Origin: Armatimonadota bacterium
GTDB taxonomy: Bacteria > Armatimonadota > SYMT01
Assembly (NCBI GenBank): GCA_041690135.1
Contig: JAWLHY010000004.1
Span: 192,001 to 256,000, forward strand
Length of the DNA: 64,000 bases
Direction of reading: 5' to 3'
Shown here: positions 1 to 64,000 of the stretch, one piece after another
Layout: each line of letters begins with the position of its first letter
How positions within the stretch are numbered: the stretch's first letter is position 1
Position numbers and translations under genes: made by a program
Notes under the pieces: generated by a model
What the model saw: only the letters and a program-made list of their open reading frames with translations
Databases searched by the model: none
What the model was told of the DNA's origin: nothing

Positions 1-748
1 GCCAGTCCACGAGGTCGCGGAAGTGCCGCTTCATCTGGCCCGTGGAAGTCTCGCCGGAGAAGACCGTAGCGCCGCCGCGCTCGATCTCCAGGCGGATGCT
101 TAGCGGCACGTGGTCCGGCTGCTCCGATTCGAGCAAAATGACCGGACCCAGCCCGCAACACTGGCGGTAAACCTTGGCCTGCGGGAGGTAGAGCGGGTTT
201 TCGCCCTCGATGTCCCGGCTGCTCATGTCGTTGCCGATGGTGTAGCCGACGATGCGCATGGACGGGGAGATGAGCAGCGCTACCTCAGGCTCCGGCACGT
301 TCCACGTGGCGTCGCGCCGGATCCGCACGGGGGCGTTCGGGCCGGAGACGCGCCAGGGAGTCGCCTTCAGGAACAGTTCAGGGCGATCGGCGTCATACAC
401 CTGATCGTAGAAGCGAGCGCCGCCTTCCGACTCTTCCATCCGCGCGACTTTGCTGCGGAGATAGGTGACGCCGGCGGCCCACACTTCCTGGAGGTCCAGG
501 GGCGCCAGCAGGTGCGGCACGTTGGGATCGACCGGCGCGGCCAGCAGCTCGTCGAGGGCAATGCCCGGCTTCCGCGAGCACTCCCGGTAAGCCTCGCGCA
601 GCGCCAGCGCCGGGTCCGGCCACTGCAGCAGGCTCGCCAGGAAAGCGCCGCCGCTGCCGTTATCCGGCGCCAGGGGATGGACCTGCTCGAACTCCATCAG
701 CCCCCACAGCCCGCCCGTTCCGGGAAGATGGTAATGGACAAGTTTCAT
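1..748 (-). CDS. Fumarylacetoacetate hydrolase family protein (KdaD/XylX-like 2-keto-3-deoxy-pentonate dehydratase); 3' end runs off the window
   Basis: Manual translation from ATG at 748: MKLVHYH...EVWAAGVTYLRSKVARMEES...RPELFLKATP...WNVPEPEVAL...GYTIGNDMSSRDIEGENPLYLPQAKVY. Absent from the ORF track because it is open to the window edge. Confidence 0.88.
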   Translation of the reverse strand, partial: MKLVHYHLPGTGGLWGLMEFEQVHPLAPDNGSGGAFLASLLQWPDPALALREAYRECSRKPGIALDELLAAPVDPNVPHLLAPLDLQEVWAAGVTYLRSKVARMEESEGGARFYDQVYDADRPELFLKATPWRVSGPNAPVRIRRDATWNVPEPEVALLISPSMRIVGYTIGNDMSSRDIEGENPLYLPQAKVYRQCCGLGPVILLESEQPDHVPLSIRLEIERGGATVFSGETSTGQMKRHFRDLVDW

Positions 749-1265
749 GGTGCGTGTGCTTACCCGGGGATCCGACCGGGCCTCCGGGTAATTCTACTCC
801 GTACCCCACGGAGCGAACGGTGGGTAAGTTTGGAAGTAGGGAAGATGTGAGGCCCGAGTGATCCCCGACCAGCACCCTGCCCTCGCACCCGTACTGCACC
901 ACGCGCCGTAATCTCGGATCCCAACTGGAGCCGCCGTGTTGGTGCTGATCCCGTCGTGCACCATGTGTCGCCGTCCCGTCCGCCTCCCGCTGGCGCTGCA
1001 CGGTTGGCCAACGGGTGCGTAAACACGCTCTGGGGAAGGGACTGCGACCATTCCCCTACCTTCACCAGGCCGTCTTCATGGTGGGCCGACAGGTGCAGCA
1101 TCCAGTGCGGCTCTGGATGCGAGGTACCCTTCCTTGCCTACCCGGATTCCGCACGAACGTGGGCAGGGTCGGTGTCTCGCCCTTCCCCTCTTCTTCCGCG
1201 TACTTCGGGTGCCCCTTGGGCGATGTTCCGCGGGCAAAAACGGTTCCGCAATTCCGCGGTCTTGT

Positions 1266-2861
1266 TCAATTCCCCTCCGGTTCGCCCTTCCCTGCCTCGG
1301 CCGTAACCTCTCCCGGCACGATCTCCTGGAAGTAGATGCCGCCCAGGCGGAACGGCGCCAGGCCGGGATCGAAGTTCTCGAGGGTCAAGGAGATACTCTT
1401 GACGGCGGAAGTGAGAACCGGTCGCGTGAGAATGTCCGTGTCATTGACCGCCACCACCAGGTTCTTCCCGTCCCGCTTCAGGGTCAGCTTGAAGCCCTGG
1501 CGGAAAGCCGGGCTCCCAGCCGGAAGCTGTTTGCCGTCGATCAGGCGCACCTTCCCGCCTTTCGGACGGCCCTGCAGCGTCACCCAGGGGCCGCCACTGT
1601 AGATGAGATTGCCCCGGTAGAGCGCGCCGTCTTCCAGCTCCACCGTGATCCCCACTCCCTGGCGGCGCGGCGTCCAGGCGCTCCAGGGCAGCACGTTCAC
1701 GCTGGTCAAAAAGTCGTTACCGCCCGGCTGGGCGAGCGATACCGATACCGGCGAGCGCTCCCGCTCGATCTTGAACAGCTTGGCGGAGTGAACCTTCCGC
1801 GGGGGCGCCAGCACCTTGCCGACCACGGGCGGCGCCGGCTCGGCGGTTACGGGTGTGGGCGCCGGCTCCGGAAGCGGCTTCACCTTCACCGTGGCGGGAG
1901 GCGCGGGCGTCGGTTTCGCAGCCACCACCGGAGCGGGAGCATACCAGGCGGTCCCGAAGATCACCTGGCCCTGGCTCGTAGGGTTCCAGATCGGCCGCAC
2001 CCCCGTGCCGTCCGTCTTCATCACGCAAAGACGTGACGATCCGCTGCTCCCGGAAGCCGGGTCGGGCCCCATCCGGAACAGGATCTCGCGGCCGTCGGGA
2101 GACCACGACCCGAAGCCGGCATTCCGCACGTTCTCCCCCTCCGGAAGCCGCTTTGTTTCCGGGCTATTCAGGTTCAGGACATGCAACTCGGTTCCGGACG
2201 GGCTTGAGGTGGTGAAAAGCAAGCTCCGGCCGTCGGGAGACCACTCCAGCGACTGGATCTGGCCGAAGTTCTCGGGTAGGGTATGCCGGAAATTGGCCTG
2301 CGCGCTGCCGGAGGGCACCACCTGGATCTGCCAGCGATCCTTCCCGCCCTCGATGTGGGGAACCACCGCGGCGAGCCGCTTCTCGTCCGGCGACCATCGC
2401 CCGATCTGCCCCTTCGCGATCGGCTTCAGGCTTTCTTCGTTCTCACTGCCGTCGGCGCGGGCCACGTAGAGGCCGTACTCGTTCAACCGCCGCCGGGAGA
2501 AGAGGACCCGCTTGCCATCCCGCGACCACTGGGGATAGCTTCCCACCCCCAGAACCCGCGGCTTCTCGTCACTCACGCCCTGCACCAGGACCTGGTCCAA
2601 CCCCAGGTCATTAGAGGAATGATAGGCCAACGAACGCCCATCCGGCGAGAAGTCGGGCGCCCGGTCACGTCCGACGCCGGGTGAAAGCGGCTGGAGGCCG
2701 GTGCCGTCCGGATTGGCCAGGTAGATGCGCGACGCGCGTCCCTCCGGCTGTACTTCGATGGCCACCGCCAGGCGCGCGGTGGCGGCATGGGCCGCGCCTC
2801 CGAGCAGCAGTGAAACCAACAGCCCGACGGACCCGATCCTGAGACTGGTACTACCTGACAT
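1266..2861 (-). CDS. Secreted TolB-like (PD40 repeat) beta-propeller protein with Pro-rich linker and C-terminal beta domain
   Basis: ATG 2861 after AGGAGAAGG; signal peptide ending AAHA; repeated FSPDG/WSRDG/WSPDE/WSPDG motifs. Confidence 0.8.
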   Translation of the reverse strand: MSGSTSLRIGSVGLLVSLLLGGAAHAATARLAVAIEVQPEGRASRIYLANPDGTGLQPLSPGVGRDRAPDFSPDGRSLAYHSSNDLGLDQVLVQGVSDEKPRVLGVGSYPQWSRDGKRVLFSRRRLNEYGLYVARADGSENEESLKPIAKGQIGRWSPDEKRLAAVVPHIEGGKDRWQIQVVPSGSAQANFRHTLPENFGQIQSLEWSPDGRSLLFTTSSPSGTELHVLNLNSPETKRLPEGENVRNAGFGSWSPDGREILFRMGPDPASGSSGSSRLCVMKTDGTGVRPIWNPTSQGQVIFGTAWYAPAPVVAAKPTPAPPATVKVKPLPEPAPTPVTAEPAPPVVGKVLAPPRKVHSAKLFKIERERSPVSVSLAQPGGNDFLTSVNVLPWSAWTPRRQGVGITVELEDGALYRGNLIYSGGPWVTLQGRPKGGKVRLIDGKQLPAGSPAFRQGFKLTLKRDGKNLVVAVNDTDILTRPVLTSAVKSISLTLENFDPGLAPFRLGGIYFQEIVPGEVTAEAGKGEPEGN

Positions 2862-3449
2862 GGACCTTCTCCTACTCTTCCTTCCCACACGGGTCCCAAG
2901 GGTCCCAACGGACCACAACGGAACGCCCTCTAGTGGGTCACTTGTCCCACAAGCTCTGATTGTCCGCGCCCGCTCTACGCCGCGGCAGGACTGACACCTG
3001 GTGAACGGCATGAGCTTTGTCCTTGCACCTGCAGATGGAGGTTTACACCTCGGGTACCCACGAGTGGGTGTGGCGGAGGCTCCCCTACGGGCAGGCTCGT
3101 CCCCGCCGGGCCATGGACTTGCGCTCGTCTTGCCGTGTGGGATTCGGCCAATCCGGCGTATGTCAACCCGCACGGCAACGGACTACCGACTAGGCGCCGC
3201 TCAACCCCAACCCACCCGACTCCCAAAGGCGCCTCTGGGTTCCGCAACTCTGAGATGTGAATGCGTCATGAAGAGCGAGGTTACCCTCGGCTCAACCTTG
3301 AACTCTACCCACAACCGCTCCCTTTTATGCCTGGAGCCGTACAGCACCGTGCACGTGCCCTACAATATCATACACACTGCGGATATCCAAACCACACCGC
3401 GCGACAGATCGTCCTGCCATCCGGCGCCAAGAGCGCTAAAACTGATATC

Positions 3450-4850
3450 GTGACTCCCCGTTATTACGCCCTGGATTGCATTCCGACCCCGGATGGGCAG
3501 GTCCGCGTGGTGGACGTGCATGGAGGGGTGGGCGGTGGCCTGGCGACCCTGGCTGCCGCCTACGGAGGGGGCACGGCGGTACGGGCGCGCCTTAAGCCTT
3601 ACCTGGAGCGGCTGGGCGAAGTCGCGAAGGGCAAACGCATCCTTTTCATTCATGATGCGGTCTCCGCCCGCCAGCCGTTCCCGGACGATTTTTTCGAGTG
3701 GGTTCACCGGTACGCCGGTTATGGGCCGATCACCGATTGGGTTCCCGATCTCGAGTCCCACAACGGCCGCCAGCGCGATCCCGGCCGGGTGCCGGAAATC
3801 GATCAGATGGGAGCGTTTCTCGATCCCCTCGCCGGCCGGCTCAAGCTGAGGATCGGTTACTGCACCGTGGCACGGATCGATCGCCAGAACGGGCAACCGA
3901 TGGTGCTCCTCTCGGGCTATCGCGAACGCGCCCGGCGCCAGAGCACCTCCGTAATTCTCCCGCCGGAAGAAATCGGCGTGGCCGTATTCAGCGGCGCCAG
4001 CGAGCGCTTTCCCGACGACCTCCGCAGCCAAACCTGGTTTCCCGTGGTCAACCCGCCCCTGCTGGATCGGTTGCTGGAAAACAAGTGGCTGCTTTCCGCC
4101 CTGTTGGAAGGGTGTCCCGCCGAGCGCCTGCTGCCGCGCTGGCTTCCCATCGGGATGGGCTTGCGCACGGCCCAGGAGGTACGGGATTTCGCGGCAACTC
4201 TCCAGGCCCCGAACGGCTTCCCTCTCGCGGTGTTGAAACCCAGCCACACCAGCCTTTCCCCGGGCATCCGGTACCTGGACCGTACCGCCCTCAAGGCGCT
4301 GGCGGCCCGACAACCGGAAGAGCGCATTCCTGCGACGGCTCTCAAGGAGCTGCTCAATCCGCGCGTCTCCCACTCCTACGAGGAGCTGTCCGCCTACACG
4401 GGTAAGCAGATGGACAGTCTCCTGCGCACCCCCGGGGCGCGTGTGCACGACCACCGGGACGGCACCTTCCACTATTCGGCGCCTTACCCCTTCCTGGAGA
4501 CTACGGTCGCCGTCCTCCGCGAATACCTGGAATCGCAGCCGGTCCGCTCCCGCCGCACCGGCAAGTTCCACCGGGGTTCCCTGCGCGTGGTGATGCTCGG
4601 CAACGCCATCGTCGCCGCCGTCTACCGCCTCGACCAGGAGCCCGACGACGGCCGGTTCCGCGACCTCACCCGGCCGGACGTGCCGACCTTCGTCGAAGCC
4701 GCCGCTCCCGAAGACGAAGCCCATCTGCAGCAGCAGTTGACCCCCTTTGTCGAGGAGATCGACCGACAGTTCACCGCCCGCGTCCGCTCCCGCACCGACC
4801 TCACCCGTCTCCGCGACAACTGGCTGATGAGCCAGGCGGGAGTGGATTAG
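3450..4850 (+). CDS. Hypothetical protein resembling a circularly permuted ATP-grasp (glutathionylspermidine-synthetase-like motif order)
   Basis: In-frame GTG at 3450 within ORF 3261-4850; motifs YALDCIPTPDGQVRVVDVHGG, VVNPPLLDRLLENKWLL, AVLKP, REYLES, LRVVML. Confidence 0.5.
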   Translation: MTPRYYALDCIPTPDGQVRVVDVHGGVGGGLATLAAAYGGGTAVRARLKPYLERLGEVAKGKRILFIHDAVSARQPFPDDFFEWVHRYAGYGPITDWVPDLESHNGRQRDPGRVPEIDQMGAFLDPLAGRLKLRIGYCTVARIDRQNGQPMVLLSGYRERARRQSTSVILPPEEIGVAVFSGASERFPDDLRSQTWFPVVNPPLLDRLLENKWLLSALLEGCPAERLLPRWLPIGMGLRTAQEVRDFAATLQAPNGFPLAVLKPSHTSLSPGIRYLDRTALKALAARQPEERIPATALKELLNPRVSHSYEELSAYTGKQMDSLLRTPGARVHDHRDGTFHYSAPYPFLETTVAVLREYLESQPVRSRRTGKFHRGSLRVVMLGNAIVAAVYRLDQEPDDGRFRDLTRPDVPTFVEAAAPEDEAHLQQQLTPFVEEIDRQFTARVRSRTDLTRLRDNWLMSQAGVD

Positions 4851-4923
4851 GATGAGGACGAAGATAAGGATAAGGATAAAGACCGAACGGGATGAGGGAT
4901 GAGGGATGAGGGATGAGGGATGA
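4851..4923. repeat. Short tandem repeats: GATAAG-type hexamers, then (GGGATGA)x5
   Basis: Read directly: gataag gataag gataaa at 4863-4880; gggatga x5 at 4889-4923. Confidence 0.9.
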
Positions 4924-5057
4924 AGGCCCGATCCGTCCGATCCCGACTGCTCCGTCCGATACCCGAACATTCCCCCCAAAGAGGTGTCCGAATACCCGCA
5001 CACCCTCCTGCCTCAAGCGGTTCGGAATACGCATTACGCACTACGAAGTACTACCCA

Positions 5058-5702
5058 ATGCCCAACCTAGATTCCATCTCCGAAAAAGTCCGGGCGCACC
5101 TGGATGCCCGCAACGCCGCCCGGGAACGGGCGCTGCCCCTTTCCCGGGAGATCATCCGCACCTGTGCCAACACGATCCGCGCTTCCCATCGCGGCGAACT
5201 GGACCGGGCGCGGGAAATGCTCCGCGGCGCGCGAGAAGCTGTGGAGCAGTTGAACCGGCTCCTGGCGGACCATCCGGAAATCTACAGCGCCGGCTACGTG
5301 CACGACTGCCAGAAGGAGTTTGCGGAGGCTACCGCCTTCGTGGCGGTGGTCGGCGGCCAGGAACTGCCCGACCCGGATGAAGTGGGGGTGGAGTATCCGG
5401 CCTACCTCAACGGGCTGGGAGAAGCCATTGGGGAGATGCGGCGTCACTGCCTGGACATCATGCGCCAGGGCCGGCTTGCCGAGGCCGAAGCGCTCCTGGG
5501 GACCATGGACGATATCTATTACATGCTGGTGACCATGGACTATCCCGACGCCCTCACCGGAGGATTACGCCGCACGACAGACGCCGTGCGCGGTATTATT
5601 GAGAAGACCCGCGGAGAGTTGACCACGGCCCTGCGCCAGGACGAGCTCCGCGATGCGCTCCAGCGCGCGCTGGATGCCCTGCGTCCCGAGGCCCAACCGT
5701 GA
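5058..5702 (+). CDS. Translin/TRAX family (archaeal-type) RNA-binding protein or nuclease
   Basis: ARERALPLSREIIR..ANTIRASHRGE, QKEFAEA, YLNGLGEAIGEMRRHCLD and GGLRRTTD motifs. Confidence 0.8.
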   Translation: MPNLDSISEKVRAHLDARNAARERALPLSREIIRTCANTIRASHRGELDRAREMLRGAREAVEQLNRLLADHPEIYSAGYVHDCQKEFAEATAFVAVVGGQELPDPDEVGVEYPAYLNGLGEAIGEMRRHCLDIMRQGRLAEAEALLGTMDDIYYMLVTMDYPDALTGGLRRTTDAVRGIIEKTRGELTTALRQDELRDALQRALDALRPEAQP

Positions 5703-6187
5703 GCAAAAGCACCGAGATTGAGACCCTGGCCCGCCTCTTCGACCTGGCGGCCCGCTATAACCTGGAAGAATTGGAAGTCGAAGAAGGCGGCTTGAAAGTC
5801 ACGCTTCGCGCCGAGGTTCCCACCGAGGACGAGCTTGCGGAAGACTCCGGTGCGCTTCCGCGAATCTGGCGCATACCCAGAACGGGCCTGGAGCGCTGGG
5901 AACCGGTCGCCCCCGGCGAGAACGCCCGGAGCGAAACGGCGGTCCCGCTCGTGGCACCGCTCACGGGCATTTTCTATCGCTCCGAAAAACCGGAACTGCC
6001 TCCGTTCGTCGAGGTGGGCGATACCGTGGAAGAAGGGCAACACATCGGCCTCATCGAGGCGATGAAGGTCTACACGCCGATCCCCGCCGAGTGCGCGGGC
6101 ACCGTGGTGGAGATCACCGCGCAAAACGGCCGGTTGATCGAACACGGGGATCCTCTCCTGTACATCGAACCGTCGACCCCTGCCTGA
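5699..6187 (+). CDS. accB: Biotin carboxyl carrier protein of acetyl-CoA carboxylase
   Basis: APLTGIFYR...PFVEVGD...IEAMKV biotinylation motif; GTGA overlap with the upstream gene. Confidence 0.88.
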   Translation: MSKSTEIETLARLFDLAARYNLEELEVEEGGLKVTLRAEVPTEDELAEDSGALPRIWRIPRTGLERWEPVAPGENARSETAVPLVAPLTGIFYRSEKPELPPFVEVGDTVEEGQHIGLIEAMKVYTPIPAECAGTVVEITAQNGRLIEHGDPLLYIEPSTPA

Positions 6188-6382
6188 CCCTTCGGTTGAC
6201 GGTATGGCGCGCCGGTGCTAAGATGGAGCGCCTGCACTGTACGTATCCCCCACCTAACCCCGTCAGGACCCTTCCGCTGCATTTCCCACGCGGTTACCGG
6301 TTGTCTACATTCGGCTAAGCGACGCGGCTTACCGAGAATCGAGGCAGGAGGGAACCGCGTTGAAGAGAGGCCTGGAGCCTTT

Positions 6383-7384
6383 ATGAATTCGGACCGTTTG
6401 GGTGCGCTGCTGGCCCGCTTCAAGGGAAAACGCGTCCTCGTCATCGGCGATTGCATGCTGGACGAATACGTCTGGGGCCAGGTCAACCGGATCTCCCCGG
6501 AGGCCCCGGTCGCGGTGGTCGAGCAGACGGAGACAACGTATGCGGCGGGCGGCGCCAGCAATGTGGCGGTCAATGTGGTGGCGATGGAAGGGATCGCTTC
6601 CATCATCAGCGTGGTCGGCGACGATGCGATGGGCTGCCAACTCCGAGAAGAGTTGGAACGGAGCGGCGTCCGGCACGAGGGCCTGGTAGTCCGGCCGGAC
6701 CGTCCCACCACCGTCAAAACTCGCATCATGTCCCAGAGCCACCAACTGCTCCGGGTCGATCGAGAGTTGCGGACCCCCATCTCCGACGACATCGCCGCCC
6801 AACTGGTCGCTCGCGTCCAGGAGGAGCTCCCCGCCGCGGACGCCGTGCTGCTTTCCGACTACCATAAAGGGGTGCTGACGGAGACGGTCATCGCGGAGGT
6901 AGTCTCGCTGGCCCGCAAGCAGGGCAAGCCGGTCACGGCCAACCCCAAGCCTGCGAATACCGTGCTCTACCGTGGGGTCGGCTTGATCTCACTCAACCGT
7001 TCCGAAGCGGAGGCGGTCACCCGCGTCAGCCTGGCGGAACTTGCCGGGGTGGAGCAGGCAGGACAGGCACTCCTGCACCTCTGCGCTTCCGAAGCGGCCA
7101 TCATCACGCTCGGCGGCCGGGGTCTGGCCCTTTTCGAAGCCGGACAGCCGGGCCGGCATCTACCGGTGGTGCCGCTGGAAGTCTTCGACCCGTGCGGGTG
7201 TGGGGACAGCGCCATTGCCGCCGCCACGCTAGCACGCGCCGCCGGGGCCGATTGGGTGGATGCCGCCACCCTGGCCAACCTGGCGGGCAATGCGAAAGTC
7301 CGCAAGCTGGGAGTCGTCCCGGTCAACCGCAAGGAAATCGAGCAGGTGTACCGCCTCGGCAACGGCGGCGCCAAGGGGCATTGA
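6383..7384 (+). CDS. rfaE1: D-glycero-beta-D-manno-heptose-7-phosphate kinase (stand-alone HldE/RfaE domain I, PfkB family)
   Basis: VLVIGDCMLDEYVWG.VNRISPEAPV, GGASNVA, PTTVKTRI, LLSDYHKG; PfkB C-terminal motif reads DPCGCGD. Confidence 0.85.
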   Translation: MNSDRLGALLARFKGKRVLVIGDCMLDEYVWGQVNRISPEAPVAVVEQTETTYAAGGASNVAVNVVAMEGIASIISVVGDDAMGCQLREELERSGVRHEGLVVRPDRPTTVKTRIMSQSHQLLRVDRELRTPISDDIAAQLVARVQEELPAADAVLLSDYHKGVLTETVIAEVVSLARKQGKPVTANPKPANTVLYRGVGLISLNRSEAEAVTRVSLAELAGVEQAGQALLHLCASEAAIITLGGRGLALFEAGQPGRHLPVVPLEVFDPCGCGDSAIAAATLARAAGADWVDAATLANLAGNAKVRKLGVVPVNRKEIEQVYRLGNGGAKGH

Positions 7385-7388
7385 GGCT

Positions 7389-7994
7389 ATGGAGAAGATC
7401 GCGTTTTACCTGAAGGATGTCAGCAGTCTCATTGCCGAGCTGCCCGTGGCCCAACTCCAGGGGCTCGTTAACCGGCTCCTCGCCGCCTACGACGAGGACC
7501 GCCAGGTCTTTTTACTAGGCAACGGCGGCAGCGCCTCGACCTGCTCGCACATGGTCAACGATTTCCAGAAGTGCATCTATCTGGCGGGCCAGAAGACCTT
7601 CCGGTGCATGTCGCTGACCGACAACGTGGCGCTGATCACGGCCTGGGCCAATGACACGTCCTACGAGCGGGTCTTCGCCGAGCAACTCCGGCCCTGGGTC
7701 CGGCCCGGTGACCTGGTCATCTGTGTGAGCGGCAGCGGTAACTCCCCCAACGTGCTCCGCGCCGCGGAATTGGCCCGGGAGGCCGGGGCCTACACCGTGG
7801 GCCTCACCGGTTATGCCGGCGGGAAGCTGGCTCCGCTCGTCGACGAGAGCCTCATCGTGCCCTGCGACAACATGCAGCGGATCGAAGACGTACACATGGT
7901 GATCCTGCACCTCCTCTTCTGGCGGATGCTGCAGGAAGTGGAGGAGCGGGCGCAGGCCGGAAGCGAACCCGATGGAGCCGAGGTGCGTGCATGA
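7389..7994 (+). CDS. gmhA: Sedoheptulose-7-phosphate isomerase (SIS domain)
   Basis: LGNGGSAS, ITAWAND, SGSGNSPNV, IEDVH motifs. Confidence 0.85.
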   Translation: MEKIAFYLKDVSSLIAELPVAQLQGLVNRLLAAYDEDRQVFLLGNGGSASTCSHMVNDFQKCIYLAGQKTFRCMSLTDNVALITAWANDTSYERVFAEQLRPWVRPGDLVICVSGSGNSPNVLRAAELAREAGAYTVGLTGYAGGKLAPLVDESLIVPCDNMQRIEDVHMVILHLLFWRMLQEVEERAQAGSEPDGAEVRA

Positions 7995-8974
7995 TCCGGG
8001 CATCGGCGCCCGGGCGCTGTGGCCTGGTCGGCAATCCGACGGACGGGTACGGGGGCACGGTCCTTTCCAGCTCGCTCTCGGAACGGGCCACCGTGGAGAT
8101 CCTTCCCGCGGAGGATCTCCGGATCGACGTGTGCGGGTGTGAGGAGTCCATTTCTCACCGGGGAGACCTCGCCCTGAACGGCTCGTACACCGACGTGGCG
8201 AAGGCCGTCTTCACCCTGTTCGACGAGGTGGTCGCCAGCCAGCGGTTCCACCTGCGCGCCCGGACCACGATTCCGATGCACGCCGGCCTGGCAGGTTCCA
8301 CCGCGATGCTCACGGCCATTCTCGGCGCCACGCTGCGGCTGCTGGACGTGCGCCTCAACCCCTACGAGATCGCCGAAACCGTCCGCCACATCGAATTCAA
8401 CCTGATGCACTGCGTGTGTGGGTTCCAGGACCAGTACATGACGGTGTTCGGCGGAGTCAAATGCGTCGATTTCCGCGACAAAGCTCCCACCACGAGCGGA
8501 GAGCCGGTCTACTGCACGGTGGAACCCCTGGAACCCTTCCTGGGCGATCTACCGTTACTATTGGCGAGTACGGGCGTGGAGCGTCACTCCGGCACCGTCC
8601 ATCAGGGCTTCCGCGAACGCTGGATCGAAGGCGATCATGAAGTGCGGGACGGCTACCTCCGGATCGCGCGCCTGGCTCGGGAAGCCAAGAAGGCGCTGCT
8701 CGCGGGAGACTGGGAATGCGTGGGCGCCGCGATGAATGAGAACCACGCCATCCAGCGGAACCTGGGCGGCAGCGGGGAAGCGAACGAGTTGCTCATCTCC
8801 GCCGCACTCGATGCGGGAGCGCTGGGCGCCAAGCTGGCGGGAGCGGGGCACGGGGGCACCATCATCGCGGTCCACGAGGACCTCGGCTATCTCGAGCGCA
8901 GACTGCAGGAAGCGGGAGCGGCGCGCACGCTGCGGGTCGTCCCCTCCGAGGGGCTGGTGGTAGAAGGATTGTGA
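7991..8974 (+). CDS. GHMP-family sugar kinase (HddA/glucuronokinase-like)
   Basis: APGRCGLVGNPTD, PMHAGLAGS, GFQDQY, GALGAKLAGAGHGG. Confidence 0.82.
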   Translation: MIRASAPGRCGLVGNPTDGYGGTVLSSSLSERATVEILPAEDLRIDVCGCEESISHRGDLALNGSYTDVAKAVFTLFDEVVASQRFHLRARTTIPMHAGLAGSTAMLTAILGATLRLLDVRLNPYEIAETVRHIEFNLMHCVCGFQDQYMTVFGGVKCVDFRDKAPTTSGEPVYCTVEPLEPFLGDLPLLLASTGVERHSGTVHQGFRERWIEGDHEVRDGYLRIARLAREAKKALLAGDWECVGAAMNENHAIQRNLGGSGEANELLISAALDAGALGAKLAGAGHGGTIIAVHEDLGYLERRLQEAGAARTLRVVPSEGLVVEGL

Positions 8975-8999
8975 GTTTCCAGAGAGACTGACCGAGGCT

Positions 9000-9776
9000 A
9001 TGAGCGAGACCGCCGCACCGGCCCCCATCCAACTGAGCCTGATTTTCCCCTGCTACAACGAGGAGACCCGTCTCCCCGCTTCTCTCCAGCGCGTGCGCGA
9101 CTACCTGCGCGACACCGGCCTCACCTACGAGATCCTGATCGTGGACGATGGCGGCACCGATCGCACGACGGAAATCGCGCGGGCCGTGGCGGCCGAGGAC
9201 CCGCACGTGCGCGTGCTGCGCTACGAGCAGAACCAGGGAAAGGGCCATGCCGTTGCCTACGGCGCCCGGCATGCGCGGGGCCAGTGGGTGCTCTTCTCCG
9301 ACGCCGACCTCTCCACCCCCATCGAAGAGATGGAGAGATTGCTGCCCCAACTCGAGCGCGGATACGATATTGTGATCGCCTCGCGGGGCCTCAAGGAGTC
9401 GAAGCTGGTGGTGCGGCAGCCCTGGTACCGGGAGCGGGCGGGCAAGCTGATGAACTTCCTGATCCGCACGCTTTGCGGGCTGAAGTTCGCGGACACCCAG
9501 TGCGGGTTCAAGCTCTTCTCCGCACGGGCCGCGCGCGATATCTTCCCCAACCTGACGGTGAGGGGGTGGATGTTCGACGTGGAGGTGCTCGTCGTCGCGC
9601 AGAGACTGGGCTACACCACTACCGACGTGCCGGTGACCTGGCTCAACTCCGGAGAGTCGCGGGTCAAGCTCCGGCACCTTCCCCGCATCATCCGGGAATT
9701 GGTTCACATCCGGATGCACTGGTTCGGCCGCCAGCCCGCACGCCAGACGCGCGAAGAGGCGGAAGGCGTGGCCTAG
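9000..9776 (+). CDS. GT2 polyprenol-phosphate glycosyltransferase (dolichyl-phosphate glucosyltransferase-like)
   Basis: IFPCYNEE, VDDGGTD, NQGKG, FSDADLSTP, DTQCGFKLF, FDVEVL. Confidence 0.88.
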   Translation: MSETAAPAPIQLSLIFPCYNEETRLPASLQRVRDYLRDTGLTYEILIVDDGGTDRTTEIARAVAAEDPHVRVLRYEQNQGKGHAVAYGARHARGQWVLFSDADLSTPIEEMERLLPQLERGYDIVIASRGLKESKLVVRQPWYRERAGKLMNFLIRTLCGLKFADTQCGFKLFSARAARDIFPNLTVRGWMFDVEVLVVAQRLGYTTTDVPVTWLNSGESRVKLRHLPRIIRELVHIRMHWFGRQPARQTREEAEGVA

Positions 9777-9782
9777 GCTCCC

Positions 9783-10583
9783 ATGAACCCCGAAGAATAC
9801 GCGCGGATGCACGCGCTGGAAGACTGGTACTGGTGGTTCGTCTCCCGCCGAGCAGCCGCGGCCCGGTTCCTGCGCGACTACGCGCCGGAGCACCGCCCAC
9901 TCCGCATTCTGGATGCCGGCTGCGGGACAGGGGGCATGCTGGACCTCTTCCGCCAGTGGCCGGACGTGCAGGCCACCGGGGTGGACCTCTCGCCGGACGC
10001 GCTCCACTTCAGCCACAATCGCGGGCACACGCGCCTGGTAGGCGCCGACCTCACCTGCCTCCCCTTCCGTTCCGCGACCTTCGACGTGGTGACGTCCCTC
10101 GACGTGATCGAGCACGTGCCGGATGAAGACCGGGCGGTGGCGGAGATCTCACGCGTGCTGAGCCCCGGCGGCATCCTGGTGGCCAGTGTTCCCGCCTACC
10201 AATTCCTGTGGGGCCCGCATGACGAAGCGCTCCACCACCAACGGCGCTACACCGCCCCCCAGTTCCGCGACGTGATCCAGCGGTCGGGCCTGCGGGTCGA
10301 GAAGGCGACTTACCTGCTCACGCTGCTCTTTCCGCTGGCGGTCGCGGCCCGCCTGGCCCGGCGAAAGGCGAAGCCGGAATCGGCGGCCGCGGCGCTCCCG
10401 CCGGTTTCGCCGTTCTTGAATCGCACGCTCATCGGCCTTCAATCGGTGGAACTGGCCATGGCCCGCGCCGCCTCGCTTCCCTTCGGGCTGAGCATTCTCG
10501 TTATCGCGCGAAAGCCGGTCCCCGCCCGGGTCGTTCCCGCACCGGTGGAAGACGGGGTCCCGGCCCGTGCTGCTCGCTGGTAG
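9783..10583 (+). CDS. Class I SAM-dependent methyltransferase
   Basis: EDWYWWF, ILDAGCGTG, LDVIEH, VPAYQFLWGPHD...HQRRYT. Confidence 0.88.
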   Translation: MNPEEYARMHALEDWYWWFVSRRAAAARFLRDYAPEHRPLRILDAGCGTGGMLDLFRQWPDVQATGVDLSPDALHFSHNRGHTRLVGADLTCLPFRSATFDVVTSLDVIEHVPDEDRAVAEISRVLSPGGILVASVPAYQFLWGPHDEALHHQRRYTAPQFRDVIQRSGLRVEKATYLLTLLFPLAVAARLARRKAKPESAAAALPPVSPFLNRTLIGLQSVELAMARAASLPFGLSILVIARKPVPARVVPAPVEDGVPARAARW

Positions 10584-10597
10584 TTAGGGCGCGAGCG

Positions 10598-10783
10598 CTA
10601 ATCGATCGCGTTGTGCAGGGCCTTCTTCACCTTGCCGACACCCTGCTGCAGCTTACCCTCGGCCTGCTTCTGCTTCCCTTCCGCGTCGTGGACCTCATCG
10701 TCCGTGAGGTCGCCGTACGCGTCCTGGATCCGGCCTTCCATCTCCTTCAGCTTGCCCTTAGCTTCGTCCTGGTGAACTTTCAT
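10598..10783 (-). CDS. CsbD family stress-response protein
   Basis: MKVHQDEAKGKLKEMEGRIQDAYGDLTDD...EGKQKQAEGKLQQGVG. Confidence 0.85.
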   Translation of the reverse strand: MKVHQDEAKGKLKEMEGRIQDAYGDLTDDEVHDAEGKQKQAEGKLQQGVGKVKKALHNAID

Positions 10784-10862
10784 CGCTTCCCCCGTTGTGG
10801 ACGGCACAAAAGCCTCTTACCACGTTGCTGGGTATTACCCCGGCCGCATGGGCGACAAACAG

Positions 10863-11480
10863 CTAGGGAGGAGCGGGAGTGCGGTTGAAGCGGTTCATGG
10901 CGGCCTCGAGCCCCTCTGCCAGGATCACTTCGACGGCGTCCGCCGCACGGTCCAGGGCCGAATCGATCAATGGCTCCTCCGTGCGGTCGAAACGACCCAG
11001 CACGTAGTCGACCGTCGTCACTCCGGCCGGTGGACGTCCTACGCCGATGCGGACGCGGGGGAACTCCTCGGTGCCGAGAGAGTGGATGAGGCTTTTCAGA
11101 CCGTTGTGGCCGCCGGCGGAGCCCCGGGGACGAATACGGATGCGTCCCACAAGCAACTCCAGGTCATCCGTCACCACAATCACCTGGGCGGCTTGTAGAC
11201 CGGTCAACTGCCGGAGGGGCTCGACGCTCTCACCGGAGAGGTTCATGTAGGTGACCGGCTTCACGAGAGCGACCGGAAGCTCTCCCAGGCGCCCCGTACC
11301 GTAAAGGGCGCGGTGCACCACACGCTGGACTTCGATCCCGTGCCGTGCGGCGAGGCGGTCCACCAGCGCAAACCCCACGTTGTGGCGCGTACCCGCGTAC
11401 TCCGCACCGGGATTACCGAGCCCCACCACCAGGAACCGCACCGGCTCGGTCGGACGGCGGCGGATAAACGGAAATCGCAT
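10863..11480 (-). CDS. pth: Peptidyl-tRNA hydrolase
   Basis: VVGLGNPG..YAGTRHNVGF, KPVTYMNLSG, GSAGGHNGLKS. Confidence 0.96.
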   Translation of the reverse strand: MRFPFIRRRPTEPVRFLVVGLGNPGAEYAGTRHNVGFALVDRLAARHGIEVQRVVHRALYGTGRLGELPVALVKPVTYMNLSGESVEPLRQLTGLQAAQVIVVTDDLELLVGRIRIRPRGSAGGHNGLKSLIHSLGTEEFPRVRIGVGRPPAGVTTVDYVLGRFDRTEEPLIDSALDRAADAVEVILAEGLEAAMNRFNRTPAPP

Positions 11481-11505
11481 CAGGGTTCCGGCCGGTCCGG
11501 CAAGG

Positions 11506-12465
11506 TCAGATGTTGGGCAGGAAAAGCTCGCTCACGCTCGCCCCGCGGTGAATCCGGTCGATAGCCTCGGCGAGTAAAGGCGCCACGCTCAGGCAGACGA
11601 ACTTCGCGGGGAAGCTTCCCGGGTCGTGGTAAATCGAATCGGTGAGGATCACCTTCTCGATCGCTTCACAGGTGTCGAGCCGTTCAATAGCGGGACCGGA
11701 AAAGACCCCGTGCGTACAGCAGACGATAACTCGCTCCGCCCCCTGCTGCTTCAGCACGTCGACTCCCCCCACGATGGAGCCGCCCGTGTCGATCATATCG
11801 TCGATGACCACGCAGGTCTTCCCCTGCACATCGCCCACCACGCTGATGACTTCGCTGCGGTTGGGCTCCGGCCGGCGCTTCGCGATGATCGCGAGCCCCG
11901 CCTGAAGCTGCTGCGCCAGCGACTGCGCGCGCCCCACTCCACCAACGTCCGGCGAAACGACGACTACGTTGTGGTCACAGACTCCCTGGTTAACCAGGTA
12001 GTCCGCGATGAGCGGCCCGCCGTAGAGGTGGTCCACGGGCAGGTTGAAGAAACCCTGAATCTGCTCGACATGGAGGTCCAGCGCGAGGACTCGGCTGGCG
12101 CCCGCGTGCGTGATCATGTCGGCCACCAGCCGTGCGGTAATCGGCTCGCGCGGCTTGACCTTCTTGTCCTGCCGAGCGTAGCCGTAATACGGCATCACCA
12201 CCGTGATGCGCTCCGCCGAAGCCCGGCGGATGGCATCCAGGATGATCAGCAGTTCCATGATGTGCTCGTTGACCGGCCGCGTGGTAGGCTGGATCACGAA
12301 GGCGTCCATCCCCCGGAGACTCTCGTCGATCTTCACCCGCACTTCACCATCGCTGAAGCGGGTCAGGAGCATCTGCGAGAGATCGGTGTCCAGGCATTGA
12401 GCGATGGCTTGGGCCAGGGGTCGGTTGGCGCCACCCGACAGGATGCGGAGGTTATCGGTACGCAA
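11506..12465 (-). CDS. prs: Ribose-phosphate pyrophosphokinase
   Basis: FSDGE, PYYGYARQDKK, DLH..QIQGFF, VSPDVGG, DDMIDTGGS; TTG start at 12465 chosen from the upstream GAGAGG (ORF open to 12528). Confidence 0.95.
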   Translation of the reverse strand: MRTDNLRILSGGANRPLAQAIAQCLDTDLSQMLLTRFSDGEVRVKIDESLRGMDAFVIQPTTRPVNEHIMELLIILDAIRRASAERITVVMPYYGYARQDKKVKPREPITARLVADMITHAGASRVLALDLHVEQIQGFFNLPVDHLYGGPLIADYLVNQGVCDHNVVVVSPDVGGVGRAQSLAQQLQAGLAIIAKRRPEPNRSEVISVVGDVQGKTCVVIDDMIDTGGSIVGGVDVLKQQGAERVIVCCTHGVFSGPAIERLDTCEAIEKVILTDSIYHDPGSFPAKFVCLSVAPLLAEAIDRIHRGASVSELFLPNI

Positions 12466-12524
12466 AGGTCGGCCTCTCAGCTTTGGGACTCTTACCGTCC
12501 CCTGGGAACTGCGGATTGAGTCTA

Positions 12525-13685
12525 TCACTCGGCTCTTTCGGGCGTCAATGCAGGCACGGTCGCGGCGCGCACTCCGAACCGGAAGGCCGAGAAACGGCCC
12601 AGGTCCAGTCCGGGATCCCGACCGGTCGCCAGTTGCGCCGCGATCTGCCCCAGAAGCACCGTGAACTTAAACCCGTGACCCGACAGGCCCCCCACGTAAA
12701 CCACCCGCGGCTCTTCCGGCACCCGGTCCACGATAAAGTCCGTATCGGGCGTCATCGTGTAAAGGCAGACCTTGCTGTAGGTCACTTCGCCGGTGGCGTC
12801 CGGTAGGCGCCGCTCCATATAACGGCGAAGGACGGTGTTGTCCTCATCCGCTGGCTCGCGACCGGGTTGGTCCGGGTCAATAGGTTCTCCGGGATGGTGC
12901 CAGGCCACCTTGGCGCCGGGGATGCCGTCGTGCTCGGGAAAGCCGTAGAACTGCGTGCCGAAGTCGATCCAGACCGGGAAGCGGTCCGCACCGAAGGCCT
13001 CCCGGTTGGTGCGGACCGCAAAGTGGGCGTATTGCTGCCGGGTGACCGTGAGCGGCAACTCCACCCACGGAGCCAGGAGGGGCGCGGTCCAGGGGCCCGC
13101 CGTCACCACCACGGCATCGAACTCCAGCCACTCCCCTTCCGCCCGCACCCGCACCCCTCCGGTCGCCGGCTCCAGGGCCTCTACCGTCGCTTCTTCCCGC
13201 AGATCCGCGCCGTGGGCCACCGCTCCCCGGGCGTTCGCCAGGACGCAGCGAGAGGCGCGCAGCAGGCCGCTTTCCGGCTCGAACACGGCATACTCTTCGG
13301 GGGAAAGACGGAAGGGAGAAAACCGCTCCTGCACCTCACGCCGGGAGAGGCGGGCATAGGGAACTCCCACTTCCTGGAGCGCCGCCTCGGTGGCAGTCAT
13401 TTCCGGGTCCCCCTCGGGACCGAAGAAGAGACCACCACAGCGCAGGAAGAGCGATTCACCGCTCTCGCGTTCGAGTTGGTCCCACAGGGGGTAAGCCTGG
13501 TTCATGAGAGAGGCATAGAGCGCATCGGGGTACACCTTGCGGATGATGCGCGATCCCCCGTAAGAGCTGCCGCGGTCGTGGTCCAGGCGAAACCGTTCGA
13601 ATCCGACTACCCGGTGCCCCGCGGCAGCCAGGAAACGCGCCGCAGCCGTACCCACTCCCCCCTGACCCAACACCGCAACCTTCAT
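12525..13685 (-). CDS. solA: Monomeric sarcosine oxidase / N-methyl-L-tryptophan oxidase family FAD enzyme
   Basis: VAVLGQGGVG, GSSYGGSRIIR, CLYTMTPD.DFIVD, GLSGHGFKF. Confidence 0.85.
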   Translation of the reverse strand: MKVAVLGQGGVGTAAARFLAAAGHRVVGFERFRLDHDRGSSYGGSRIIRKVYPDALYASLMNQAYPLWDQLERESGESLFLRCGGLFFGPEGDPEMTATEAALQEVGVPYARLSRREVQERFSPFRLSPEEYAVFEPESGLLRASRCVLANARGAVAHGADLREEATVEALEPATGGVRVRAEGEWLEFDAVVVTAGPWTAPLLAPWVELPLTVTRQQYAHFAVRTNREAFGADRFPVWIDFGTQFYGFPEHDGIPGAKVAWHHPGEPIDPDQPGREPADEDNTVLRRYMERRLPDATGEVTYSKVCLYTMTPDTDFIVDRVPEEPRVVYVGGLSGHGFKFTVLLGQIAAQLATGRDPGLDLGRFSAFRFGVRAATVPALTPERAE

Positions 13686-13711
13686 CTTCGTCTCTCCAAA
13701 CTGCTTCCACG

Positions 13712-13740
13712 TTGAGCGATCCCCCTTGTGAGGGTACAAT
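13712..13740 (+). promoter_or_regulatory. Putative sigma70 promoter of the EEP gene
   Basis: TTGAGC(13712-17)-17 bp-TACAAT(13735-40), 22 nt before ATG 13763. Confidence 0.5.
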
Positions 13741-13762
13741 AGCGAGCGCTGGAAGGAAAGCT

Positions 13763-14455
13763 ATGCAGGTTCTGACCTACAACATCGCCGGCAACCGGGG
13801 CCGCAATCGGCCCGATTACCTCGAACGCATCGCCGAGTTGATCCTCTCCACGGATGCCGACGCCGTGGGCCTTCAGGAAGTCGTCCATCACCCCGGAGAA
13901 GTACACCCCGAGTTGATCCTGGCCCGGCTCACCGGCATGCACGTCCAGTTCCTGGCCGCGCACCACACCCGGCACCGGGTGCTGGGCAACGCGGTCCTGA
14001 CCCGGGAAACGATCACCGGCGCCCGGGCCTACCAGTTACCCGGCCGATTCCCCGAGCCCCGGATGGTGTTGGAGGCGATCACCGAGGTAAACGGTCGGCA
14101 GGTCAGCATCTTCAATACCCACCTGGTCCATCTCTCCCTGGCCGGGCGCGGTATCCGGCGGCGGCAGGCCGCGGAAGTCGCCCGGTTGATGTCCGAATGC
14201 CCCAACCCGCACGTGCTGGTGGGGGACCTGAACGCCAGCCCGCACGCCCACGAGCTCCACTCCGTGCGAAAGCTCAGCGCCCGCCACGACCACCATCACG
14301 GTCTCCGCTCCTGGCCGGCCCACCGGCCCATGATCCAATACGACCATATCTGGCCCGGCCCCGGCTGGGAGATCGAACAGATCCACACCCTCGACCCTCA
14401 CGTGTCGGACCACCGGCCCGTGTTCGCCCGGCTGAAATGGCGGAGCGAAGGTTGA
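13763..14455 (+). CDS. Endonuclease/exonuclease/phosphatase (EEP) family protein
   Basis: VLTYNI, GLQEV, GNAVLT, NTHL, VGDLNA, DHI, SDHRPV. Confidence 0.88.
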   Translation: MQVLTYNIAGNRGRNRPDYLERIAELILSTDADAVGLQEVVHHPGEVHPELILARLTGMHVQFLAAHHTRHRVLGNAVLTRETITGARAYQLPGRFPEPRMVLEAITEVNGRQVSIFNTHLVHLSLAGRGIRRRQAAEVARLMSECPNPHVLVGDLNASPHAHELHSVRKLSARHDHHHGLRSWPAHRPMIQYDHIWPGPGWEIEQIHTLDPHVSDHRPVFARLKWRSEG

Positions 14456-14680
14456 AGGGCCTTCGGCCGATCAGGATAAGGATAAGGACTACGATTAGGA
14501 GTCCCGCCCCAGGACGAGTTCCCTGGCCAGGGGGCTGGCCACGTCGCTTACTGGATCTGCTGCGGAAGTCTGGCACTTCGACGAGAGGCTCAACCGACTT
14601 GGAGAAGTTGCTGCGGGTCTATCTCTCCTCGCCATGACCTATCGTCTCCGTTGCCTAAATGCTTACACCCGAGGGATGGC

Positions 14681-14752
14681 CGAACGCCCGGACGTTTACC
14701 CCCCACAGGGGACCTGAACACCCGAACACCCGAACACCCGAACACCTGAACA
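14681..14752 (+). repeat. Dispersed composite repeat: CGTTTACCC..CCACAGGGG core followed by (CCYGAACA)x5
   Basis: Octamers at 14713-14752; related copies at 23721-23784 (+) and 17871-17950 (-). Confidence 0.8.
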
Positions 14753-14783
14753 CCCCTCCCGGCGGACGGGACGTCCGCGCTCC

Positions 14784-15926
14784 CTAAGGGCCAATGCCCA
14801 GCACCCCCCGATACACCTCGGCGGTCTTAGCGGCGACTACGGGCCAGCTTCGTTCATGGGCGAACTTTCCGGCGGCGGCGGAGAGCTGCTTGCGAGCACT
14901 GGCGGACGCGAGGAGAAACCCCAGCCGCTCGGCCAGGGAGCGGTCGTCTCCGGTTTCGAAGAGCTCGATACACTGACCCTGGTCGTAAATGTCCCGGAAA
15001 CAGTCGAGATCCGACGCCAGGACCGGTTTCGCGTAGCTGAGCGCCACCATTACGGAATAGCTGCTGTTCGCCGCCGTGTGCGGCACCAGCACCACATCGG
15101 AGAGCGCCATCACCACGGCGATCTGCCGCTCATCCAGGTACCCCGTAATCACGGCCCGCTGGTTGAGCCCACGCGCCCGGAGAGTGTTGCGCAGCCGTTC
15201 CATGTAGGTGCGCTCATGCTCGACGCGGGTCCCGCCGGCGATCACCAGCTTGACGGCGGGCGGCAGGCTGCCGAGCGCCTCCAGTGCCACCTCATACCCC
15301 TTGTCGGGGTTCACATAACCGAAGATGGTTACGACCTTCCGTCCCTCCAGATCCAGCCGGGCGCGCGTGGCGGCCAGTTCCGCGTCCGTGGGCGGCGCTT
15401 CATCCCGGGTGGGCGTTCCCCAGGGGATCACGTGGACCCGCTCCTTGCGGATGCCTCGCCGGAGCAACTTTTCACGCGCTCGGGGGTTGGGAACGATGAT
15501 CGCCTCGGCCCGAGCAAAGGGAGCCCGTTCCAGCGTGGCGACGTAAGGGGGATAGCGAGACAGCAAGCCCTTGGCGAGGCGCTGCCGCGGCCGGCGCTCC
15601 TCCGCCAGACGCAGTAGTTCCGCGGCAGTGAACAGCGTGTGCGGCGTCACCACCAGGGGTCGACGCAACTGGCGGTAGTAATCGGGCAGCGTAGACGATC
15701 GGGGGATAATCCCACCGAAGAAGGTGTATTCATGCTGGAGGTGGACCAGGTCGGCCGCGTTGAGGCGCTCCAGGCGCTCCGCCATCCGCGCGGAATCCCG
15801 ATCGGTGTAGGGGACCGGCACTACTTCCACCTCGACCCCCAGACGGCGCAACTCAGCGACCAGATCGGCGGTGTAAGCGGCGATCCCGCAGCGCGTTTCC
15901 CAGCTTGTCCACATCGCCACTTTCAC
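14784..15926 (-). CDS. Glycosyltransferase family 4
   Basis: GTG 15926 overlaps the prmC stop; RCGIAAYT, VHLQHEY, FGYVNPDKGYE, ALSYAKPVLASD. Confidence 0.85.
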   Translation of the reverse strand: MKVAMWTSWETRCGIAAYTADLVAELRRLGVEVEVVPVPYTDRDSARMAERLERLNAADLVHLQHEYTFFGGIIPRSSTLPDYYRQLRRPLVVTPHTLFTAAELLRLAEERRPRQRLAKGLLSRYPPYVATLERAPFARAEAIIVPNPRAREKLLRRGIRKERVHVIPWGTPTRDEAPPTDAELAATRARLDLEGRKVVTIFGYVNPDKGYEVALEALGSLPPAVKLVIAGGTRVEHERTYMERLRNTLRARGLNQRAVITGYLDERQIAVVMALSDVVLVPHTAANSSYSVMVALSYAKPVLASDLDCFRDIYDQGQCIELFETGDDRSLAERLGFLLASASARKQLSAAAGKFAHERSWPVVAAKTAEVYRGVLGIGP

Positions 15927-16771
15927 GGCTTCGCCCTCGCCAGCACCACGCGTGGAATCCCCGCCAGATCGGGCAGGATCTCCGGCTCCAGCCACCGTCC
16001 GCTCCGTCGAACCCGTTCCGCCACGTCTTCCGCCTGCCCGGCCCCAACCTCCATGGCCAGGAGCCCCTCTGGGGACAGCAAATCCGGAGCTTCCGCTACG
16101 AGCGGGAGAATGACGTCCAGTCCCGCGGCGCCGCCGTCGAGCGCCAGCCGGGGCTCGAAGTGGAGCAATTCCGGGGCCAGCCGGCCTACCTCTTGGGTCG
16201 GGATATAGGGCGGATTGCTGACCACCGCGTCGAACCGACCCAGCCCGCGCGCCGCTTCCGGAAAGGCGCCCTCGACGATCCGTACCCGCGCGCCGAAGCC
16301 GAGCTTCTCCACGTTCCGCCGGGCGATCGCCGCGGCTGCGGACGAGATCTCCAGGCCGGTGATCTCCGCGAACGGCAGCAGGTGCGCCAGGCCCGCGCAA
16401 ATACAGCCACTGCCGGGGCCTACCTCCAGAACCCGCGCGCCCGGCGGCAGCCGGGCTGCTGTGGCCTCGACCAGCAATTCGGTTTCGGGGCGGGGAATGA
16501 GCACCCCCGGTCCCACCTCGAACGACATCCCCAGGAACTCCCACCGGCCCAGGAGATACGGCAACGGCTCGCGCGACGCGCGCCGGGCGACGAGCGCCTC
16601 ATATTCTTCCGCCGCGCCGGCCGGAAGGAGATCCGGCAGGTGCGCCGCCAGATAGGTTCGATCTTTCCCGAGCACATGCGCCAGGAGAAGTTGCGCATCC
16701 AGCAGCGGGCTCTCCACACCGGCTTGCTCCAGCCGGACTCGGGCCAGGGCGAGTGCCTCCCGGAGCGTCAC
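15923..16771 (-). CDS. prmC: Release factor glutamine methyltransferase HemK/PrmC
   Basis: REPLPYLLG, VLIPRPETE, VSNPPYIP, EPRLALDGG; directly downstream of prfA. Confidence 0.95.
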   Translation of the reverse strand: MTLREALALARVRLEQAGVESPLLDAQLLLAHVLGKDRTYLAAHLPDLLPAGAAEEYEALVARRASREPLPYLLGRWEFLGMSFEVGPGVLIPRPETELLVEATAARLPPGARVLEVGPGSGCICAGLAHLLPFAEITGLEISSAAAAIARRNVEKLGFGARVRIVEGAFPEAARGLGRFDAVVSNPPYIPTQEVGRLAPELLHFEPRLALDGGAAGLDVILPLVAEAPDLLSPEGLLAMEVGAGQAEDVAERVRRSGRWLEPEILPDLAGIPRVVLARAKP

Positions 16772-16788
16772 TTGATTCGCTCTTGGAA

Positions 16789-17865
16789 TTAAGAAGACCC
16801 GTCCTGGTCGGCCAGGCGGTTCGCCTCATCCCAGGTGCGCAGGGACTCCACGATCTCGTGGATGTCGCCGTCCAGCACGCTGTCGAGACGGTTGATCAAC
16901 GTCAGGCCGTTGCGGTGGTCCGTAATCCGGTTCTGCTGGAAGTTGTAGGTCCGGATCTTATCGCTGCGGTCCCCACTCGCCACCTGGGACTTGCGCTGAT
17001 CGTAGATCTCCTTGTTGCGCTCGGCCAGCTCGATATCGTAAAGACGCGCGCGCAGCATCCGGAGCGCCTTCTCCTTGTTCTGAAGCTGGGAGCGCTCGTC
17101 CTGACAGCCGACGACGAGACCGCTGGGTTTGTGGGTGAGCCGGACGGCGGTCTGGTTCTTCTGGACATTCTGCCCCCCCGCGCCCTGGGAGAGGGTGTAC
17201 TGCCACTCCAGGTCGCCGGGATTGATGTGCACTTCCACCTCGTCCACTTCCGGCATCACCGCCACCGTGGCGGCGGAGGTGTGGATCCGGCCGCCGCTCT
17301 CGGTGACCGGCACCCGCTGCACGCGGTGCGGCCCACCTTCCCACTTGAGATGGCTGTAGGCGCCCTTACCCTTGATGGCGAGAATGACCTCCTTATAGCC
17401 GCCGATACCGGTTTCGGTGGCCGACATCATCTCGGCCTTCCACCCCATCCGTTCGGCGTAGCGGGTGTACATCCGCATCAACTCACCCGCGAAGAGGGCC
17501 GCTTCCTCGCCGCCCGTTCCGGCCCGGATCTCCACCATCACGTCCTTCTCGTCATGGGGGTCCTTCGGCAGGAGCAGCAGCTTCAACTCGCGCTCCATCT
17601 CCTCGCGCTGCGCTTCGGAAGCGTGCAGTTCTTCTTCGGCCATCTGGCGGACTTCGGGGTCCGGGTCCTTCATCAGTTCCCGCGCTTCCTCGATGCCCCG
17701 GCGCAGCGCCTTGAACTCGCGCCACTTGGTCACCAGTGGCTCTAGCTCCGAATGCTGGATGGCCGTCGACTGCAGCCGCTGGCTGTCCGAAACGACGTTC
17801 GGGTCGGATAATTCCTGGCTCAGGCGATCGTACCTGGCCTCAACTTCGTCTAGTTTGTCCCACAT
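16789..17865 (-). CDS. prfA: Peptide chain release factor 1
   Basis: EIRAGTGGEEAALF, HRVQRVPVTE (PxT motif), GAGGQ, RSDKIRTYNF. Confidence 0.97.
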   Translation of the reverse strand: MWDKLDEVEARYDRLSQELSDPNVVSDSQRLQSTAIQHSELEPLVTKWREFKALRRGIEEARELMKDPDPEVRQMAEEELHASEAQREEMERELKLLLLPKDPHDEKDVMVEIRAGTGGEEAALFAGELMRMYTRYAERMGWKAEMMSATETGIGGYKEVILAIKGKGAYSHLKWEGGPHRVQRVPVTESGGRIHTSAATVAVMPEVDEVEVHINPGDLEWQYTLSQGAGGQNVQKNQTAVRLTHKPSGLVVGCQDERSQLQNKEKALRMLRARLYDIELAERNKEIYDQRKSQVASGDRSDKIRTYNFQQNRITDHRNGLTLINRLDSVLDGDIHEIVESLRTWDEANRLADQDGSS

Positions 17866-18145
17866 AAAATTTCAGGTGTTCGGGTATTCAGGTGTTGGAC
17901 GCTGGGCCTTGGGCATTGATGCCCCCCGGTGAGGGGTAAACGTTGGGCATTCACACCCATCGTCGCGTGGCAGGTACGCAGCTAGCGGGACTGGTCGTTG
18001 ATACCGCTTTGTGATGCCGGCCTTTGGTCTCGCACCTCATTATCCTTATCGTAATCCTGATCCTCATCGGGCCGAAGGCCGAAACAGGCGTAGGGGTCGG
18101 GAGGCTGTGCCCCCGACCCCCGACTCACTTACCCCGGCCAGCTTG

Positions 18146-19153
18146 CTAAACGATGACCTGTGCGGCTCCGTTTCCGCTTTTCGGGAGGGTGCCTTCCGAC
18201 TCCATCACTCCGCGGAGAGAGGCGACCGCCACTTCCACCATCTCCCGGTCCGGCTCACGCGTCGTCAGGCGCTGGGTGAGCAGCCCGGGTAGGACCAGCC
18301 ACTGGAGCGGCGCGAAGTTGCGGTACTTTCCGGCCAGCCGGATCACCTCATAGGAGATCGAGGCCACCACCGGCAGCATTCCCAGGCGCAGCGCGAGCCG
18401 CGGCAGGATCTGCTCCTGGAACGGCAACACGGCGAACACCAGCGCCTTGATGAGCAGTACCGTGAGCACGAAATTCGTGCCGCAGCGCGGGTGAATGCGC
18501 GAGGCGCGCGCCGCCGCGTCGACATCCAGCCGGCCCTCGGTCTCATAGGCGTTGATGGCCTGGTGCTCCGCCCCATGGTACTGGAACACCCGCTGCACGT
18601 CCTTCATCCGACCGATCAAGGCAATGTAGGTGAGCACCATGGCCACCCGGACCACGCCCTCAATCACCTGCCGCCAGATGGTTTCGCCGACGATGACCGT
18701 GCACCAACCCGCGATGAGGCTCGGCAGCAGCATGAACAGGCTGATGCCGATCACCATGCCAAGGATGGCGGAGCCGGTGATCGCGATCCCGGTAATCGAG
18801 CCGCCGGCGCCTTCCCCGGTCACGGCCAGCAAAAGCTGCAGCGGACCCAGGAGCGCCTGGGTGAGCGGTCCGGTAGGCGGTGCCTGGCGCTTCTTCTCTT
18901 CTTCTTCCAGGGCCAGGTTCGCTGAGAAGAGAAGCGACTTCATGCCGAGCATCATCGCGTCGGCCAGGGCGAAGACACCGCGCAAAAACGGCCACTTCGC
19001 CCAGGCGTAACGCGTGAAAAAGGCCGGCACTTCCTCCTGCCGCAGCAGGATCTCGCCGTCCGCTTTGCGGCAAGCCACGGCGAAATGCCGGGCGCCACGC
19101 ATCATGACGCCCTCGATAACCGCCTGCCCGCCGTAGGTGATTTTGTCGGCCAA
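18146..19153 (-). CDS. DUF1385 (YqhQ-like) membrane protein
   Basis: YGGQAVIEGVMMRG, FQYHGAEH, RIHPRCGTNF, QRLTTREP; usual position between rpmE and prfA/prmC. Confidence 0.9.
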   Translation of the reverse strand: MADKITYGGQAVIEGVMMRGARHFAVACRKADGEILLRQEEVPAFFTRYAWAKWPFLRGVFALADAMMLGMKSLLFSANLALEEEEKKRQAPPTGPLTQALLGPLQLLLAVTGEGAGGSITGIAITGSAILGMVIGISLFMLLPSLIAGWCTVIVGETIWRQVIEGVVRVAMVLTYIALIGRMKDVQRVFQYHGAEHQAINAYETEGRLDVDAAARASRIHPRCGTNFVLTVLLIKALVFAVLPFQEQILPRLALRLGMLPVVASISYEVIRLAGKYRNFAPLQWLVLPGLLTQRLTTREPDREMVEVAVASLRGVMESEGTLPKSGNGAAQVIV

Positions 19154-19231
19154 TAACCTGGTCCCCGGAGCTAAGGGGCCCCCGGATTGGGGCTGCCCTG
19201 AAACCTGCCCAGGCGTGCTGCCCGAACGCGC

Positions 19232-19462
19232 TTACTTCTTCTTGGCGGCCGCCTGCTGCTTCAGGGCCTTGCCGTAGCGCTGCATGAACTTGTCCACGCG
19301 GCCTTCCGTATCCACGATCTTCTGCTTGCCCGTGTAGAACGGGTGGCAAGCCGAGCAGATTTCGACCGTGACCTGCTCCTTCAGCGAGAGCGACTCGAAC
19401 GTGTTGCCGCACGCGCAGCGCACGTTGGACGTCACGTACTTGGGATGGATTCCGTCCTTCAT
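19232..19462 (-). CDS. rpmE: 50S ribosomal protein L31 (zinc-binding type)
   Basis: MKDGIHPKY...CACGN...[26 protein letters not shown]. Confidence 0.97.
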
Positions 19463-19531
19463 CTTGAAAACTCCAATCGCCCGCGAGGGCGCAAACCGGT
19501 CGTCCCGCAGATCTCGTGGGACTGGCCCCGC

Positions 19532-19561
19532 ATTATACCAAGTTCCAGGGGTGGCTAACAA
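19532..19561 (-). promoter_or_regulatory. Putative extended -10 promoter of the rpmE operon
   Basis: Minus strand TTGTTA-18 bp-TATAAT with TG at the extended position (TGGTATAAT), about 70 nt before rpmE. Confidence 0.55.
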
Positions 19562-19607
19562 GCCGTGTGGTCTGGAACGGCTGCGGGTTGGCTGGAGGGT
19601 GCTGCTG

Positions 19608-19857
19608 GGTTGGAAGGTTGCAGGTTGGAAGGTTGCAGGTTGCAGGTTGCAGGTTGCAGGTTGCAGGTTGAAGGTTGAAGGTTGAAGGTTGAAGGTTGAA
19701 GGTTGAAGCCCCCTCGGGGGCCAGGGGTTGAAGCCCCCTCGGGGGCCAGGGGTTGAAGCCCCCTCGGGGGCCAGGGGTTGAAGCCCCCTCGGGGGCCAGG
19801 GGTTGAAGCCCCCTCGGGGGCCAGGGGTTGGAACCGCCTCGGAGGGCAGGGGTTGAA
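19608..19857. repeat. About 13 GGTTG(C/A)A-type heptamers followed by a tandem array of a 25-bp palindromic unit (5 exact + 1 degenerate)
   Basis: GGTTGAAGCCCCCTCGGGGGCCAGG at 19701, 19726, 19751, 19776 and 19801; degenerate copy at 19826. Confidence 0.95.
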
Positions 19858-20003
19858 AACGCTTCGGGCCATTGCAGGTAGGGTCCCCCGCGGGGGCTGA
19901 AGAATGGCCGTAAATTGTCGCGGTGTTCTGCAGATTGCTAACACTTCGCCCGGGAGCCGGAGGCTAGCCAGCGCAGTTGCGCTCTGGGTGGGAGCCGGTT
20001 CAC

Positions 20004-20085
20004 AGCCCCGGAGGGGCGATGGGACATTAGCCGGGGGTGCGAACCCCCGGACCGCAGGCCGGCATGAAATAGCCCCGGAGGGGCG
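20004..20085. repeat. REP-like element: two AGCCCCGGAGGGGCG copies flanking a CCGGGGGT-GCGA-ACCCCCGG hairpin
   Basis: Direct repeats at 20004-18 and 20071-85; hairpin at 20031-50. Confidence 0.75.
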
Positions 20086-20160
20086 GCAGAGCGATAGGTG
20101 GTGAAAAACCTGCCTCGCCGTGAGGCGTGGGCGGGATGGCGCCGGATGCGCTTCCGTTCC

Positions 20161-20787
20161 CTAAAGAAAGGTGACGCTGTTAAAACCCAGTAACTTCAGG
20201 TGCTGCTGGAGGGCTTCGCGGGCGTTGGTTTCAGCGGTGTTGAGGACCCCCTGCTCCAATGCCGCGGCCTGGATCCGGTTCTCGGCTTCCTGGCGCACCC
20301 GCTTCTCCAGGTCGCGGTCCGGGCCCGTCAGGAAACCGGACTGGCGATCGAAGACTTCGCTCTTGCCGTTGTCGAGGCGCGTGTGGAAGATCTGCGGCTC
20401 CGGCAACCGCAGTTCTACCCGGTCCGACTTCACGCGGATATCGGGCGCTCCCAGGCGCGAGAGGTCCACTCCCGCCACGACTTCCCCGTGTCCGACGAAG
20501 AGGAGACGGTCCCCGGCGACCCAGGTCGGCAGGATGTTGCTCGTATCGCCGCGCACGATGACCTGGCCCTGATAGCGACACGTCTCCAGACGGTTCAACT
20601 TCTGGATCGCCTGTAGCACTGTCGGTCCGGCCGGCGCCGTACGGGTGGAAAGGCTGAATGGGTTCGGCACCAGTCCCGCCAGGAAACCGGCCGGGTTCAA
20701 CAGGCTCCGGGCCGCCGAAAACCCGGCGATGCCGAACGTCGCCGCCACCGCGGCAGCGATCCAGACTGAAGGAACGCGCGCTCTCAT
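20161..20787 (-). CDS. DUF4230 domain membrane-anchored protein
   Basis: ATG after AGGAG; N-terminal TM; IQKLNRLET, GEVVAGVDLS, LRLPEPQI, GVLNTAETNA. Confidence 0.82.
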   Translation of the reverse strand: MRARVPSVWIAAAVAATFGIAGFSAARSLLNPAGFLAGLVPNPFSLSTRTAPAGPTVLQAIQKLNRLETCRYQGQVIVRGDTSNILPTWVAGDRLLFVGHGEVVAGVDLSRLGAPDIRVKSDRVELRLPEPQIFHTRLDNGKSEVFDRQSGFLTGPDRDLEKRVRQEAENRIQAAALEQGVLNTAETNAREALQQHLKLLGFNSVTFL

Positions 20788-20976
20788 ATCTCCTAAGACG
20801 CCCTGGGGCACCCGGGCGTTCCCCTGTTGTGGTCCTACTTTCGTTGGCCGGGTTGCTGCGTTCCGCGGCGGGCAGAGTATACTTCTGTGGCGCAGGAAAG
20901 CAGCGGGCCGGTCGGTGAAACGATCCTGGCAGCGGACCCGTCATCAGGCCGGCGAACAGGTCGGAAAACGATCCTC

Positions 20977-23424
20977 ATGAACAGAACCACCCTCTCAACA
21001 GGCACCGGCAACCGTGATTCGCACCCCCAGGGTTCCGGTCGAAAGCCCACTGCTTTACTGGCGGCACTGGCCGCTACCCTGATCGGAGGCACGGCGCTGG
21101 CCCAGGCGCCCTCCCCGGCTGTGGCTCCGGGCCCCCTGCGCGTCGAAACCCGCCGGGACCGGCACCCGCAGGTGGAGACGGACGCGCGGGGCAACCTGGT
21201 GTTCCGCAACCTGCACCTGGTAGCAGTCCTGGAGAAGCGTGCCGATGGTTTCGGGCCCCTCACGCTGTTTCCCGCGTCCCGACCCACCCGCCTCGGCTCC
21301 CTCCCCATCGCCTTCGTACCGGAGCTGGCACGGGTTACCTGGCGGGACGGCGGCACCGAAAGGTCCGGCGCCTTCCAGCCCCAGGCGGCGCGGATTTCCG
21401 GGGACGACCGGGTGGTGCTCTCCGGGTCCGTGCGTGACGGCGACGATTCCTGGGCCGCCGAGGCGGTGCTAAGCATTGGTGACGAGCCGTGGCTCAACTG
21501 GCAGGTAGCGGTCCGGCCGGCAGAAGCAACCGGTCTTCTGCGCTTCGCCGCCCTCCCGCTCCGGGCGGGGCGCGGCGGCCCCAGTGAGGCGCTGGTCCCT
21601 GGCGTGTTCTTTGCGCGCTACAACGAGACGCTCGAGACCCCGGCCCCGCCGGCCCGGCCCCTGGTGCCCAACCCACTCCACCTGACGGCCCCCGTGATGG
21701 CGATGGCGGCCGAGGACACCACCGTGGCGCTGCTGTGGGATATGCAGCAGACCACCGGCACGGGCGGCCTGCCTTCCGCGCTCTTCGATGCACCGGGCGC
21801 GCCGGATAGCCCGGCGGGGGCGGAAAACTACCGGATGGAGCTGTTCCTGCCTTCGGTGCCGAACCCGGTGGAGCCGAACCATGAGCAGGCCACGGAGCCG
21901 CTGGCGGTGGCCGCCAACACTGAGTTGCGCCTGGCCGGCAAGCTGCTGGTGGCGCCCGGACTGAACGACGCGACCGCCGCGATCCGACAGTGGACCCGCG
22001 CCTATCCGAACCGCTTCCGCGAGCTGGACGTGAAGGAGCCGCGTTCGATCGAGGCGACGCGCCGGCTCTCCCGGCAGACACTGCTGGGGAACACCGGGGA
22101 GGTCACCCCGCTGGAAGCCGTGGCCCTGCGGACCGAAGCCGGCCTGGTGGGCCGGGGCCGGGATGCTGTCGCCCTCCGCGAGGGCGCCGACCGGGCCACG
22201 GACGCGCTCCGGCAGGAGGGCGTCCTGGAGCCTCGCCTGGCCTATCGCGTCGGCGGCGTAATCCCTAGCCTCGCCCGGGAAGAGTCCGAAGTCTACCGGA
22301 TAATCGACGCCCAGCTCCCCGACGGAAGTTGGGCCGAAGCGCTCCCACCGAATGAGAATGTAGTCGTGCAGCCGGGTCTCCGAGGGGTTGGGGTCACAGC
22401 GGTGCACGCGCTGCCGGTACTCCGGTACGCCGCGCTTACGGGCAACAGCAATGCCGCCGGATCCGGTTATCGCGCTCTCGAGTATCTCTCCGAGTACGTC
22501 TACGGACGCCCCAAGGGCCGCTACCGCATCCCACGGATGGTGCAGGGCGACGGCAACGCTCCCAGCCTCCCGTCGCTCTACGTGGCCGCCGACGTGGCCG
22601 AGTGTTTCCTGCTGGGCTACCAGGTAACCGGTGAGATTCGCTTCCTGGAAGAGGCCCGCTTCTGGGCCGATACCGGCCTGCCGTTCATCTATCTCTGGTC
22701 GGCATCGCAGAAGCCGGTCCTGCCCGGCGCCGCCCTACCGGTCATCGGCGAGCGGCCCGGCATCGCCGAGCAGTTGGCGGGGCTCGCTTTCGCGCGGGTA
22801 CTGCTCGACCTGGACCGCTATCGCGACGACGACCTCTACGAGAAGGTAATCCACAGCATCGTCGTCAGCACCATGCACCAGCAGGCGACAATGGGCGCCG
22901 ACGCCGGCACCTACCCGCTGCACTGGAACGTGCTCTCCGGCCAGCCCGAGGGCGTTCGCCTGCAGCCGGACCTGCTGCTTTCGGTGATCCACGACCGCCA
23001 GGGCTATGCCCCCGAGGTCTCGCACCGCCGCATCCGCGTGGGCCCAGACCGCCTCTTCGTCGCCAGCGGCGCCACCATCAAACAGGTGGACAGCACAGCG
23101 TTCCGGCTCCGCCTGGACCTGCACTGGCTGGAGGACGCGGAGACGATCACGACGGTCGCCGGAGTACCAGGCCGGCCGATCAGCGTCGAATACAACACCT
23201 CTCGCCTGCGCCGTCGCGGCATTCCCGTGAGCCGCCGCTTCCTGCCCGAAGCGGACGCGCCGGAGCAGCCGGGCTGGAGCTACAACGAGGAAACCGGCCT
23301 GCTCACGCTCCGCCTGGAGCACACCGGGGGCGAGGATGAGTTGGAGATCCGCTGGGCCAATCCTGTTGAGCGGTTTCCGGTAGACCGGATCGACCGGCGC
23401 GCCCGGAGCCGGCGGGGAACCTGA
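20977..23424 (+). CDS. Large secreted hypothetical protein: beta-rich N-terminus, probable alpha/alpha-barrel C-terminal half
   Basis: Signal-like LLAALAATLIGGTALA; IIDAQLPDGSW and GYQVTGEIRFLEEARFWA repeats; strong GC3 codon bias. Confidence 0.65.
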   Translation: MNRTTLSTGTGNRDSHPQGSGRKPTALLAALAATLIGGTALAQAPSPAVAPGPLRVETRRDRHPQVETDARGNLVFRNLHLVAVLEKRADGFGPLTLFPASRPTRLGSLPIAFVPELARVTWRDGGTERSGAFQPQAARISGDDRVVLSGSVRDGDDSWAAEAVLSIGDEPWLNWQVAVRPAEATGLLRFAALPLRAGRGGPSEALVPGVFFARYNETLETPAPPARPLVPNPLHLTAPVMAMAAEDTTVALLWDMQQTTGTGGLPSALFDAPGAPDSPAGAENYRMELFLPSVPNPVEPNHEQATEPLAVAANTELRLAGKLLVAPGLNDATAAIRQWTRAYPNRFRELDVKEPRSIEATRRLSRQTLLGNTGEVTPLEAVALRTEAGLVGRGRDAVALREGADRATDALRQEGVLEPRLAYRVGGVIPSLAREESEVYRIIDAQLPDGSWAEALPPNENVVVQPGLRGVGVTAVHALPVLRYAALTGNSNAAGSGYRALEYLSEYVYGRPKGRYRIPRMVQGDGNAPSLPSLYVAADVAECFLLGYQVTGEIRFLEEARFWADTGLPFIYLWSASQKPVLPGAALPVIGERPGIAEQLAGLAFARVLLDLDRYRDDDLYEKVIHSIVVSTMHQQATMGADAGTYPLHWNVLSGQPEGVRLQPDLLLSVIHDRQGYAPEVSHRRIRVGPDRLFVASGATIKQVDSTAFRLRLDLHWLEDAETITTVAGVPGRPISVEYNTSRLRRRGIPVSRRFLPEADAPEQPGWSYNEETGLLTLRLEHTGGEDELEIRWANPVERFPVDRIDRRARSRRGT

Positions 23425-23810
23425 AACGGATAAGGACCTGGGCAGATAAAGATAGGGATAAAGAGGGCCGTTGAGCCCAGGATGGGATAGACGGTCCGGG
23501 ATGAGGTTGCAGGCACCGCACCGGGTGAGCCGAATGGTTCGCCCGGTGCGGTTTTTTGTCACCCGGTTGGAACCCCAGGGTAACAAGTCCCCTTCCGCTG
23601 TGTTAGAATCACCCGGCCATATCGCAAACGCTTTTTTGCCACCGATCGGTGCGAAGCGGGCCAACCGAACGGCTCGGACGACGACACTTCCCCGACCTTG
23701 CAGAAGGGTGGGTTTCATTGCCCGAACGTTTACCCACCACAGGGGGGCCTGAACGCCCGAACACCCGAACACCCGAACACCTGACCTTTACACATTACGC
23801 ATTCAGACCC

Positions 23811-26800
23811 ATGCCTCTCGACCGCATTTCCATCCGGGGCGCCCGGCACCATAACCTGAAGAATATCGACGTCGAGATCCCGCGCGACAAGCTGGTGGTC
23901 ATCACGGGAGTATCCGGCTCCGGGAAGTCGAGCCTGGCCTTCGACACCATCTACGCGGAAGGGCAGCGCCGCTACGTGGAGAGCCTCTCCGCCTACGCCC
24001 GGCAGTTCCTGGGACAGATGGACAAGCCGGACGTCGACTACATCGAGGGTCTTTCACCCGCGGTGTCGATCGACCAGAAGTCGACCTCGCGCAACCCCCG
24101 CTCCACCGTGGCGACGGTGACGGAGATCTACGACTACCTCCGACTGCTCTACGCCCGCATCGGCGTTCCCCACTGCCCGAAGTGCGGGAAGCCGATCACG
24201 CAGCAGAGCGTGCAGCAGATGGTCGACTCCGTGCTGGAGCTGCCCGAGGGGTCACGCATCCAGGTGCTGGCGCCGGTAGTCCGCGGGCGAAAGGGGGAGT
24301 ACCGGGCGGAACTGGAAGACATCCGCAAGCAGGGCTTCGTGCGCGTGCGGGTCGACGGCCAGATGCATGAGGTGACCGACGATATCCAGCTCGACCGCTA
24401 TAAACAGCACACCATCGAGGTAGTGGTCGACCGCCTGATTCGGCGCGAAGGGGTGGAGAGCCGCCTGGCCGAAAGCATCGAAAGCGCCCTCAAGCTCACC
24501 GGCGGCATCCTCGGCATCCTCTACGAAGCCCCAAAGGCGGGGGCCGGGGGTCAGGGGTCGGGGAGTGGAGGGGAGGGGACAGGGACCGGTGCAGGTTCCG
24601 GAAGTCCTAATCCTAATCCTAGTCCTAGTCCTAGTCCAGAAGCGGGTGAGCTGACCTTCTCGGAGCACTTCTCGTGTGTGGACTGCGGGGTAAGCCTGGA
24701 CGAGATCGCACCGCGCAATTTCTCCTTCAACAGTCCCTACGGCGCCTGCCCCTCCTGCCACGGGCTCGGTACCCACACGGAGTTCGACGCGAACCTGGTG
24801 CTCGACCCGGAAAAGAGCATCGAGCAGGGCGGGGTCATCCCGTTTGCCTCTACCACCAGCGACTACGTGAACCAGATCCTGCGCTCCGTCGCGCGCGTGG
24901 GCGGGCACACGGAGAAAACCCCGCTAGGTGAATGGAGCGAAGCGGCCCGCAAGATCCTGCTGCATGGCACGAAAGAGCCGATTCCGGTCACCTACACCAA
25001 CCCGCACGGCCGGCGCCGCAGCTACAACGCCCAGTTCGAGGGCGTAATCGGCATGCTGCAGCGCCGCTACACCGAGACTTCCTCCCAGATGATGAAGGAG
25101 GACCTGGAGCGGTACCAATCCACCCATCCCTGCGGCGCCTGTAAAGGCGCGCGCCTCAAGCCGGAGTCGCTGTCGGTCACCATCGGCGATCGGCATATCT
25201 CGCACATCACTGCCCTATCCATTCAGAAGGCGCTACAGTGGATCGGAAGCCTGGAGCTCAGTGAACGGGAACAGGTGATCGGACGGCAGATCCTGAAAGA
25301 GATCGGCACCCGGCTCGGCTTTCTCAAGGACGTGGGGCTCAACTACCTGACCCTGGACCGTGCTGCCGCGACGCTAGCAGGCGGGGAGGCGCAGCGAATC
25401 CGGCTCGCTACCCAGATCGGCTCCGGGCTGATGGGGGTGCTCTACATCCTGGATGAGCCCTCCATCGGGCTGCACCAGCGGGACAACCAGCGCCTCATCG
25501 ATACCCTGATCCGTCTGCGCAACCTGGGCAACACCATCCTGGTGGTGGAGCACGACGAGGAGACGATCGCCGCCGCGGACTGGGTCATCGACATCGGACC
25601 GGGTGCGGGCGAGCGGGGCGGGCACGTCGTCGCGGCCGGCACTCCCCAGGAAGTCGCGCAGAACCCGGAATCCGTGACGGGCGCGTTCCTCTCCGGCCTG
25701 GCCCGCATCGAGGTCCCGCAGCAGCGCCGACAGCCCAACGGCAAGTACTTCGAGCTGATCGGCGCCCGCGCGCACAACCTGAAGAACGTCTCGGTCCGCA
25801 TCCCCCTCGGCTGCTTCGTGGCGATCACCGGTGTCTCCGGCTCGGGGAAATCCACCCTGCTCCAGGAGACCCTCTACCCACGCCTGATGCAGAAGATCTA
25901 CAAGACGCGCACCGTCTGGGGCGAGCACGACGAGCTGCGCGGCGCGGAGCACGTGGACAAGGTTATCGACATCGACCAGTCCCCTATCGGCCGCACCCCG
26001 CGCTCCAACCCGGCGACCTACACCGGCGTGTTCGACCTGATTCGCGACCTGTTCGCCGCTACTTCCGAGGCGAAGGTGCGTGGCTACAAACCCGGCCGGT
26101 TCAGCTTCAACGTGAAGGGCGGCCGCTGCGAGAGCTGCAAGGGCGACGGCATCATCAAGATCGAGATGCACTTCCTGCCGGACGTCTACGTGCCGTGCGA
26201 GGTCTGCAAGGGGAAGCGGTACAACCGCGAGACCCTGGAAGTCCACTACCGCGGCAAGACGATCTCCGAAGTGCTCGATATGACGGTCGCCGAGGCCTGC
26301 GAGCTGTTCGAGAACATCCCGCCGATCGCGCGCAAGTTGAAGACGATCCGCGACGTGGGCCTGGACTACATCCGACTGGGACAGCCCGCCACCACCCTCT
26401 CCGGCGGCGAGGCACAGCGCGTCAAGCTGGCGACCGAACTCAGCAAGCGCTCTACCGGGCGAACCGTCTACATCCTGGACGAGCCGACCACCGGTCTGCA
26501 CTTCCGCGACATCCAGAACCTGCTGGCCGTGCTGACGCGGCTGGTCGAGACGGGGAACACCGTCATTGTCATCGAGCACAACCTCGACGTGATCAAGACG
26601 GCGGACTGGATCATCGACATGGGTCCCGAGGGCGGCGACGGCGGCGGCCAGGTGGTGGTCACCGGCACCCCGGAAGAAGTAGCCCACTGCGAGGCCAGCC
26701 ACACCGGCCGCTATCTGAAGAAGGTTCTCGCCCAGCAGGGCTACCTCGACCTCGGCCCCGCCTCCAATGGCGACGCCCCGGCTTCCGGTGATGGTGCCTC

Positions 26801-26969
26801 CACCGGCGCTCCCGAACCCGAAGAAGTCCCCACAGCAGCGGCGGCAGCCTCCAGCAACGGCAGCAGCCCCGACGGCCAGAGCACCAGCGACGGCAAAGCC
26901 GCCGAAGCCGCCAAGCCCACCCGAGCCCGCGGCGGACGCAAGAAAACCGCCACCCAAGCGGAGAAGTAA
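23811..26969 (+). CDS. uvrA: Excinuclease ABC subunit A
   Basis: [35 protein letters not shown], two ABC domains, zinc fingers, [12 protein letters not shown]. Confidence 0.98.
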
Positions 26970-27476
26970 CGACCAGACCGAAGCTGGCGCTTGCAGGTCA
27001 TTGCGAGGAGGGATAGTGCTCCGACGACTTCCCAGACCTGCACCGCCCCAAGGCCGGAGCGCAGCCATTATGCACCCGCACCCCGGTACCCGACGTGGCA
27101 AGCCCCCTGGTCAGGGAAGCCTTCATTACGCGGACTTGGCGGCGAGGGGCTCGGGGGTCGACGGCGAAGTTCATCCGAAGCTGTAGCTACACTCCTAAGG
27201 GTTGCGTGGAAGTAACTCAGCAGGTACGGTACATCAAGTGGATGCCGACACCCGCGCGCGGGTACCCGGCGCCGTCACTCCGGCAAGGCTCGCCAACCTA
27301 CGTGCAGAAACAGGTTCGTGCCAAGAGGTCAAGTACTGTTCAGATCTTCTCCCAACCCCTCTGCTAAATCTGCCGCAGGTTCAGGCCCTGCAAACCTATC
27401 AGGGGGATTTGCCTCTTTCTATCTCTGCAGGGATAATTGTGTGAAGTTGGAGAGGGAGAAGTGGGGAGTAGCGACT

Positions 27477-27812
27477 ATGCCGGCTACCGTTGAACGACTC
27501 AAGGAGAAAATCGCCGACCTGCAGCGAGGGTTAGCGGAAGTCAGTGCCGCACTCGACGAACTGACCCAGCAACAGGCGGAGCGGGACTATGGAGCGGTGC
27601 CCCTGAATGAGCCCGACCCGCTTGGAGGCGCCAGTTTTGCCGATTCCCGCGAGGTACTCCGTCTGTTCGACCGTGCTTCCGCCGAGATGGGCATGGAGTT
27701 GCCGAAGGACGCACCCACTCCCGAAGACGTGCAGGAACTCATGCTGCGCGAGGGTGTTCAGCCACAAGACAACATTCTCAGCCGCGGGATCATCGATGCC
27801 CGGGAAGAGTAG
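27477..27812 (+). CDS. Putative antitoxin (small acidic protein with N-terminal coiled coil)
   Basis: GGGGAG RBS; ends 3 nt before the PIN gene; C-terminal LSRGIIDAREE resembles VapB-type tails. Confidence 0.55.
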   Translation: MPATVERLKEKIADLQRGLAEVSAALDELTQQQAERDYGAVPLNEPDPLGGASFADSREVLRLFDRASAEMGMELPKDAPTPEDVQELMLREGVQPQDNILSRGIIDAREE

Positions 27813-27815
27813 GAC

Positions 27816-28313
27816 GTGACTTACTTCTACTTCGACGCGAGTGCGTTAGGGAAGCGGTACGCGGCCGAGATCGGATCCACGCTGGTGTCCCACCTGTTTG
27901 CGGCCACACCACACAGCCACTTCATCGTACTGCTCGCTGCAATCGGAGAGACGCTTTCTATCCTCGTCCGCCGTCGGAACGGCCAACTGTTAACACCGAA
28001 GGCCTACCAGGCAGCGTATGCGGCAATGCGGGCGGAACTCCTGGAGGCCGGCCAGATCCGCCTTCAATCGGTGGAAGACGCGCTGGTGGTAGCCTCACTT
28101 CCGTTGATCGAGCGACACTCCATCAATTCCACTGACGCGCTGGTGTTGCGTTCCGCACTCGACTTGGCCGCACTCTTGCGTAGCCGCGGCCACACGTTAG
28201 TGATGGTTGCTGCGGACGCCCGCCTGGTACGAGCCGCCGCTGCGGAAGGCTTGAGTACCTTCAACCCGGAGTCAGATAACCACGAGAAGCTGGACGCGCT
28301 GATCACTGCTTGA
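27816..28313 (+). CDS. PIN-domain (VapC-like) toxin
   Basis: YFYFDASALGKRY..EIGS, INSTDALVL, AADARL...AAEGL.TFNP. Confidence 0.82.
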   Translation: MTYFYFDASALGKRYAAEIGSTLVSHLFAATPHSHFIVLLAAIGETLSILVRRRNGQLLTPKAYQAAYAAMRAELLEAGQIRLQSVEDALVVASLPLIERHSINSTDALVLRSALDLAALLRSRGHTLVMVAADARLVRAAAAEGLSTFNPESDNHEKLDALITA

Positions 28314-28361
28314 TCCGTGCTCAGCACGCAGTGCCTTTCGGACACCACCCCTTTCGCGGCT

Positions 28362-29957
28362 TTACTCCGCGCGGGGCAGGTCCATGGCCCAGGGGTAGAT
28401 CGCCTTCAGGGCGGCGCGGGCATCGTCCTGGGGATGGTCCAGGCACTCCAGCAACGCGGTCCCGCGGACGGCGGCGTTGGGGCTCTTGAGAAGCTCCTCG
28501 ATCTCGGCGCGGGTGAGGCTGTGCTGCCAGACGGCCCGGGTGGCTTCCTCGAACTGGAGCGGCGCCAGCTCCCGCGCGCGCTCCTCGCTCATCCGGCAGT
28601 ACTTCAGCAAGAACTTCTTGCTCTCGGCGGTCTTCAGCTCGCCCAGCGCGGGGATGAGGTACATCTTCGCCCGGAAATCGGTCCACCCGAGGGGGTGCTC
28701 GCCGAAGGCGGGATTCCGCACCCGCTTGAGCTCGGGATCGACGCGGTTGAAGGTCTCGATCAGGAGCGGGACCGAAGCCTCGGACTTCAGCATTCCCAAT
28801 GCGCGGATCGCCATGGCGCCATCCAGGCCGTGGTACATCCAGTCCGGGTGCAGGCTGCGGTGGCGGACCTGGTACTCCAGAAGCTGCGCGACCACGCTGG
28901 AGTGCTGGTCCAGCATCCCCAGGCGCTGCGCGGCCCAGGCACGGTCGAGAATCCGGGAGGTCCGTTCGCGCTGGAACAACTCCGTGCCCGCCAGGTTACT
29001 CCGTTCCGGCAGAGTGACGGCGCCCAGGATCGCCATCAGGGCCGCCGGGTCGCGCGGGTTCGTCTTGCGGGCGCGCTCCTCCAGGTGGATCGACGGGACG
29101 AGGGCTCCCGCTTCGGTCGCGGATGTGAGCGGTCGGTACTCCCAGTCCCGGTGCAGTTTCTTCGGCAGCGCGACCTTCTGGATCAGCGTTCGCTTCAGCA
29201 CCCGGGCGGCCACGCGGGGGTCGTCCACCATAATCAGCTCGCCGGGTTGGGACAGGGCCGCGGCGACGGCATCGGGGTCGGTGTCCTTGCGCCCCGCATA
29301 CAGGCCGGGTGCCTTGTAACGGAGGGGCCAGCAGCGCTTGTCCTGGAGCAGCTTCGGCGCGGTGGAGCTGTTCACCGCCACCACGTGGTCCCAGGCATCC
29401 GCGCGGGTGAGCAGTTCGGCGATGTCCGCTTCCAGGTTCGGCTCTTTCACGTCCAGATGCAGAAGCATGGCCCGCTGCTGTGCCAGGGCGAGCAGCGCCG
29501 CGAAAGTCGGGGGACGGGTCGCCCGGTTTGCCCGCCCGTAAACGAAACGCGGCTGGAGGGAAAGCAGATGATAATAGGGGTTCTGGTTGACCGTTCCGAA
29601 ACCATCGGTCAGCCGGTCCAGCATGTCGTCGTGGAAGAGGACAAGCACACCATCGCTGGTCCGGCGAAGGTCCACCTCACAGCCGTCCGCGCCGTAGTCC
29701 ATGGCCGCGGCGTAGGCTTCCAGCGTGTTCTCCGGCGCGAACGCGGCGGCGCCCCGGTGCACGATAACGGAGGGCCCCTTCCGGCGCAGGGCCACGCGCT
29801 CGTGTCGCCCGAAGCGCTCCCGCTCCGGTTCCATCCCCACGTCGTTCACGTAACCGCGCAGCTTCGGCGGCTTCCGCGGCTTGGCGGGCGTGGAGGGAGC
29901 GAGCAGGCCCAGGAGGACCAGGCTGGAGGTAGAGATGACGGCCAGGCGAAGGTTCAT
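28362..29957 (-). CDS. Secreted glycerophosphodiester phosphodiesterase with C-terminal HEAT-like helical repeats
   Basis: VHRGA...PENTLEAY...GADGCEVDL..TSDGVLVLFHD; C-terminal AAQRLG/AIRALG/IPALGE repeats. Confidence 0.8.
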   Translation of the reverse strand: MNLRLAVISTSSLVLLGLLAPSTPAKPRKPPKLRGYVNDVGMEPERERFGRHERVALRRKGPSVIVHRGAAAFAPENTLEAYAAAMDYGADGCEVDLRRTSDGVLVLFHDDMLDRLTDGFGTVNQNPYYHLLSLQPRFVYGRANRATRPPTFAALLALAQQRAMLLHLDVKEPNLEADIAELLTRADAWDHVVAVNSSTAPKLLQDKRCWPLRYKAPGLYAGRKDTDPDAVAAALSQPGELIMVDDPRVAARVLKRTLIQKVALPKKLHRDWEYRPLTSATEAGALVPSIHLEERARKTNPRDPAALMAILGAVTLPERSNLAGTELFQRERTSRILDRAWAAQRLGMLDQHSSVVAQLLEYQVRHRSLHPDWMYHGLDGAMAIRALGMLKSEASVPLLIETFNRVDPELKRVRNPAFGEHPLGWTDFRAKMYLIPALGELKTAESKKFLLKYCRMSEERARELAPLQFEEATRAVWQHSLTRAEIEELLKSPNAAVRGTALLECLDHPQDDARAALKAIYPWAMDLPRAE

Positions 29958-30240
29958 AGGTAGCTGAAAACTCTTGAAAACCGGGTGGCCCGGTAGCGAG
30001 GCCTGTACGGAAGCCGGTCCCTCTTCTGTTTCGGCAGAAGGCAACCGGAGGCCTCCAAGGTACTTCGGCCGCTGCCCGGTGGATCAATTGCCGGACAGGG
30101 GCAATAGCACCTTGCCGTACTTCGACCCCTTCGGCCCCCTGCCCCCCAATCCTGGGGGAATGATCAAACTTCTGCCGGGTTCTTCAACGCAGGCCCAAGG
30201 TGCGTATCTCTGACCGTTTCGGCCCTTTGCCCCCGCCACC

Positions 30241-30411
30241 CACACCCCTTCGGGGTACCCGGTGCCCGGCTGGGGACAGTACAAACACAGAACCGGTGCG
30301 GGCACCGGCTATCGCCCAGGGCTGAACCCTCCATACGGACGCAGGCGCTGGGCTCTGCAACGTCACCGTCCCTGCACCCACACCCACTCCGTGGGTACCC
30401 GGGCGTAAACC
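30241..30411. repeat. Pair of GGGTACCC-core REP-like elements (also at 3040-3072 and 33460-33479)
   Basis: Reverse complement of 30243-30262 equals 33460-33479 (20/20); reverse complement of 30379-30411 is nearly identical to 3040-3072. Confidence 0.8.
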
Positions 30412-30609
30412 GCCGCGGGCACGGCTTATGTCCCTTTTTTGGGAGTTTCGCCGCCGCCGTGGAATCAACCGAGCGCCCACGCAGGTGGGCAGCGTGCCTT
30501 ACCAGAGCCCGGCCGTTCAGGGTCGTGGCAGCCAGGAGCAAGCACTGGTCCCATCGGAACCTGTCATGTGAAGATGCCGGAGAGAGGCCGCCCGGGTAGA
30601 AACGACTCC

Positions 30610-32256
30610 TCATTCCTTGCGGGGTGCGGCGCCTCGGCCTTTGGGGGGAGTTCCGGCGGTGGGTTTCGACCCTGCGGGAGTCCACTTCAGGGCGGGGGCC
30701 GTGAACTCTTTGCCGGCGACGATCCGCACTTCCACCTCGGCACCTTCCCACTTCCCTCCGGCCGGCGGGTCGGCGCCCTCGGCGGGACGGTAGACGCGCC
30801 GCACGCGGTAGACGCCCGGCTTAAGTGACGGGAGACGTACCAGGCCATTCGGCTCCACGTCCAGGTTCACCCAGCGGACTGCACCCCACACCTTGCCCTG
30901 CTGCGGGGAAAGCCCGATGGCCAGCACCCCTTCCCTGGCGGGAGTGTCCTTCAGCAGGACCTTCTGGACCAGCGTTCCACCCCCGCGGCTGTAGAACGGG
31001 TGGTCGGGACCGCTTTCCGGTCCGCCCGGCTCCGGCCGCGGCGGCGTGGGCAGGCGATGCGGCAGGAACGGCTTCTCGGGGGGCAGCGGGATGTCCCGCA
31101 TCTCAAAGGAGAAAAGCTTCTCCGGCACGGACCGCTGCACGATACAGAAGGCGGCTTTCACCAGCTTGACGGGACTCTTGGCGTAGGTGCACTCGATGTG
31201 GTAGATGCCGCCCGGCCCCCCGTTCCCGCTGAAGGTCATCGGGTCGTAGACCGTGCCGTTCTCATCGATCAACAGCGGAGCCATCTGGCCCGGGTCCTCC
31301 GGCATCGGGACCCCGCCATCTCCAGGAAGCGCGATCTCCAACTTCAGCACCGCGCCCGGCACCGGAGGCTCATCGATCTCCGCTGGGAGGTCGGCGGCCC
31401 GCTTGGGCGCGGGATCGAACTCGATGATCCGCACCGCGACGTCTCCCGCCTGCCGGGTGACCGTTTTGCCGGGTGCGGGGAGATCGATCTGGAACCGGGA
31501 AGTCTTTTGTACGCGGTAATGCAGCACGTCGCCCCGCAGCCAGACCAGCTTCCGCGCGCGCGGGTGCGGCCCCGCGAACATCAAGTGGCCGGACCACTCG
31601 TCGGGGTAGGCGGGGGAGAAGACGTTTCGATCCATCCCGTCCACGTTCGCGACCAGGCGATTGCCCAGGTCGTCCAGCGCGGTTATGTTCCGCAGTCCCG
31701 CGATCGCTTCCGCATCGCCGTCCTTCACCCGGCCGACGATCTCCACGGCCAGGTGGCTGTCATCCATCTCCTCTCCCTGGCCATCGAACCGGAGCATCCG
31801 GTTGATGCCGACCCGGGTCGCGGCCACGGACATGGAGACGGCGCCCTTCTCCACCAGCCCCACCGGTTTTCCGGGAGCGGGAACCTCCGGCGCCTGGAAC
31901 AGCGGGTGCAGCATGTAGCCCCCGCCCATCCCGCGGCCGGGGTGCAACGTGTATTTCTTGCACAGCTCCCGCAGGGCGGTCGAGAAGGGGGTGTCCTTCC
32001 ACTCGAAACTGGCGCGCGGGCCTTTCGGCTGCGCCGGCGGAGCGGGAGGGCGCGCCGGGCCATCGAACTGGTCCTGGTCGCTGAAAACGCGCAGGGGGAT
32101 CTGGGTGGCCTGTGAGAGGGCTGCCGCCGCCTCCGAGACGGTGGCGTTTCGAACCGACAGGGTCACCCGGGGATTGTCCGCTCCGGCGGGTGCCCCCACC
32201 ATGGTGACGAGCACCGCAACGACCCACCAACGACTGCGCATTCCTACCGCCTCCAT
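30610..32256 (-). CDS. Secreted hypothetical protein (STN-like N-terminal domain, beta-sandwich domains)
   Basis: Signal peptide RSRWWVVAVLVTMVGAPAGA; RVTLSVRNATVSEAAAALSQATQI; alternative start at 32241. Confidence 0.6.
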   Translation of the reverse strand: MEAVGMRSRWWVVAVLVTMVGAPAGADNPRVTLSVRNATVSEAAAALSQATQIPLRVFSDQDQFDGPARPPAPPAQPKGPRASFEWKDTPFSTALRELCKKYTLHPGRGMGGGYMLHPLFQAPEVPAPGKPVGLVEKGAVSMSVAATRVGINRMLRFDGQGEEMDDSHLAVEIVGRVKDGDAEAIAGLRNITALDDLGNRLVANVDGMDRNVFSPAYPDEWSGHLMFAGPHPRARKLVWLRGDVLHYRVQKTSRFQIDLPAPGKTVTRQAGDVAVRIIEFDPAPKRAADLPAEIDEPPVPGAVLKLEIALPGDGGVPMPEDPGQMAPLLIDENGTVYDPMTFSGNGGPGGIYHIECTYAKSPVKLVKAAFCIVQRSVPEKLFSFEMRDIPLPPEKPFLPHRLPTPPRPEPGGPESGPDHPFYSRGGGTLVQKVLLKDTPAREGVLAIGLSPQQGKVWGAVRWVNLDVEPNGLVRLPSLKPGVYRVRRVYRPAEGADPPAGGKWEGAEVEVRIVAGKEFTAPALKWTPAGSKPTAGTPPKGRGAAPRKE

Positions 32257-32411
32257 GGCTCACCCGCGGCGCGTCTGCCGGCCTCACCTGCTCGGGCCGG
32301 ACGCGAGCACCTCCTATTGTATGCACAGGTTCGGAGGCGCGGGATAGGGGTTTGTCGAAGTCTAATCCTAAATCGCCTTGTATCTCTTCATCCGGAAGTA
32401 TCGAGATTTCC

Positions 32412-33251
32412 ATGCAGCAACCGCCACCCGGAAGACGTCCACCGCATCCCCAGCCCGGGAGCGGCCACCCACCCAGTCACGTGCCGGGCCGTCCTCAACC
32501 CGGCCCACCGCCCGCCACTCCGGGGGCAATGCCCCAGCGCCAACCGGCGGCGCCCCAGCGCCCGCAATACGGCGCCCCCCAGCACCCGCAGGCGCAGCAC
32601 CCGGGGCAGGCACCGGCGCGCCCTACCCAGGCACCTCCCCCTCAGCACGGAGCCGGTGGTCCCCACAGTCCCAACTCGCCCCACCCGGGCGCAACTTCCC
32701 CAGGCGCGCCGCCCTCCGGCGTGCTGCTGCCCCCGATGAAGCCTCGGAAGAGTCGCGGTTCCCTTCGGTTCCTGGCGGGAACCTGCATCTTTTCCGGATG
32801 GTTGACGCTGGTCGTTTCGGTCATTCTGGCCGTGGTTTCCGTCACGGCCGGGTTTGCGGCCCAGCGGACCAACCTCGCGGCTACCACCGGAACACAGTAT
32901 TTCCCCCAAACGTCCTCGGCTCCGGCCGGTCCGGGGCAGTCCGGCCTGGGAGAGGGGGGAGGCCTGAGCGACCTCGGGATCGAGGGGCTTCCCGGAGTCG
33001 GCGGCGATTCCGGCCTGCTGGGTGGTCTCCGGAAGCCGGGCATGAACTTCAATCCCCTCTCTATGTTCCAATCACTCCTGGCGCCGCTCTACTTCATCAG
33101 TGGCGCCTTCACGCTGGTCACCGGCATCGTCACCTGTCTCCTGTTCCTGGGTCTCGGACAGGCGTGCTACGTGCTGCTGGACCTGGAGGAGCAGACGTTC
33201 CAGTTGGGGCAGGGTTTGCAGATGCTCGCGGCCCGTTTCGGGGTGCGGTAG
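32412..33251 (+). CDS. Pro/Gln-rich two-TM membrane protein
   Basis: P/Q/H-rich N-terminus, two hydrophobic segments, ...LGLGQACYVLLDLEE. Confidence 0.65.
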   Translation: MQQPPPGRRPPHPQPGSGHPPSHVPGRPQPGPPPATPGAMPQRQPAAPQRPQYGAPQHPQAQHPGQAPARPTQAPPPQHGAGGPHSPNSPHPGATSPGAPPSGVLLPPMKPRKSRGSLRFLAGTCIFSGWLTLVVSVILAVVSVTAGFAAQRTNLAATTGTQYFPQTSSAPAGPGQSGLGEGGGLSDLGIEGLPGVGGDSGLLGGLRKPGMNFNPLSMFQSLLAPLYFISGAFTLVTGIVTCLLFLGLGQACYVLLDLEEQTFQLGQGLQMLAARFGVR

Positions 33252-33754
33252 GGGCTTGCCGGCTGCGGCCCGGGTGACTTGGAAAATAGGGTGAGCCCCC
33301 GCCCCACCTTCGTGATCGTGATCTCAATCGCGAACACGATCACGAAGGTGAGACGCCCGCACACCGGAGTTTCGCCTGAAGGCCCGAAAGATGCTGTTGA
33401 GAAACTCGATCGCGGGCAGTTGCACTGCCTGCGGAAGCCTTCGTCCCGCAGGCCTACGCCCGGGTACCCCGAAGGGGTGATGGGTTGCACTGCGGAAGCC
33501 CGTGGTCTCCTAGTCGTCGCGGCTCACCCGGGTCGCCAATGCCGACACCGGGTCGGGAGCGGCTCAGTGCAACTGCGCACGAAGCGTTTCGGCTGCAGTC
33601 CAACTGCAGCCGATCATGACCAACACCTGGCCCCCATTCCCATTCGCCTCATTCGCCCAATTCGCGGATCGTCCGTCCCAATGCCCAACGCCTAACGCCC
33701 ACCCCCACCGCCCAACTTGACGCTCCTTCCAGACCCACGATATACCTTCCATAC

Positions 33755-33787
33755 CTCATCTATGATGAACGGTTCAATATTATTGAA
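33755..33787. promoter_or_regulatory. Tandem 15-bp palindromic operators, probable IclR autoregulatory sites
   Basis: CTCATCTATGATGAA (33755-69) and perfect TTCAATA-T-TATTGAA (33773-87), downstream of TTGACG-18 bp-TATACC (33717-46). Confidence 0.7.
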
Positions 33788-33799
33788 TACCCAAGCTAA

Positions 33800-34585
33800 A
33801 TGATCCAGGTTCTCCAGCGTGCGTTCTCGGTGCTTGAGCTGGTCTCCGACCGCGATATGGGATTGGCGGAGTTATCCGAGGCTACCGGCATCCAGAAGAC
33901 GACGCTTTGCAATATCCTTAAGACCCTGACCGACCTGGGCGCTCTCCGACGGACCTCTACCGGACGCTATGCCATCGGCAAGAAGCTGGTGGAACTGGCG
34001 GCGGCGGAGGGGCAGTCCAGTTCGCTGATGCCGCTCGCCCAGCGGACGGCGGACGACCTGGCGGCGCGCATCCGGGAGACAGTGGTCGTATCTGCGCTGC
34101 GCGGGGCCGAGCGTTTCGTGATCGGCTACTCCGTGGGGACGCAGAACCTGACGGTCCGCCTCGACCCGGATGAGCCCCGGTCCCCCTACGACGTGTGTAC
34201 CGGGCGCGTGCTCCTGGCCTACCTCTCGCCGGCGGAGCTGGACGCCGTGGTGCAGGCCCGCGGCTACCCCGGCCGGGAATGGCTCGGGATATCGGACCGG
34301 GAAAGCCTCGATCGCGCACTGGAGCAGGTCCGCGCCGCGGGGATGGCCTTTCAGCACGATCCCAACCGGCAGGTGCAAACGCTGGCCGCCCCGATCTACG
34401 GTCCGGATGGTCGCGCCTGGGCCGCCATCGGCATCAGCATGCCGGCAAGCCGCTACAGTGGAGATCAAGACCCGGTAGTCGCCGAACTGAGCGAGGCGGC
34501 GGCCCGGATGTCGGACGTGCTTTGCTATCGCGCTCCGGGCTCGCTCCCGGTTCCTTCACCCCTTCCCGAAAGATTGAGCGCATGA
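33800..34585 (+). CDS. IclR family transcriptional regulator
   Basis: IQVLQRAFSVLE...LAELSEATGIQKTTLCNILKTL; TGRVLLAY; LAAPI. Confidence 0.92.
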   Translation: MIQVLQRAFSVLELVSDRDMGLAELSEATGIQKTTLCNILKTLTDLGALRRTSTGRYAIGKKLVELAAAEGQSSSLMPLAQRTADDLAARIRETVVVSALRGAERFVIGYSVGTQNLTVRLDPDEPRSPYDVCTGRVLLAYLSPAELDAVVQARGYPGREWLGISDRESLDRALEQVRAAGMAFQHDPNRQVQTLAAPIYGPDGRAWAAIGISMPASRYSGDQDPVVAELSEAAARMSDVLCYRAPGSLPVPSPLPERLSA

Positions 34586-36636
34586 CGCCCCACCGTAAGT
34601 CTCGTGCATGGGGGCTGGTCCCCACGGCCGCCTTCGGCCTTCTGGTCCTCTCTCCCGCGCTATCGCAGGCCACCGCGCCGCAGAAGGCGAAGGCGGCTCC
34701 CACGACCAACGTCGCCGCACCGGCGAAAACGCCCGGAGGGAAGGCCGTCCACTTCGCCCGCGACGTCCGCCCCATCCTCGCGCACCACTGCTTTGCCTGC
34801 CACGCCAAGGGCCAGACGAAGGGTGGCCTGAGCCTGGATACTCGCGAGGCCCTGCTCAAAGGCGGCGCTTCGGGCCCGGCGATCGTCCCCGGAAAGGGCA
34901 CGGCCAGTGAACTGATCCGCCGGCTCGTCAGCCAGAAGCCGGGAGAGCGGATGCCGCCCGGAAAGCCGCTCACTCCAGAGCAGATCGCGGTGGTGCGGGC
35001 CTGGGTGGATCAGGGGGCGAAGTGGGAGGAGCTTTCGGAGGCGGACCGCGCGCGGAAGGCGGTGAACATCGCCCCCCGACGCCCCGTGGTTCCGCCGGGA
35101 TCCGGTAATCCCGTCGACCGGATCCTCACGGCCCAGCTCAAGAAGCAGAAGACGGTGGTCCGGGCCATCGACGACCGCACCTTCGCCCGCCGTGTTTACC
35201 TGGACGTGGTCGGGCTTCCCCCTACCCCGGAGGAACTGGAGCGTTTCCTGGCAGACAGCGGAAGCGACCGGCGCGAGCGGCTGGTCCGCACCCTGCTCGC
35301 GGACAACGCCCGCTATGCCGACCACTGGATCACCTTCTGGCAGGACCACCTGCGGGACGGGGTGAAGGACATCGGCACGACCGACGTGATGAAGCCGATC
35401 ACGACGTGGCTCCACGAGGCCCTGCTCACGAACCGGCCGTACGACCGGATGGTGACGGAGCTGATCACCGCGCCGGCGCCGAAGGACGGCCTCACCGCCA
35501 AGGAGGTCGAGCAGATCGAGCGCCAGCCGAAGCCCGGCAAGGATGACGCTTCCGGATTCCTGTTCGGGCAGGCCTCCGGCCTGGAGCGGCCCCGCGGCGA
35601 CCAGGCGTGGCAGGTACAGGCGGCGCAGAACATCGGGCAGGTCTTCCTGGGTGTCCAGCTCAAGTGCGCCACCTGCCACGACAGCTTCATCGACGGCTGG
35701 ACCATGGCGGACACCTGGGCGTTCGCCAATGCCCTGGGGGAGCAGCCGCTGGAGACGGTCCGCTGCGAGGTCCCCACCGGCAAGCGTTACGAGCCGCGCT
35801 TCCTCTTCCCGGAGGTGGGCGCGATCGACCCGAAAGCCCCCCAGGCCGAGCGCCAGAAGACCTTTGCCCGCTTGCTGACGAGTCCGCAGAACGGCCGCTT
35901 TGCACGGACGATCGTCAACCGGCTCTGGGCCCGGCTGCTGGGCGTGGGGATCGTCGAGCGCGTGGACGAGATGGACAGCACCCCCTGGAACGCCGACCTG
36001 CTGGACTTCCTCGCTTCCGACCTGGTGGAGCACGGGTACAACCTGAAACACACTCTGGAGGTAATCCTCACCTCCCGCGCCTACCAGATGCCGTCCGTCG
36101 ATGAACCCACCGGAGCCGAAACCGCCTACGTGTTCCGGGGTCCCAAGCTGCGGCGTCTCACGGCCGAGCAGTTCCAGGACTGCGTCTCCACGCTGCTGAA
36201 CCGGCCGGGGCGCGTGTGGAAGGAGAACGGCAACCGGCTGACCGAACTGCTGGGGCGTCCCGACCGCCGGGTGGTGGTGACCTCGCGCGACTCCCGCGCT
36301 TCCACGATGCAGGCGCTGGACCTGCTGAACGGCAGCGCGTTGTTCGACCTGATCTACACCGACGGCAAGACGACGCGGCTCACGGCGGACAACGCCGCGA
36401 AGGTGCTGGGGAAGCAGTCCGCGGGTGCGAAACCGAACCCGCAGCTTGAGGCGTTGGCCGCACTGCCGCGGGAACGCCTGGTGACCCAGCTTTACACCCA
36501 CGCCTTGAGCCGGCCGCCGGTGGAGAAGGAGTTGCGCCACGCCCTGGACCTGCTGGGCGAGCAGCCCACTCCCGAAACCGTAGCCGACCTGATCTGGGTG
36601 CTCACGATGCTGCCCGAATTCCAACTGATCCGGTAG
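34582..36636 (+). CDS. Planctomycete-type cytochrome c + DUF1549 + DUF1553 secreted protein
   Basis: FARDVRPILAHHCFACH, ARRVYLDVVGLPPT, FLGVQLKCATCHD, VNRLWARLLGVG, RRLTAEQ. Confidence 0.9.
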   Translation: MTPHRKSRAWGLVPTAAFGLLVLSPALSQATAPQKAKAAPTTNVAAPAKTPGGKAVHFARDVRPILAHHCFACHAKGQTKGGLSLDTREALLKGGASGPAIVPGKGTASELIRRLVSQKPGERMPPGKPLTPEQIAVVRAWVDQGAKWEELSEADRARKAVNIAPRRPVVPPGSGNPVDRILTAQLKKQKTVVRAIDDRTFARRVYLDVVGLPPTPEELERFLADSGSDRRERLVRTLLADNARYADHWITFWQDHLRDGVKDIGTTDVMKPITTWLHEALLTNRPYDRMVTELITAPAPKDGLTAKEVEQIERQPKPGKDDASGFLFGQASGLERPRGDQAWQVQAAQNIGQVFLGVQLKCATCHDSFIDGWTMADTWAFANALGEQPLETVRCEVPTGKRYEPRFLFPEVGAIDPKAPQAERQKTFARLLTSPQNGRFARTIVNRLWARLLGVGIVERVDEMDSTPWNADLLDFLASDLVEHGYNLKHTLEVILTSRAYQMPSVDEPTGAETAYVFRGPKLRRLTAEQFQDCVSTLLNRPGRVWKENGNRLTELLGRPDRRVVVTSRDSRASTMQALDLLNGSALFDLIYTDGKTTRLTADNAAKVLGKQSAGAKPNPQLEALAALPRERLVTQLYTHALSRPPVEKELRHALDLLGEQPTPETVADLIWVLTMLPEFQLIR

Positions 36637-36647
36637 ACCCACGAGCC

Positions 36648-38045
36648 ATGACCAAGCAAGAACTGAACCGCAGAGATTTCCTGGCCGGCGCCGGCGCGGC
36701 CACCCTGGCCACGCTTGCCGCGCCCGCCCCCCGCGCCTACGCCGAGGTGGAGAAGCCGGAGCCGCTGGCCGATTCGATGATCCTGCTCTGGATGGGCGGA
36801 GCCATGGGACAGACGGAAACGTTCGATCCCAAGCGGTACACGCCGTACGAGGTGGGAACGAAGCTAACGGACCTGCTCTGCACCTTCCCCAGCATCGACA
36901 CCGCCGTCGATAACATCAAGTTCTGCCAGGGCGTGGAGCACCTCGCGAAGGTGATGGACCGCGGCACGCTGATCCGCAGCTACGTGGCGCGCGACTACGG
37001 CCAGCTCGAGGAGAACCTGCAGCACATCCCCTACCAGATCAAGTGGCACACCGGCTACGCCCCGCCGCAAACGGTGAACCCGCCCTACCTGGGCGCCTGG
37101 ATCTCCCACGCGCTGGGCCCGCTCAACCCCGATCTCCCCGCCTACATCGACGTAAGCCGCCCGCTGGACACCGGCAACGTTTTCCTGGCGCTCCCCTCCT
37201 TTACGGCCCCGGGCTTTCTCGGCAGCGAGCACGGCTCCCTGGTCATCCCGGACGCGGAGCGCGGCCAGGAGGTGGTCCGCGCCCGCCTGCCGCAGGGACG
37301 GTTCGACAACCGGTACCGCAAGCTAAAGGCCCTGGTCGAAGCGAGCCCTGTGTCGGAGCTGGCCAGCAGCTACCAGAAGGAGTCGCTGATGCGCTCCATG
37401 GAGAACGCCTACCGGCTCGTCAACTCCCCGGCGGTGAAGGCGTTCGACCTCTCCCAGGAGCCGAAGGAAGTCTTCGACAAGTACAACACCGGCCCGTTCG
37501 GACGCGGCTGCCTGCTGGCCCGCCGCCTGGTGGAGAACCGCGCCCGGTTCGTGGAGGTGCACGTCGACTTCGAAAACGCGAAAGGCTGGGACACCCACTC
37601 CGACGGGCACAACGGCATCCAGGTGATGAAGAAGACGGTCGACGCCCCGATCGCGCAGCTCATCCTCGACCTGGAAGAACGCGGTCTCCTGAAGCGGACC
37701 CTGGTGGTGGTCGCCACCGAGTTCGGCCGGGCCACCCTGGGCCGCGGCTCCTCGAAGGTGCCCGCGGTCGACAAGATGATCAACTACGGCATCCACGGCC
37801 ACTTCGCGGGCGCGGCCTCCCTGCTGATGTTCGGGGGCGGTGTGAAGCAGGGCTTCGTCTACGGCAAGACCAACGACGAGTTCCCCTGCGAGACGGTGGA
37901 GAACCCGGTCTTCATCCACGACCTGCACGCCACGATCTACCGGATCATGGGGATCTCGCCCAAGTACAACGTCGAGGTGGAGAAGCGGCCGTTCTACGTG
38001 ACCAAGGACGGGATCGGTAAGCCGATCTCGGCCATCCTTGGCTAA
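36648..38045 (+). CDS. DUF1501 domain protein with Tat signal
   Basis: NRRDFL Tat motif; LLWMGG...ETFDPK, FGRGCLLARRLVE, GWDTH, ATEFGR. Confidence 0.9.
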   Translation: MTKQELNRRDFLAGAGAATLATLAAPAPRAYAEVEKPEPLADSMILLWMGGAMGQTETFDPKRYTPYEVGTKLTDLLCTFPSIDTAVDNIKFCQGVEHLAKVMDRGTLIRSYVARDYGQLEENLQHIPYQIKWHTGYAPPQTVNPPYLGAWISHALGPLNPDLPAYIDVSRPLDTGNVFLALPSFTAPGFLGSEHGSLVIPDAERGQEVVRARLPQGRFDNRYRKLKALVEASPVSELASSYQKESLMRSMENAYRLVNSPAVKAFDLSQEPKEVFDKYNTGPFGRGCLLARRLVENRARFVEVHVDFENAKGWDTHSDGHNGIQVMKKTVDAPIAQLILDLEERGLLKRTLVVVATEFGRATLGRGSSKVPAVDKMINYGIHGHFAGAASLLMFGGGVKQGFVYGKTNDEFPCETVENPVFIHDLHATIYRIMGISPKYNVEVEKRPFYVTKDGIGKPISAILG

Positions 38046-38189
38046 CGGGCTCACCGCAAAGACGCGAAGGGAACGCAGAGGGCCGCAAAGGGAAAGGAAC
38101 CGGCTGCACGGGGAACCTGAGCTTTCTGGCTAGTTACCGTAGAAGGCGAGGCGGACGCCCGGCGGCGGCACCCGCTGTGGTTCTATTGC

Positions 38190-39173
38190 ATGAAGCGTAC
38201 TGGGGCGGGCGAGACGCCCGCCCCACTCACCACGCCACCCCTCACCACTCCCATGGGTTACGCACTTTACCGGGTCGAGCAGATCGGCAGTCCGTTCCTG
38301 ATCATCCACGAGCCGATCTTCCTGATCCCGAAGGGCGGCTGCCATCCGGTGGTCAACTACGCTCGCAAGCTGATCTTCATCATCCAGGGGGAGTGCCGCC
38401 ATCAGGTGGTGGGGGCGACGGGGCCGGATGCGGACGTGCACCTCAAGGCGGGAGACATCATGGTGCTCCCCCACCGGTGCACCCACCAGTACCTGGCGCT
38501 GCAGCCGGGGACGGCGGTCCGGATGCACGCCCTCCGGCTGGCCTTCGACCCGGTGGAAGTTCCGCCGTTGGAGTTAGGGGAACGTCGTCCCCTGGAAGGC
38601 GGCGACCCGGAGACCGACCTGGCCGCCCTGGCACGGCAGCAGTTCTCCGCCATCCACCACCTGCCGAGCGGGCAGGACGCCTCCATCCGGGAGGTGCTGC
38701 GCGTCTTCCGGGAGGAGGCCCAGCAGCGGCCGCCCGCTTATCGCCTGCGGATCCGAGGGCTTTGCACCAGCCTCACCACGCTGGTCGCCCGGAAGCTGAT
38801 GGAAGCGCCGGGCCTCGCGCTGGCGCCGGACGGCCAGCGGGGACTCCACCACGTCAACCAGGCCAAGGACTACCTGATCCGGCACCTGGACCAGCCGCTG
38901 CACCTGGAGGACGTCGCCGCCCACGTGCAGCTCAGCGAGGAGTACCTGGCCCGCCTCTTCAAGCAGGTGACGGGCCAGACCGTGTTCGACTATATCCGCC
39001 AGATGCGGTTCGAGCAGGCGAAGATCTACCTCTCCGGCTCCGATCTCAACGTCAGCGAGATCGCCCAGCGGACCGGCTTCGGCTCCCTCTCCGTGTTCAG
39101 CCGCAGCTTCAAGCGCGAGCTGGGCATGAGCCCCTCCGACTACCGCCGCCAGATCGCGTCGGAAATCGGGTGA
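38190..39173 (+). CDS. AraC family transcriptional regulator (cupin-like N-terminus)
   Basis: LSEEYLARLFKQVTG...EIAQRTGFGSLSVFSRSFKRELGMSPSDYR; alternative start at 38253. Confidence 0.92.
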   Translation: MKRTGAGETPAPLTTPPLTTPMGYALYRVEQIGSPFLIIHEPIFLIPKGGCHPVVNYARKLIFIIQGECRHQVVGATGPDADVHLKAGDIMVLPHRCTHQYLALQPGTAVRMHALRLAFDPVEVPPLELGERRPLEGGDPETDLAALARQQFSAIHHLPSGQDASIREVLRVFREEAQQRPPAYRLRIRGLCTSLTTLVARKLMEAPGLALAPDGQRGLHHVNQAKDYLIRHLDQPLHLEDVAAHVQLSEEYLARLFKQVTGQTVFDYIRQMRFEQAKIYLSGSDLNVSEIAQRTGFGSLSVFSRSFKRELGMSPSDYRRQIASEIG

Positions 39174-39183
39174 GCCGGGATCC

Positions 39184-41658
39184 TCACCGGACCGCGGCGG
39201 TGGGGCAAAAGGCGTTCCAATCCAGGCTCCAGATGCCCCGCCCCCAGGTGGCCGCCATCACTCGCCCCGTCTTCCGGACGACCTGCACGTCCATCACCGG
39301 CACGTTTGGCAGCCCGAGTGGACGGGTGCCGTCCTCCCAGGAGACCCCGCCATCCCGAGAGTAGTAAAAGCCGCCATCCGTGCCCACATAGTAGCCGGTA
39401 TGCGGGGGCCGGGGATCCATGGCGACAGCGTTGATCGGCAAGTCCGGAAGGGCAATGTCGGGATCCTCGCCAGTGATCTTTCGCCACGCGGGCGCGTCGC
39501 GGGTGGTGTTGGCGCAGCGCCACAGGTTGGCCCCCCCGGTGCCGGAGAATGCCACCACGACCTCCCATGGCCGGCGCGGATGCACGGCAATCCCACTGAC
39601 GCCGCCCGAGGCCAGGGGGGCCTGCTCCCGGTCGAGCCGCCTCCAGCGCAGGCCCTGATCCGGCGACATCCAGATCTCCCCATCGCGATTGCCGACGTAG
39701 AGGTACCGGTTATGGCTCGGGGCCACTGCGATGTAAGTCAGGGGAGCAGTGCCGCTACTGGAGAGCAACTGGCCACCCAGGCGGGGGGTCCACTCTCGTT
39801 GGGAGGCATCCCAGCGCCAGAGATAAGTCGTGCCGGCGTAGAGGAGGTGTGGCTCCGCGGGATCGAGCGCAATCGGCGCGATGAACTCCCGAGTGTCCGT
39901 GCCCCAGGAGGGATGCCCCGGCCCGTCCGCATAGTCCACCCGCTGCTGGGGAGTGATCTCCGTCCGGGTCGTCCAGCCATCCTGGGTGGTGTAGATGTAG
40001 AGGTCGGCGGAGGTGGCGTATTGCACGCGCGGATTCTCGGGATGGACGGCACAGAAACCCCCATCTCCCAGGCCGGTGACGGCCCATTTCCCCGCTGCCG
40101 TGCGGTAGGGTGAAGCGTTGTCCTGCGCGCCGCCGATCAGCACGTTGCGGTTATCCTTGGCATAGGCGGCCCGGTAGAACTGGGTAATCGTAAGACCGGT
40201 ATTGAGGGAGCCATCGAAACTCCAGCGGTTCCGCGCCGGTTCCACGACGAGGCGGTAGACACCCCCGTCGTTTCCCACCAGGGTCTCATTCGGGTTCTCT
40301 GGATGAATGGCCATGCAGTGCTGGTCCACATGGGTTTCCGCGCGGTCCGTGTACGTCTTCCCCAGCGACTGCCAGGTGGCGCCGCCATCCCACGAAGCCA
40401 CCAGGTCGATGCCACCCACGTACAGGACATCCCCTTTCCGATCCGTCCGCCGGGCGCACGTAAGATGAAAGTTATGATGCGCGGATTGCCAGTGGGCGGG
40501 AATCCGCTGGCCATCCTCCTCCACCTTGGGTCCGCCGGGAAAGTTCCGGGTTAGCTCGGTCCAACTCCGTCCGGCATCCCGGCTCTTCCACACCGCACGA
40601 TCCCGGCCGGAGAGCAGATAGACTGTCATCGGATCTGTCGCGGATGCCGCCAGTTCCAGGCTGTCCTGCAACCCAGACGTGGCCACGTCATTCCGCAGCG
40701 GTGTTTGGAGCTTCTTCCAGTTGCGCCCCTGCGCGTCGGAACGCCACACCTCACCGCCGTGGTACCCAAGCCCGCAGGCGTAGTAGTAGCGACCGCCGCC
40801 AGGGAGCCGCTCACCACAGACGACATCCGACCAATCGGCGCCCTGCGGCACAGCCTTCGCCCAGGTACTCCCACCATCGGTCGAACGCCATACGAAACCT
40901 GACTCGTAGGGGTTCCGGCCCGCCGTCACCGTGAGCGTCTCGGGATCGTCCGGATGCAGCACAATCCGGCGCAGCGAGTAGCCACTCAATGCATCCGCGC
41001 CCGCCACGTCCCAGGTCTTCCCCCCGTCAAGGCTCTTCTGCAGGCCGTAGCCCCAACTGTTCGGCCCATGGTTGAAGTCGCCGGTCCCCACATAGAGCGT
41101 CTTCCCGTCCGGATGCACGGCAATGCTGTTGACGCGGGGGTTGGGCCAATCGTCACTCAAACATTCCCAACGGATCTCGCCCTTCCGTCGCCGCCAGAAC
41201 CCCCCACTCGCGGCGCCCAGATAGAGGGTATCCGGGTCGGCCGGGTTATAGGCCAGCGCGTTCACCCGCCCGCTGACCGGCCCGGGACCGAAGTCTTCCC
41301 GGGTCGGCGCCGGTAGTTCCTCCGGTCCTTCCAACGCCCAGTGGTGGGAACTCGCGAGGACCTGCGGCGGAACCGCCAGCATCCTGAAACCTTCCGCCGT
41401 GGGGCGACGGTCCGGCTTCCGCCCGTAGAACCGCTGGTACACGCGCCAGTCGATCCGGCCCGTGGGGCCGGTCCGCATCCGCTCCCAGTAGCGGCGCGCC
41501 CGGCCATACGGTGCCGGCGGCGCCCCGCCGGGCTGGGAGGCCGGATCCGCACTACTCGCGTACAGCGCCGTGAAGATACCGGCCACCAGCAGGGGACCGG
41601 CCACCCACCGCGCGAGCGGAAGCTTCCGGGACCACGAATAAGGAAGCGATGCGGGCAT
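39184..41658 (-). CDS. Secreted BNR/Asp-box (sortilin/Ycf48-like) double beta-propeller protein
   Basis: SGRVNALA, YLGAASGG.W, repeated S.DGG.TW boxes, HVDQH, GGAQDN, GDGG, AATWGRGIW. Confidence 0.82.
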   Translation of the reverse strand: MPASLPYSWSRKLPLARWVAGPLLVAGIFTALYASSADPASQPGGAPPAPYGRARRYWERMRTGPTGRIDWRVYQRFYGRKPDRRPTAEGFRMLAVPPQVLASSHHWALEGPEELPAPTREDFGPGPVSGRVNALAYNPADPDTLYLGAASGGFWRRRKGEIRWECLSDDWPNPRVNSIAVHPDGKTLYVGTGDFNHGPNSWGYGLQKSLDGGKTWDVAGADALSGYSLRRIVLHPDDPETLTVTAGRNPYESGFVWRSTDGGSTWAKAVPQGADWSDVVCGERLPGGGRYYYACGLGYHGGEVWRSDAQGRNWKKLQTPLRNDVATSGLQDSLELAASATDPMTVYLLSGRDRAVWKSRDAGRSWTELTRNFPGGPKVEEDGQRIPAHWQSAHHNFHLTCARRTDRKGDVLYVGGIDLVASWDGGATWQSLGKTYTDRAETHVDQHCMAIHPENPNETLVGNDGGVYRLVVEPARNRWSFDGSLNTGLTITQFYRAAYAKDNRNVLIGGAQDNASPYRTAAGKWAVTGLGDGGFCAVHPENPRVQYATSADLYIYTTQDGWTTRTEITPQQRVDYADGPGHPSWGTDTREFIAPIALDPAEPHLLYAGTTYLWRWDASQREWTPRLGGQLLSSSGTAPLTYIAVAPSHNRYLYVGNRDGEIWMSPDQGLRWRRLDREQAPLASGGVSGIAVHPRRPWEVVVAFSGTGGANLWRCANTTRDAPAWRKITGEDPDIALPDLPINAVAMDPRPPHTGYYVGTDGGFYYSRDGGVSWEDGTRPLGLPNVPVMDVQVVRKTGRVMAATWGRGIWSLDWNAFCPTAAVR

Positions 41659-41777
41659 AGTTAGAGTCCGAGATAGGGGGCGGCGCGTCTTGGGAGGCGG
41701 CGGGCTGCAGTCGTCGAACAGCCAGGATCGGCGGGCGCGGAGGCTCCACCACACCCGCCGATCCTGGCCGGAACCGA

Positions 41778-42917
41778 TCAGGGGATCTCACCCTCACCGG
41801 CAGGAGGCACTGGAAGGCGCAATCGCCCGAAGGCGCCTACAACCTCGATGCCTTCAGTACCCCTAACGCCGTCCAACGGCAATGAAACGTTGTAGGGGGT
41901 CATCACGGGAAGACCGATTCCCGGAAGGAAGCCCACCACCTCGATCTCCCAGAACTCGGGCTGCCGCACGTAGATCCGCGGGACGAGTTCCACCCGCATG
42001 TTGAGGTACGGCTTCATCCCATAAACCATCAACAGGTACGTGTCCTTGACAATGCCTCCCACCACCTGTGCATCATCGAAATCGATGAGCCGGACGGACT
42101 GGGACTGCGGGCAAGACTGGAAGTCCTCACCAGTCACCGCTATCCGTAGCCGGGGCCGTGGCAGTGCGCCCGGTGTGCCGACAGCTTCCGCAGGCGCCAG
42201 GAGCCGGTGGTGTGGACCGTGACCCTGATCCGCCATGTGCTCCTCCGCCTGCCGAAGCGCCGCGACATATTCGGGGTCGTTCTCCGCGAGTCCCCGCACC
42301 TCACGGTACTCCGACCACCGGTTATCGATCCAGCCGTGGAGACGCCAGAAGATCTGATTCCCCAGGTTCCGCTCGGGATTTCCCATATCCACGTCGCTGT
42401 CCGGATCGGCGAAGCGCCCGTGCAAGTAATTGTGAATGCCGGCGGACGGATCCGGATCCAGCCGGAACGGGTTTCCGGGAGTGGGCCGCGATCTCGTCTG
42501 GATGTAGTTGCCCAGGGCATCGTCACTGGCGAAAGTGTTGAGCTGTTCGTGGAGACGGCGGACCGCATCCGCCATGTTGCGTTCAAACTCCGGGGAGCCG
42601 CCCCCAGGGACCGGGTTCGCGGGATCATCGGGATCGGTCGGGGGAACGTCCCACCCGTCGAAGAGCGAGGCGTGGCGGGGAAACCGCTCGCGAAGCTGGC
42701 GAATCATCACCCGGTGCATCGCCAGGAAGTCCAGCCCGTTGCCCGGAGCCCCTTCCTGGGGTGCCACACGCTGCCAGCCCTGCTGTCGCGCCCACTGGCG
42801 CGCCGACGCGGACAGCGTGTCCCACCGGCGCTCAACATGCCAGCGAAGATGGTGAGTGTTCCAATTCTGTTGGTCGAGAAACGCGCGAATCTCCTGCGGC
42901 ATCAACGGATCTGCCAT
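41778..42917 (-). CDS. Type-3 dicopper (tyrosinase/phenoloxidase/hemocyanin-like) protein with C-terminal beta domain
   Basis: CuA HHLRWH...GLDFLAMHR; CuB IHNYLH...MG...IFWRLHGWID; GGAGG RBS. Confidence 0.78.
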   Translation of the reverse strand: MADPLMPQEIRAFLDQQNWNTHHLRWHVERRWDTLSASARQWARQQGWQRVAPQEGAPGNGLDFLAMHRVMIRQLRERFPRHASLFDGWDVPPTDPDDPANPVPGGGSPEFERNMADAVRRLHEQLNTFASDDALGNYIQTRSRPTPGNPFRLDPDPSAGIHNYLHGRFADPDSDVDMGNPERNLGNQIFWRLHGWIDNRWSEYREVRGLAENDPEYVAALRQAEEHMADQGHGPHHRLLAPAEAVGTPGALPRPRLRIAVTGEDFQSCPQSQSVRLIDFDDAQVVGGIVKDTYLLMVYGMKPYLNMRVELVPRIYVRQPEFWEIEVVGFLPGIGLPVMTPYNVSLPLDGVRGTEGIEVVGAFGRLRLPVPPAGEGEIP

Positions 42918-42979
42918 AAGTCACCTCCGGGTAGCGGCAGCAAGCATCCCACTCTCGGGCTGGCCTGCCGGTATACAGC

Positions 42980-43007
42980 AGTACACCGGCAAGCCGTCGA
43001 GTTTTCA
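42980..43007 (-). promoter_or_regulatory. Putative ECF promoter A (TGAAAA-N16-TGTACT) upstream of the dicopper gene
   Basis: Same spacing and flanks as the sites at 46861 and 58074; about 60 nt before ATG 42917. Confidence 0.65.
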
Positions 43008-43195
43008 CGTAAAGCGCAAGAGAATGCCGCCAGGCTGACGTCGAAGTCCACGATCCAAGCCACCGCTTCCGATTCTCGGAAATGCGCGGCGGTCCGTCTG
43101 GAGCACAGCCCCAGCGATAGAAGTATGCTTCGAACTCACCTCGACACAGGCTTCTGCCGGCCTGGCGAACACTCTGGACCACTTCTACTAGATCA

Positions 43196-45346
43196 CTACT
43201 GCTTCTTCACCCTGTTTTCCAGAAGGGTATTCAAGCCGGACTTGAAGCCCTGCACGTCACTAGGCTTTGCTGGCGTGGCCCCCGGCCCGATGGGGCCACC
43301 TTGATAGAAACGTGTCATATACAGCGAGCGCGGCTGGATAACGGCATTCGCCAGAATGACACTCTCGTGATGCGTTCTCTTGTTGCCCCGAGGTAGCTGG
43401 AACACGGGACCGATGAGAGGCAAACGGCCCAGGATGGGAATGTAGTGCGGTGCCTGCGGATGAGAGGTAGCCAGAGAGAAAGATGAGACATCGAAGAGAT
43501 CGAAAGCCGTCACCGTTGTGTCCGTCACGACCTGGTGGCTCTTTACGGCATCCGCAGGCCGCGCGGGTTTAAGGTCTGGTCGTTCCTCCCCAAGCACCGA
43601 GGTTTCCACACCGAAACGGAAGTTGAGCTGAAGCCTGGCGGACTGCTCATCGGGAAGTACAGATGGCACTACTTTCACTTCCACGCCCGGAGCCACACTC
43701 GTAAACCTAGGCTGGACGTCCGAAAGAATAGCACTACCCAGCAGAAGAGCCTGCGCCTGTGGCAGAGGCGCAAGTAACTGCTGAAGCCCACTCAACTGTC
43801 CCAAAGCATCACCACCGGGCGCTCGGTTGGCAGAGCTGGGAGTAGTCTTAGTAGTTTTTGTCACGCTCCCATCCGGGGCGGTCACCTCAGTGACTTCAGT
43901 CGTTGGAGTGACACTAACCTTGGGGTGTGTTGCATCGAGAAGATCCGTTCCGAATGGCCTCGGAAGGGTAGCGTCCACGAACGCCACCACCTCTGGGCGC
44001 AGGAATGCATCAGCTCGATGAGCCACGGAGATGCGAGTGGTTCCGCCCAACGCCACGCCACCGCCACGGATTTGCCGCTTCTGGATGCGCGAAAGGAGGG
44101 GCTGCAAGAAGAGTTCCTGCATGTCGGCGGTCCAAGTGTCCATCAGCCCTTTCAGTAGGCGGTCAACCGCAGCGGCTTGCTGGTTCAACTCTGCGGGCTG
44201 CTGCTCGAGGAACGGGAGATGCTCCTCCTTCAAACCTGTAGGGGGCATGGGAAAGGTGTCATTCACGTACTCAAGGAAGGAACTATAACCTTCCAGAGCT
44301 AAAACGAAATCTTCTACTCCTGCCCGGTCAGCGTCAACCTGATCCTTCGAGAGTGCCTGCTGCAGCCTGCGAAAGGGCTGAACCCCTATGCTCTTCCCAA
44401 GTGCACTGTACTCGTTGGCCAACGCCTTTGCCAGTTGGTCTCGCTCCTCTGACAGTCCCAAGAACACCAAGGCTTCAATAAGCGAAAGAGGCCGGTCGAC
44501 ACTGGATACAAACCCCTGTGCCTCGAGCTTATTAAATAGTTTATCATTGTTGAATAAGGCACTATTCTGCTTAAGCACCTTGAGAAGTGCGATGTGGGCT
44601 CCGTGGAGATGCTCCCGAGTATCCCGGATATCACGAGTAATGTCGCGGGTCTCCTCGCTAACGCGGTCCGCATCTCCGCTAACTTGCACTGCCCACATTT
44701 CCAGTTGAACCTGCGGTGCCGGGGCATCGAGGCTATGGATGAAGCTACGGATCTGCAGGACTGTCCGTTTGGGGGCCTTGATCCACAGGTTATACCGATC
44801 GTGAAATGCTACCGGCTTCTTGTCAGTCCCGTAAACGGCGTTGAGAATCGTCGTCAGCAACTCCATCGCGACCTGCGAAGAGACGGCAGATCCCGTCCCA
44901 CCCGGAACAATGGTCAGGGGAATGAGTTCCCGGGTGATCGGGTTTGACTTCTCGTCCTCGACATCCTTGACCGTCCGTACCTGCAACTTGTCAAGATTGA
45001 GATGGACCTTGGCGTCAAGATGGTGCTTCTTTAACGCTGCCACTGCGAGCCTCTTGACCTGCTCCTTGGGGTCTTGCCCTGCTTTGGGGGGCGGCAGAAT
45101 CCCCGAGAGCACCGCCACGTAGTTCTCACCGGGCAAGACAAATACCTCAACCGCCACATCCGGTTGGTTGATACCAAGTTCCAATAGCTGGATGATGCCC
45201 GCCACGTACTTCTGGTCGGCCTCCGCAGCCCACACAGCCTGTCCTGTAGGTACTCCGGAGAGTGGGGGAAGAGCAGCCAACACCAGAAGAGATCCAGCCA
45301 ATGCTACGCCAAAGGCAGCTTTTGGCGACTTGCGAGGATGCGACAT
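43196..45346 (-). CDS. Divergent orphan secretin (N3 + secretin domain with large helical insertion)
   Basis: Signal peptide; NLWIKAP...IHSLDAPAPQVQLEMWAVQVS; C-terminal IPILGRLPLIGPVF...ESVILANAVI. Confidence 0.68.
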   Translation of the reverse strand: MSHPRKSPKAAFGVALAGSLLVLAALPPLSGVPTGQAVWAAEADQKYVAGIIQLLELGINQPDVAVEVFVLPGENYVAVLSGILPPPKAGQDPKEQVKRLAVAALKKHHLDAKVHLNLDKLQVRTVKDVEDEKSNPITRELIPLTIVPGGTGSAVSSQVAMELLTTILNAVYGTDKKPVAFHDRYNLWIKAPKRTVLQIRSFIHSLDAPAPQVQLEMWAVQVSGDADRVSEETRDITRDIRDTREHLHGAHIALLKVLKQNSALFNNDKLFNKLEAQGFVSSVDRPLSLIEALVFLGLSEERDQLAKALANEYSALGKSIGVQPFRRLQQALSKDQVDADRAGVEDFVLALEGYSSFLEYVNDTFPMPPTGLKEEHLPFLEQQPAELNQQAAAVDRLLKGLMDTWTADMQELFLQPLLSRIQKRQIRGGGVALGGTTRISVAHRADAFLRPEVVAFVDATLPRPFGTDLLDATHPKVSVTPTTEVTEVTAPDGSVTKTTKTTPSSANRAPGGDALGQLSGLQQLLAPLPQAQALLLGSAILSDVQPRFTSVAPGVEVKVVPSVLPDEQSARLQLNFRFGVETSVLGEERPDLKPARPADAVKSHQVVTDTTVTAFDLFDVSSFSLATSHPQAPHYIPILGRLPLIGPVFQLPRGNKRTHHESVILANAVIQPRSLYMTRFYQGGPIGPGATPAKPSDVQGFKSGLNTLLENRVKKQ

Positions 45347-45411
45347 GTGTTCTCCTTATCTAGGTGCTCACTCGTATGAGTTGAGCATTTGAGGCAAGCC
45401 ACGGTATGCGT

Positions 45412-46374
45412 TCAGGGGATCCGACCCCGAAAGTAGACTTCCACATGGGGGCTGCGTGCGACTTCATCGGGAGCGACTGCGGGACGAACGACGTTCCGAA
45501 CCATCCAATTCGACCAGCGGCGTGCAATCACAGCGTGGTAGAGGGGATCATTACTGTCCACATCAAACCCAATATGGTCATACATCTTCCAAACAAGCTG
45601 TGAGCAGTAGAGCCGGCGGTTGGTGTGCTTGTCCCAGAAGAAGAAGTTATAGGGCGTGTGTCCTCCCGACCTGAAGGTCGTCAATGCGCGACTGAGTGCC
45701 AGGGGTATTTGCGGCCGAACTTCCGCCGCACGGCAACGCCCAAACGCAATCACAGCCCCTTTACGTTTCTTCCAGTCATCCAAGAGATGGTGATTCACAC
45801 CATCGTGGAAATTCGATTCATATACTTTCGGCGGGGTCCCGCCGGCAAAGACCCCCACATGCCCGTATTGATCGGCCCAAGACCAGTTTTTGGAACTGTC
45901 GCCGTCTCGGATAAAGATGAGGTCTCCTACTTCTAACTGGTTGTAGTTGGGAGCAACGTTTGGCGAAGGAGCCATCGCCATCGCCGAGAGAAAGCTCATA
46001 TCGAGTGCCGACTTACTCTCTTCCTGGCGGAGAAGACCCTCAATGGCAGTTACACGCGTGAGGATAGTCTCAATCTCTTCGTGTGGAATATCGCTCTGCA
46101 GGCGCGCCACCAGCATTTTGGCCTCGTCCCGCAGTTCACTCTCACGTTCGCTTGGAGGGATGCGGTTTGCTGTGTTTAATGCCAGCGCTGCTATATCCGG
46201 GGCGACCCCCCGCCCAGGATAAGCCTGGACGCGCGCTACCTCGTTTGCAATCCTCCGAATGTCACTCCGGATACGCGACGATTCGACAGTCTCGGGTGAG
46301 AAATGTGTACTTCCCGCCTGCGTGGCGATTCCCACCAAGACTGCGAAGCACATCACAGCATTCTTCCCCTGCAT
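45412..46374 (-). CDS. Secreted permuted NlpC/P60 (YiiX/YebB-like) papain-fold amidase
   Basis: LEVGDLIF...YGHVGVF...PYN...YCSQLVWKMY (His before Cys); signal peptide; AGGAGAG RBS. Confidence 0.82.
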   Translation of the reverse strand: MQGKNAVMCFAVLVGIATQAGSTHFSPETVESSRIRSDIRRIANEVARVQAYPGRGVAPDIAALALNTANRIPPSERESELRDEAKMLVARLQSDIPHEEIETILTRVTAIEGLLRQEESKSALDMSFLSAMAMAPSPNVAPNYNQLEVGDLIFIRDGDSSKNWSWADQYGHVGVFAGGTPPKVYESNFHDGVNHHLLDDWKKRKGAVIAFGRCRAAEVRPQIPLALSRALTTFRSGGHTPYNFFFWDKHTNRRLYCSQLVWKMYDHIGFDVDSNDPLYHAVIARRWSNWMVRNVVRPAVAPDEVARSPHVEVYFRGRIP

Positions 46375-46458
46375 TTCCGTCTCTCCTCTGGCGGAACTTC
46401 AAATCGATCTTTTCCACACGCAGGCCCGCCTAGCAGCCCGCCAATCCAGGCAGGTAGG

Positions 46459-46620
46459 CTACCAACCACTAAGAGTAGGGCAGATCGGACTACCAGTGCA
46501 GCCTGACTTGGTAGGCGTCGCCCAGGTGGGGAGAAACTGTGAGTGTCGTCGTGGCACCCTGGATGGACTTGAATTCCCGCCGAGTTGCGGAGTTACGCTG
46601 CGCTTCTGTGTTGCGCTCAC
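46459..46620 (-). CDS. Candidate 53-aa small ORF
   Basis: GGAGG-6 nt-GTG; MSATQKRSVTPQLGGNSSPSRVPRRHSQFLPTWATPTKSGCTGSPICPTLSGW; 55 nt downstream of promoter D; no family recognised. Confidence 0.3.
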   Translation of the reverse strand: MSATQKRSVTPQLGGNSSPSRVPRRHSQFLPTWATPTKSGCTGSPICPTLSGW

Positions 46621-46675
46621 TTCCCACCTCCCGTGTCCGTCCCGGCCACTTGCCCCTCAGGCCGAGCCAATCAGC

Positions 46676-46703
46676 AGTACGCCAAGAAGCTCCGAGGATT
46701 TTA
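46676..46703 (-). promoter_or_regulatory. Putative degenerate ECF promoter D (TAAAAT-N16-CGTACT)
   Basis: -10 element GG-CGTACT identical to sites B and C; -35 matches 4/6. Confidence 0.45.
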
Positions 46704-46860
46704 TCGCCAATAAGATTTCTCATCGGGCAAACAACCGGAGGGAACCTTACTCGGGAAGCAGAAAGAGAGGAGAGTGGATGTTTTGGGGTGGTGCACCTTC
46801 GCCGGAACCTGACGAACGCTCCGCCGGGCAGGCCCGAAGCGCAAGATTTGCGGGCGGGCG

Positions 46861-46888
46861 TGAAAAACTTCGGTGGCGCCGGCGTACT
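46861..46888 (+). promoter_or_regulatory. Putative autoregulatory ECF promoter B (TGAAAA-N16-CGTACT)
   Basis: 41 nt before the sigma ATG; resembles the SigW-type TGAAAC-N16-CGTA architecture. Confidence 0.72.
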
Positions 46889-46929
46889 ACGGTTCAGCAC
46901 GGGGGAGACGACCCGGGAGACGGAATCCG

Positions 46930-47508
46930 ATGGTGGAGGAGAGAGACTGCGAGCCGAGCCGGGTGAGTGACGAAGCGCTGATGGCGGCGTTCTACGAAGG
47001 CTCGGAGACGGCATTCCAGGCTCTGTCGGAGCAGTGGTGGCCGCGACTCTTCGGATATTTCCGCCGCAGAGGGGTCGGCGCCGAAGATGCGGAGGACCTG
47101 GCGCTGCAGACGCTGGTGAAGCTGTACGTGACCCGGGAACGGCGGAAGTTTGACGTCAACCTGCCGCTCGCCCCGTTCTTGTTCACCGTGGCGTACCGAC
47201 TGTATCAGGGATGGCTGCGAGACCAGGAACGAAACCCTGCCGGAGTGCCTCTCGTCGAGGCACTCGACCTGGCATCCGCACCGGAAGACCGGCACACCGG
47301 GCTCTCCGCGGACGTGCTCCACTGCATCGAGCGGCTACCGGAAGCAGAACAACTCTACGTGCAACTCTGTGCCCGGCATGGATTGGGGGACCTCTCCCAC
47401 AACGAAATCGCGGTCGTCATGGAGAAGTGGCCCGCGCAGATAACCCAGATCAGCAAGCGAACGCAGGCGCTGCTCCGGCAATGCCTGGAAAAGAAGGGCT
47501 ACCGGTAG
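46930..47508 (+). CDS. ECF sigma-70 factor
   Basis: SDEALM...AFQAL...AEDAEDLALQTLVKLY...FLFTVAYR (region 2); IERLPEAEQ...LSHNEIA (region 4). Confidence 0.85.
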   Translation: MVEERDCEPSRVSDEALMAAFYEGSETAFQALSEQWWPRLFGYFRRRGVGAEDAEDLALQTLVKLYVTRERRKFDVNLPLAPFLFTVAYRLYQGWLRDQERNPAGVPLVEALDLASAPEDRHTGLSADVLHCIERLPEAEQLYVQLCARHGLGDLSHNEIAVVMEKWPAQITQISKRTQALLRQCLEKKGYR

Positions 47509-47555
47509 GAACGATCCGCCGTGGGTGACTTCGTGACAAGAGAGTGATTGCCCCC

Positions 47556-48446
47556 ATGGATAATGAAATGCTGGAGGGTGTGCTGCGCGCGTTACGGGCA
47601 AGGCTGGGGGAGGTTGGCCCCAGTGGGCCAGTGTTCGCTGACGGTTGCCTGACTTTCGGACGGGCGCGCGCCCTGGCCCTGGATCCGGAACGGATGACGG
47701 CCCAGGAACAATCGCACCTGGAAACTTGTCGGCGTTGCCTGACGCTACTGACGAGTTTCCTCCGTGACCTTCCCCACCTACCCTACTGGGTTCTCTTGCG
47801 CAAACGGCTGAACCTGTTGTCGCCTCAGGAACAACGGTGGGTGGAGTATCACCTGGTTTCGGGAGGCTGCCGGAAATGCCGGAACCGGGATGAGCGGGTG
47901 GCTGGAAGCCCGAACTTCCCCTTACTGCTCCCCGCTCCCAGGCAGCTTCCACACCCGGCCGAAGCGCGGGCGGCGGTACCGGAGCCGGAGGTCCTGGTGC
48001 GCGGAAAGGGGGAGAATCTCGAAGCGGAGCTCGTGCTAGATCGGGACCAGCTCAGTCTGGAGATCCGCACCCGCGCCGAGGCATTGCATTACACGCTCGT
48101 CACCTATGCGTTTCAGGACGCGACGGGCGAGGCGCTCCTCGACGGCTATGCCGTGCTGGGCCCCGACGTGGACGGCTGGTTCTCTGCCGAGATTCCGCTG
48201 AATCCGCGTCAGTTCCGCGAGGAGGTCTTTAAGATGTGCCGGCACCTGGCGCTCGCAGCGGTGCTGCCGGGGGGGCTCTCCGACGAGGAGTGGCGCGCGG
48301 TGGAGGCCGCAGCGCCCACCCAGGCGGGGGAATTGCAGACCCGGTCCGCGTGGCAGGTGTGGGCCAGCCGCACCCTGCTGTCCGGAGCTTCCCTTTCCGA
48401 AGCGGCAATCCGGGCACTCAGCCACCTCGCGGACATACGCGCTTAG
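47556..48446 (+). CDS. Putative soluble anti-sigma factor with two ZAS/zf-HC2 motifs
   Basis: HLETCRRC and HLVSGGCRKC; directly after the ECF gene; no TM; alternative GTG start at 47544. Confidence 0.65.
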   Translation: MDNEMLEGVLRALRARLGEVGPSGPVFADGCLTFGRARALALDPERMTAQEQSHLETCRRCLTLLTSFLRDLPHLPYWVLLRKRLNLLSPQEQRWVEYHLVSGGCRKCRNRDERVAGSPNFPLLLPAPRQLPHPAEARAAVPEPEVLVRGKGENLEAELVLDRDQLSLEIRTRAEALHYTLVTYAFQDATGEALLDGYAVLGPDVDGWFSAEIPLNPRQFREEVFKMCRHLALAAVLPGGLSDEEWRAVEAAAPTQAGELQTRSAWQVWASRTLLSGASLSEAAIRALSHLADIRA

Positions 48447-48487
48447 TCACTCTTTCCAGGTCGCAGGGAAACGCGGAACGGAAGACC

Positions 48488-51115
48488 ATGCCGAGCCTGA
48501 GCGAACTCACCCGACAACTGGCGGAAGGCACCCGGGCGCAGAAGCGGCGGAGTTGGCGGTCCCTCATCCTGGAGGGAGGCTTGTGGCCCGCGTGTCAGGC
48601 GGCGCTCCTGGAAGCATCTCCCCTCGACTGTCTGGGGGCTGCCTACGAGCACCTGTCCGCCGAGTGGGACCGCTCCCCCCTCCGCGCGGGAGACGCGGAG
48701 GAGGTCTGTCGTGTTGAACAGCAGATCGCTGAAGCTCGCAAGGTCGTGGCAGCGGCCGCTCTCGCGGCCCTGGCACGCGGCGAAGCGCCGGGTGAGTGGT
48801 TGGAAAAGTGGGCGTACCGGGCGGTGGGCAACCTTCCGCCTTTCCGGGTGCTGACCGCGGGAGTGACTGCCGGTGGCCCGAGTGAGGCCCGCATCCGCGC
48901 CTGCTTCGCCGGGCTGCTGAACAGCTCCTCCATATCGCGGCCTATGGTAGCGGCGGCACAGGACGCCAGCCTGGCATTCCTCTGGGCCGCTCTCGGCGAG
49001 GAGAAGCGTCCCTGTCACCGTCGCCTGCGAGTGCCCCTGCTGCTGGCGCGCGGAACCGAAGGCTTTCTCGCCTGGCTCTGGTTGGAGCAGGTGCCCGGGG
49101 GCTCGGGACAGGTGTTCCAGGCGCCCAGCACGACCCTGGAGCCCATCCTGGCCGATCTGCGCCGGACGATCGAACAGGCCTGCCTGGCGGTACTGCCGGC
49201 CGGAGGGGATGCGGACCTACGCTGGTGGCTCACCGACCTGCCCCTGGACGCCCAGGGCCTGCCGATCCCGGTCGGCGGCGGTTCGGCGGCGGCGGCGGCG
49301 GCTGTCGGAGCGTTGCTCCTGCTACAGGATGCCCCGCCGGCCGCGAACTGCGCCGTAAGCGCCACCCTAACCGCGGACGGACGGCTGGGCCCGGTAGAGG
49401 GACTTCACGGCACGGGCCCCAAGCTCACCGCCGCGCGAGCCCTCGCGGCCGTTGACCGGCCCGCCCGGGTCATCGTCAGCCCGGAGAGCCAGTTGTCCGC
49501 GCCTGCCGCGGCCGGATGGGAAGCGCGCGGTGTTCAGGTCGTCGTCGCCCCTTTCCTGGAGGAGGCCGTGCGGCATTTCCTGTCCCCGAGAGAGACTAAA
49601 GAGCAAGATCGGCGCAGCGAGTCGACCATGCCGCTTTCCGCGTCACCGAGGATACCCGCTCCGCAGATCCGGGTGATTTACGCCCGGGACACGCCCGCCG
49701 ATCGGGAACTGCTGGAGAAGCTGCAGAACCAACTACGGGAGCACGGGTTTTCAGTGGGGGCCGACCGCCACCAGGACGTGGGGCTCGAATGGGCGCGCGA
49801 GACGGAGCGGGAGATCCGGGCGGCGGACGTGGTATTGGTACTGCTTTCTCGTGCGGCCGCCCGCAGTGAGATGCTCGCCTACGAGCTTCAGATTGCCCAC
49901 GAGGCCGCACAAGGCACGGGAAAGCCACGGCTGCTCGCCGTAGACACCCGGGTAGGCGCTGCGCCACGCTGCCTGCCCGGTCTCACCGCCACCCTGGCAA
50001 CTTACCCGTGGGAACCAGGCATGGATGCGGACGCCCTTCCGCCCGCACTGTTGGACGCAATCCGGAAGCCGCCGGGAGTCGCCTCGCGCCAGGAACGGGA
50101 ACAATTGGTCCCCCCTACCGGCGTGCTGCCGCTGGATTCCGCTTTTTATCTGGAGCGCGACGCGGACGCGGCCTTCCGCACCGCCATGGGGCGCCGGGAC
50201 AGCATCATCCGGATCAAGGGTGCACGCCAGATGGGCAAGACCTCGCTCCTGGCGCGCGGATTGCAGGCGGCCCGGGAGCAGGACGCCCGCGTGTTCCTCA
50301 CCGATTTTCAGCTCTTCAACCAGTCCCATCTGGAGTCGGTAGACCACTTCCTGTTAACGCTCGCCCGCTGGCTGGCCCGGCAGGCTGCGGTGGATCTCCA
50401 GCCGGATGAAGTGTGGGACTCCCTCCAGGGCGCCAGCGTCAACTTCCGTGACTTTCTCCTGGAGTTGCTGGAGCGCCTGCCCGGCCCCGTGGTTTGGGGG
50501 CTGGATGAAGTCGACCGCCTCTTCACCTGCCCCTTCCGCAGCGAAGTGTTCGGACTACTCCGGTCGCTGCACAACGACCGGGCCCTCAATCCCCGTCTTC
50601 CCTGGTCCAAACTGACGATGACCCTCTGCTACGCCACGGAGGCTCACCTCTTCCTCGCCGACCTGAACCAGTCCCCCTTTAATGTAGGCACCCGGATCCT
50701 GCTCAATGACTTCTCGCCCCTTGAGCTGGCGGATCTCAACCTGCGCTACGGCGCACCGCTGACCAGTAGTGGAGAGTTGGCCGCCTTCTACGAGCTCCTG
50801 GCAGGGCACCCTTACCTTAGCCACCGGGCTCTCCATGAAATGGTGACTCAAGAGCTGACACTAGCCGATCTGCAGCGCCAGGCCAACCGGGAGGAAGGGC
50901 TGTTTGGAGACCACCTGCGGCGGCTGGTGCTGCTGCTGGCCAGGGACCCCGCCCTTTACCATGCCGTACGGGAGGTGATCCAGGGACGCCCCTGCCCCAC
51001 GCCGGAGAGCTTCCATCGCCTCTGGACAGCAGGCGTACTGGTGGGGGATTCCGCGCAAGACGCCCGCCCTCGCTGCTATCTGTACGCCACCTATCTGGAG
51101 CGTCACCTGCAATGA
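48488..51115 (+). CDS. Lon (S16)-like protease domain + TIR domain + AAA_35 NTPase fusion
   Basis: VGGGSA...AVSATLTADGRLGPVEG...PKLTAA; TIR IYARD...EW...IRAADVVLVLLS...SEMLAYEL; FYLER...KGARQMGKTSLL, LDEVD, QSPFNVG, GHPYL. Confidence 0.8.
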   Translation: MPSLSELTRQLAEGTRAQKRRSWRSLILEGGLWPACQAALLEASPLDCLGAAYEHLSAEWDRSPLRAGDAEEVCRVEQQIAEARKVVAAAALAALARGEAPGEWLEKWAYRAVGNLPPFRVLTAGVTAGGPSEARIRACFAGLLNSSSISRPMVAAAQDASLAFLWAALGEEKRPCHRRLRVPLLLARGTEGFLAWLWLEQVPGGSGQVFQAPSTTLEPILADLRRTIEQACLAVLPAGGDADLRWWLTDLPLDAQGLPIPVGGGSAAAAAAVGALLLLQDAPPAANCAVSATLTADGRLGPVEGLHGTGPKLTAARALAAVDRPARVIVSPESQLSAPAAAGWEARGVQVVVAPFLEEAVRHFLSPRETKEQDRRSESTMPLSASPRIPAPQIRVIYARDTPADRELLEKLQNQLREHGFSVGADRHQDVGLEWARETEREIRAADVVLVLLSRAAARSEMLAYELQIAHEAAQGTGKPRLLAVDTRVGAAPRCLPGLTATLATYPWEPGMDADALPPALLDAIRKPPGVASRQEREQLVPPTGVLPLDSAFYLERDADAAFRTAMGRRDSIIRIKGARQMGKTSLLARGLQAAREQDARVFLTDFQLFNQSHLESVDHFLLTLARWLARQAAVDLQPDEVWDSLQGASVNFRDFLLELLERLPGPVVWGLDEVDRLFTCPFRSEVFGLLRSLHNDRALNPRLPWSKLTMTLCYATEAHLFLADLNQSPFNVGTRILLNDFSPLELADLNLRYGAPLTSSGELAAFYELLAGHPYLSHRALHEMVTQELTLADLQRQANREEGLFGDHLRRLVLLLARDPALYHAVREVIQGRPCPTPESFHRLWTAGVLVGDSAQDARPRCYLYATYLERHLQ

Positions 51116-54100
51116 TTCCGGACGTCTCCGATTTTTACGTCACCGGCGGCACGCTGAGTCAGGACACTCCTTCCTACGTGGCCCGCCGCGCCGACTCGGA
51201 GTTGTACAGAGGCCTCCGGCGTGGGGAGTTCTGTTACGTACTAACCGCGCGGCAGATGGGGAAGTCCTCGCTCATGGTGCGCACCGCCGAACGTCTGCGC
51301 GAGGACGGCTTCACGGTGGCAACCCTCGACCTCACCATGGTGGGCCAGAACCTGACGATCGAGCAATGGTACTACGGTCTGCTCAATCTCCTCGGGCGCC
51401 AGTTGGGCCTGCGGCCGCAACTGCGCGAATTCTGGTTACAGCACGCGCAATTGAGCCCTCTGCAGCGCTTCATGACCGCCCTGCGCGAAGTCGTCCTGGA
51501 GCAGTTGGTCGCGACAGAGCAGCACACGTCCACCGCTGTGGCCGGCCTGCAGGACCCGAGCCTCGCCAGTGCTGAGGAAAGCACTGGCGCGCCCTCCCCT
51601 CTTCCCGCTCCACCCTCTCACACTCACCACGCCTGCGCGCCTCGCCTCGTCCTGTTCATCGACGAGATCGATACCGTCCTCAGCCTTCCGTTCAGTACCG
51701 GGGAGTTCTTCGCCGCCATCCGGGAATGCTACAACCGGCGGTCCGAAGACCCCGCGCTGGAGGGCCTCACTTTCTGCCTCCTGGGGGTGGCTTCTCCTTC
51801 CGACCTGATACGCGATCCCCGCACCACCCCCTTCAACATCGGCCTTCGGATCGAACTCCAGGACTTCACCCTGACCGAGGCCGGTCCCCTGGCTGTTGGG
51901 CTCCAACTAGGCGCGGCGGGTGCTCCCCTCCGGTCGCCCAGGGTCGCGCTGCGGCTACTCCGCAGGATCCATTACTGGACAGACGGGCATCCCTATCTCA
52001 CCCAGCGGCTCTGCCGAGCAGTGGCGGAAGACCCGACCGCACGCGATCGCCGTGGCGTGGACCGGATCTGCCGCCGCCTCTTCCTGGAGCCGGGGGCGCA
52101 GCAACGCGACGACAACCTGCTCTTTGTCCAGGAACGGTTGACCTCCGGGGGCGGCGACACCGCCGGGTACCTGGAACTGTATTCCCGGATCCGGGCCGGC
52201 CGGCCGGTCCCCTGCGACGAGCGAGATCTCCGGGTGCCCACTCTCCGGCTCTCCGGCATCATCGGTGTGCGCCGGAACCTGCTGCGGGTGCGCAACCGGA
52301 TCTACTACACCCTGTTCGATCAACGCTGGGTGCAGTCCCATCTTCCGGATGCGGAGGTCCGGCGACAACTCGCCGCCTATCGCCGGGGTCTGCTGCGGTC
52401 CACTCTCCTTTCGAGCCTGGTCATCCTCGCATTGGCCGGCCTTTCCGTGGGTCTCTTTCACCAGCGCAACACCGCACGGAGGGCCTCCGCCACATACGCT
52501 CTGCAACGAGGAATACAACTGCTGCGGGATGGTGACGGGACTGGCCTGCTCGATCTCCTCGAAGCGTACCGAACCGCGGGAGGCGACCGCGATCTCCAGC
52601 AGTCCATTGGGAGAATCTGGGCGGGCTGGTACAACACCCACGCCGGACGCTTGATGGAAGTTCTGGATGCTGGGGAGGACATCGCCGCGCTGGCCGTTCG
52701 ACCCGACGCCAGGCAGCTTGCAGTAGGCGGCGCCCAAGGTGGACTGCGCCTGTACAACACCTCGAACTGGACGTCCGCCAGTCCCGCCCTGCGACATCCG
52801 GAACCTCTGACACAACTAGTGTACGCTGCCCGGCGGCCCTTCCTGGCGGGCCGCGGAGACCACATGGTTCAGGTGTGGGACCACTCCGGAAGCCGGTTAC
52901 TGCACCGGTTTCGCTCACCGGACCGCATCCGTGCTGTAAGCTTTGTCGGATCAGGCGAGCTTCTTGCGGTCCGCACTACACGCCAGGTTCACCTCTGGGA
53001 GACTACCGGCTGGCACGCAGTTCCTTCACCGAACACCGGCACGGATGGAGTGGTGGACGCAGCGTTCGGACCGGGACGGGATAGACCCGTAGCGCTAGCA
53101 ACCACGCACGGAGTAATCCTCCATTGGCTCAGAAGCGGACGGCAGCATCTCCTGCGACTGCCGGAGGGTGGTGTCAATCACCTTCAGTTCAATTCTACCG
53201 GCAAACTGCTTGCCCTTTCCTGGGGCGATCGCCTACGCCTCTGGGACGTGGAGAGGAGATCTTTTCGGCCGGAAATCTTCAATTCTCCCGAGCCCATTAA
53301 GGCGGTGCAGTTCGGCCCACGAGACTGTCTCATCGCCCAGTCGGAAGAAATGGTGCGCCTCTGGTCAACCAGCGAGTACCCGGGGATGGGCCTTCCGCTG
53401 CCGCACGGTGCGGAGATCCGCACCACGACCCTGCCAGAAAGGGGACCGTCGATTCTGACCCTGTCCGCAAGTCGCATCCGTCTGTGGGACCTGGCGACCG
53501 GTCGGGAGCGGGCGAGTGTTGCAAACCAGGGAGGATTCGGGGCCGTGGCGTGCGACCCACAGTTCCGCTGGATCGCCTCCGCACCCACCGGCAGTACCCT
53601 GCGGATCTGGAAGTTCCCAGCCAACCCCTCCCCCAACGAAGTAGTCGGACGCAACGTCGCGCCGGAACTCGCCTGGTATCAAATGGACGGAAGCGCGCTT
53701 CACACAGCGGACCGCAATACGATGTTCATCCGGACCGGCCATACCGGACGGAGAACAACCGAACGGCGGGATTTAAGGGGAACCGGTTATCGGCTGGCAG
53801 TCAGCCCCCAGCGGGAGTTCCTGGCAACCACTGGAACCGGCTCCCTTCACCTGTGGAACGGCCGAACGGGTGATCCGCTGGGGAGACCTCTACCCCACAC
53901 CGGTGTGCCGAGTTGTCTCGATTTCAGCCCAAGTGGGAAACAGATCGCTCTGGGATCCGACTCTCGGCACCTCTGGATCTCAGACACGGCAACCAACCAG
54001 CTAACCAGGCCACCCCTAGAGCTACCCTTTGCACCCCAATACACTGCATTCAGCACGGTTGGTTCTTGGGTCGCGGCGGCGGACACCAAACGGATTGAAG

Positions 54101-54801
54101 TCCACTCCCTTAACGGCCAGGCGGAACATTATCGGATTCAACCCGAGGGCGCGATCTTCTGGATTGGCTTCATTCCCGGCACTCAAGTGCTGATCGCGGC
54201 GGCCGGCAATACCCTGACGCAGTACGACTGCTCGTCCGGGAGTTCCCAACTCCGAGTGGTTCACCTGCCGGCTCGTCTTCGGAGTGTCGCGTGCGATTAC
54301 CCTCGCGGAAGGCTGGCGATTGCGACAAAGGATCACCAGGTCCGCATCCTCGGCCTCCACCAGATGCAACCCGTTGGCCCTGAACTCCGCCTGGAGGAGC
54401 CGGTGAGCACAATGGCCTTCAGCGCGGACGGCACGTCGCTTGCTACCTGTACAGCATTCAGAATGGTTCAGGTCTGGGATCTGCGCACAGGTCAGCCGAC
54501 CGGTCAGCGGCTGGCGCACCCGACACTGGTGCGAACTCTCGAGTTTCATCCGGAAGGCGAGGAACTGGCCGCGCTCACGGATAGCGGCCTTCACCTCTGG
54601 AAGCTTCCCAGGCCGGAGGTATCTCTACAAGAGATGCAGCGAATGTCCTGGGTGGCCCTCGACACCTGGAGTATTGGCCAGGCGGTCGAAGCCATTCCCG
54701 CCGGGGTATGGCGCCGAATGCGGGATGGGCTCCGCGCACGATTGGCGGGAAAGCCAGAAGTCGGTCGACCTAGGCCCGCCCCACGGATAGCCAATCTGTA
54801 G
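51112..54801 (+). CDS. AAA_35 NTPase + single TM + WD40 repeat protein
   Basis: YVTGGTL...SYVARRAD, ARQMGKSSL, FIDEID, TPFNIG, WTDGHPYLTQRLC, VRNRIY; hydrophobic LLSSLVILALAGLSVGLF; many LWD/VWD/FSP repeats; ATGA overlap. Confidence 0.88.
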   Translation: MIPDVSDFYVTGGTLSQDTPSYVARRADSELYRGLRRGEFCYVLTARQMGKSSLMVRTAERLREDGFTVATLDLTMVGQNLTIEQWYYGLLNLLGRQLGLRPQLREFWLQHAQLSPLQRFMTALREVVLEQLVATEQHTSTAVAGLQDPSLASAEESTGAPSPLPAPPSHTHHACAPRLVLFIDEIDTVLSLPFSTGEFFAAIRECYNRRSEDPALEGLTFCLLGVASPSDLIRDPRTTPFNIGLRIELQDFTLTEAGPLAVGLQLGAAGAPLRSPRVALRLLRRIHYWTDGHPYLTQRLCRAVAEDPTARDRRGVDRICRRLFLEPGAQQRDDNLLFVQERLTSGGGDTAGYLELYSRIRAGRPVPCDERDLRVPTLRLSGIIGVRRNLLRVRNRIYYTLFDQRWVQSHLPDAEVRRQLAAYRRGLLRSTLLSSLVILALAGLSVGLFHQRNTARRASATYALQRGIQLLRDGDGTGLLDLLEAYRTAGGDRDLQQSIGRIWAGWYNTHAGRLMEVLDAGEDIAALAVRPDARQLAVGGAQGGLRLYNTSNWTSASPALRHPEPLTQLVYAARRPFLAGRGDHMVQVWDHSGSRLLHRFRSPDRIRAVSFVGSGELLAVRTTRQVHLWETTGWHAVPSPNTGTDGVVDAAFGPGRDRPVALATTHGVILHWLRSGRQHLLRLPEGGVNHLQFNSTGKLLALSWGDRLRLWDVERRSFRPEIFNSPEPIKAVQFGPRDCLIAQSEEMVRLWSTSEYPGMGLPLPHGAEIRTTTLPERGPSILTLSASRIRLWDLATGRERASVANQGGFGAVACDPQFRWIASAPTGSTLRIWKFPANPSPNEVVGRNVAPELAWYQMDGSALHTADRNTMFIRTGHTGRRTTERRDLRGTGYRLAVSPQREFLATTGTGSLHLWNGRTGDPLGRPLPHTGVPSCLDFSPSGKQIALGSDSRHLWISDTATNQLTRPPLELPFAPQYTAFSTVGSWVAAADTKRIEVHSLNGQAEHYRIQPEGAIFWIGFIPGTQVLIAAAGNTLTQYDCSSGSSQLRVVHLPARLRSVACDYPRGRLAIATKDHQVRILGLHQMQPVGPELRLEEPVSTMAFSADGTSLATCTAFRMVQVWDLRTGQPTGQRLAHPTLVRTLEFHPEGEELAALTDSGLHLWKLPRPEVSLQEMQRMSWVALDTWSIGQAVEAIPAGVWRRMRDGLRARLAGKPEVGRPRPAPRIANL

Positions 54802-54839
54802 TTAGTACGATCTATGACCAGTAACGAAAGGAGTTAGAG

Positions 54840-55253
54840 ATGATCAACGCGATGTGCCTTTACGAGGTAGACCCCATCAAAGCTCAAGACCTGGCGGATT
54901 ACGAGTATGCAGCGAAGTTCAACCTCTCCGTGAGCATGGATGTATCACCCAACGAGCGCCTGGTACTTTACGTGGACATCGATCCAACACTCAAGGACAG
55001 CCCCATTGTCAAAGAGCTTCTCCAGACGACCCTGGAAGTAATGGCCACCCGCCCTGTGAAGACGGAAGCTGCCGGAGGCGAATACAAGCCGTGCTACCAC
55101 GGATTCCACCTTCACAACCCTGTTAGTGGCACTCAGGGAGCTTGCACTCTTGATTCACACCACACGAGTTGTGATAGCTTCGGACCGGATACGGAGCAGA
55201 GTTGTGTGGCGTCCAGCTCCAAGTTCAAGTGCACCCATATCGAGCAACCGTAG
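54840..55253 (+). CDS. Small hypothetical protein with Cys/His-rich C-terminus
   Basis: Strong GAAAGGAG RBS; 137 aa; five Cys and six His after AAGG. Confidence 0.65.
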   Translation: MINAMCLYEVDPIKAQDLADYEYAAKFNLSVSMDVSPNERLVLYVDIDPTLKDSPIVKELLQTTLEVMATRPVKTEAAGGEYKPCYHGFHLHNPVSGTQGACTLDSHHTSCDSFGPDTEQSCVASSSKFKCTHIEQP

Positions 55254-55395
55254 GCGCACGGTATTTTGACCGGACCAGTCGCGCAGGAGCACGGGAGATA
55301 GGCTGTCGGCTCGTGTTCCTGCGTGACACGGAGCCGGATAATTCCGCATCGGTTGAGGCAGGACCGATGCGGATTCAACCACTGGGGCGTTGTTA

Positions 55396-56211
55396 CTAAT
55401 CCGGTGCGAACCACGCCTCCGCCTCCGGGATTTCGCCGGTGAAAGCTTGGTAGGGATACCACTTGGCGTGTGCATCGAAATGGATCACATTCTGACCAAG
55501 ACTGTGTCGTGTATGCGCCTTTGGGTCTATCTCCGCCCCCCCGCCTCCGGCCCACGGCCAGTATTGATCGGCGTTGGCGGCCTGCATCGGGTTTATTGTT
55601 GAATGATTTGCAAATGCAACCCGCGTCACCTCGGCGTAAAACCAGACCGCGTCGGCAAGCATGACTTTCTCACTTGGCTTCGTAATCGCCGCCAGGGCGA
55701 AGCCGGGTACCGCACACCCACCTGTAACAGATCCGCGGCACTGACGGAATAGAAACATGTTCCACCCGTAGCCGTGAGCCCGCCCGCGGCTCGTGTCACC
55801 GGGAAAACAAAAGCTCTGCGGAAATCCATAGGAGCCAATCATGCAAGACTGTTGGCTTGCGTTCCAGAGTACTCGATCGCGCGGACCGCTGGGACACGCG
55901 TAGATCTCCACGCTCTTCACATATGGATGGATGCGGGTTTCCACGCGCGTGTCCGGATTGGCGGTACTGCACGGCTGGGATGGGGATCCACTGCGGCAAC
56001 TGGACGCATCGACTGGGTAGAGTTCGTCATGGTCGGTTGCATACTGTTCGACGGCCGCGGCGATCTGCTTTAAGTTACTCAAGCAAACGACCTTACGCGA
56101 CGCCTCGCGCGCGCTGGCAAACACAGGAAAGAGAAAAGCAGCAAGCACGGCGATGATGGCAATCACGACCAGCAGCTCGATCAGGGTGAAACCGCGATTC
56201 CGCCCAGGCAT
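55396..56211 (-). CDS. Prepilin-type N-terminal methylation / DUF1559-like protein with H-X9-DG-like C-terminal motif
   Basis: [31 protein letters not shown]...CLSNLKQI; [16 protein letters not shown]. Confidence 0.9.
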
Positions 56212-56435
56212 CTCTATCTCCTTCCAAGTGCTCGTCATCCGCGAAGCTCCGGGGGTGGTGTCGCTCTGACGCCAAACAGTCCGAACGCCCGGCGGGCTCT
56301 GGCTCCAGCGTACACAATCCAGTTTCACTGCAGGCAAAGAAACACCTGCCTGCCCGGTGGGCAATTCCTGTATCGAACCAACTTCCTGCCTTTTTAAACG
56401 CTACTGGACCACTCATTCAAAAGGAACACTCACCG

Positions 56436-57968
56436 ATGAAACAGCGACATGGCGAGGGAGACCGACTCTTCCCGGGAAGCGCCCGGCTTGAAGCTCGGGG
56501 GATTGAGATCACGGAGGCAACAGCTCTCTTGAGCACTTTCACCGGCCCTGGGCAGTTCGGGTTGTTGTTTCCCGACCTGAATCCCTTCCGGCCTACCGAC
56601 GCCCAACTCATGGCGCTCGGTAAGGCGATGGAAGACGCAAACTTCCGCGACAAACCGGAGCCCAAAGCCGGTGACCATCCTTCGCTCCCCGCCGGCTACA
56701 CGTATCTCGGTCAGTTCGTGGATCACGACATTACGTTCGATAAAATGCGGTCCATACCGCCACAGGCCGTAGATCCGGCCACCCTCAAGCAGGCACGGAC
56801 TCCGGCGCTCGATCTCGACTCGCTCTATGGCTTGGGACCGGAAACAGATCAAGGCCTGTATCAATTGGATTTCGGCCCGGACCACGCTCGTTTCAAGATC
56901 GGTGCTACCCGCGGCGAGGAGACCGCGGGGGATCAACTCCTCAAACAGTCCCTGCCGCACGATCTCTTCCGCAATGCTGAAGGGGCAGCCGTGATCGCGG
57001 ACGAGCGCAATGACGAGAACGTCGTGATTGCACAGTTGCACCTCGCCTTTCAGCGCTTCCACAACAAGGTTCTCGACGGGTTGGCGGCGGGTACGGTGGC
57101 GTCGGCCGGAGGCGACACCCCTTTCGAGCAGGCGCGCCGGCTGGTCCGGTGGCATTACCAGTGGATTGTTTGGGAGGATTTCCTACCCCGGATCGTTGAC
57201 CCCGCAGTGCTTCAGAGAGTCCGCAAGGAGGGTCGGAAGCATTACCAGTGGGACGTGGCGAGCGGCCCCTATATGCCTCTAGAGTTCTCGGTGGCGGCCT
57301 ACCGGATGGGGCACAGTCTGATCCGCCAGTCATACGAATTCAATCGCGTTTTTAGTACCGGGTCGGGAGAGGGAAGAGCCAGGCTCCATCAACTGCTACT
57401 CAACACCGGACCCGGCGTCGAAGTTCCCTTGGAAACGAAGTGGATCATCGACTGGCAACACTTCTTCTCGCTCGACCCAGCGGTGAGCCCCAATCCCTCC
57501 CGCCGCCTGGACACCGTCCTTGCGAACCCGCTGGGGGAACTAATGCGGTTTGTGAACACCTCCGACCTGCCGGCATCGCTGGCCCAGCGCAACCTGCTGC
57601 GGGGCAGCCGGTTAGGGTTGCCCTCCGGACAGGACGTGGCAAAACACCTTGGCATCCCACCCCTCACGAAGGATGAGTTGTCTACCGGCAAGACCGGGGA
57701 CGCAGCCGCGACGGCGGAACTGGTCGAGCAGACGCCGTTGTGGTTCTACATCCTCAAAGAGGCCGAGATGCGGGAAAGCGGCGAGCGCCTGGGGCCGGTG
57801 GGGAGCCTTATCCTGGCGGAGGTGTTCGTCGGGCTGCTGGAGGGGGACCCGGAGTCCTTCTTCCGCGCGGATTCCCCCTGGGTGCCCACGCTCGGTCCGG
57901 TGCCGGGGCAGTTCACCATGGCTGATCTTCTCCGTTTTGTAGGATACGTCAACCCGCTGGGCAAGTAG
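56436..57968 (+). CDS. Heme peroxidase, peroxidase-cyclooxygenase (animal-type) superfamily, copy 1
   Basis: GYTYLGQFVDHDIT, DLDSLYG, DERNDEN, FHN, RWHYQWI, AAYRMGHS, TPLWFYILKEA. Confidence 0.9.
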   Translation: MKQRHGEGDRLFPGSARLEARGIEITEATALLSTFTGPGQFGLLFPDLNPFRPTDAQLMALGKAMEDANFRDKPEPKAGDHPSLPAGYTYLGQFVDHDITFDKMRSIPPQAVDPATLKQARTPALDLDSLYGLGPETDQGLYQLDFGPDHARFKIGATRGEETAGDQLLKQSLPHDLFRNAEGAAVIADERNDENVVIAQLHLAFQRFHNKVLDGLAAGTVASAGGDTPFEQARRLVRWHYQWIVWEDFLPRIVDPAVLQRVRKEGRKHYQWDVASGPYMPLEFSVAAYRMGHSLIRQSYEFNRVFSTGSGEGRARLHQLLLNTGPGVEVPLETKWIIDWQHFFSLDPAVSPNPSRRLDTVLANPLGELMRFVNTSDLPASLAQRNLLRGSRLGLPSGQDVAKHLGIPPLTKDELSTGKTGDAAATAELVEQTPLWFYILKEAEMRESGERLGPVGSLILAEVFVGLLEGDPESFFRADSPWVPTLGPVPGQFTMADLLRFVGYVNPLGK

Positions 57969-58073
57969 TGACGGGCACTGCAAAGCGGGTCGTTTCCGCC
58001 ACCTCGCAGCGCGTGCGCCCGGCGGCTCTGGAACCCGGCAAATTCAGGGAAGGGGCCGACACAGCAGCAAGAC

Positions 58074-58101
58074 TGAAAAATGTTGGCCCGTTCGGCGTAC
58101 T
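58074..58101 (+). promoter_or_regulatory. Putative ECF promoter C (TGAAAA-N16-CGTACT)
   Basis: Exact match to site B in both boxes and spacing; 61 nt before ATG 58163. Confidence 0.72.
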
Positions 58102-58162
58102 GACAGCATGGGGACGGCTTTACCGTCCCCAACATCACCTACGGCGAACGGAGGCTACCCTC

Positions 58163-59731
58163 ATGCAACGGCACCACGGAGACGCGCCCCGCCTGCTGCC
58201 CGGCAACCCGGCCCTGGATGCGCAGGGAGCAGAGATCACGCGGAGCGTATCGGTCCTGAGTACCTTCACCGGCCCCGGCGAGTTCGGCCGGATGCTGCCC
58301 GACCTCTTGCCCTTCCGGCCGAGCGATCGGGCACTCATCGAACTGGGTGTGGCGATGGAGGACGCCGATTTCGGCACGGACCCGGAAGACCCGGACGGGG
58401 ACAACCCGAACATCCCCGCCGGCTTCACCTATTTCGGGCAGTTCGTCGATCACGACATCACCTTCGATAAGACGGAGGGATTTCCCGACGAGGCCCTGGA
58501 CCCGGAGGTGATTGTGCAGGCCCGCACGCCTTCCCTGGACCTCGACAGCCTCTACGGTTTGGGGCCGGAGCTCCAGCCGGACCTGTACGAGCCGGGAGAT
58601 CCGGCGGACCGCGCCCGGTTTCGGATTGGCGCTACCAGCGGGGAGTCGTCACCCGATGAAACGGGGCAGCCCCTCCCTGTTTCGCTGCCGCACGACCTTC
58701 CACGGGGCGCCGATAACCGGGCCCTGATCGGCGACCCGCGCAACGACGAGAACCTGGCGGTAGCGCAAACTCATCTCGCGTTCCTCCAATTCCACAACCG
58801 GGTGCTGGAGCAGCTCCTGGCGGGCGAAGTGGCGCCGGTCTGTACGGGAACGCCCTTCGAGCAGGCCCGGCAGATCGTGCGCTGGCATTACCAGTGGATC
58901 GTGCTCCACGACTTCGTGGCCCGCCTGGTGGATCCGGAAATCCTGGCTCGCGTGCTGGCGGAAGGGCGCCGCTTCTATCTGTGGGAACAGCATCCCTCGG
59001 GACGCCCCTTCATGCCCATCGAGCATTCCGTGGCGGCCTACCGCCTGGGCCACAGCATGATCCGGCAGAACTACAACTTCAACCGGGTGTTCCGCACCGG
59101 TGGGCTGGCCGTGGCCGGGCTCGATCTCCTGTTCCACTTCACCGGAAACAACCGGCCGGCGCCCGTGCCGGGACTGCCACCGGGCGCCCCCATTCCTTCG
59201 AACTGGATCATCGATTGGAGGCGTTTCTTCGCGCTCGACCCGGCGGTAACGCCGAACGCTTCCCGCAAGCTGGACACCCGCCTGGCCAACCCGCTCCGCT
59301 CGCTACCGGAGTTCCGGGGCACCGACAACCAGCCGGAGTCTCTCGCGCAGCGCAACCTGCTGCGCGGCAGCCGTCTCGGTCTTCCCTCCGGACAGGACGT
59401 AGCCGAGCGCCTGGACATCGATCCGCTCCCGGCAGAGGTCATTGCCACCGGACCGGCGGGAGAGGTGGCGGCTCGGCATCACCTGCAGCACCAGACCCCC
59501 CTCTGGTTCTACATCCTGAAAGAAGCGGAGGCGCTCGAAAGCGGGGTCCGGTTAGGACCGGTGGGCAGCATCCTCATCGCGGAGGTATTCGTGGGGCTCC
59601 TCCAGGGAGATCCGCTCTCCTTCATGAAGGCCGATCCGGATTGGAAGCCCACGCTCCCGTCCGCCACGCCAGGCGCCTTTTCCATGGCCGACCTGCTGGC
59701 CTACGTCGGCAACGTCAACCCCCTGGGATGA
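58163..59731 (+). CDS. Heme peroxidase, peroxidase-cyclooxygenase superfamily, copy 2
   Basis: GGAGG RBS; GFTYFGQFVDHDIT, DPRNDEN, AAYRLGHS; collinear paralogue of copy 1. Confidence 0.9.
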   Translation: MQRHHGDAPRLLPGNPALDAQGAEITRSVSVLSTFTGPGEFGRMLPDLLPFRPSDRALIELGVAMEDADFGTDPEDPDGDNPNIPAGFTYFGQFVDHDITFDKTEGFPDEALDPEVIVQARTPSLDLDSLYGLGPELQPDLYEPGDPADRARFRIGATSGESSPDETGQPLPVSLPHDLPRGADNRALIGDPRNDENLAVAQTHLAFLQFHNRVLEQLLAGEVAPVCTGTPFEQARQIVRWHYQWIVLHDFVARLVDPEILARVLAEGRRFYLWEQHPSGRPFMPIEHSVAAYRLGHSMIRQNYNFNRVFRTGGLAVAGLDLLFHFTGNNRPAPVPGLPPGAPIPSNWIIDWRRFFALDPAVTPNASRKLDTRLANPLRSLPEFRGTDNQPESLAQRNLLRGSRLGLPSGQDVAERLDIDPLPAEVIATGPAGEVAARHHLQHQTPLWFYILKEAEALESGVRLGPVGSILIAEVFVGLLQGDPLSFMKADPDWKPTLPSATPGAFSMADLLAYVGNVNPLG

Positions 59732-59850
59732 TCCAGACCGCGTGAGCCCGGGTCCGTTCGAGTGTGCGCGATCGGTGAATAACCCGGCCGTTTCGTTGTG
59801 CGGCGCGGAGAAAGTCTCCCGCCGCACTTCTTTAGATACGAGGTGGGAAA

Positions 59851-60936
59851 ATGCCTGAAGATCCCGGAGACGGCAGTTCAAAGTTGTTCCAGAAACTTTC
59901 GCTCCTCCCGCAGGCGCGGGTGATTGGAGCGCTGGTTGGTCACTCCATGTTGCTGACCCTTCTGGTGACTTATGCTCTGATCGAGGTGTTTCCCCACGCC
60001 TCGCTTACTCGCCACATCAACGCAAATCTGTCGGCGCCGGTCAATACCAACACGCCGCCCGCTGATCCTGCTAACGTGCCCAACCCGTCCGCCGGGAATG
60101 GCACCAACGGCACGGGGACGGGCACTGGCAACGCATCTCCAGCTACCGCCGGCAAACCTACCGGTTCCCCGACCCCTGGCGTCGGAACTGATGGCTCCGC
60201 TACCTCACCTTCCAACGCAAAGCCGGCCAGTCAGGGCCAGGCACCAGGTGCGCCGGCAGCCGCTTTCACGGAACGGTCACGAGTAACTCTCTTCCAGGTA
60301 CTGACGATTGCCATCACGTGGGAGGCCCGACTACTCCTGATGGTAGCCCTGGCCGGAGTATTAGGCAGCCTCATCCACGCGATGACCTCCCTCACGGACT
60401 ACATCGGTAATCGAAGTCTGGTACTGAGCTGGATACCGTGGTATCTGCTTCGCCCTCTCAACGGCATGGCGCTCGCGCTGCTTTGCTATATCGCTGTTCG
60501 AGCCGCCGGCCCAGCCACTCCCGAGTACAATCCGTTTAGCTTTGCATTACTGGCGGGGCTTGCCGGTCTCTTTTCCAAACAGGCAACTGACAAACTCGAG
60601 GAACTATTCAGCCTGCTTCTGCGCCCCTCTCCTGGCAAGGGAGACCAGGCGAGGAAGGATTCCCTGGTGCAAAAGCCGGTGCTCTCGGCGTTAGACCCTA
60701 AGGAGCTCACGGCGGGAGCGGCCAGTGCCACAGTGAGGTTGCTCGGCAGTGGATTCTCTGCGGCCCTGGGGGTTACGGTCAACGGCCAGGCAAGACCTTA
60801 CGTGATGATGTCCCCAACGGAACTGCGCGTGGACCTGCGGACCGAGGACTTGGCTCAGCCGGGTGATCTCACGGTTGTGCTGGTGCATCAACCCACGGGT
60901 GCGCAGATCGGTTCGCTTCGGGTCCCCGTGCAGTAG
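59851..60936 (+). CDS. Multi-pass membrane protein with low-complexity loop and C-terminal IPT/TIG-like domain
   Basis: AGVLGSLIH...SWIPWYLLRP..G...AGLAGLFSKQATDKL; PVLSALDP...VRLLGSGF...VNG. Confidence 0.72.
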   Translation: MPEDPGDGSSKLFQKLSLLPQARVIGALVGHSMLLTLLVTYALIEVFPHASLTRHINANLSAPVNTNTPPADPANVPNPSAGNGTNGTGTGTGNASPATAGKPTGSPTPGVGTDGSATSPSNAKPASQGQAPGAPAAAFTERSRVTLFQVLTIAITWEARLLLMVALAGVLGSLIHAMTSLTDYIGNRSLVLSWIPWYLLRPLNGMALALLCYIAVRAAGPATPEYNPFSFALLAGLAGLFSKQATDKLEELFSLLLRPSPGKGDQARKDSLVQKPVLSALDPKELTAGAASATVRLLGSGFSAALGVTVNGQARPYVMMSPTELRVDLRTEDLAQPGDLTVVLVHQPTGAQIGSLRVPVQ

Positions 60937-61243
60937 CGTCCGGTGGGCCTTCGAAAAATACTCGGGCGGGTGCAAGACGCCACTGAAGAAGGAAGAGAGG
61001 TCTGCCAGCCACCGAACCCGAATGCAGAAGTGACCCTTGGCGATGGGGGCTCGACGCCACTTCCTGCCAGGTAACCTCGGAGTACCCTACAAGACAGGCT
61101 CCCAGGCCAGTTCGCCGTGGTTGATACCCGTTCTCGCAACCGCGCAAGTATCAACCACGGCAAAACATCGTCAACCGGTAGCCTGGACACAGGTCGGGGT
61201 TTCGCGGTACTTATGTCAGGGAAGGTAGAGAGGCGCGTCACCC

Positions 61244-64000
61244 ATGTCCCCCAGGAAACATCTCACCGGAATCGCGGCCGGCACCGCTGCCGTCGCCGCA
61301 TCGCTGCTGGCCGGCCTGTCCGGCGGTTCGCTGGTAGCCGCCGAGCCCGCTCCCACGCCGGAGCAGGTCAAGTTTTTCGAGACGAAGGTCCGCCCCCTCC
61401 TGGCGGAGCAGTGCTACTCCTGCCACGGGCCGCAGCGGGAGATCGGAGGCCTGCGACTCGACTCGCGCGCGGCCGCGCTGAAGGGTGGCGGCGCCGGCCC
61501 CGCGGTGGTGCCGGGACATCCGGAAAAGAGCCTGCTGATCCAGGCGGTGAACTACCAGGGACGCCGCATGCCCCCCGCCGGAAAGCTGAAGGCGGAGCAG
61601 ATCACGATCCTGACCGAGTGGGTAAAGATGGGCGCGCCGTGGCCGAGCGGCGAGGCCGGCGGCCACGGAAGCGGAGAGCGCCGGAAGACCGCCGTCGATC
61701 GGATCAAGGAAGCGCATACCGATATCCGCACCGGGAAGCGTGCTTCCGAGTACTGGGCTTTCCAGCCGGTCAAACAGCCTCAGGTTCCGCAGATCGTGGA
61801 TGGCGGGTGGTCCCGGAATGCGGTCGACCGCTTCGTCTTCCAGAAGCTGAAAGCCACGGGCCTCTCGCCCGCGCCCGAGGCGGACCGCGCCACCCTGATC
61901 CGGCGGCTCTACTTCGACCTCATCGGCCTGCCGCCCGCGCCGGAGGAGGTCGCCGCGTTCGTCAACGACCCGCAGCCGGACGCCTACGAGAAGCTGGTCG
62001 ACCGTCTCCTCGCCAGCCCGCGGTACGGCGAGAAGTGGGCGCGCCACTGGCTGGACCTGGTCCGCTACGCCGACTCGGACGGTTACCGCATCGACCATTA
62101 TCGCCCGCACGCGTGGCGCTACCGCGACTACGTCATCCGGAGCTTCAACCAGGACAGGCCTTACAACCGCTTCGTCCAGGAACAGCTCGCGGCCGACGAG
62201 CTCTTCCCCAACGATCCGGAAGCGATCACCGGGCTGGGCTATCTCCGGCACGGCATCTACGAGTACAACAACCGCGACGTGCGGGGGCAGTGGACCACCA
62301 TCCTGGACGACATCACCGACACCACGGGCGACGTCTTTCTGGGCCTCGGGGTGCAGTGCGCGCGATGCCACGACCACAAGTTCGATCCGATCCTGCAGAA
62401 GGACTACTACCGGCTTCGCGCCTTCTTCGCGCCCATCCAGCCGGAAGAGGAGCGGATCGTAGCCACGCCGGAGCAGATCGCCCGGCACCGGCAGGAGATG
62501 GCCGTCTGGGAGCAGAAGACCGCCGAGATCCGCCGCCAACTCGACGCGTTGGAAGCCCCCTACCGGAAGGCCGCGGAGAAACGAGCGGTCGAGATCTTCC
62601 CGGAAGATATCCAGGCGATGATCAACAAGCCGGTCGCCCAGCGGGAGCCCCTGGAGCACCAACTCGCCACCCTCGCCTACCGGCAGGTCTACTTCGAGTA
62701 CGACCGGCTCGAAACGCGCATCAAGGGCACGGACAAGGAAAAGTACCTGGCGCTCAAGAAGCAGCTCGCCGCGTTCGACAAGGAGAAGCCCGAACCGCTC
62801 CCGACGGTGATGGCCCTCTCCGACGTCGGCCCCCAGGCGCCGCCGGTCCTGATCCCCAAGAAGGGGAAGGAGCCGATTGAGCCGGGCTTCCTGAGCGTGT
62901 TCGATCCGCAGCCCGCGAAGATCGCGCCGATCCCCGGCCGGCCCCAAACCACCGGACGCCGCGCCGCCCTGGCCCGCTGGCTCACGCAGCCGGAGAACCC
63001 CCTTACCGGTCGGGTCATCGTCAACCGGGTGTGGCAGTACCACTTCGGCCGCGGCCTCGCCGCCAACGCCAGTGACTTCGGCCGCCTCGGTGACGTGCCG
63101 ACCCATCCCGAGCTTCTCGACTGGCTGGCCTCCGCGTTCGTCGCCCCCACCACCCCACAACCCCCGGTCCCTGGCCCCGCCAAAGGCCTAGGTTGGAGTC
63201 TCAAAAGGCTTCACCGCCTCCTCGTCACCAGCGCGACCTACCGGCAGGCCACCCGGCATCCCCAGGCGGAGGCGTACCGGTTGAAGGACCCGGAGAACCG
63301 CCTGTACTGGCGCGGCAACACGCGGCGCCTGGAGGCGGAACAGATCCGGGACGCGGTCTACGCCGTTACGGGTGAGTTGGACCTGAAGGCGGGCGGACCC
63401 GGCGTCAACGGCTCGGACCCGCGGCGGACGATCTATATCCGCTACATGCGCAACGCGCGGGATCCGCTGCTGGATGTTTTCGACCTGCCGCTGTTCTTCT
63501 CCAGCACGTCGTCCCGGGACACCACCACCACCCCGGTCCAGTCGCTCCTGCTGTTCAACAGCCAGACGATGCTGCTGCGGGCGAAGGCCTTCGCCCAGCG
63601 CCTGGAGCGGGAGACCGGTGGCGACGAGACCCAGATGATCGCGCGCGCCTACCAACTCGCCTTCTCGCGGCCTCCCCGCACGGATGAGCTGCAGGCGGCC
63701 CGGCAGTTCCTGAGCGAGCAGGCGGCCCGGATCAACCCGATGGAAGCGGGAAGCGATGCCGCGGCGTTCCTCTATGACAAGCTGCCGTTCCGTGACGGGC
63801 AAGCCGCCATTCTCTCTCCGGAGGGGCCGCAGCGCCGCTTCGAGGTAGCACACAACGAGCAGTTCCCCACGGGGGATTTCACGCTCGAGGCGTTCGTGCT
63901 GCCGCGCTCCGTCTACGAGACCGGCGCCGTGCGCACGATTGCGGCGAAGTGGAGCGGCGACCACCGCGCGCCCGGCTGGGGCTTCGGCATCACCGGTAAA
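61244..64000 (+). CDS. Cytochrome c + DUF1549 + DUF1553 protein continuing into a LamG-like domain; 3' end runs off the window
   Basis: Manual translation from ATG 61244: FFETKVRPLLAEQCYSCHG, RYGEKWARHWLDLVRYADS, VQCARCHDHKFDPI, VNRVWQYHFGRG, GDFTLEAFV. Confidence 0.9.
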   Translation, partial: MSPRKHLTGIAAGTAAVAASLLAGLSGGSLVAAEPAPTPEQVKFFETKVRPLLAEQCYSCHGPQREIGGLRLDSRAAALKGGGAGPAVVPGHPEKSLLIQAVNYQGRRMPPAGKLKAEQITILTEWVKMGAPWPSGEAGGHGSGERRKTAVDRIKEAHTDIRTGKRASEYWAFQPVKQPQVPQIVDGGWSRNAVDRFVFQKLKATGLSPAPEADRATLIRRLYFDLIGLPPAPEEVAAFVNDPQPDAYEKLVDRLLASPRYGEKWARHWLDLVRYADSDGYRIDHYRPHAWRYRDYVIRSFNQDRPYNRFVQEQLAADELFPNDPEAITGLGYLRHGIYEYNNRDVRGQWTTILDDITDTTGDVFLGLGVQCARCHDHKFDPILQKDYYRLRAFFAPIQPEEERIVATPEQIARHRQEMAVWEQKTAEIRRQLDALEAPYRKAAEKRAVEIFPEDIQAMINKPVAQREPLEHQLATLAYRQVYFEYDRLETRIKGTDKEKYLALKKQLAAFDKEKPEPLPTVMALSDVGPQAPPVLIPKKGKEPIEPGFLSVFDPQPAKIAPIPGRPQTTGRRAALARWLTQPENPLTGRVIVNRVWQYHFGRGLAANASDFGRLGDVPTHPELLDWLASAFVAPTTPQPPVPGPAKGLGWSLKRLHRLLVTSATYRQATRHPQAEAYRLKDPENRLYWRGNTRRLEAEQIRDAVYAVTGELDLKAGGPGVNGSDPRRTIYIRYMRNARDPLLDVFDLPLFFSSTSSRDTTTTPVQSLLLFNSQTMLLRAKAFAQRLERETGGDETQMIARAYQLAFSRPPRTDELQAARQFLSEQAARINPMEAGSDAAAFLYDKLPFRDGQAAILSPEGPQRRFEVAHNEQFPTGDFTLEAFVLPRSVYETGAVRTIAAKWSGDHRAPGWGFGITGK

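Follow-up and report, generated by a model that had tools for sequence, protein, structure and literature searches.

A Lon-like–TIR–AAA_35 protein and a predicted membrane-spanning AAA_35–WD40 sensor in conserved order with an ECF-type sigma factor and a ZAS-type anti-sigma in an Armatimonadota bacterium

The stretch of DNA analyzed here (64,000 nucleotides from an Armatimonadota bacterium, referred to as the window) contains a core operon on the plus strand with genes for a sigma factor, an anti-sigma, a Lon-TIR-AAA_35 protein (the effector), an AAA_35-TM-WD40 protein (the sensor), and a small Cys/His protein. The features of the operon and of its flanks are listed in Table 1.

Table 1. Genes, domains, and promoter-motif sites at the locus, in window coordinates
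Feature	Position	Strand	Remarks
Sortilin-Vps10/BNR propeller protein	39184..41754	-	23 nt downstream of tyrosinase-like gene
Probable type-3-copper (tyrosinase-like) protein, 379 aa	41778..42917	-	weak matches
Motif TGAAAA-N17-GTACT	42980..43007	-	63 nt before tyrosinase-like gene
Divergent secretin-like protein, 716 aa	43196..45346	-	weak to moderate matches
Peptidase_C92, YiiX-like permuted papain-like amidase	45412..46374	-	family match
Relaxed motif ATAAAA-N18-GTACT, sharing GGCGTACT	46676..46704	-	~300 nt upstream of C92 gene
Motif TGAAAA-N17-GTACT	46861..46888	+	42 nt before sigma start codon
Divergent ECF-type sigma, 192 aa	46930..47508	+	family matches below curated cut-offs
Soluble anti-sigma, 296 aa	47556..48446	+	invariant Cys/His clusters
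Effector, 875 aa	48488-51115	+	helical domain, Lon-like, TIR, AAA_35
Effector N-terminal helical domain, residues 1-170	48488..48997	+	model, pLDDT mostly >85
Lon-like Ser-Lys protease domain, residues ~175-375	49010..49612	+	family profile and fold
Catalytic candidate S266	49283-49285	+	
Catalytic candidate K312	49421-49423	+	
TIR domain, residues 398-499	49679..49984	+	TIR_2, 2.7e-13
Effector AAA_35 NTPase module	50114..51100	+	AAA_35, 2.3e-69
Sensor (AAA_35-TM-WD40), 1229 aa	51112..54801	+	domain and TM prediction
Sensor single TM segment, residues 431-449	52402-52458	+	
Small Cys/His-rich protein, 137 aa	54840..55253	+	6 Cys and 6 His
DUF1559/N_methyl prepilin-like gene	55396-56211	-	absent from the first-pass annotation
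Haem peroxidase 1, An_peroxidase, tandem paralog	56436..57968	+	no upstream motif
Motif TGAAAA-N17-GTACT	58074..58101	+	between the two peroxidase genes
Haem peroxidase 2, An_peroxidase	58163..59731	+	downstream of motif
Multi-TM protein, C-terminal CoaZ_rpt/Qn_am_d_aIII Ig-like domain	59851..60936	+	family and TM prediction

A single-sequence query with the N-terminal "Lon" region of the effector gave no Pfam or PDB match. With a 32-row family profile, 49 PDB sequences matched at E<=1, 41 of them Lon proteolytic domains (best 2.4e-8), and Ser266 and Lys312, which are invariant in 32/32 aligned relatives, align with the catalytic Ser and Lys of Lon. The AF2 model of the domain (pLDDT 86) has the E. 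coli Lon P-domain as its top Foldseek match (E=4e-8, TMt 0.77). The Lon-like assignment is thus one of family profile and predicted fold, while the TIR and AAA_35 domains are direct family matches, and on this basis the Lon-TIR-AAA_35 description of the first-pass annotation stands. The NTPase module has the Walker A sequence GARQMGKT and a Walker B-like VWGLDEVD, the latter read by eye. In relatives the Lon domain is fused to NACHT (15/32) or to AAA_35 (10/32), and its single-chain relatives carry HEAT repeats (7/32) or WD40 repeats (2/32). Unlike these, the window system has its sensor arm in a separate protein.

The sensor ATG overlaps the effector stop codon in the window (ATGA), and an overlap of this kind (ATGA or GTGA) is present at 3/3 loci. 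The product contains the AAA_35 domain, single TM segment, and WD40 repeats originally ascribed to it, the predicted propellers spanning residues ~516-1206. One TM helix follows the NTPase in all six AAA_35-WD40 sensors examined in the genome that carries the window (G000) and in a metagenome contig (L021). The small protein encoded next is rich in Cys and His as described; no family matched it, and it is not conserved at the two other loci that carry the operon, a paralogous locus of G000 (L013) and L021.

The sigma factor, whose start codon was placed by alignment to L021, scores 38.5 bits against TIGR02937 (curated cut-off 42.9) and 22.3 bits against Sigma70_r2 (cut-off 24), whereas its paralog reaches 45.2 bits against the latter; its identification as an ECF sigma holds in the sense of a divergent ECF-type protein, but the window copy lies under both cut-offs. 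The anti-sigma has no Pfam family match and no predicted TM segment. It contains two Cys/His clusters that are invariant in 8/8 aligned relatives, as the label "double-ZAS" had implied: C31, H54, C58, and C61 with the canonical ZAS spacing C-x22-H-x3-C-x2-C, and H74, H99, C105, and C108 with the spacing H-x24-H-x5-C-x2-C. In the model, a Pro-rich linker (~120-145), of low confidence at residues 126-141, separates the ZAS part from a beta-rich, family-specific C-terminal domain (residues ~145-296). The fold of the anti-sigma matches ChrR weakly (E=0.016).

These clusters would suit a self-contained sigma/anti-sigma ZAS switch for redox, thiol, or metal stress, of the RsrA and ChrR kind. The effector and sensor genes would then not be regulators but operon cargo, such as a module for defence or suicide that stress induces. 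Their position downstream of sigma in the same operon, behind the sigma promoter, is in keeping with this, as are the haem peroxidase and tyrosinase-like genes in the putative regulon. The distribution of the anti-sigma bears on the question in both directions. Among 401 genomes of the phylum, the full-length anti-sigma profile matched in G000 only (twice), and in 13 further genomes the match was confined to positions 3-151, the ZAS part. One of these, G127, was checked in full and has an ECF/ZAS pair with neither a Lon nor a STAND neighbour, so that pairs with a similar N-terminal part do exist without such genes; on a short contig of G207, a sigma gene adjoins the N-terminal match. However, the family-specific C-terminal domain was seen among these 401 genomes only in the one that also carries the Lon-TIR-AAA_35 gene, which argues against cargo. 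The Lon N-domain matched two of the 401 genomes (G000 twice, strongly; G267 once, weakly). The analogous set in G267 of sigma-like, two-HxxxCxxC, and Lon-like-NACHT proteins also counts against the cargo explanation; the upstream two-ZAS protein there has no detectable homology to the window anti-sigma (hhalign probability 2.3%). Both families are rare. A search of 1.84 billion representatives gave 60 relatives of the Lon N-domain at E<=1e-3, and a word-based search confined to near lengths gave, out of 5.8 billion, 6 clusters for the anti-sigma.

The order sigma, anti-sigma, Lon-TIR-AAA_35, AAA_35-TM-WD40 is retained in 3/3 retrievable contexts: the window, the paralogous G000:C7 (L013), and L021. 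Identities to the window proteins at C7 and L021, respectively, are 43% and 45% for sigma, 33% and 42% for the anti-sigma, and 46% and 50% for the effector, whereas the genes flanking the four-gene unit differ at each locus. The co-occurrence of ECF, ZAS, Lon, and AAA_35 genes proposed in the first-pass annotation is borne out in gene order, but the independence of the contexts is low because two of the only three are paralogs in one genome. Retention of the four-gene order at 33-50% identity while the flanks change again disfavours a self-contained stress switch.

A predicted complex gives weak support to contact between the Lon N-domain (residues 1-385) and the anti-sigma. Its score is 0.52, compared with 0.01 for the best of three controls; at least 88% of the contacts are common to the runs, with a partner pLDDT of >=78. 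In calibration, 58/80 solved complexes and 2/110 mismatched pairs reached the mark, counts that hold only roughly because our own alignments were used for the complex runs. At <=0.60 the passes comprised only 7 of the 80 solved complexes plus both passing mismatched pairs, and the score of 0.52 lies in a band where false passes outnumber true ones for any pairing that was not likely beforehand. The predicted contact, read within that rough calibration, is a further point against the cargo explanation, which we consider unlikely.

On the minus-strand side of the operon, the BNR propeller was confirmed by a Sortilin/BNR family match, and the presumed NlpC/P60 protein proved to be Peptidase_C92/YiiX. 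The "dicopper oxidase" is tyrosinase-like, but on weak matches (PvdP tyrosinase, 7.6e-4; Atlas 0.79, a lead only). The "secretin," which has an N-terminal hydrophobic segment, is secretin-like on weak to moderate evidence (SctC, 9.7e-6; Atlas 0.92). Downstream lie the expected two haem peroxidases (59% identical) and a multi-TM protein that had been called IPT/TIG; its membrane segments hold up, but the Ig-like domain is CoaZ_rpt/Qn_am_d_aIII. The start of peroxidase 2 was shifted past the motif (GTG 57968 to ATG 58163), and the multi-TM gene may be co-transcribed with it. Parts of the region are AT-richer, as had been noted (21/60 G+C at 44521-44580): G+C is 0.569 in the secretin-like gene, 0.558 in the C92 gene, and 0.541 in the small gene, compared with 0.651 for the genome.

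The proposed promoter motif was confirmed at four sites, before the sigma gene and three flanking units; none was found upstream of peroxidase 1. The exact motif, which was defined post hoc from two of the sites later counted, has three matches across the 9.1-Mb genome, all of them at this locus (mean expectation 1.0 in three order-3 Markov simulations). For the relaxed form there are seven distinct sites (simulated mean 3.0), of which four are local, each correctly oriented before a gene start and within 15.1 kb, and the other three are inside long ORFs. At L013 and L021 no comparable repeated motif was established, matches being at chance level. The post hoc definition, the changing flanks, and the small number of contexts would all be expected if the genes were adjacent by descent in one lineage, without functional coupling, and the motif were due to chance or belonged to another sigma. 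Against this, the gene order, the translational coupling, and the joint rarity are maintained although identity has fallen to 33-50%, and all three exact and four of seven relaxed sites are gathered at this one locus and oriented to gene starts. We give such a fortuitous neighbourhood very little credence.

The first-pass annotation had envisaged an immune output resembling prophenoloxidase, with melanisation. PADLOC gave no meaningful match to a known defence family (the best was 0.0042, 15 bits), and conservation of the flanks does not extend to the other two loci. An N-terminal hydrophobic segment is lacking in the tyrosinase-like protein and in both peroxidases, and only peroxidase 2 has the motif. 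In three other AAA_35 pairs of G000 the soluble partner is BTAD-AAA_35, a SARP-type transcription activator; such outputs point to transcriptional signalling, not necessarily defence. An immune or melanisation role is therefore unsupported. A different form of defence would be an abortive-infection unit with the TIR domain as true effector, through NAD+ cleavage or signal production; Lon would process its own protein or a phage target, and the sigma/anti-sigma pair would only tune expression. The clear TIR_2 match, tandem TIR-AAA_35 genes without Lon in G000, and the TIR-STAND and NACHT/Avs systems, which are established as anti-phage, are consistent with this. However, Lon and AAA_35 are aligned without the TIR stretch in P0003 (742 aa) and P0006 (714 aa), both close relatives. 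The Glu of the SxWCxxEL motif, which we take to be catalytic, is present in only 5/9 relatives with a TIR domain, and the paralog has Thr instead. The PADLOC result and the BTAD paralogs likewise weigh against a defence unit, as does the sensor domain, which would lie outside the cytoplasm, unlike described cytosolic phage sensors. We regard it as distinctly improbable; the TIR domain is probably accessory, helping assembly or providing a second output.

The closest parallel is CalpL-CalpT-CalpS, a type III CRISPR set of SAVED-Lon protease, anti-sigma, and ECF-like sigma. In both, a Lon-family protease fused to an oligomerising sensor module has a soluble anti-sigma and an ECF-like sigma as gene neighbours, with the expected logic of activation by assembly, anti-sigma cleavage, and transcriptional response. 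The window system has no SAVED domain or cyclic-oligoadenylate sensing and is therefore not a member; it also differs in its two-protein AAA_35 (STAND-like) sensor pair with TM helix and WD40, its inserted TIR domain, and its ZAS-type anti-sigma with a novel beta-rich C-domain. No CRISPR-typical tandem-repeat array lies within the window. The Lon domain is not particularly close to CalpL, and no CalpL chain is among the 49 PDB matches of the Lon profile. Avs, bNACHT, and AfsR-type SARP-STAND proteins share the plan of N-terminal output, central P-loop oligomerisation module, and C-terminal repeat sensor, as do relatives in which the Lon domain is fused to NACHT and HEAT or WD40 in one STAND/NLR-like chain. 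In contrast, the window module is divided between an effector and a sensor that both contain an AAA_35, the sensor is predicted to cross the membrane, and the output would be a protease aimed at an anti-sigma and not a nuclease, NADase, or DNA-binding domain. RsrA and ChrR share with the window anti-sigma the Cys...His-x3-Cys-x2-Cys pattern, solubility, and a gene directly downstream of sigma, but the window protein has the second cluster, the C-terminal domain of ~150 residues found only with Lon-AAA_35 genes, and no Pfam anti-sigma family match. The BTAD-AAA_35 paralogs resemble AfsR-like SARP-NTPase regulators; AfsR is among the references of PMC13581612. EACC2-caspase systems (Kaur et al., eLife 2021, PMC8195603) are also peptidase-containing, NTPase-era "conflict" neighbourhoods, with a linked ECF sigma proposed as final transcriptional step, but are built from a caspase, EACC2, and a DUF1822 TPR protein; that paper mentions neither "anti-sigma" nor "AAA_35" nor a Lon protease.

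The signalling chain originally proposed, from receptor through Lon-TIR-NTPase and anti-sigma to ECF sigma and local promoters, has comparative support in synteny, rarity, and motif confinement. We infer its biochemical steps, topology, trigger, and biological role as follows. The 1229-residue protein would have a cytoplasmic AAA_35 NTPase, one TM helix, and extracytoplasmic WD40 propellers that detect a cue outside the cytoplasm. Its AAA_35 would co-assemble with that of the soluble 875-residue protein, bringing together and activating the Ser266/Lys312 protease domains. These would recognise the soluble ZAS-type anti-sigma via its family-specific C-terminal domain and cleave it, probably within the disordered Pro-rich linker. 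On balance, slightly in its favour, we judge that the four genes form a signal-transduction module in which a STAND-like receptor, split between two proteins and spanning the membrane, acts through Lon proteolysis to control an ECF-type sigma. The released sigma would transcribe its own operon, in positive feedback, and the three neighbour units with the same promoter: C92 amidase/secretin-like, tyrosinase-like/BNR, and peroxidase 2, the last perhaps including the downstream multi-TM protein.

Five plus-strand genes lie head to tail between 46.9 and 55.3 kb, in a genome of 9.1 Mb and 65% G+C that carries, in and around the region, families typical of Planctomycetota (DUF1559/N_methyl, PSCyt1/2, and PSD1). 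The gene content that the first-pass annotation had listed for the locus was borne out with corrections, as was its remark that stretches of the flanks are AT-richer. The first four genes encode a sigma factor, an anti-sigma, an effector, and a sensor. The sigma factor is a divergent ECF type that falls under the curated cut-offs (TIGR02937, 38.5 bits vs 42.9; Sigma70_r2, 22.3 bits vs 24), and its paralog on contig C7 of the same genome scores 45.2 bits with Sigma70_r2. The AAA_35 family is matched in the window proteins with Pfam E-values of 2.3e-69 and 8.2e-21. Walker A and Walker B motifs mark a P-loop NTPase, and the STAND architecture is divided between two proteins: effector and sensor alike retain the Walker A core GK[ST] and a Walker B-like motif, hhhhDE. 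Walker A reads GARQMGKT, and the Walker B-like motif was taken as LVLFIDE by script and as VWGLDEVD by eye.

Features of the core operon, its flanks, and the repeated promoter motif (window coordinates)
Feature	Position	Strand	Basis or remark
Tyrosinase-like protein, probable	41778-42917		no Pfam match; PvdP 18 bits vs cut-off 625
Secretin-like protein	43196-45346		no Pfam match; SctC 9.7e-6, 24 bits vs cut-off 238; InvG 0.046
C92/YiiX-like amidase			Pfam 8.2e-16
Divergent ECF-type sigma	46930-47508	+	start set by alignment to the metagenome contig L021
Anti-sigma, soluble, 296 aa	47556-48446	+	no Pfam family; no hydrophobic segment
Effector, 875 aa	48488-51115	+	TIR_2 2.7e-13; AAA_35 2.3e-69
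Sensor, 1229 aa	51112-54801	+	AAA_35; single TM helix 431-449; WD40 repeats
137-aa protein with 6 Cys and 6 His	54840-55253	+	no family
Sortilin/BNR protein			further output gene
Peroxidase 2			further output gene
Motif TGAAAA-N17-GTACT	46861; 43007; 58074	+; -; +	genome 3, this locus 3; order-3 Markov mean 1.0 (3 simulated genomes)
Motif AAAA-N13-15-GG[CT]GTACT			genome 7 distinct sites, this locus 4; order-3 Markov mean 3.0 (3 simulated genomes)

The same four-gene order recurs at two other loci. On contig C7 the sigma factor is 43% identical, the anti-sigma 33%, and the effector 46% (residues 4-874), and an AAA_35-TM-WD40 sensor follows; on the metagenome contig L021 the corresponding values are 45% for the sigma factor, 42% for the anti-sigma, and 50% for the N-terminal domain of the effector, again with a sensor. 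At all three loci the effector and sensor genes overlap, the stop codon of the first sharing bases with the start codon of the second. L021 was the one confirmed locus among 107 pattern matches in metagenome contigs searched with a four-row alignment (A3); 66 pattern matches in genome contigs, searched in the same way, gave none. The flanks differ at each locus: none of nine flank proteins of the window had a match at the paralogous locus or on L021 at E ≤ 1e-3. The small Cys/His gene is not conserved either, the 137-aa protein having no similarity to a 155-aa protein of L021.

Across 401 genomes of the phylum, the N-terminal domain of the effector was matched in two, the host genome (twice) and, weakly (2.5e-8), genome G267. 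The anti-sigma profile was matched in 14, and positions 1-295 were covered only by the two copies of the host genome; in the other 13 genomes the match was confined to positions 3-151, the ZAS part. In one of these 13, G127, the match is immediately preceded by an ordinary ECF sigma gene and followed by metabolic genes, and the neighborhood contains neither a Lon nor a STAND gene; in another genome, G207, the sigma gene adjoins the match on a 4.5-kb contig. Because full-length matches occur only in the host genome and the ZAS part alone is found elsewhere, the anti-sigma's C-terminal domain is, as judged from sequence, the portion that accompanies the Lon-AAA_35 gene. Six anti-sigma clusters were returned when 5.8 billion clusters were searched by a word-based method limited to lengths of 162-518 aa. 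In G267 the match is a Lon-like-NACHT protein (912 aa) preceded by a sigma70-ECF-like gene (1.8e-7, below cut-off) and a gene with two HxxxCxxC motifs, an analogous arrangement and perhaps a remote form of the window unit's logic in a single chain. Comparison by hhalign did not show homology of this two-HxxxCxxC protein to the anti-sigma (probability 2.3%, with only 33 columns at the C-terminal end aligned). The G267 locus (contig C37, locus L022, 6173-14150) comprises the sigma70-ECF-like gene with a long insert, the two-HxxxCxxC gene, the Lon-like-NACHT gene, and genes for a 295-aa protein and an 843-aa HEAT-repeat protein.

The Lon protease domain proposed at first pass could not be reproduced from the window protein by itself; it is backed by the family profile and the predicted fold. 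As a single sequence, residues 1-400 of the effector matched nothing in Pfam, in NCBIfam, or by phmmer against the PDB, and the N-terminal 411 residues and the TIR stretch, searched singly against the PDB, gave nothing useful. When 1.84 billion representatives were scanned in full with HMMER, residues 1-400 had only 60 relatives at E ≤ 1e-3. Alignment A1 combines the window sequence with 31 of these chosen for long matched stretches (32 rows) and has seven invariant columns: Pro183, Trp246, Gly264, Ser266, Val303, Gly305, and Lys312. Its profile matched 49 PDB sequences at E ≤ 1, comprising 41 Lon proteolytic domains (best 2.4e-8), six NLRC4 or NLRP chains (the NLRC4 matches weak, E=0.004), and two PRP2 chains; Ser266 falls on the Ser of GPSAG and Lys312 on the Lys preceding TIAAK. 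The AlphaFold2 model of residues 1-400, built from a 14-row alignment (pLDDT 86, pTM 0.84), has a helical region (residues 1-170) followed by an alpha/beta domain, and its top Foldseek match is the proteolytic domain of Escherichia coli Lon (3wu6_A; E=4e-8, TMt 0.77, rmsd 2.9 Å). Since the profile matches Lon domains in the PDB and the model matches the Lon fold, the effector has a Lon-like Ser-Lys protease domain. The 49 PDB matches include no CalpL chain, and therefore no special kinship of this domain to CalpL was seen.

The domains that come after the Lon domain in the 32 aligned relatives are NACHT (15), AAA_35 (10), TIR_2 (8), HEAT_2 (7), and WD40 (2). Because NTPase and repeat domains follow it in this way, the Lon domain is read from these architectures as the N-terminal output of STAND-type NTPases, with AAA_35 substituting for NACHT. 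The sensor repeats of the window unit belong to a second protein, which has an AAA_35 domain too. The host genome has three further pairs, each consisting of a BTAD(SARP)-AAA_35 protein and an AAA_35-TM-WD40 protein (1530-1607 aa), on contig C8 (locus L015, 4637-11234), on contig C4 from 88201 (locus L016, 7350-13844, outside the window), and on contig C1 (locus L017, 4252-10927). The AAA_35 pair has the look of a general split receptor whose outputs can be exchanged. The SARP-type BTAD output is a direct transcription activator, and the simplest reading of the Lon variant beside sigma and anti-sigma genes is that it reaches an output of this kind indirectly. On contig C16 (locus L014, 4163-7839), tandem TIR-AAA_35 genes encode proteins of 533 and 713 aa without a Lon domain, and no adjoining AAA_35-WD40 gene is evident among the ORFs listed there. 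Divergent from the paralogous sigma operon on contig C7 (locus L013, 14205-17456, plus strand) is a gene whose 1083-aa product has numerous canonical WD40 repeats and shows weak AAA_35-type similarity.

The TIR domain of the effector is treated as accessory. Two close relatives of the effector, P0003 (742 aa) and P0006 (714 aa), have Lon and AAA_35 domains with a gap over the TIR stretch (alignment A2). The glutamate of the SxWCxxEL-type motif, which we take to be the catalytic residue, is found in five of nine TIR-bearing sequences, the paralog having Thr instead; a Glu close by in an "SE" pair is kept in all nine.

Eight anti-sigma sequences (the window protein, the paralog, the L021 protein, and five database proteins) were aligned. 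Cys31, His54, Cys58, and Cys61 are invariant in all of them and form the canonical ZAS pattern C-x22-H-x3-C-x2-C, and a second cluster, His74, His99, Cys105, and Cys108, is likewise invariant. The protein has no match in Pfam or NCBIfam. Its model (pLDDT 73.5) comprises a helical N-terminal half, a low-confidence stretch (residues 126-141), and a beta-rich C-terminal domain; there was no significant fold match, ChrR being at rank 3 (E=0.016, probability 0.69). The first-pass annotation had proposed prediction of the complex between the Lon domain and the anti-sigma. With effector residues 1-385, this gave a result in the "weak support" class (median 0.52; best of three controls 0.01), with at least 88% of contacts common between runs and a partner pLDDT of at least 78. 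Of 80 solved complexes, 58 attained the mark, as did two of 110 mismatched pairs; passing scores of 0.60 or under came from only seven of the 80 solved complexes and from both passing mismatches. These counts are only roughly valid here because our own alignments were used. The prediction nudges the odds toward binding of the two proteins and does not establish it.

A sequence GTGAAAA-N-GTACT was found upstream of the sigma and tyrosinase-like genes (two window matches vs 0.01 expected). Two of the sites counted in the table served to define the pattern, and therefore the independent evidence consists of the third and fourth local sites and their placement. The fourth site (46676-46704, minus strand) lies ~300 nt upstream of the C92 amidase gene. 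All four share [CT][CT]GG[CT]GTACT, and each precedes a gene start, in agreement with the earlier observation of one motif before the sigma gene and three flanking units; the three non-local sites are inside long high-GC3 ORFs. Given the site at 58074, the start of peroxidase 2 would be ATG 58163 rather than GTG 57968, and there is no site upstream of peroxidase 1. Transcription is predicted to begin ~7 nt beyond each GTACT. ECF sigma factors generally autoregulate, and because the motif also precedes the sigma gene we infer that it is read by the window sigma. At the two other loci, searches for a repeated motif gave two-block matches at chance level only. The best of them is on L021, where ATCACG-N17-GATACTG occurs upstream of the sigma gene (2420-2450) and ~250 nt before a downstream 597-aa ORF (10265-10293), at chance level for the search done; its -10-like part resembles the GTACT of the window.

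The assignments of the flanking products vary in strength. The secretin-like protein has an Atlas score of 0.92 to clusters that are 100% Secretin (PF00263), and its C-terminal IPxLGxLPLIG-like stretch aligns to InvG. The 41778-42917 product is probably tyrosinase-like, on weak sequence evidence: Atlas scores of 0.76-0.79 are leads only, the His-rich motifs were read by eye, and the single sequence has no match in the PDB. The downstream multi-TM Ig-like protein is possibly also an output gene product. Each output gene has a single copy and is confined to this locus; when eight flank proteins (DUF1559 left out) were compared with the host genome, the sole non-self match was that between the two peroxidases (59%). 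A simple hydropathy scan found no N-terminal hydrophobic segment in the tyrosinase-like protein or either peroxidase, so that an extracellular cross-linking role is not favored, and the melanization reading was not adopted. The signaling chain of the first-pass interpretation was therefore kept, and its label of prophenoloxidase-like immunity was dropped as unsupported.

Other features of the window were noted. A DUF1559/N_methyl prepilin-like gene (55396-56211, minus strand) lies between the core operon and the peroxidases; its listed start is TTG 56364, and a start at ATG 56211, which has a GGAGA-type site, places the N-methylation motif at residues 4-28. A PSCyt1-PSCyt2-PSD1 (DUF1549/DUF1553) gene (61244-64000, plus strand) runs past the window end; it is a typical planctomycete gene and probably unrelated to the four-gene unit. 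At 19608-19857, a 7-bp repeat, GGTTGAA (14 copies), adjoins a 25-bp tandem repeat (6.3 copies, 95% matches).

Of the described systems, CalpL-CalpT-CalpS shares with the unit a Lon-family Ser-Lys protease domain and ECF-like sigma and anti-sigma genes that adjoin the effector gene. In CalpL, however, a SAVED sensor of cyclic oligoadenylate is fused to the protease. SAVED is absent from the Pfam matches of the window protein and 32 relatives, in which TIR_2 and AAA_35 were found, and therefore the unit is not a member of that system. A genome-wide SAVED search gave no match, as it also did in the control genomes. No CRISPR-like array occurs within the 64-kb window. By analogy, we lean toward a unit that works like CalpL-CalpT-CalpS, with the protease aimed at the anti-sigma and a predicted cut at about residues 120-145. 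It has the build of STAND/NLR systems but differs from them in being split, membrane-spanning, and presumably aimed at an anti-sigma, and its anti-sigma shares with ZAS anti-sigma factors the H-x3-C-x2-C motif with an upstream Cys/His ligand. The PADLOC comparison suggested at first pass gave no known defense model: no model of a described system in PADLOC-DB 2.0 matched (best bSEFIR, 0.0042, 15 bits), and HEAT-ARM_XIII (6.3e-8) was matched on the WD40 part only. In the literature searched, no description of the sigma/anti-sigma/Lon-TIR-AAA_35/sensor set was found; published lists of the genomic contexts of ECF groups may bear on novelty. The nearest precedent found is the caspase/EACC2 neighborhoods with an ECF sigma (PMC8195603), and in the main text of the ECF reclassification TIR, Lon, AAA, STAND, and NTPase are absent as whole words (PMC7826278).

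Our fullest proposal, which is tentative and which we regard as possible rather than probable, is that the unit is a CRISPR-independent counterpart of CalpL-CalpT-CalpS. An extracytoplasmic cue would act on a membrane-spanning, two-protein NLR-like receptor (AAA_35-TM-WD40 plus Lon-TIR-AAA_35), and the Lon domain would cut a double-zinc anti-sigma dedicated to the unit, by way of the family-specific domain at the C-terminus of that anti-sigma, to give transcription, here of an oxidative/envelope program of tyrosinase-like enzyme, heme peroxidase, amidase, and secretin. The four genes and four candidate promoters make a compact test system for the passage of a signal from a split membrane-spanning STAND receptor to its effector partner, and within one genome the Lon/sigma output could be set against the SARP-type output that the sister pairs carry. 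If the proposal is true, STAND assembly would be a third route of ECF sigma activation, beside membrane proteolysis cascades and cyclic-nucleotide-activated CalpL; the Lon-cuts-anti-sigma logic would reach beyond CRISPR signaling; and bacterial NLR-like assemblies would steer gene expression through regulated anti-sigma proteolysis and not solely through killing effectors.

Follow-up and report, generated by a model that had tools for sequence, protein, structure and literature searches.

Gene organization of the locus

The window, that is, the whole stretch of 64,000 nucleotides that was analyzed, contains on its forward strand a row of genes that runs from an ECF-type sigma factor to a small His/Cys-rich protein (Table 1). 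Successive genes are separated by 47, 41 and 38 bases, and the gene for the likely receptor overlaps the protease gene by 4 bases. The 875-aa product of the protease gene had been described, in an earlier note on this DNA, as a Lon-type Ser-Lys protease, a TIR domain and an AAA_35 ATPase joined in a single chain. Pfam, a PDB profile search and an AlphaFold model together bear out this description, and Ser266, Lys312, the Walker A and B motifs and Met381 lie exactly where they had been placed. The upstream pair of genes for the sigma factor and an anti-sigma-like protein had been overlooked; this pair travels with the protease module and is the most likely target of the protease. A second full cassette is present on contig C7 of the same genome, and two more were detected in metagenome contigs.

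Table 1. Genes and domains of the cassette, in positions of the window
Feature	Positions	Strand	Remarks
ECF-type sigma-70 factor, 192 aa	46930..47508	+	ATG 46930; mechanical ORF from GTG 46873
Soluble zinc-finger (ZAS-type) anti-sigma-like protein, 296 aa	47556..48446	+	Two Cys/His motifs; putative role
Ala-rich stretch AEARAAVPEP	47958..47987	+	Residues 135-144 of the 296-aa protein; candidate cleavage site and degron
Lon-TIR-AAA_35 protein, 875 aa	48488..51115	+	
Helical N-terminal domain of the protease	48488..48994	+	Residues 1-169; pLDDT mostly 80-90
Lon-type (S16) protease domain	49019..49591	+	Residues 178-368
TIR domain	49652..50077	+	Residues ~389-530; Glu466 at 49883-49885
AAA_35 ATPase	50114..51100	+	Walker A 50219-50242, Walker B 50501-50515
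AAA_35-like ATPase, membrane helix and WD40 propellers, likely receptor	51112..54801	+	Pfam AAA_35 (E 8e-21), WD40
His/Cys-rich protein, 137 aa, end of the row	54840..55253	+	No Pfam family; L015 homologue in the same place

Domain architecture of the protease

Among the Pfam models proposed in the earlier note as a check, TIR_2 (residues 398-499, E 2e-13) and AAA_35 (residues 543-871, E 2e-69) matched the 875-aa protein but Lon_C did not. The helical N-terminus that had been noticed ahead of these domains is modelled by AlphaFold as all-helical over residues 4-169; many full-length homologues conserve it along with the Lon domain, and it is likely to serve as a substrate-docking domain. The same architecture recurs in eight independent proteins, so the fusion is not an assembly artifact. 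The in-frame ATG at 49628 (Met381), for which two interpretations had been offered, is best regarded as a fusion seam: residues 368-388, the linker between the Lon and TIR domains, have low pLDDT in the AlphaFold model, and the suggested search for split homologues yielded both TIR-less Lon-AAA_35 and Lon-less TIR-AAA_35 proteins. The other interpretation, a conserved protease-less isoform that starts at this codon, was rejected, given that Met is found in just 4 of the 17 Lon-TIR linkers of TIR-bearing homologues; no clear Shine-Dalgarno sequence precedes the ATG.

The TIR domain matches a TIR structure with Z 15.9. Its Glu466 is present as claimed, although the motif is S-x5-EL (S460 to E466) rather than S-x4-EL, and an Asp is found in the region of the second strand. 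The first-strand motif reads VIYAR, as opposed to the usual TIR consensus, FISY. NADase activity of this domain is possible. However, among 20 Lon-AAA_35 proteins, 3 lack a TIR altogether and only 11 of the remaining 17 TIRs retain the Glu, 9 of these 11 being close relatives; in the other 6, the Glu is replaced by Q, K, L or T, with Thr in the paralogue that this genome encodes on contig C7. NADase activity cannot be the core function, and the earlier suggestion that NAD+ cleavage is an output on a par with proteolysis fits poorly with the absence of the TIR or its Glu in 9 of the 20 relatives. In sequence comparisons, the TIR looks accessory in this family, probably an aid to oligomerization.

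The C-terminal AAA_35 domain, which we take to be a STAND-like ATPase, has both Walker motifs, GARQMGKT from residue 578 and LDEVD at residue 672. As had been noted, the 875-aa chain contains no sensor domain, and the proposed coupling to an AAA_35-WD40 partner agrees with the overlap of the two genes. This partner contains its own Walker motifs (TARQMGKS and VLFIDEID) and a single predicted membrane helix (residues 431-449, positions 52402-52458, hydropathy 2.21), and is a likely receptor. We found almost no literature on paired AAA_35 ATPases. The 137-aa protein is 25% identical to its L015 homologue (E 1e-11); the genome lacks a second copy of the gene, so that none is present at the paralogous cassette, and this protein is possibly part of the cassette.

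A distinct family of Lon-type proteases

A single-sequence search of the PDB reached Lon only at E 1.5, and a profile was required for detection: with a profile built from 10 sequences, the matches were almost all Lon proteases (best 8dvh, E 9.5e-4), and Ser266 (49283-49285) and Lys312 (49421-49423) aligned with the Ser and Lys of Lon. The two residues are 46 positions apart compared with 43 in E. coli Lon because of a 3-residue insertion; the spacing is 43 in 60 of 125 relatives and ranges from 43 to 52. The AlphaFold model is confident over residues 1-366 and matches the proteolytic domain of E. coli Lon both in Foldseek (E 8e-8) and in comparison with 1rr9 (Z 19.9, rmsd 2.5 over 170 residues), so that the region does model as a Lon fold, one of the points on which the earlier note had staked its assignment. 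The domains of RadA and ComM match the model as well, with Z 13.9-16.8.

A profile of the N-terminal domain together with the Lon domain retrieved 547 representatives with an E threshold of 1e-3, of which 142 remained at 1e-10. Among the 150 family matches listed, the Ser is conserved in 136 of the 137 that cover the position and the Lys in 127 of 133, in a set collected with a profile that already contained both residues. The Ser (0.99) and the Lys (0.95) rank first and fifth among the 40 columns that are invariant in the seed, many of the others falling to 0.3-0.8, and conservation of the dyad holds at 20-50% overall identity. The sequence and model comparisons confirm the identity of the domain as a Lon-type Ser-Lys protease, with predicted proteolytic activity.

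We scanned with Pfam 89 of the 102 listed relatives of at least 600 aa and detected NACHT in 49, Lon_C (at E 1e-3 or better) in 21, HEAT_2 in 20, AAA_35 in 11, TIR_2 in 8 and WD40 in 6; the sensor types include HEAT, WD40, TPR and FGS. In an unrooted tree with several long branches, the 18 Lon domains of the family fall on one side of a branch (96/95), opposite 22 other Lon domains (17 LonA and 5 other Lon-like domains). In LonA and LonB, a Lon-type AAA+ module is N-terminal to the protease domain. The layout here differs from that of these housekeeping enzymes in that the ATPase is AAA_35 and lies C-terminal to the protease domain.

The sigma factor and its putative anti-sigma partner

The first gene of the row encodes a protein that matches Pfam Sigma70_r2 (E 1e-4) and many NCBIfam sigma-70 models, including sigma70-ECF at E 6e-10, which is below the curated cut-off, and that shares 43-52% identity with the sigma factors encoded in L001, L015 and L016. 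The 296-aa protein encoded next consists of a helical N-terminal half that contains both Cys/His motifs (H54-C61 and H99-C108), a beta-sandwich and a helical tail (model pLDDT 86.5), with no predicted membrane helix. Residues H54, C58 and C61 (HLETCRRC) are invariant in 5 of 5 homologues; the homologues in L030 and L031 weakly match zf-HC2 in Pfam. Thus, an H-x3-C-x2-C motif of the ZAS type lies in a soluble helical domain of a protein that adjoins an ECF sigma factor. In Pfam and NCBIfam, the 296-aa protein itself has no matching family, and its fold has no clear counterpart among solved structures; the best match of its beta domain, to MATH/TRAF domains at Z 7.8, is within the background range, and CalpT is absent from the structure matches listed for this domain. 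The structure 2z2s, presumably that of ChrR, a soluble ZAS anti-sigma factor, is a weak Foldseek match (E 0.02); ChrR shares the H-x3-C-x2-C motif, the solubility and a C-terminal beta domain, but the 296-aa protein has two zinc motifs and is adjoined by a dedicated protease, in contrast to the direct chemical sensing of ChrR.

Of 232 windows along an alignment of 16 partner proteins, the one at residues 135-144 of the 296-aa protein has the highest Ala content (0.34, compared with a mean of 0.134 and sd of 0.051), and this still holds when three close relatives are left out. Partners that share only 18-67% identity with the 296-aa protein have the Ala-rich stretch at the same place in the alignment. 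It lies near the start of the beta-sandwich and is modelled as a short helix after the first beta-strand, not as a free linker. By its resemblance to the LAAA site of CalpT, it is a candidate cleavage site. In complex prediction, residues 1-366 of the protease with residues 122-296 of the partner scored 0.43, against 0.61 for the control, values that count neither for nor against docking.

Gene neighborhoods of the protease family

We compared 18 loci (the window, L001, L015, L016, L028-L035 and L066-L071); those with genomes all come from one phylum, probably Armatimonadota as judged from gene content, in which they represent several families, and kin are not independent. In 13 of the 18 loci, an intact gene with a sigma-70 HMM match lies no more than two genes from the protease; 1 more, L032, has a broken one, the sigma-like gene being interrupted by a stop codon. 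These calls were made with Pfam and NCBIfam, given that an HMM built from 4 sigma sequences was too narrow and missed true sigma factors. The putative sigma factor of L070 matches just a helix-turn-helix model. Three loci (L029, L034 and L035) end at contig ends, and L034 contains no same-strand partner gene in the 1.1 kb upstream. Among the partner proteins, H-x3-5-C-x2-C is present in 11 of 16, with no zinc motif in those of L067 and L068, and homology to the 296-aa protein is detectable by profile beyond the seeds in L028, L031, L066 and L070 but not in L067 (hhalign probability 0.6). The partner in L032 is the C-terminal domain alone, and those in L029 and L033 are joined to HEAT repeats.

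Around the constant protease, sigma factor and partner, the ATPase and sensor parts are swapped: an AAA_35 pair, NACHT, NB-ARC or none. In L067 and L068, an ATPase is absent and the Lon domain is joined to a hydrophobic segment and repeats; even there, a sigma-like gene adjoins. A sigma gene accompanies all 5 Lon-AAA_35 loci, compared with none of the 4 Lon-less AAA_35 loci of this genome, around which 62 flanking ORFs were scanned. In three of these 4, a BTAD transcription activator replaces the protease, so that the output of the AAA_35 platform appears to be transcriptional elsewhere as well; the fourth has TIR and cyclase-TIR forms. The upstream regions of four loci share no promoter motif.

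Relationship to known systems

The closest parallel is CalpL-CalpT-CalpS, a SAVED-Lon protease, anti-sigma factor and ECF-like sigma factor associated with type III CRISPR (accessible text of bioRxiv 10.1101/2024.05.08.593097 and 10.1101/2024.05.08.593092). CalpL cuts in trans within a filament, and cleavage of CalpT in the LAAA motif exposes a degron, the latter according to the accessible text of the first of these preprints. In the cassette described here, too, a Lon Ser-Lys domain follows an N-terminal domain (comparison of the Lon domain alone with CalpL, 7qda, gives Z 11.9), and the protease gene adjoins those of an ECF-like sigma factor and a two-domain partner, a pair present in 14 of the 18 loci (with one sigma factor broken). 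By analogy, the Ala-rich candidate site between the halves of the partner would correspond to the site in CalpT, and activation by oligomerization, demonstrated for CalpL, would apply to the 875-aa protein. The two systems also differ: SAVED is unmatched by Pfam in the 875-aa protein, TIR and AAA_35 form the C-terminal part, switching relies on a pair of STAND-type ATPases or on a membrane receptor, and in structure the Lon domain resembles LonA more than CalpL. In the partner, a helical half with zinc motifs takes the N-terminal position, and MazF-like and DUF2080 domains are unmatched by Pfam and fold comparison. Pfam detected no cas genes among the 20 ORFs at 36.6-64 kb of the window. The cassette is organized to work like CalpL/T/S but is not a member of that group, with no SAVED and no CRISPR link seen.

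The order of effector, STAND ATPase and repeat sensor is shared with bNACHT and Avs proteins (accessible text of bioRxiv 10.1101/2022.07.19.500537 and PMC13581612), as is a STAND-type ATPase with intact Walker motifs. However, the sensor here is on a second chain that is predicted to span the membrane, although many NACHT-HEAT relatives have the single-chain layout; the effector is a Lon domain, which is not named in the accessible text of those two sources; and the cassette is predicted to release a sigma factor rather than to kill the cell. By layout, the cassette is NLR-built but not Avs. A PADLOC search for phage defense systems at the locus gave weak matches only.

The protease of Craspase is reportedly CHAT/caspase-like and gated by RNA-guided Cas7-11, and its fold is unrelated to that of the Lon-type protease here. 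Nevertheless, the Craspase system (Csx29-Csx30-CASP-sigma) follows a similar logic, a sensor-gated protease that cuts an anti-sigma-like, ECF-linked protein (accessible text of PMC10028731).

Proposed mechanism and alternatives

The domains, the conservation of the dyad, the linkage of the genes and the swapping of the ATPase and sensor parts are observed. Combining these with the analogy to CalpL and with general STAND biology, we consider it probable that receptor-driven oligomerization activates the protease, which cuts the anti-sigma-like protein and frees the sigma factor. In the resting state, the zinc-finger half of the partner would keep the sigma factor inactive. A ligand or a cue from the envelope, sensed by the WD40 propellers, would cluster the receptor ATPase, which would co-oligomerize the AAA_35 domain of the protease as a sensor/helper pair. 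Within the cluster, a substrate bound by the helical N-terminal domain would be cut by neighboring Lon domains, in the way proposed for CalpL filaments (accessible text of bioRxiv 10.1101/2024.05.08.593092). Cleavage in the Ala-rich stretch would leave an Ala-Ala end, to be removed by housekeeping proteases, and the freed sigma factor would turn on its regulon, for defense or stress response.

It also appears conceivable, although unlikely, that the sigma factor is indeed controlled but the protease acts on another substrate (the receptor, the protease itself, the sigma factor or the 137-aa protein), or that the anti-sigma is released by binding only. The structured model of the Ala-rich stretch would fit such a scheme, as would the L032 partner that is reduced to the C-terminal domain and the partners in L029 and L033 that are joined to HEAT repeats; yet the stretch keeps its alignment position in highly diverged partners, the 137-aa gene is missing at the paralogous cassette, and the partner persists in loci whose receptor is different or fused.

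Less probable still, in our judgment, is abortive infection with two effectors, in which oligomerization would trigger the TIR NADase together with cleavage of an essential protein of the host; the sigma and anti-sigma factors would then do no more than control expression of the operon. Phage defense does include STAND proteins that have a TIR or a peptidase as N-terminal effector (accessible text of bioRxiv 10.1101/2022.07.19.500537), ECF pairs that regulate defense islands exist, such as DdvA/DdvS (accessible text of PMC11506125), and the 875-aa protein has both Glu466 and the Asp in the second-strand region. Several observations point the other way: the TIR or its Glu is missing in relatives that include the paralogue in the same genome, the first-strand motif departs from the consensus, the PADLOC matches are weak, the sigma genes track the protease rather than the ATPase or the TIR, and the four upstream regions have no common promoter motif. 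That the Lon-like domain is a non-catalytic scaffold, like those of RadA/Sms or ComM, which match the model as well, seems highly improbable despite the failure of Lon_C to match the 875-aa protein, considering that the dyad is retained at 20-50% identity and that Lon_C does match 21 of the 89 scanned relatives.

Extending the favored reading, in which the protease cuts the anti-sigma-like partner, we tentatively propose, as a serious possibility, that the Lon clade and its interchangeable receptors form a widespread, CRISPR-independent class of "transcriptional inflammasomes", with an output of zinc-finger anti-sigma cleavage and gene expression instead of death. The receptors plugged into the clade would then comprise NACHT-HEAT, NB-ARC-TPR, NACHT-FGS, split AAA_35 sensor/helper pairs that include a membrane WD40 receptor, and a bare membrane propeller, and the 875-aa protein with its WD40 receptor would act as an NLR pair of sensor and helper, with signaling across the membrane.

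Implications and distribution

Most of the bacterial NLR-like proteins that have been tested cause cell death or arrest. The immune proteases known to us that are dedicated to cutting an anti-sigma factor, CalpL and Craspase, are CRISPR-linked. If the proposed mechanism is correct, the cassette would be a CRISPR-free counterpart of the CalpL alarm, and NLRs would gain a transcriptional output via proteolysis. The paired AAA_35 ATPases would gain a straightforward read-out, namely a single cut in a defined substrate that frees one sigma factor. For synthetic signaling, a protease module that functions with many unrelated receptors would be a useful building block. In the literature searched, with most subscription papers beyond reach, we found no Lon-STAND-sigma system; term searches of PMC8195603, PMC7159879, PMC7826278, PMC11119718 and PMC13581612, the last with its supplements, gave none, and there is none in the main text of bioRxiv 2022.07.19.500537, the supplements of which may list such architectures.

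A broad profile matched 324 of 401 genomes, but this count is unusable as an estimate of family size because the matches are mostly housekeeping Lon, as judged from 17 loci checked. No family match was found in plasmids. There are hints of a wider range: one of 20 proteins looked up bears a "Candidatus Binatia" name, and the Atlas clusters are rich in Acidobacteriota and Planctomycetota.

Recurrence of the AAA_35 platform

The genome that contains the window has four further copies of the AAA_35 platform, each with an exchanged head, which is wHTH-BTAD in three of these loci and a tandem of cyclase-TIR and TIR in the remaining one. Next to the paralogous full cassette of the same genome (L001), and divergent from it, an additional receptor gene encodes a protein with an apparent hydrophobic segment; this cassette may thus have two receptors. 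Among the loci compared for the Lon protease family, L071 combines Lon and AAA_35, and its Lon domain falls outside the clade of the window in the Lon-domain tree and clusters with a member of NACHT type instead; this grouping hints that the AAA_35 platform might have been recruited on two occasions. Other stand-alone Lon-like proteins of the same phylum (L008-L013), which carry signal peptides or TPR-like tails, fall outside the protease family of the window in the same tree.

Features of the related loci and of the window
Feature	Location	Strand	Remark
Platform loci with swapped heads	L002 4163-7797; L003 7386-13844; L004 3252-9912; L005 4637-11048
Additional AAA_35-WD40 receptor gene	L001 14205-17456 (G000:C7)		divergent from paralogous cassette
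Lon-AAA_35 and receptor pair	L071 6798-12495		TIR absent
Variant locus	L032 5435-11861		ThiF/E1-like gene, sigma-like gene, partner, Lon-NACHT-FGS
Cassette flanks	L016 48-2435 and 10102-12305
216-aa ORF	L066 6961-7611	-	ahead of sigma gene
YiiX/C92 papain-like amidase gene	within window 43196-46374	-
Secretin-like protein, 716 aa	within window 43196-46374	-	apparent signal peptide
Animal-type haem peroxidase genes, two in tandem	window 56436-59731	+	3' of cassette

Variant cassettes

In the variant cassette L032, the sigma-like gene is interrupted by a stop codon, and only the C-terminal domain of the anti-sigma-like partner remains. By eye, the ORF in L066 resembles a degenerate N-terminus of an AAA_35 receptor; a Pfam scan of this ORF gave no match. 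The L016 cassette is preceded by an S8+S41 protease gene and followed by a small Cys-rich gene and a 597-aa gene with no Pfam family.

Genes flanking the cassette

The amidase and secretin-like genes, each present in one copy in the genome, are a candidate regulon or cargo. The stretch containing them, divergent from the cassette, is of lower GC content, about 0.56-0.61. Between the cassette and the haem peroxidase pair lies a prepilin-like gene on the opposite strand.
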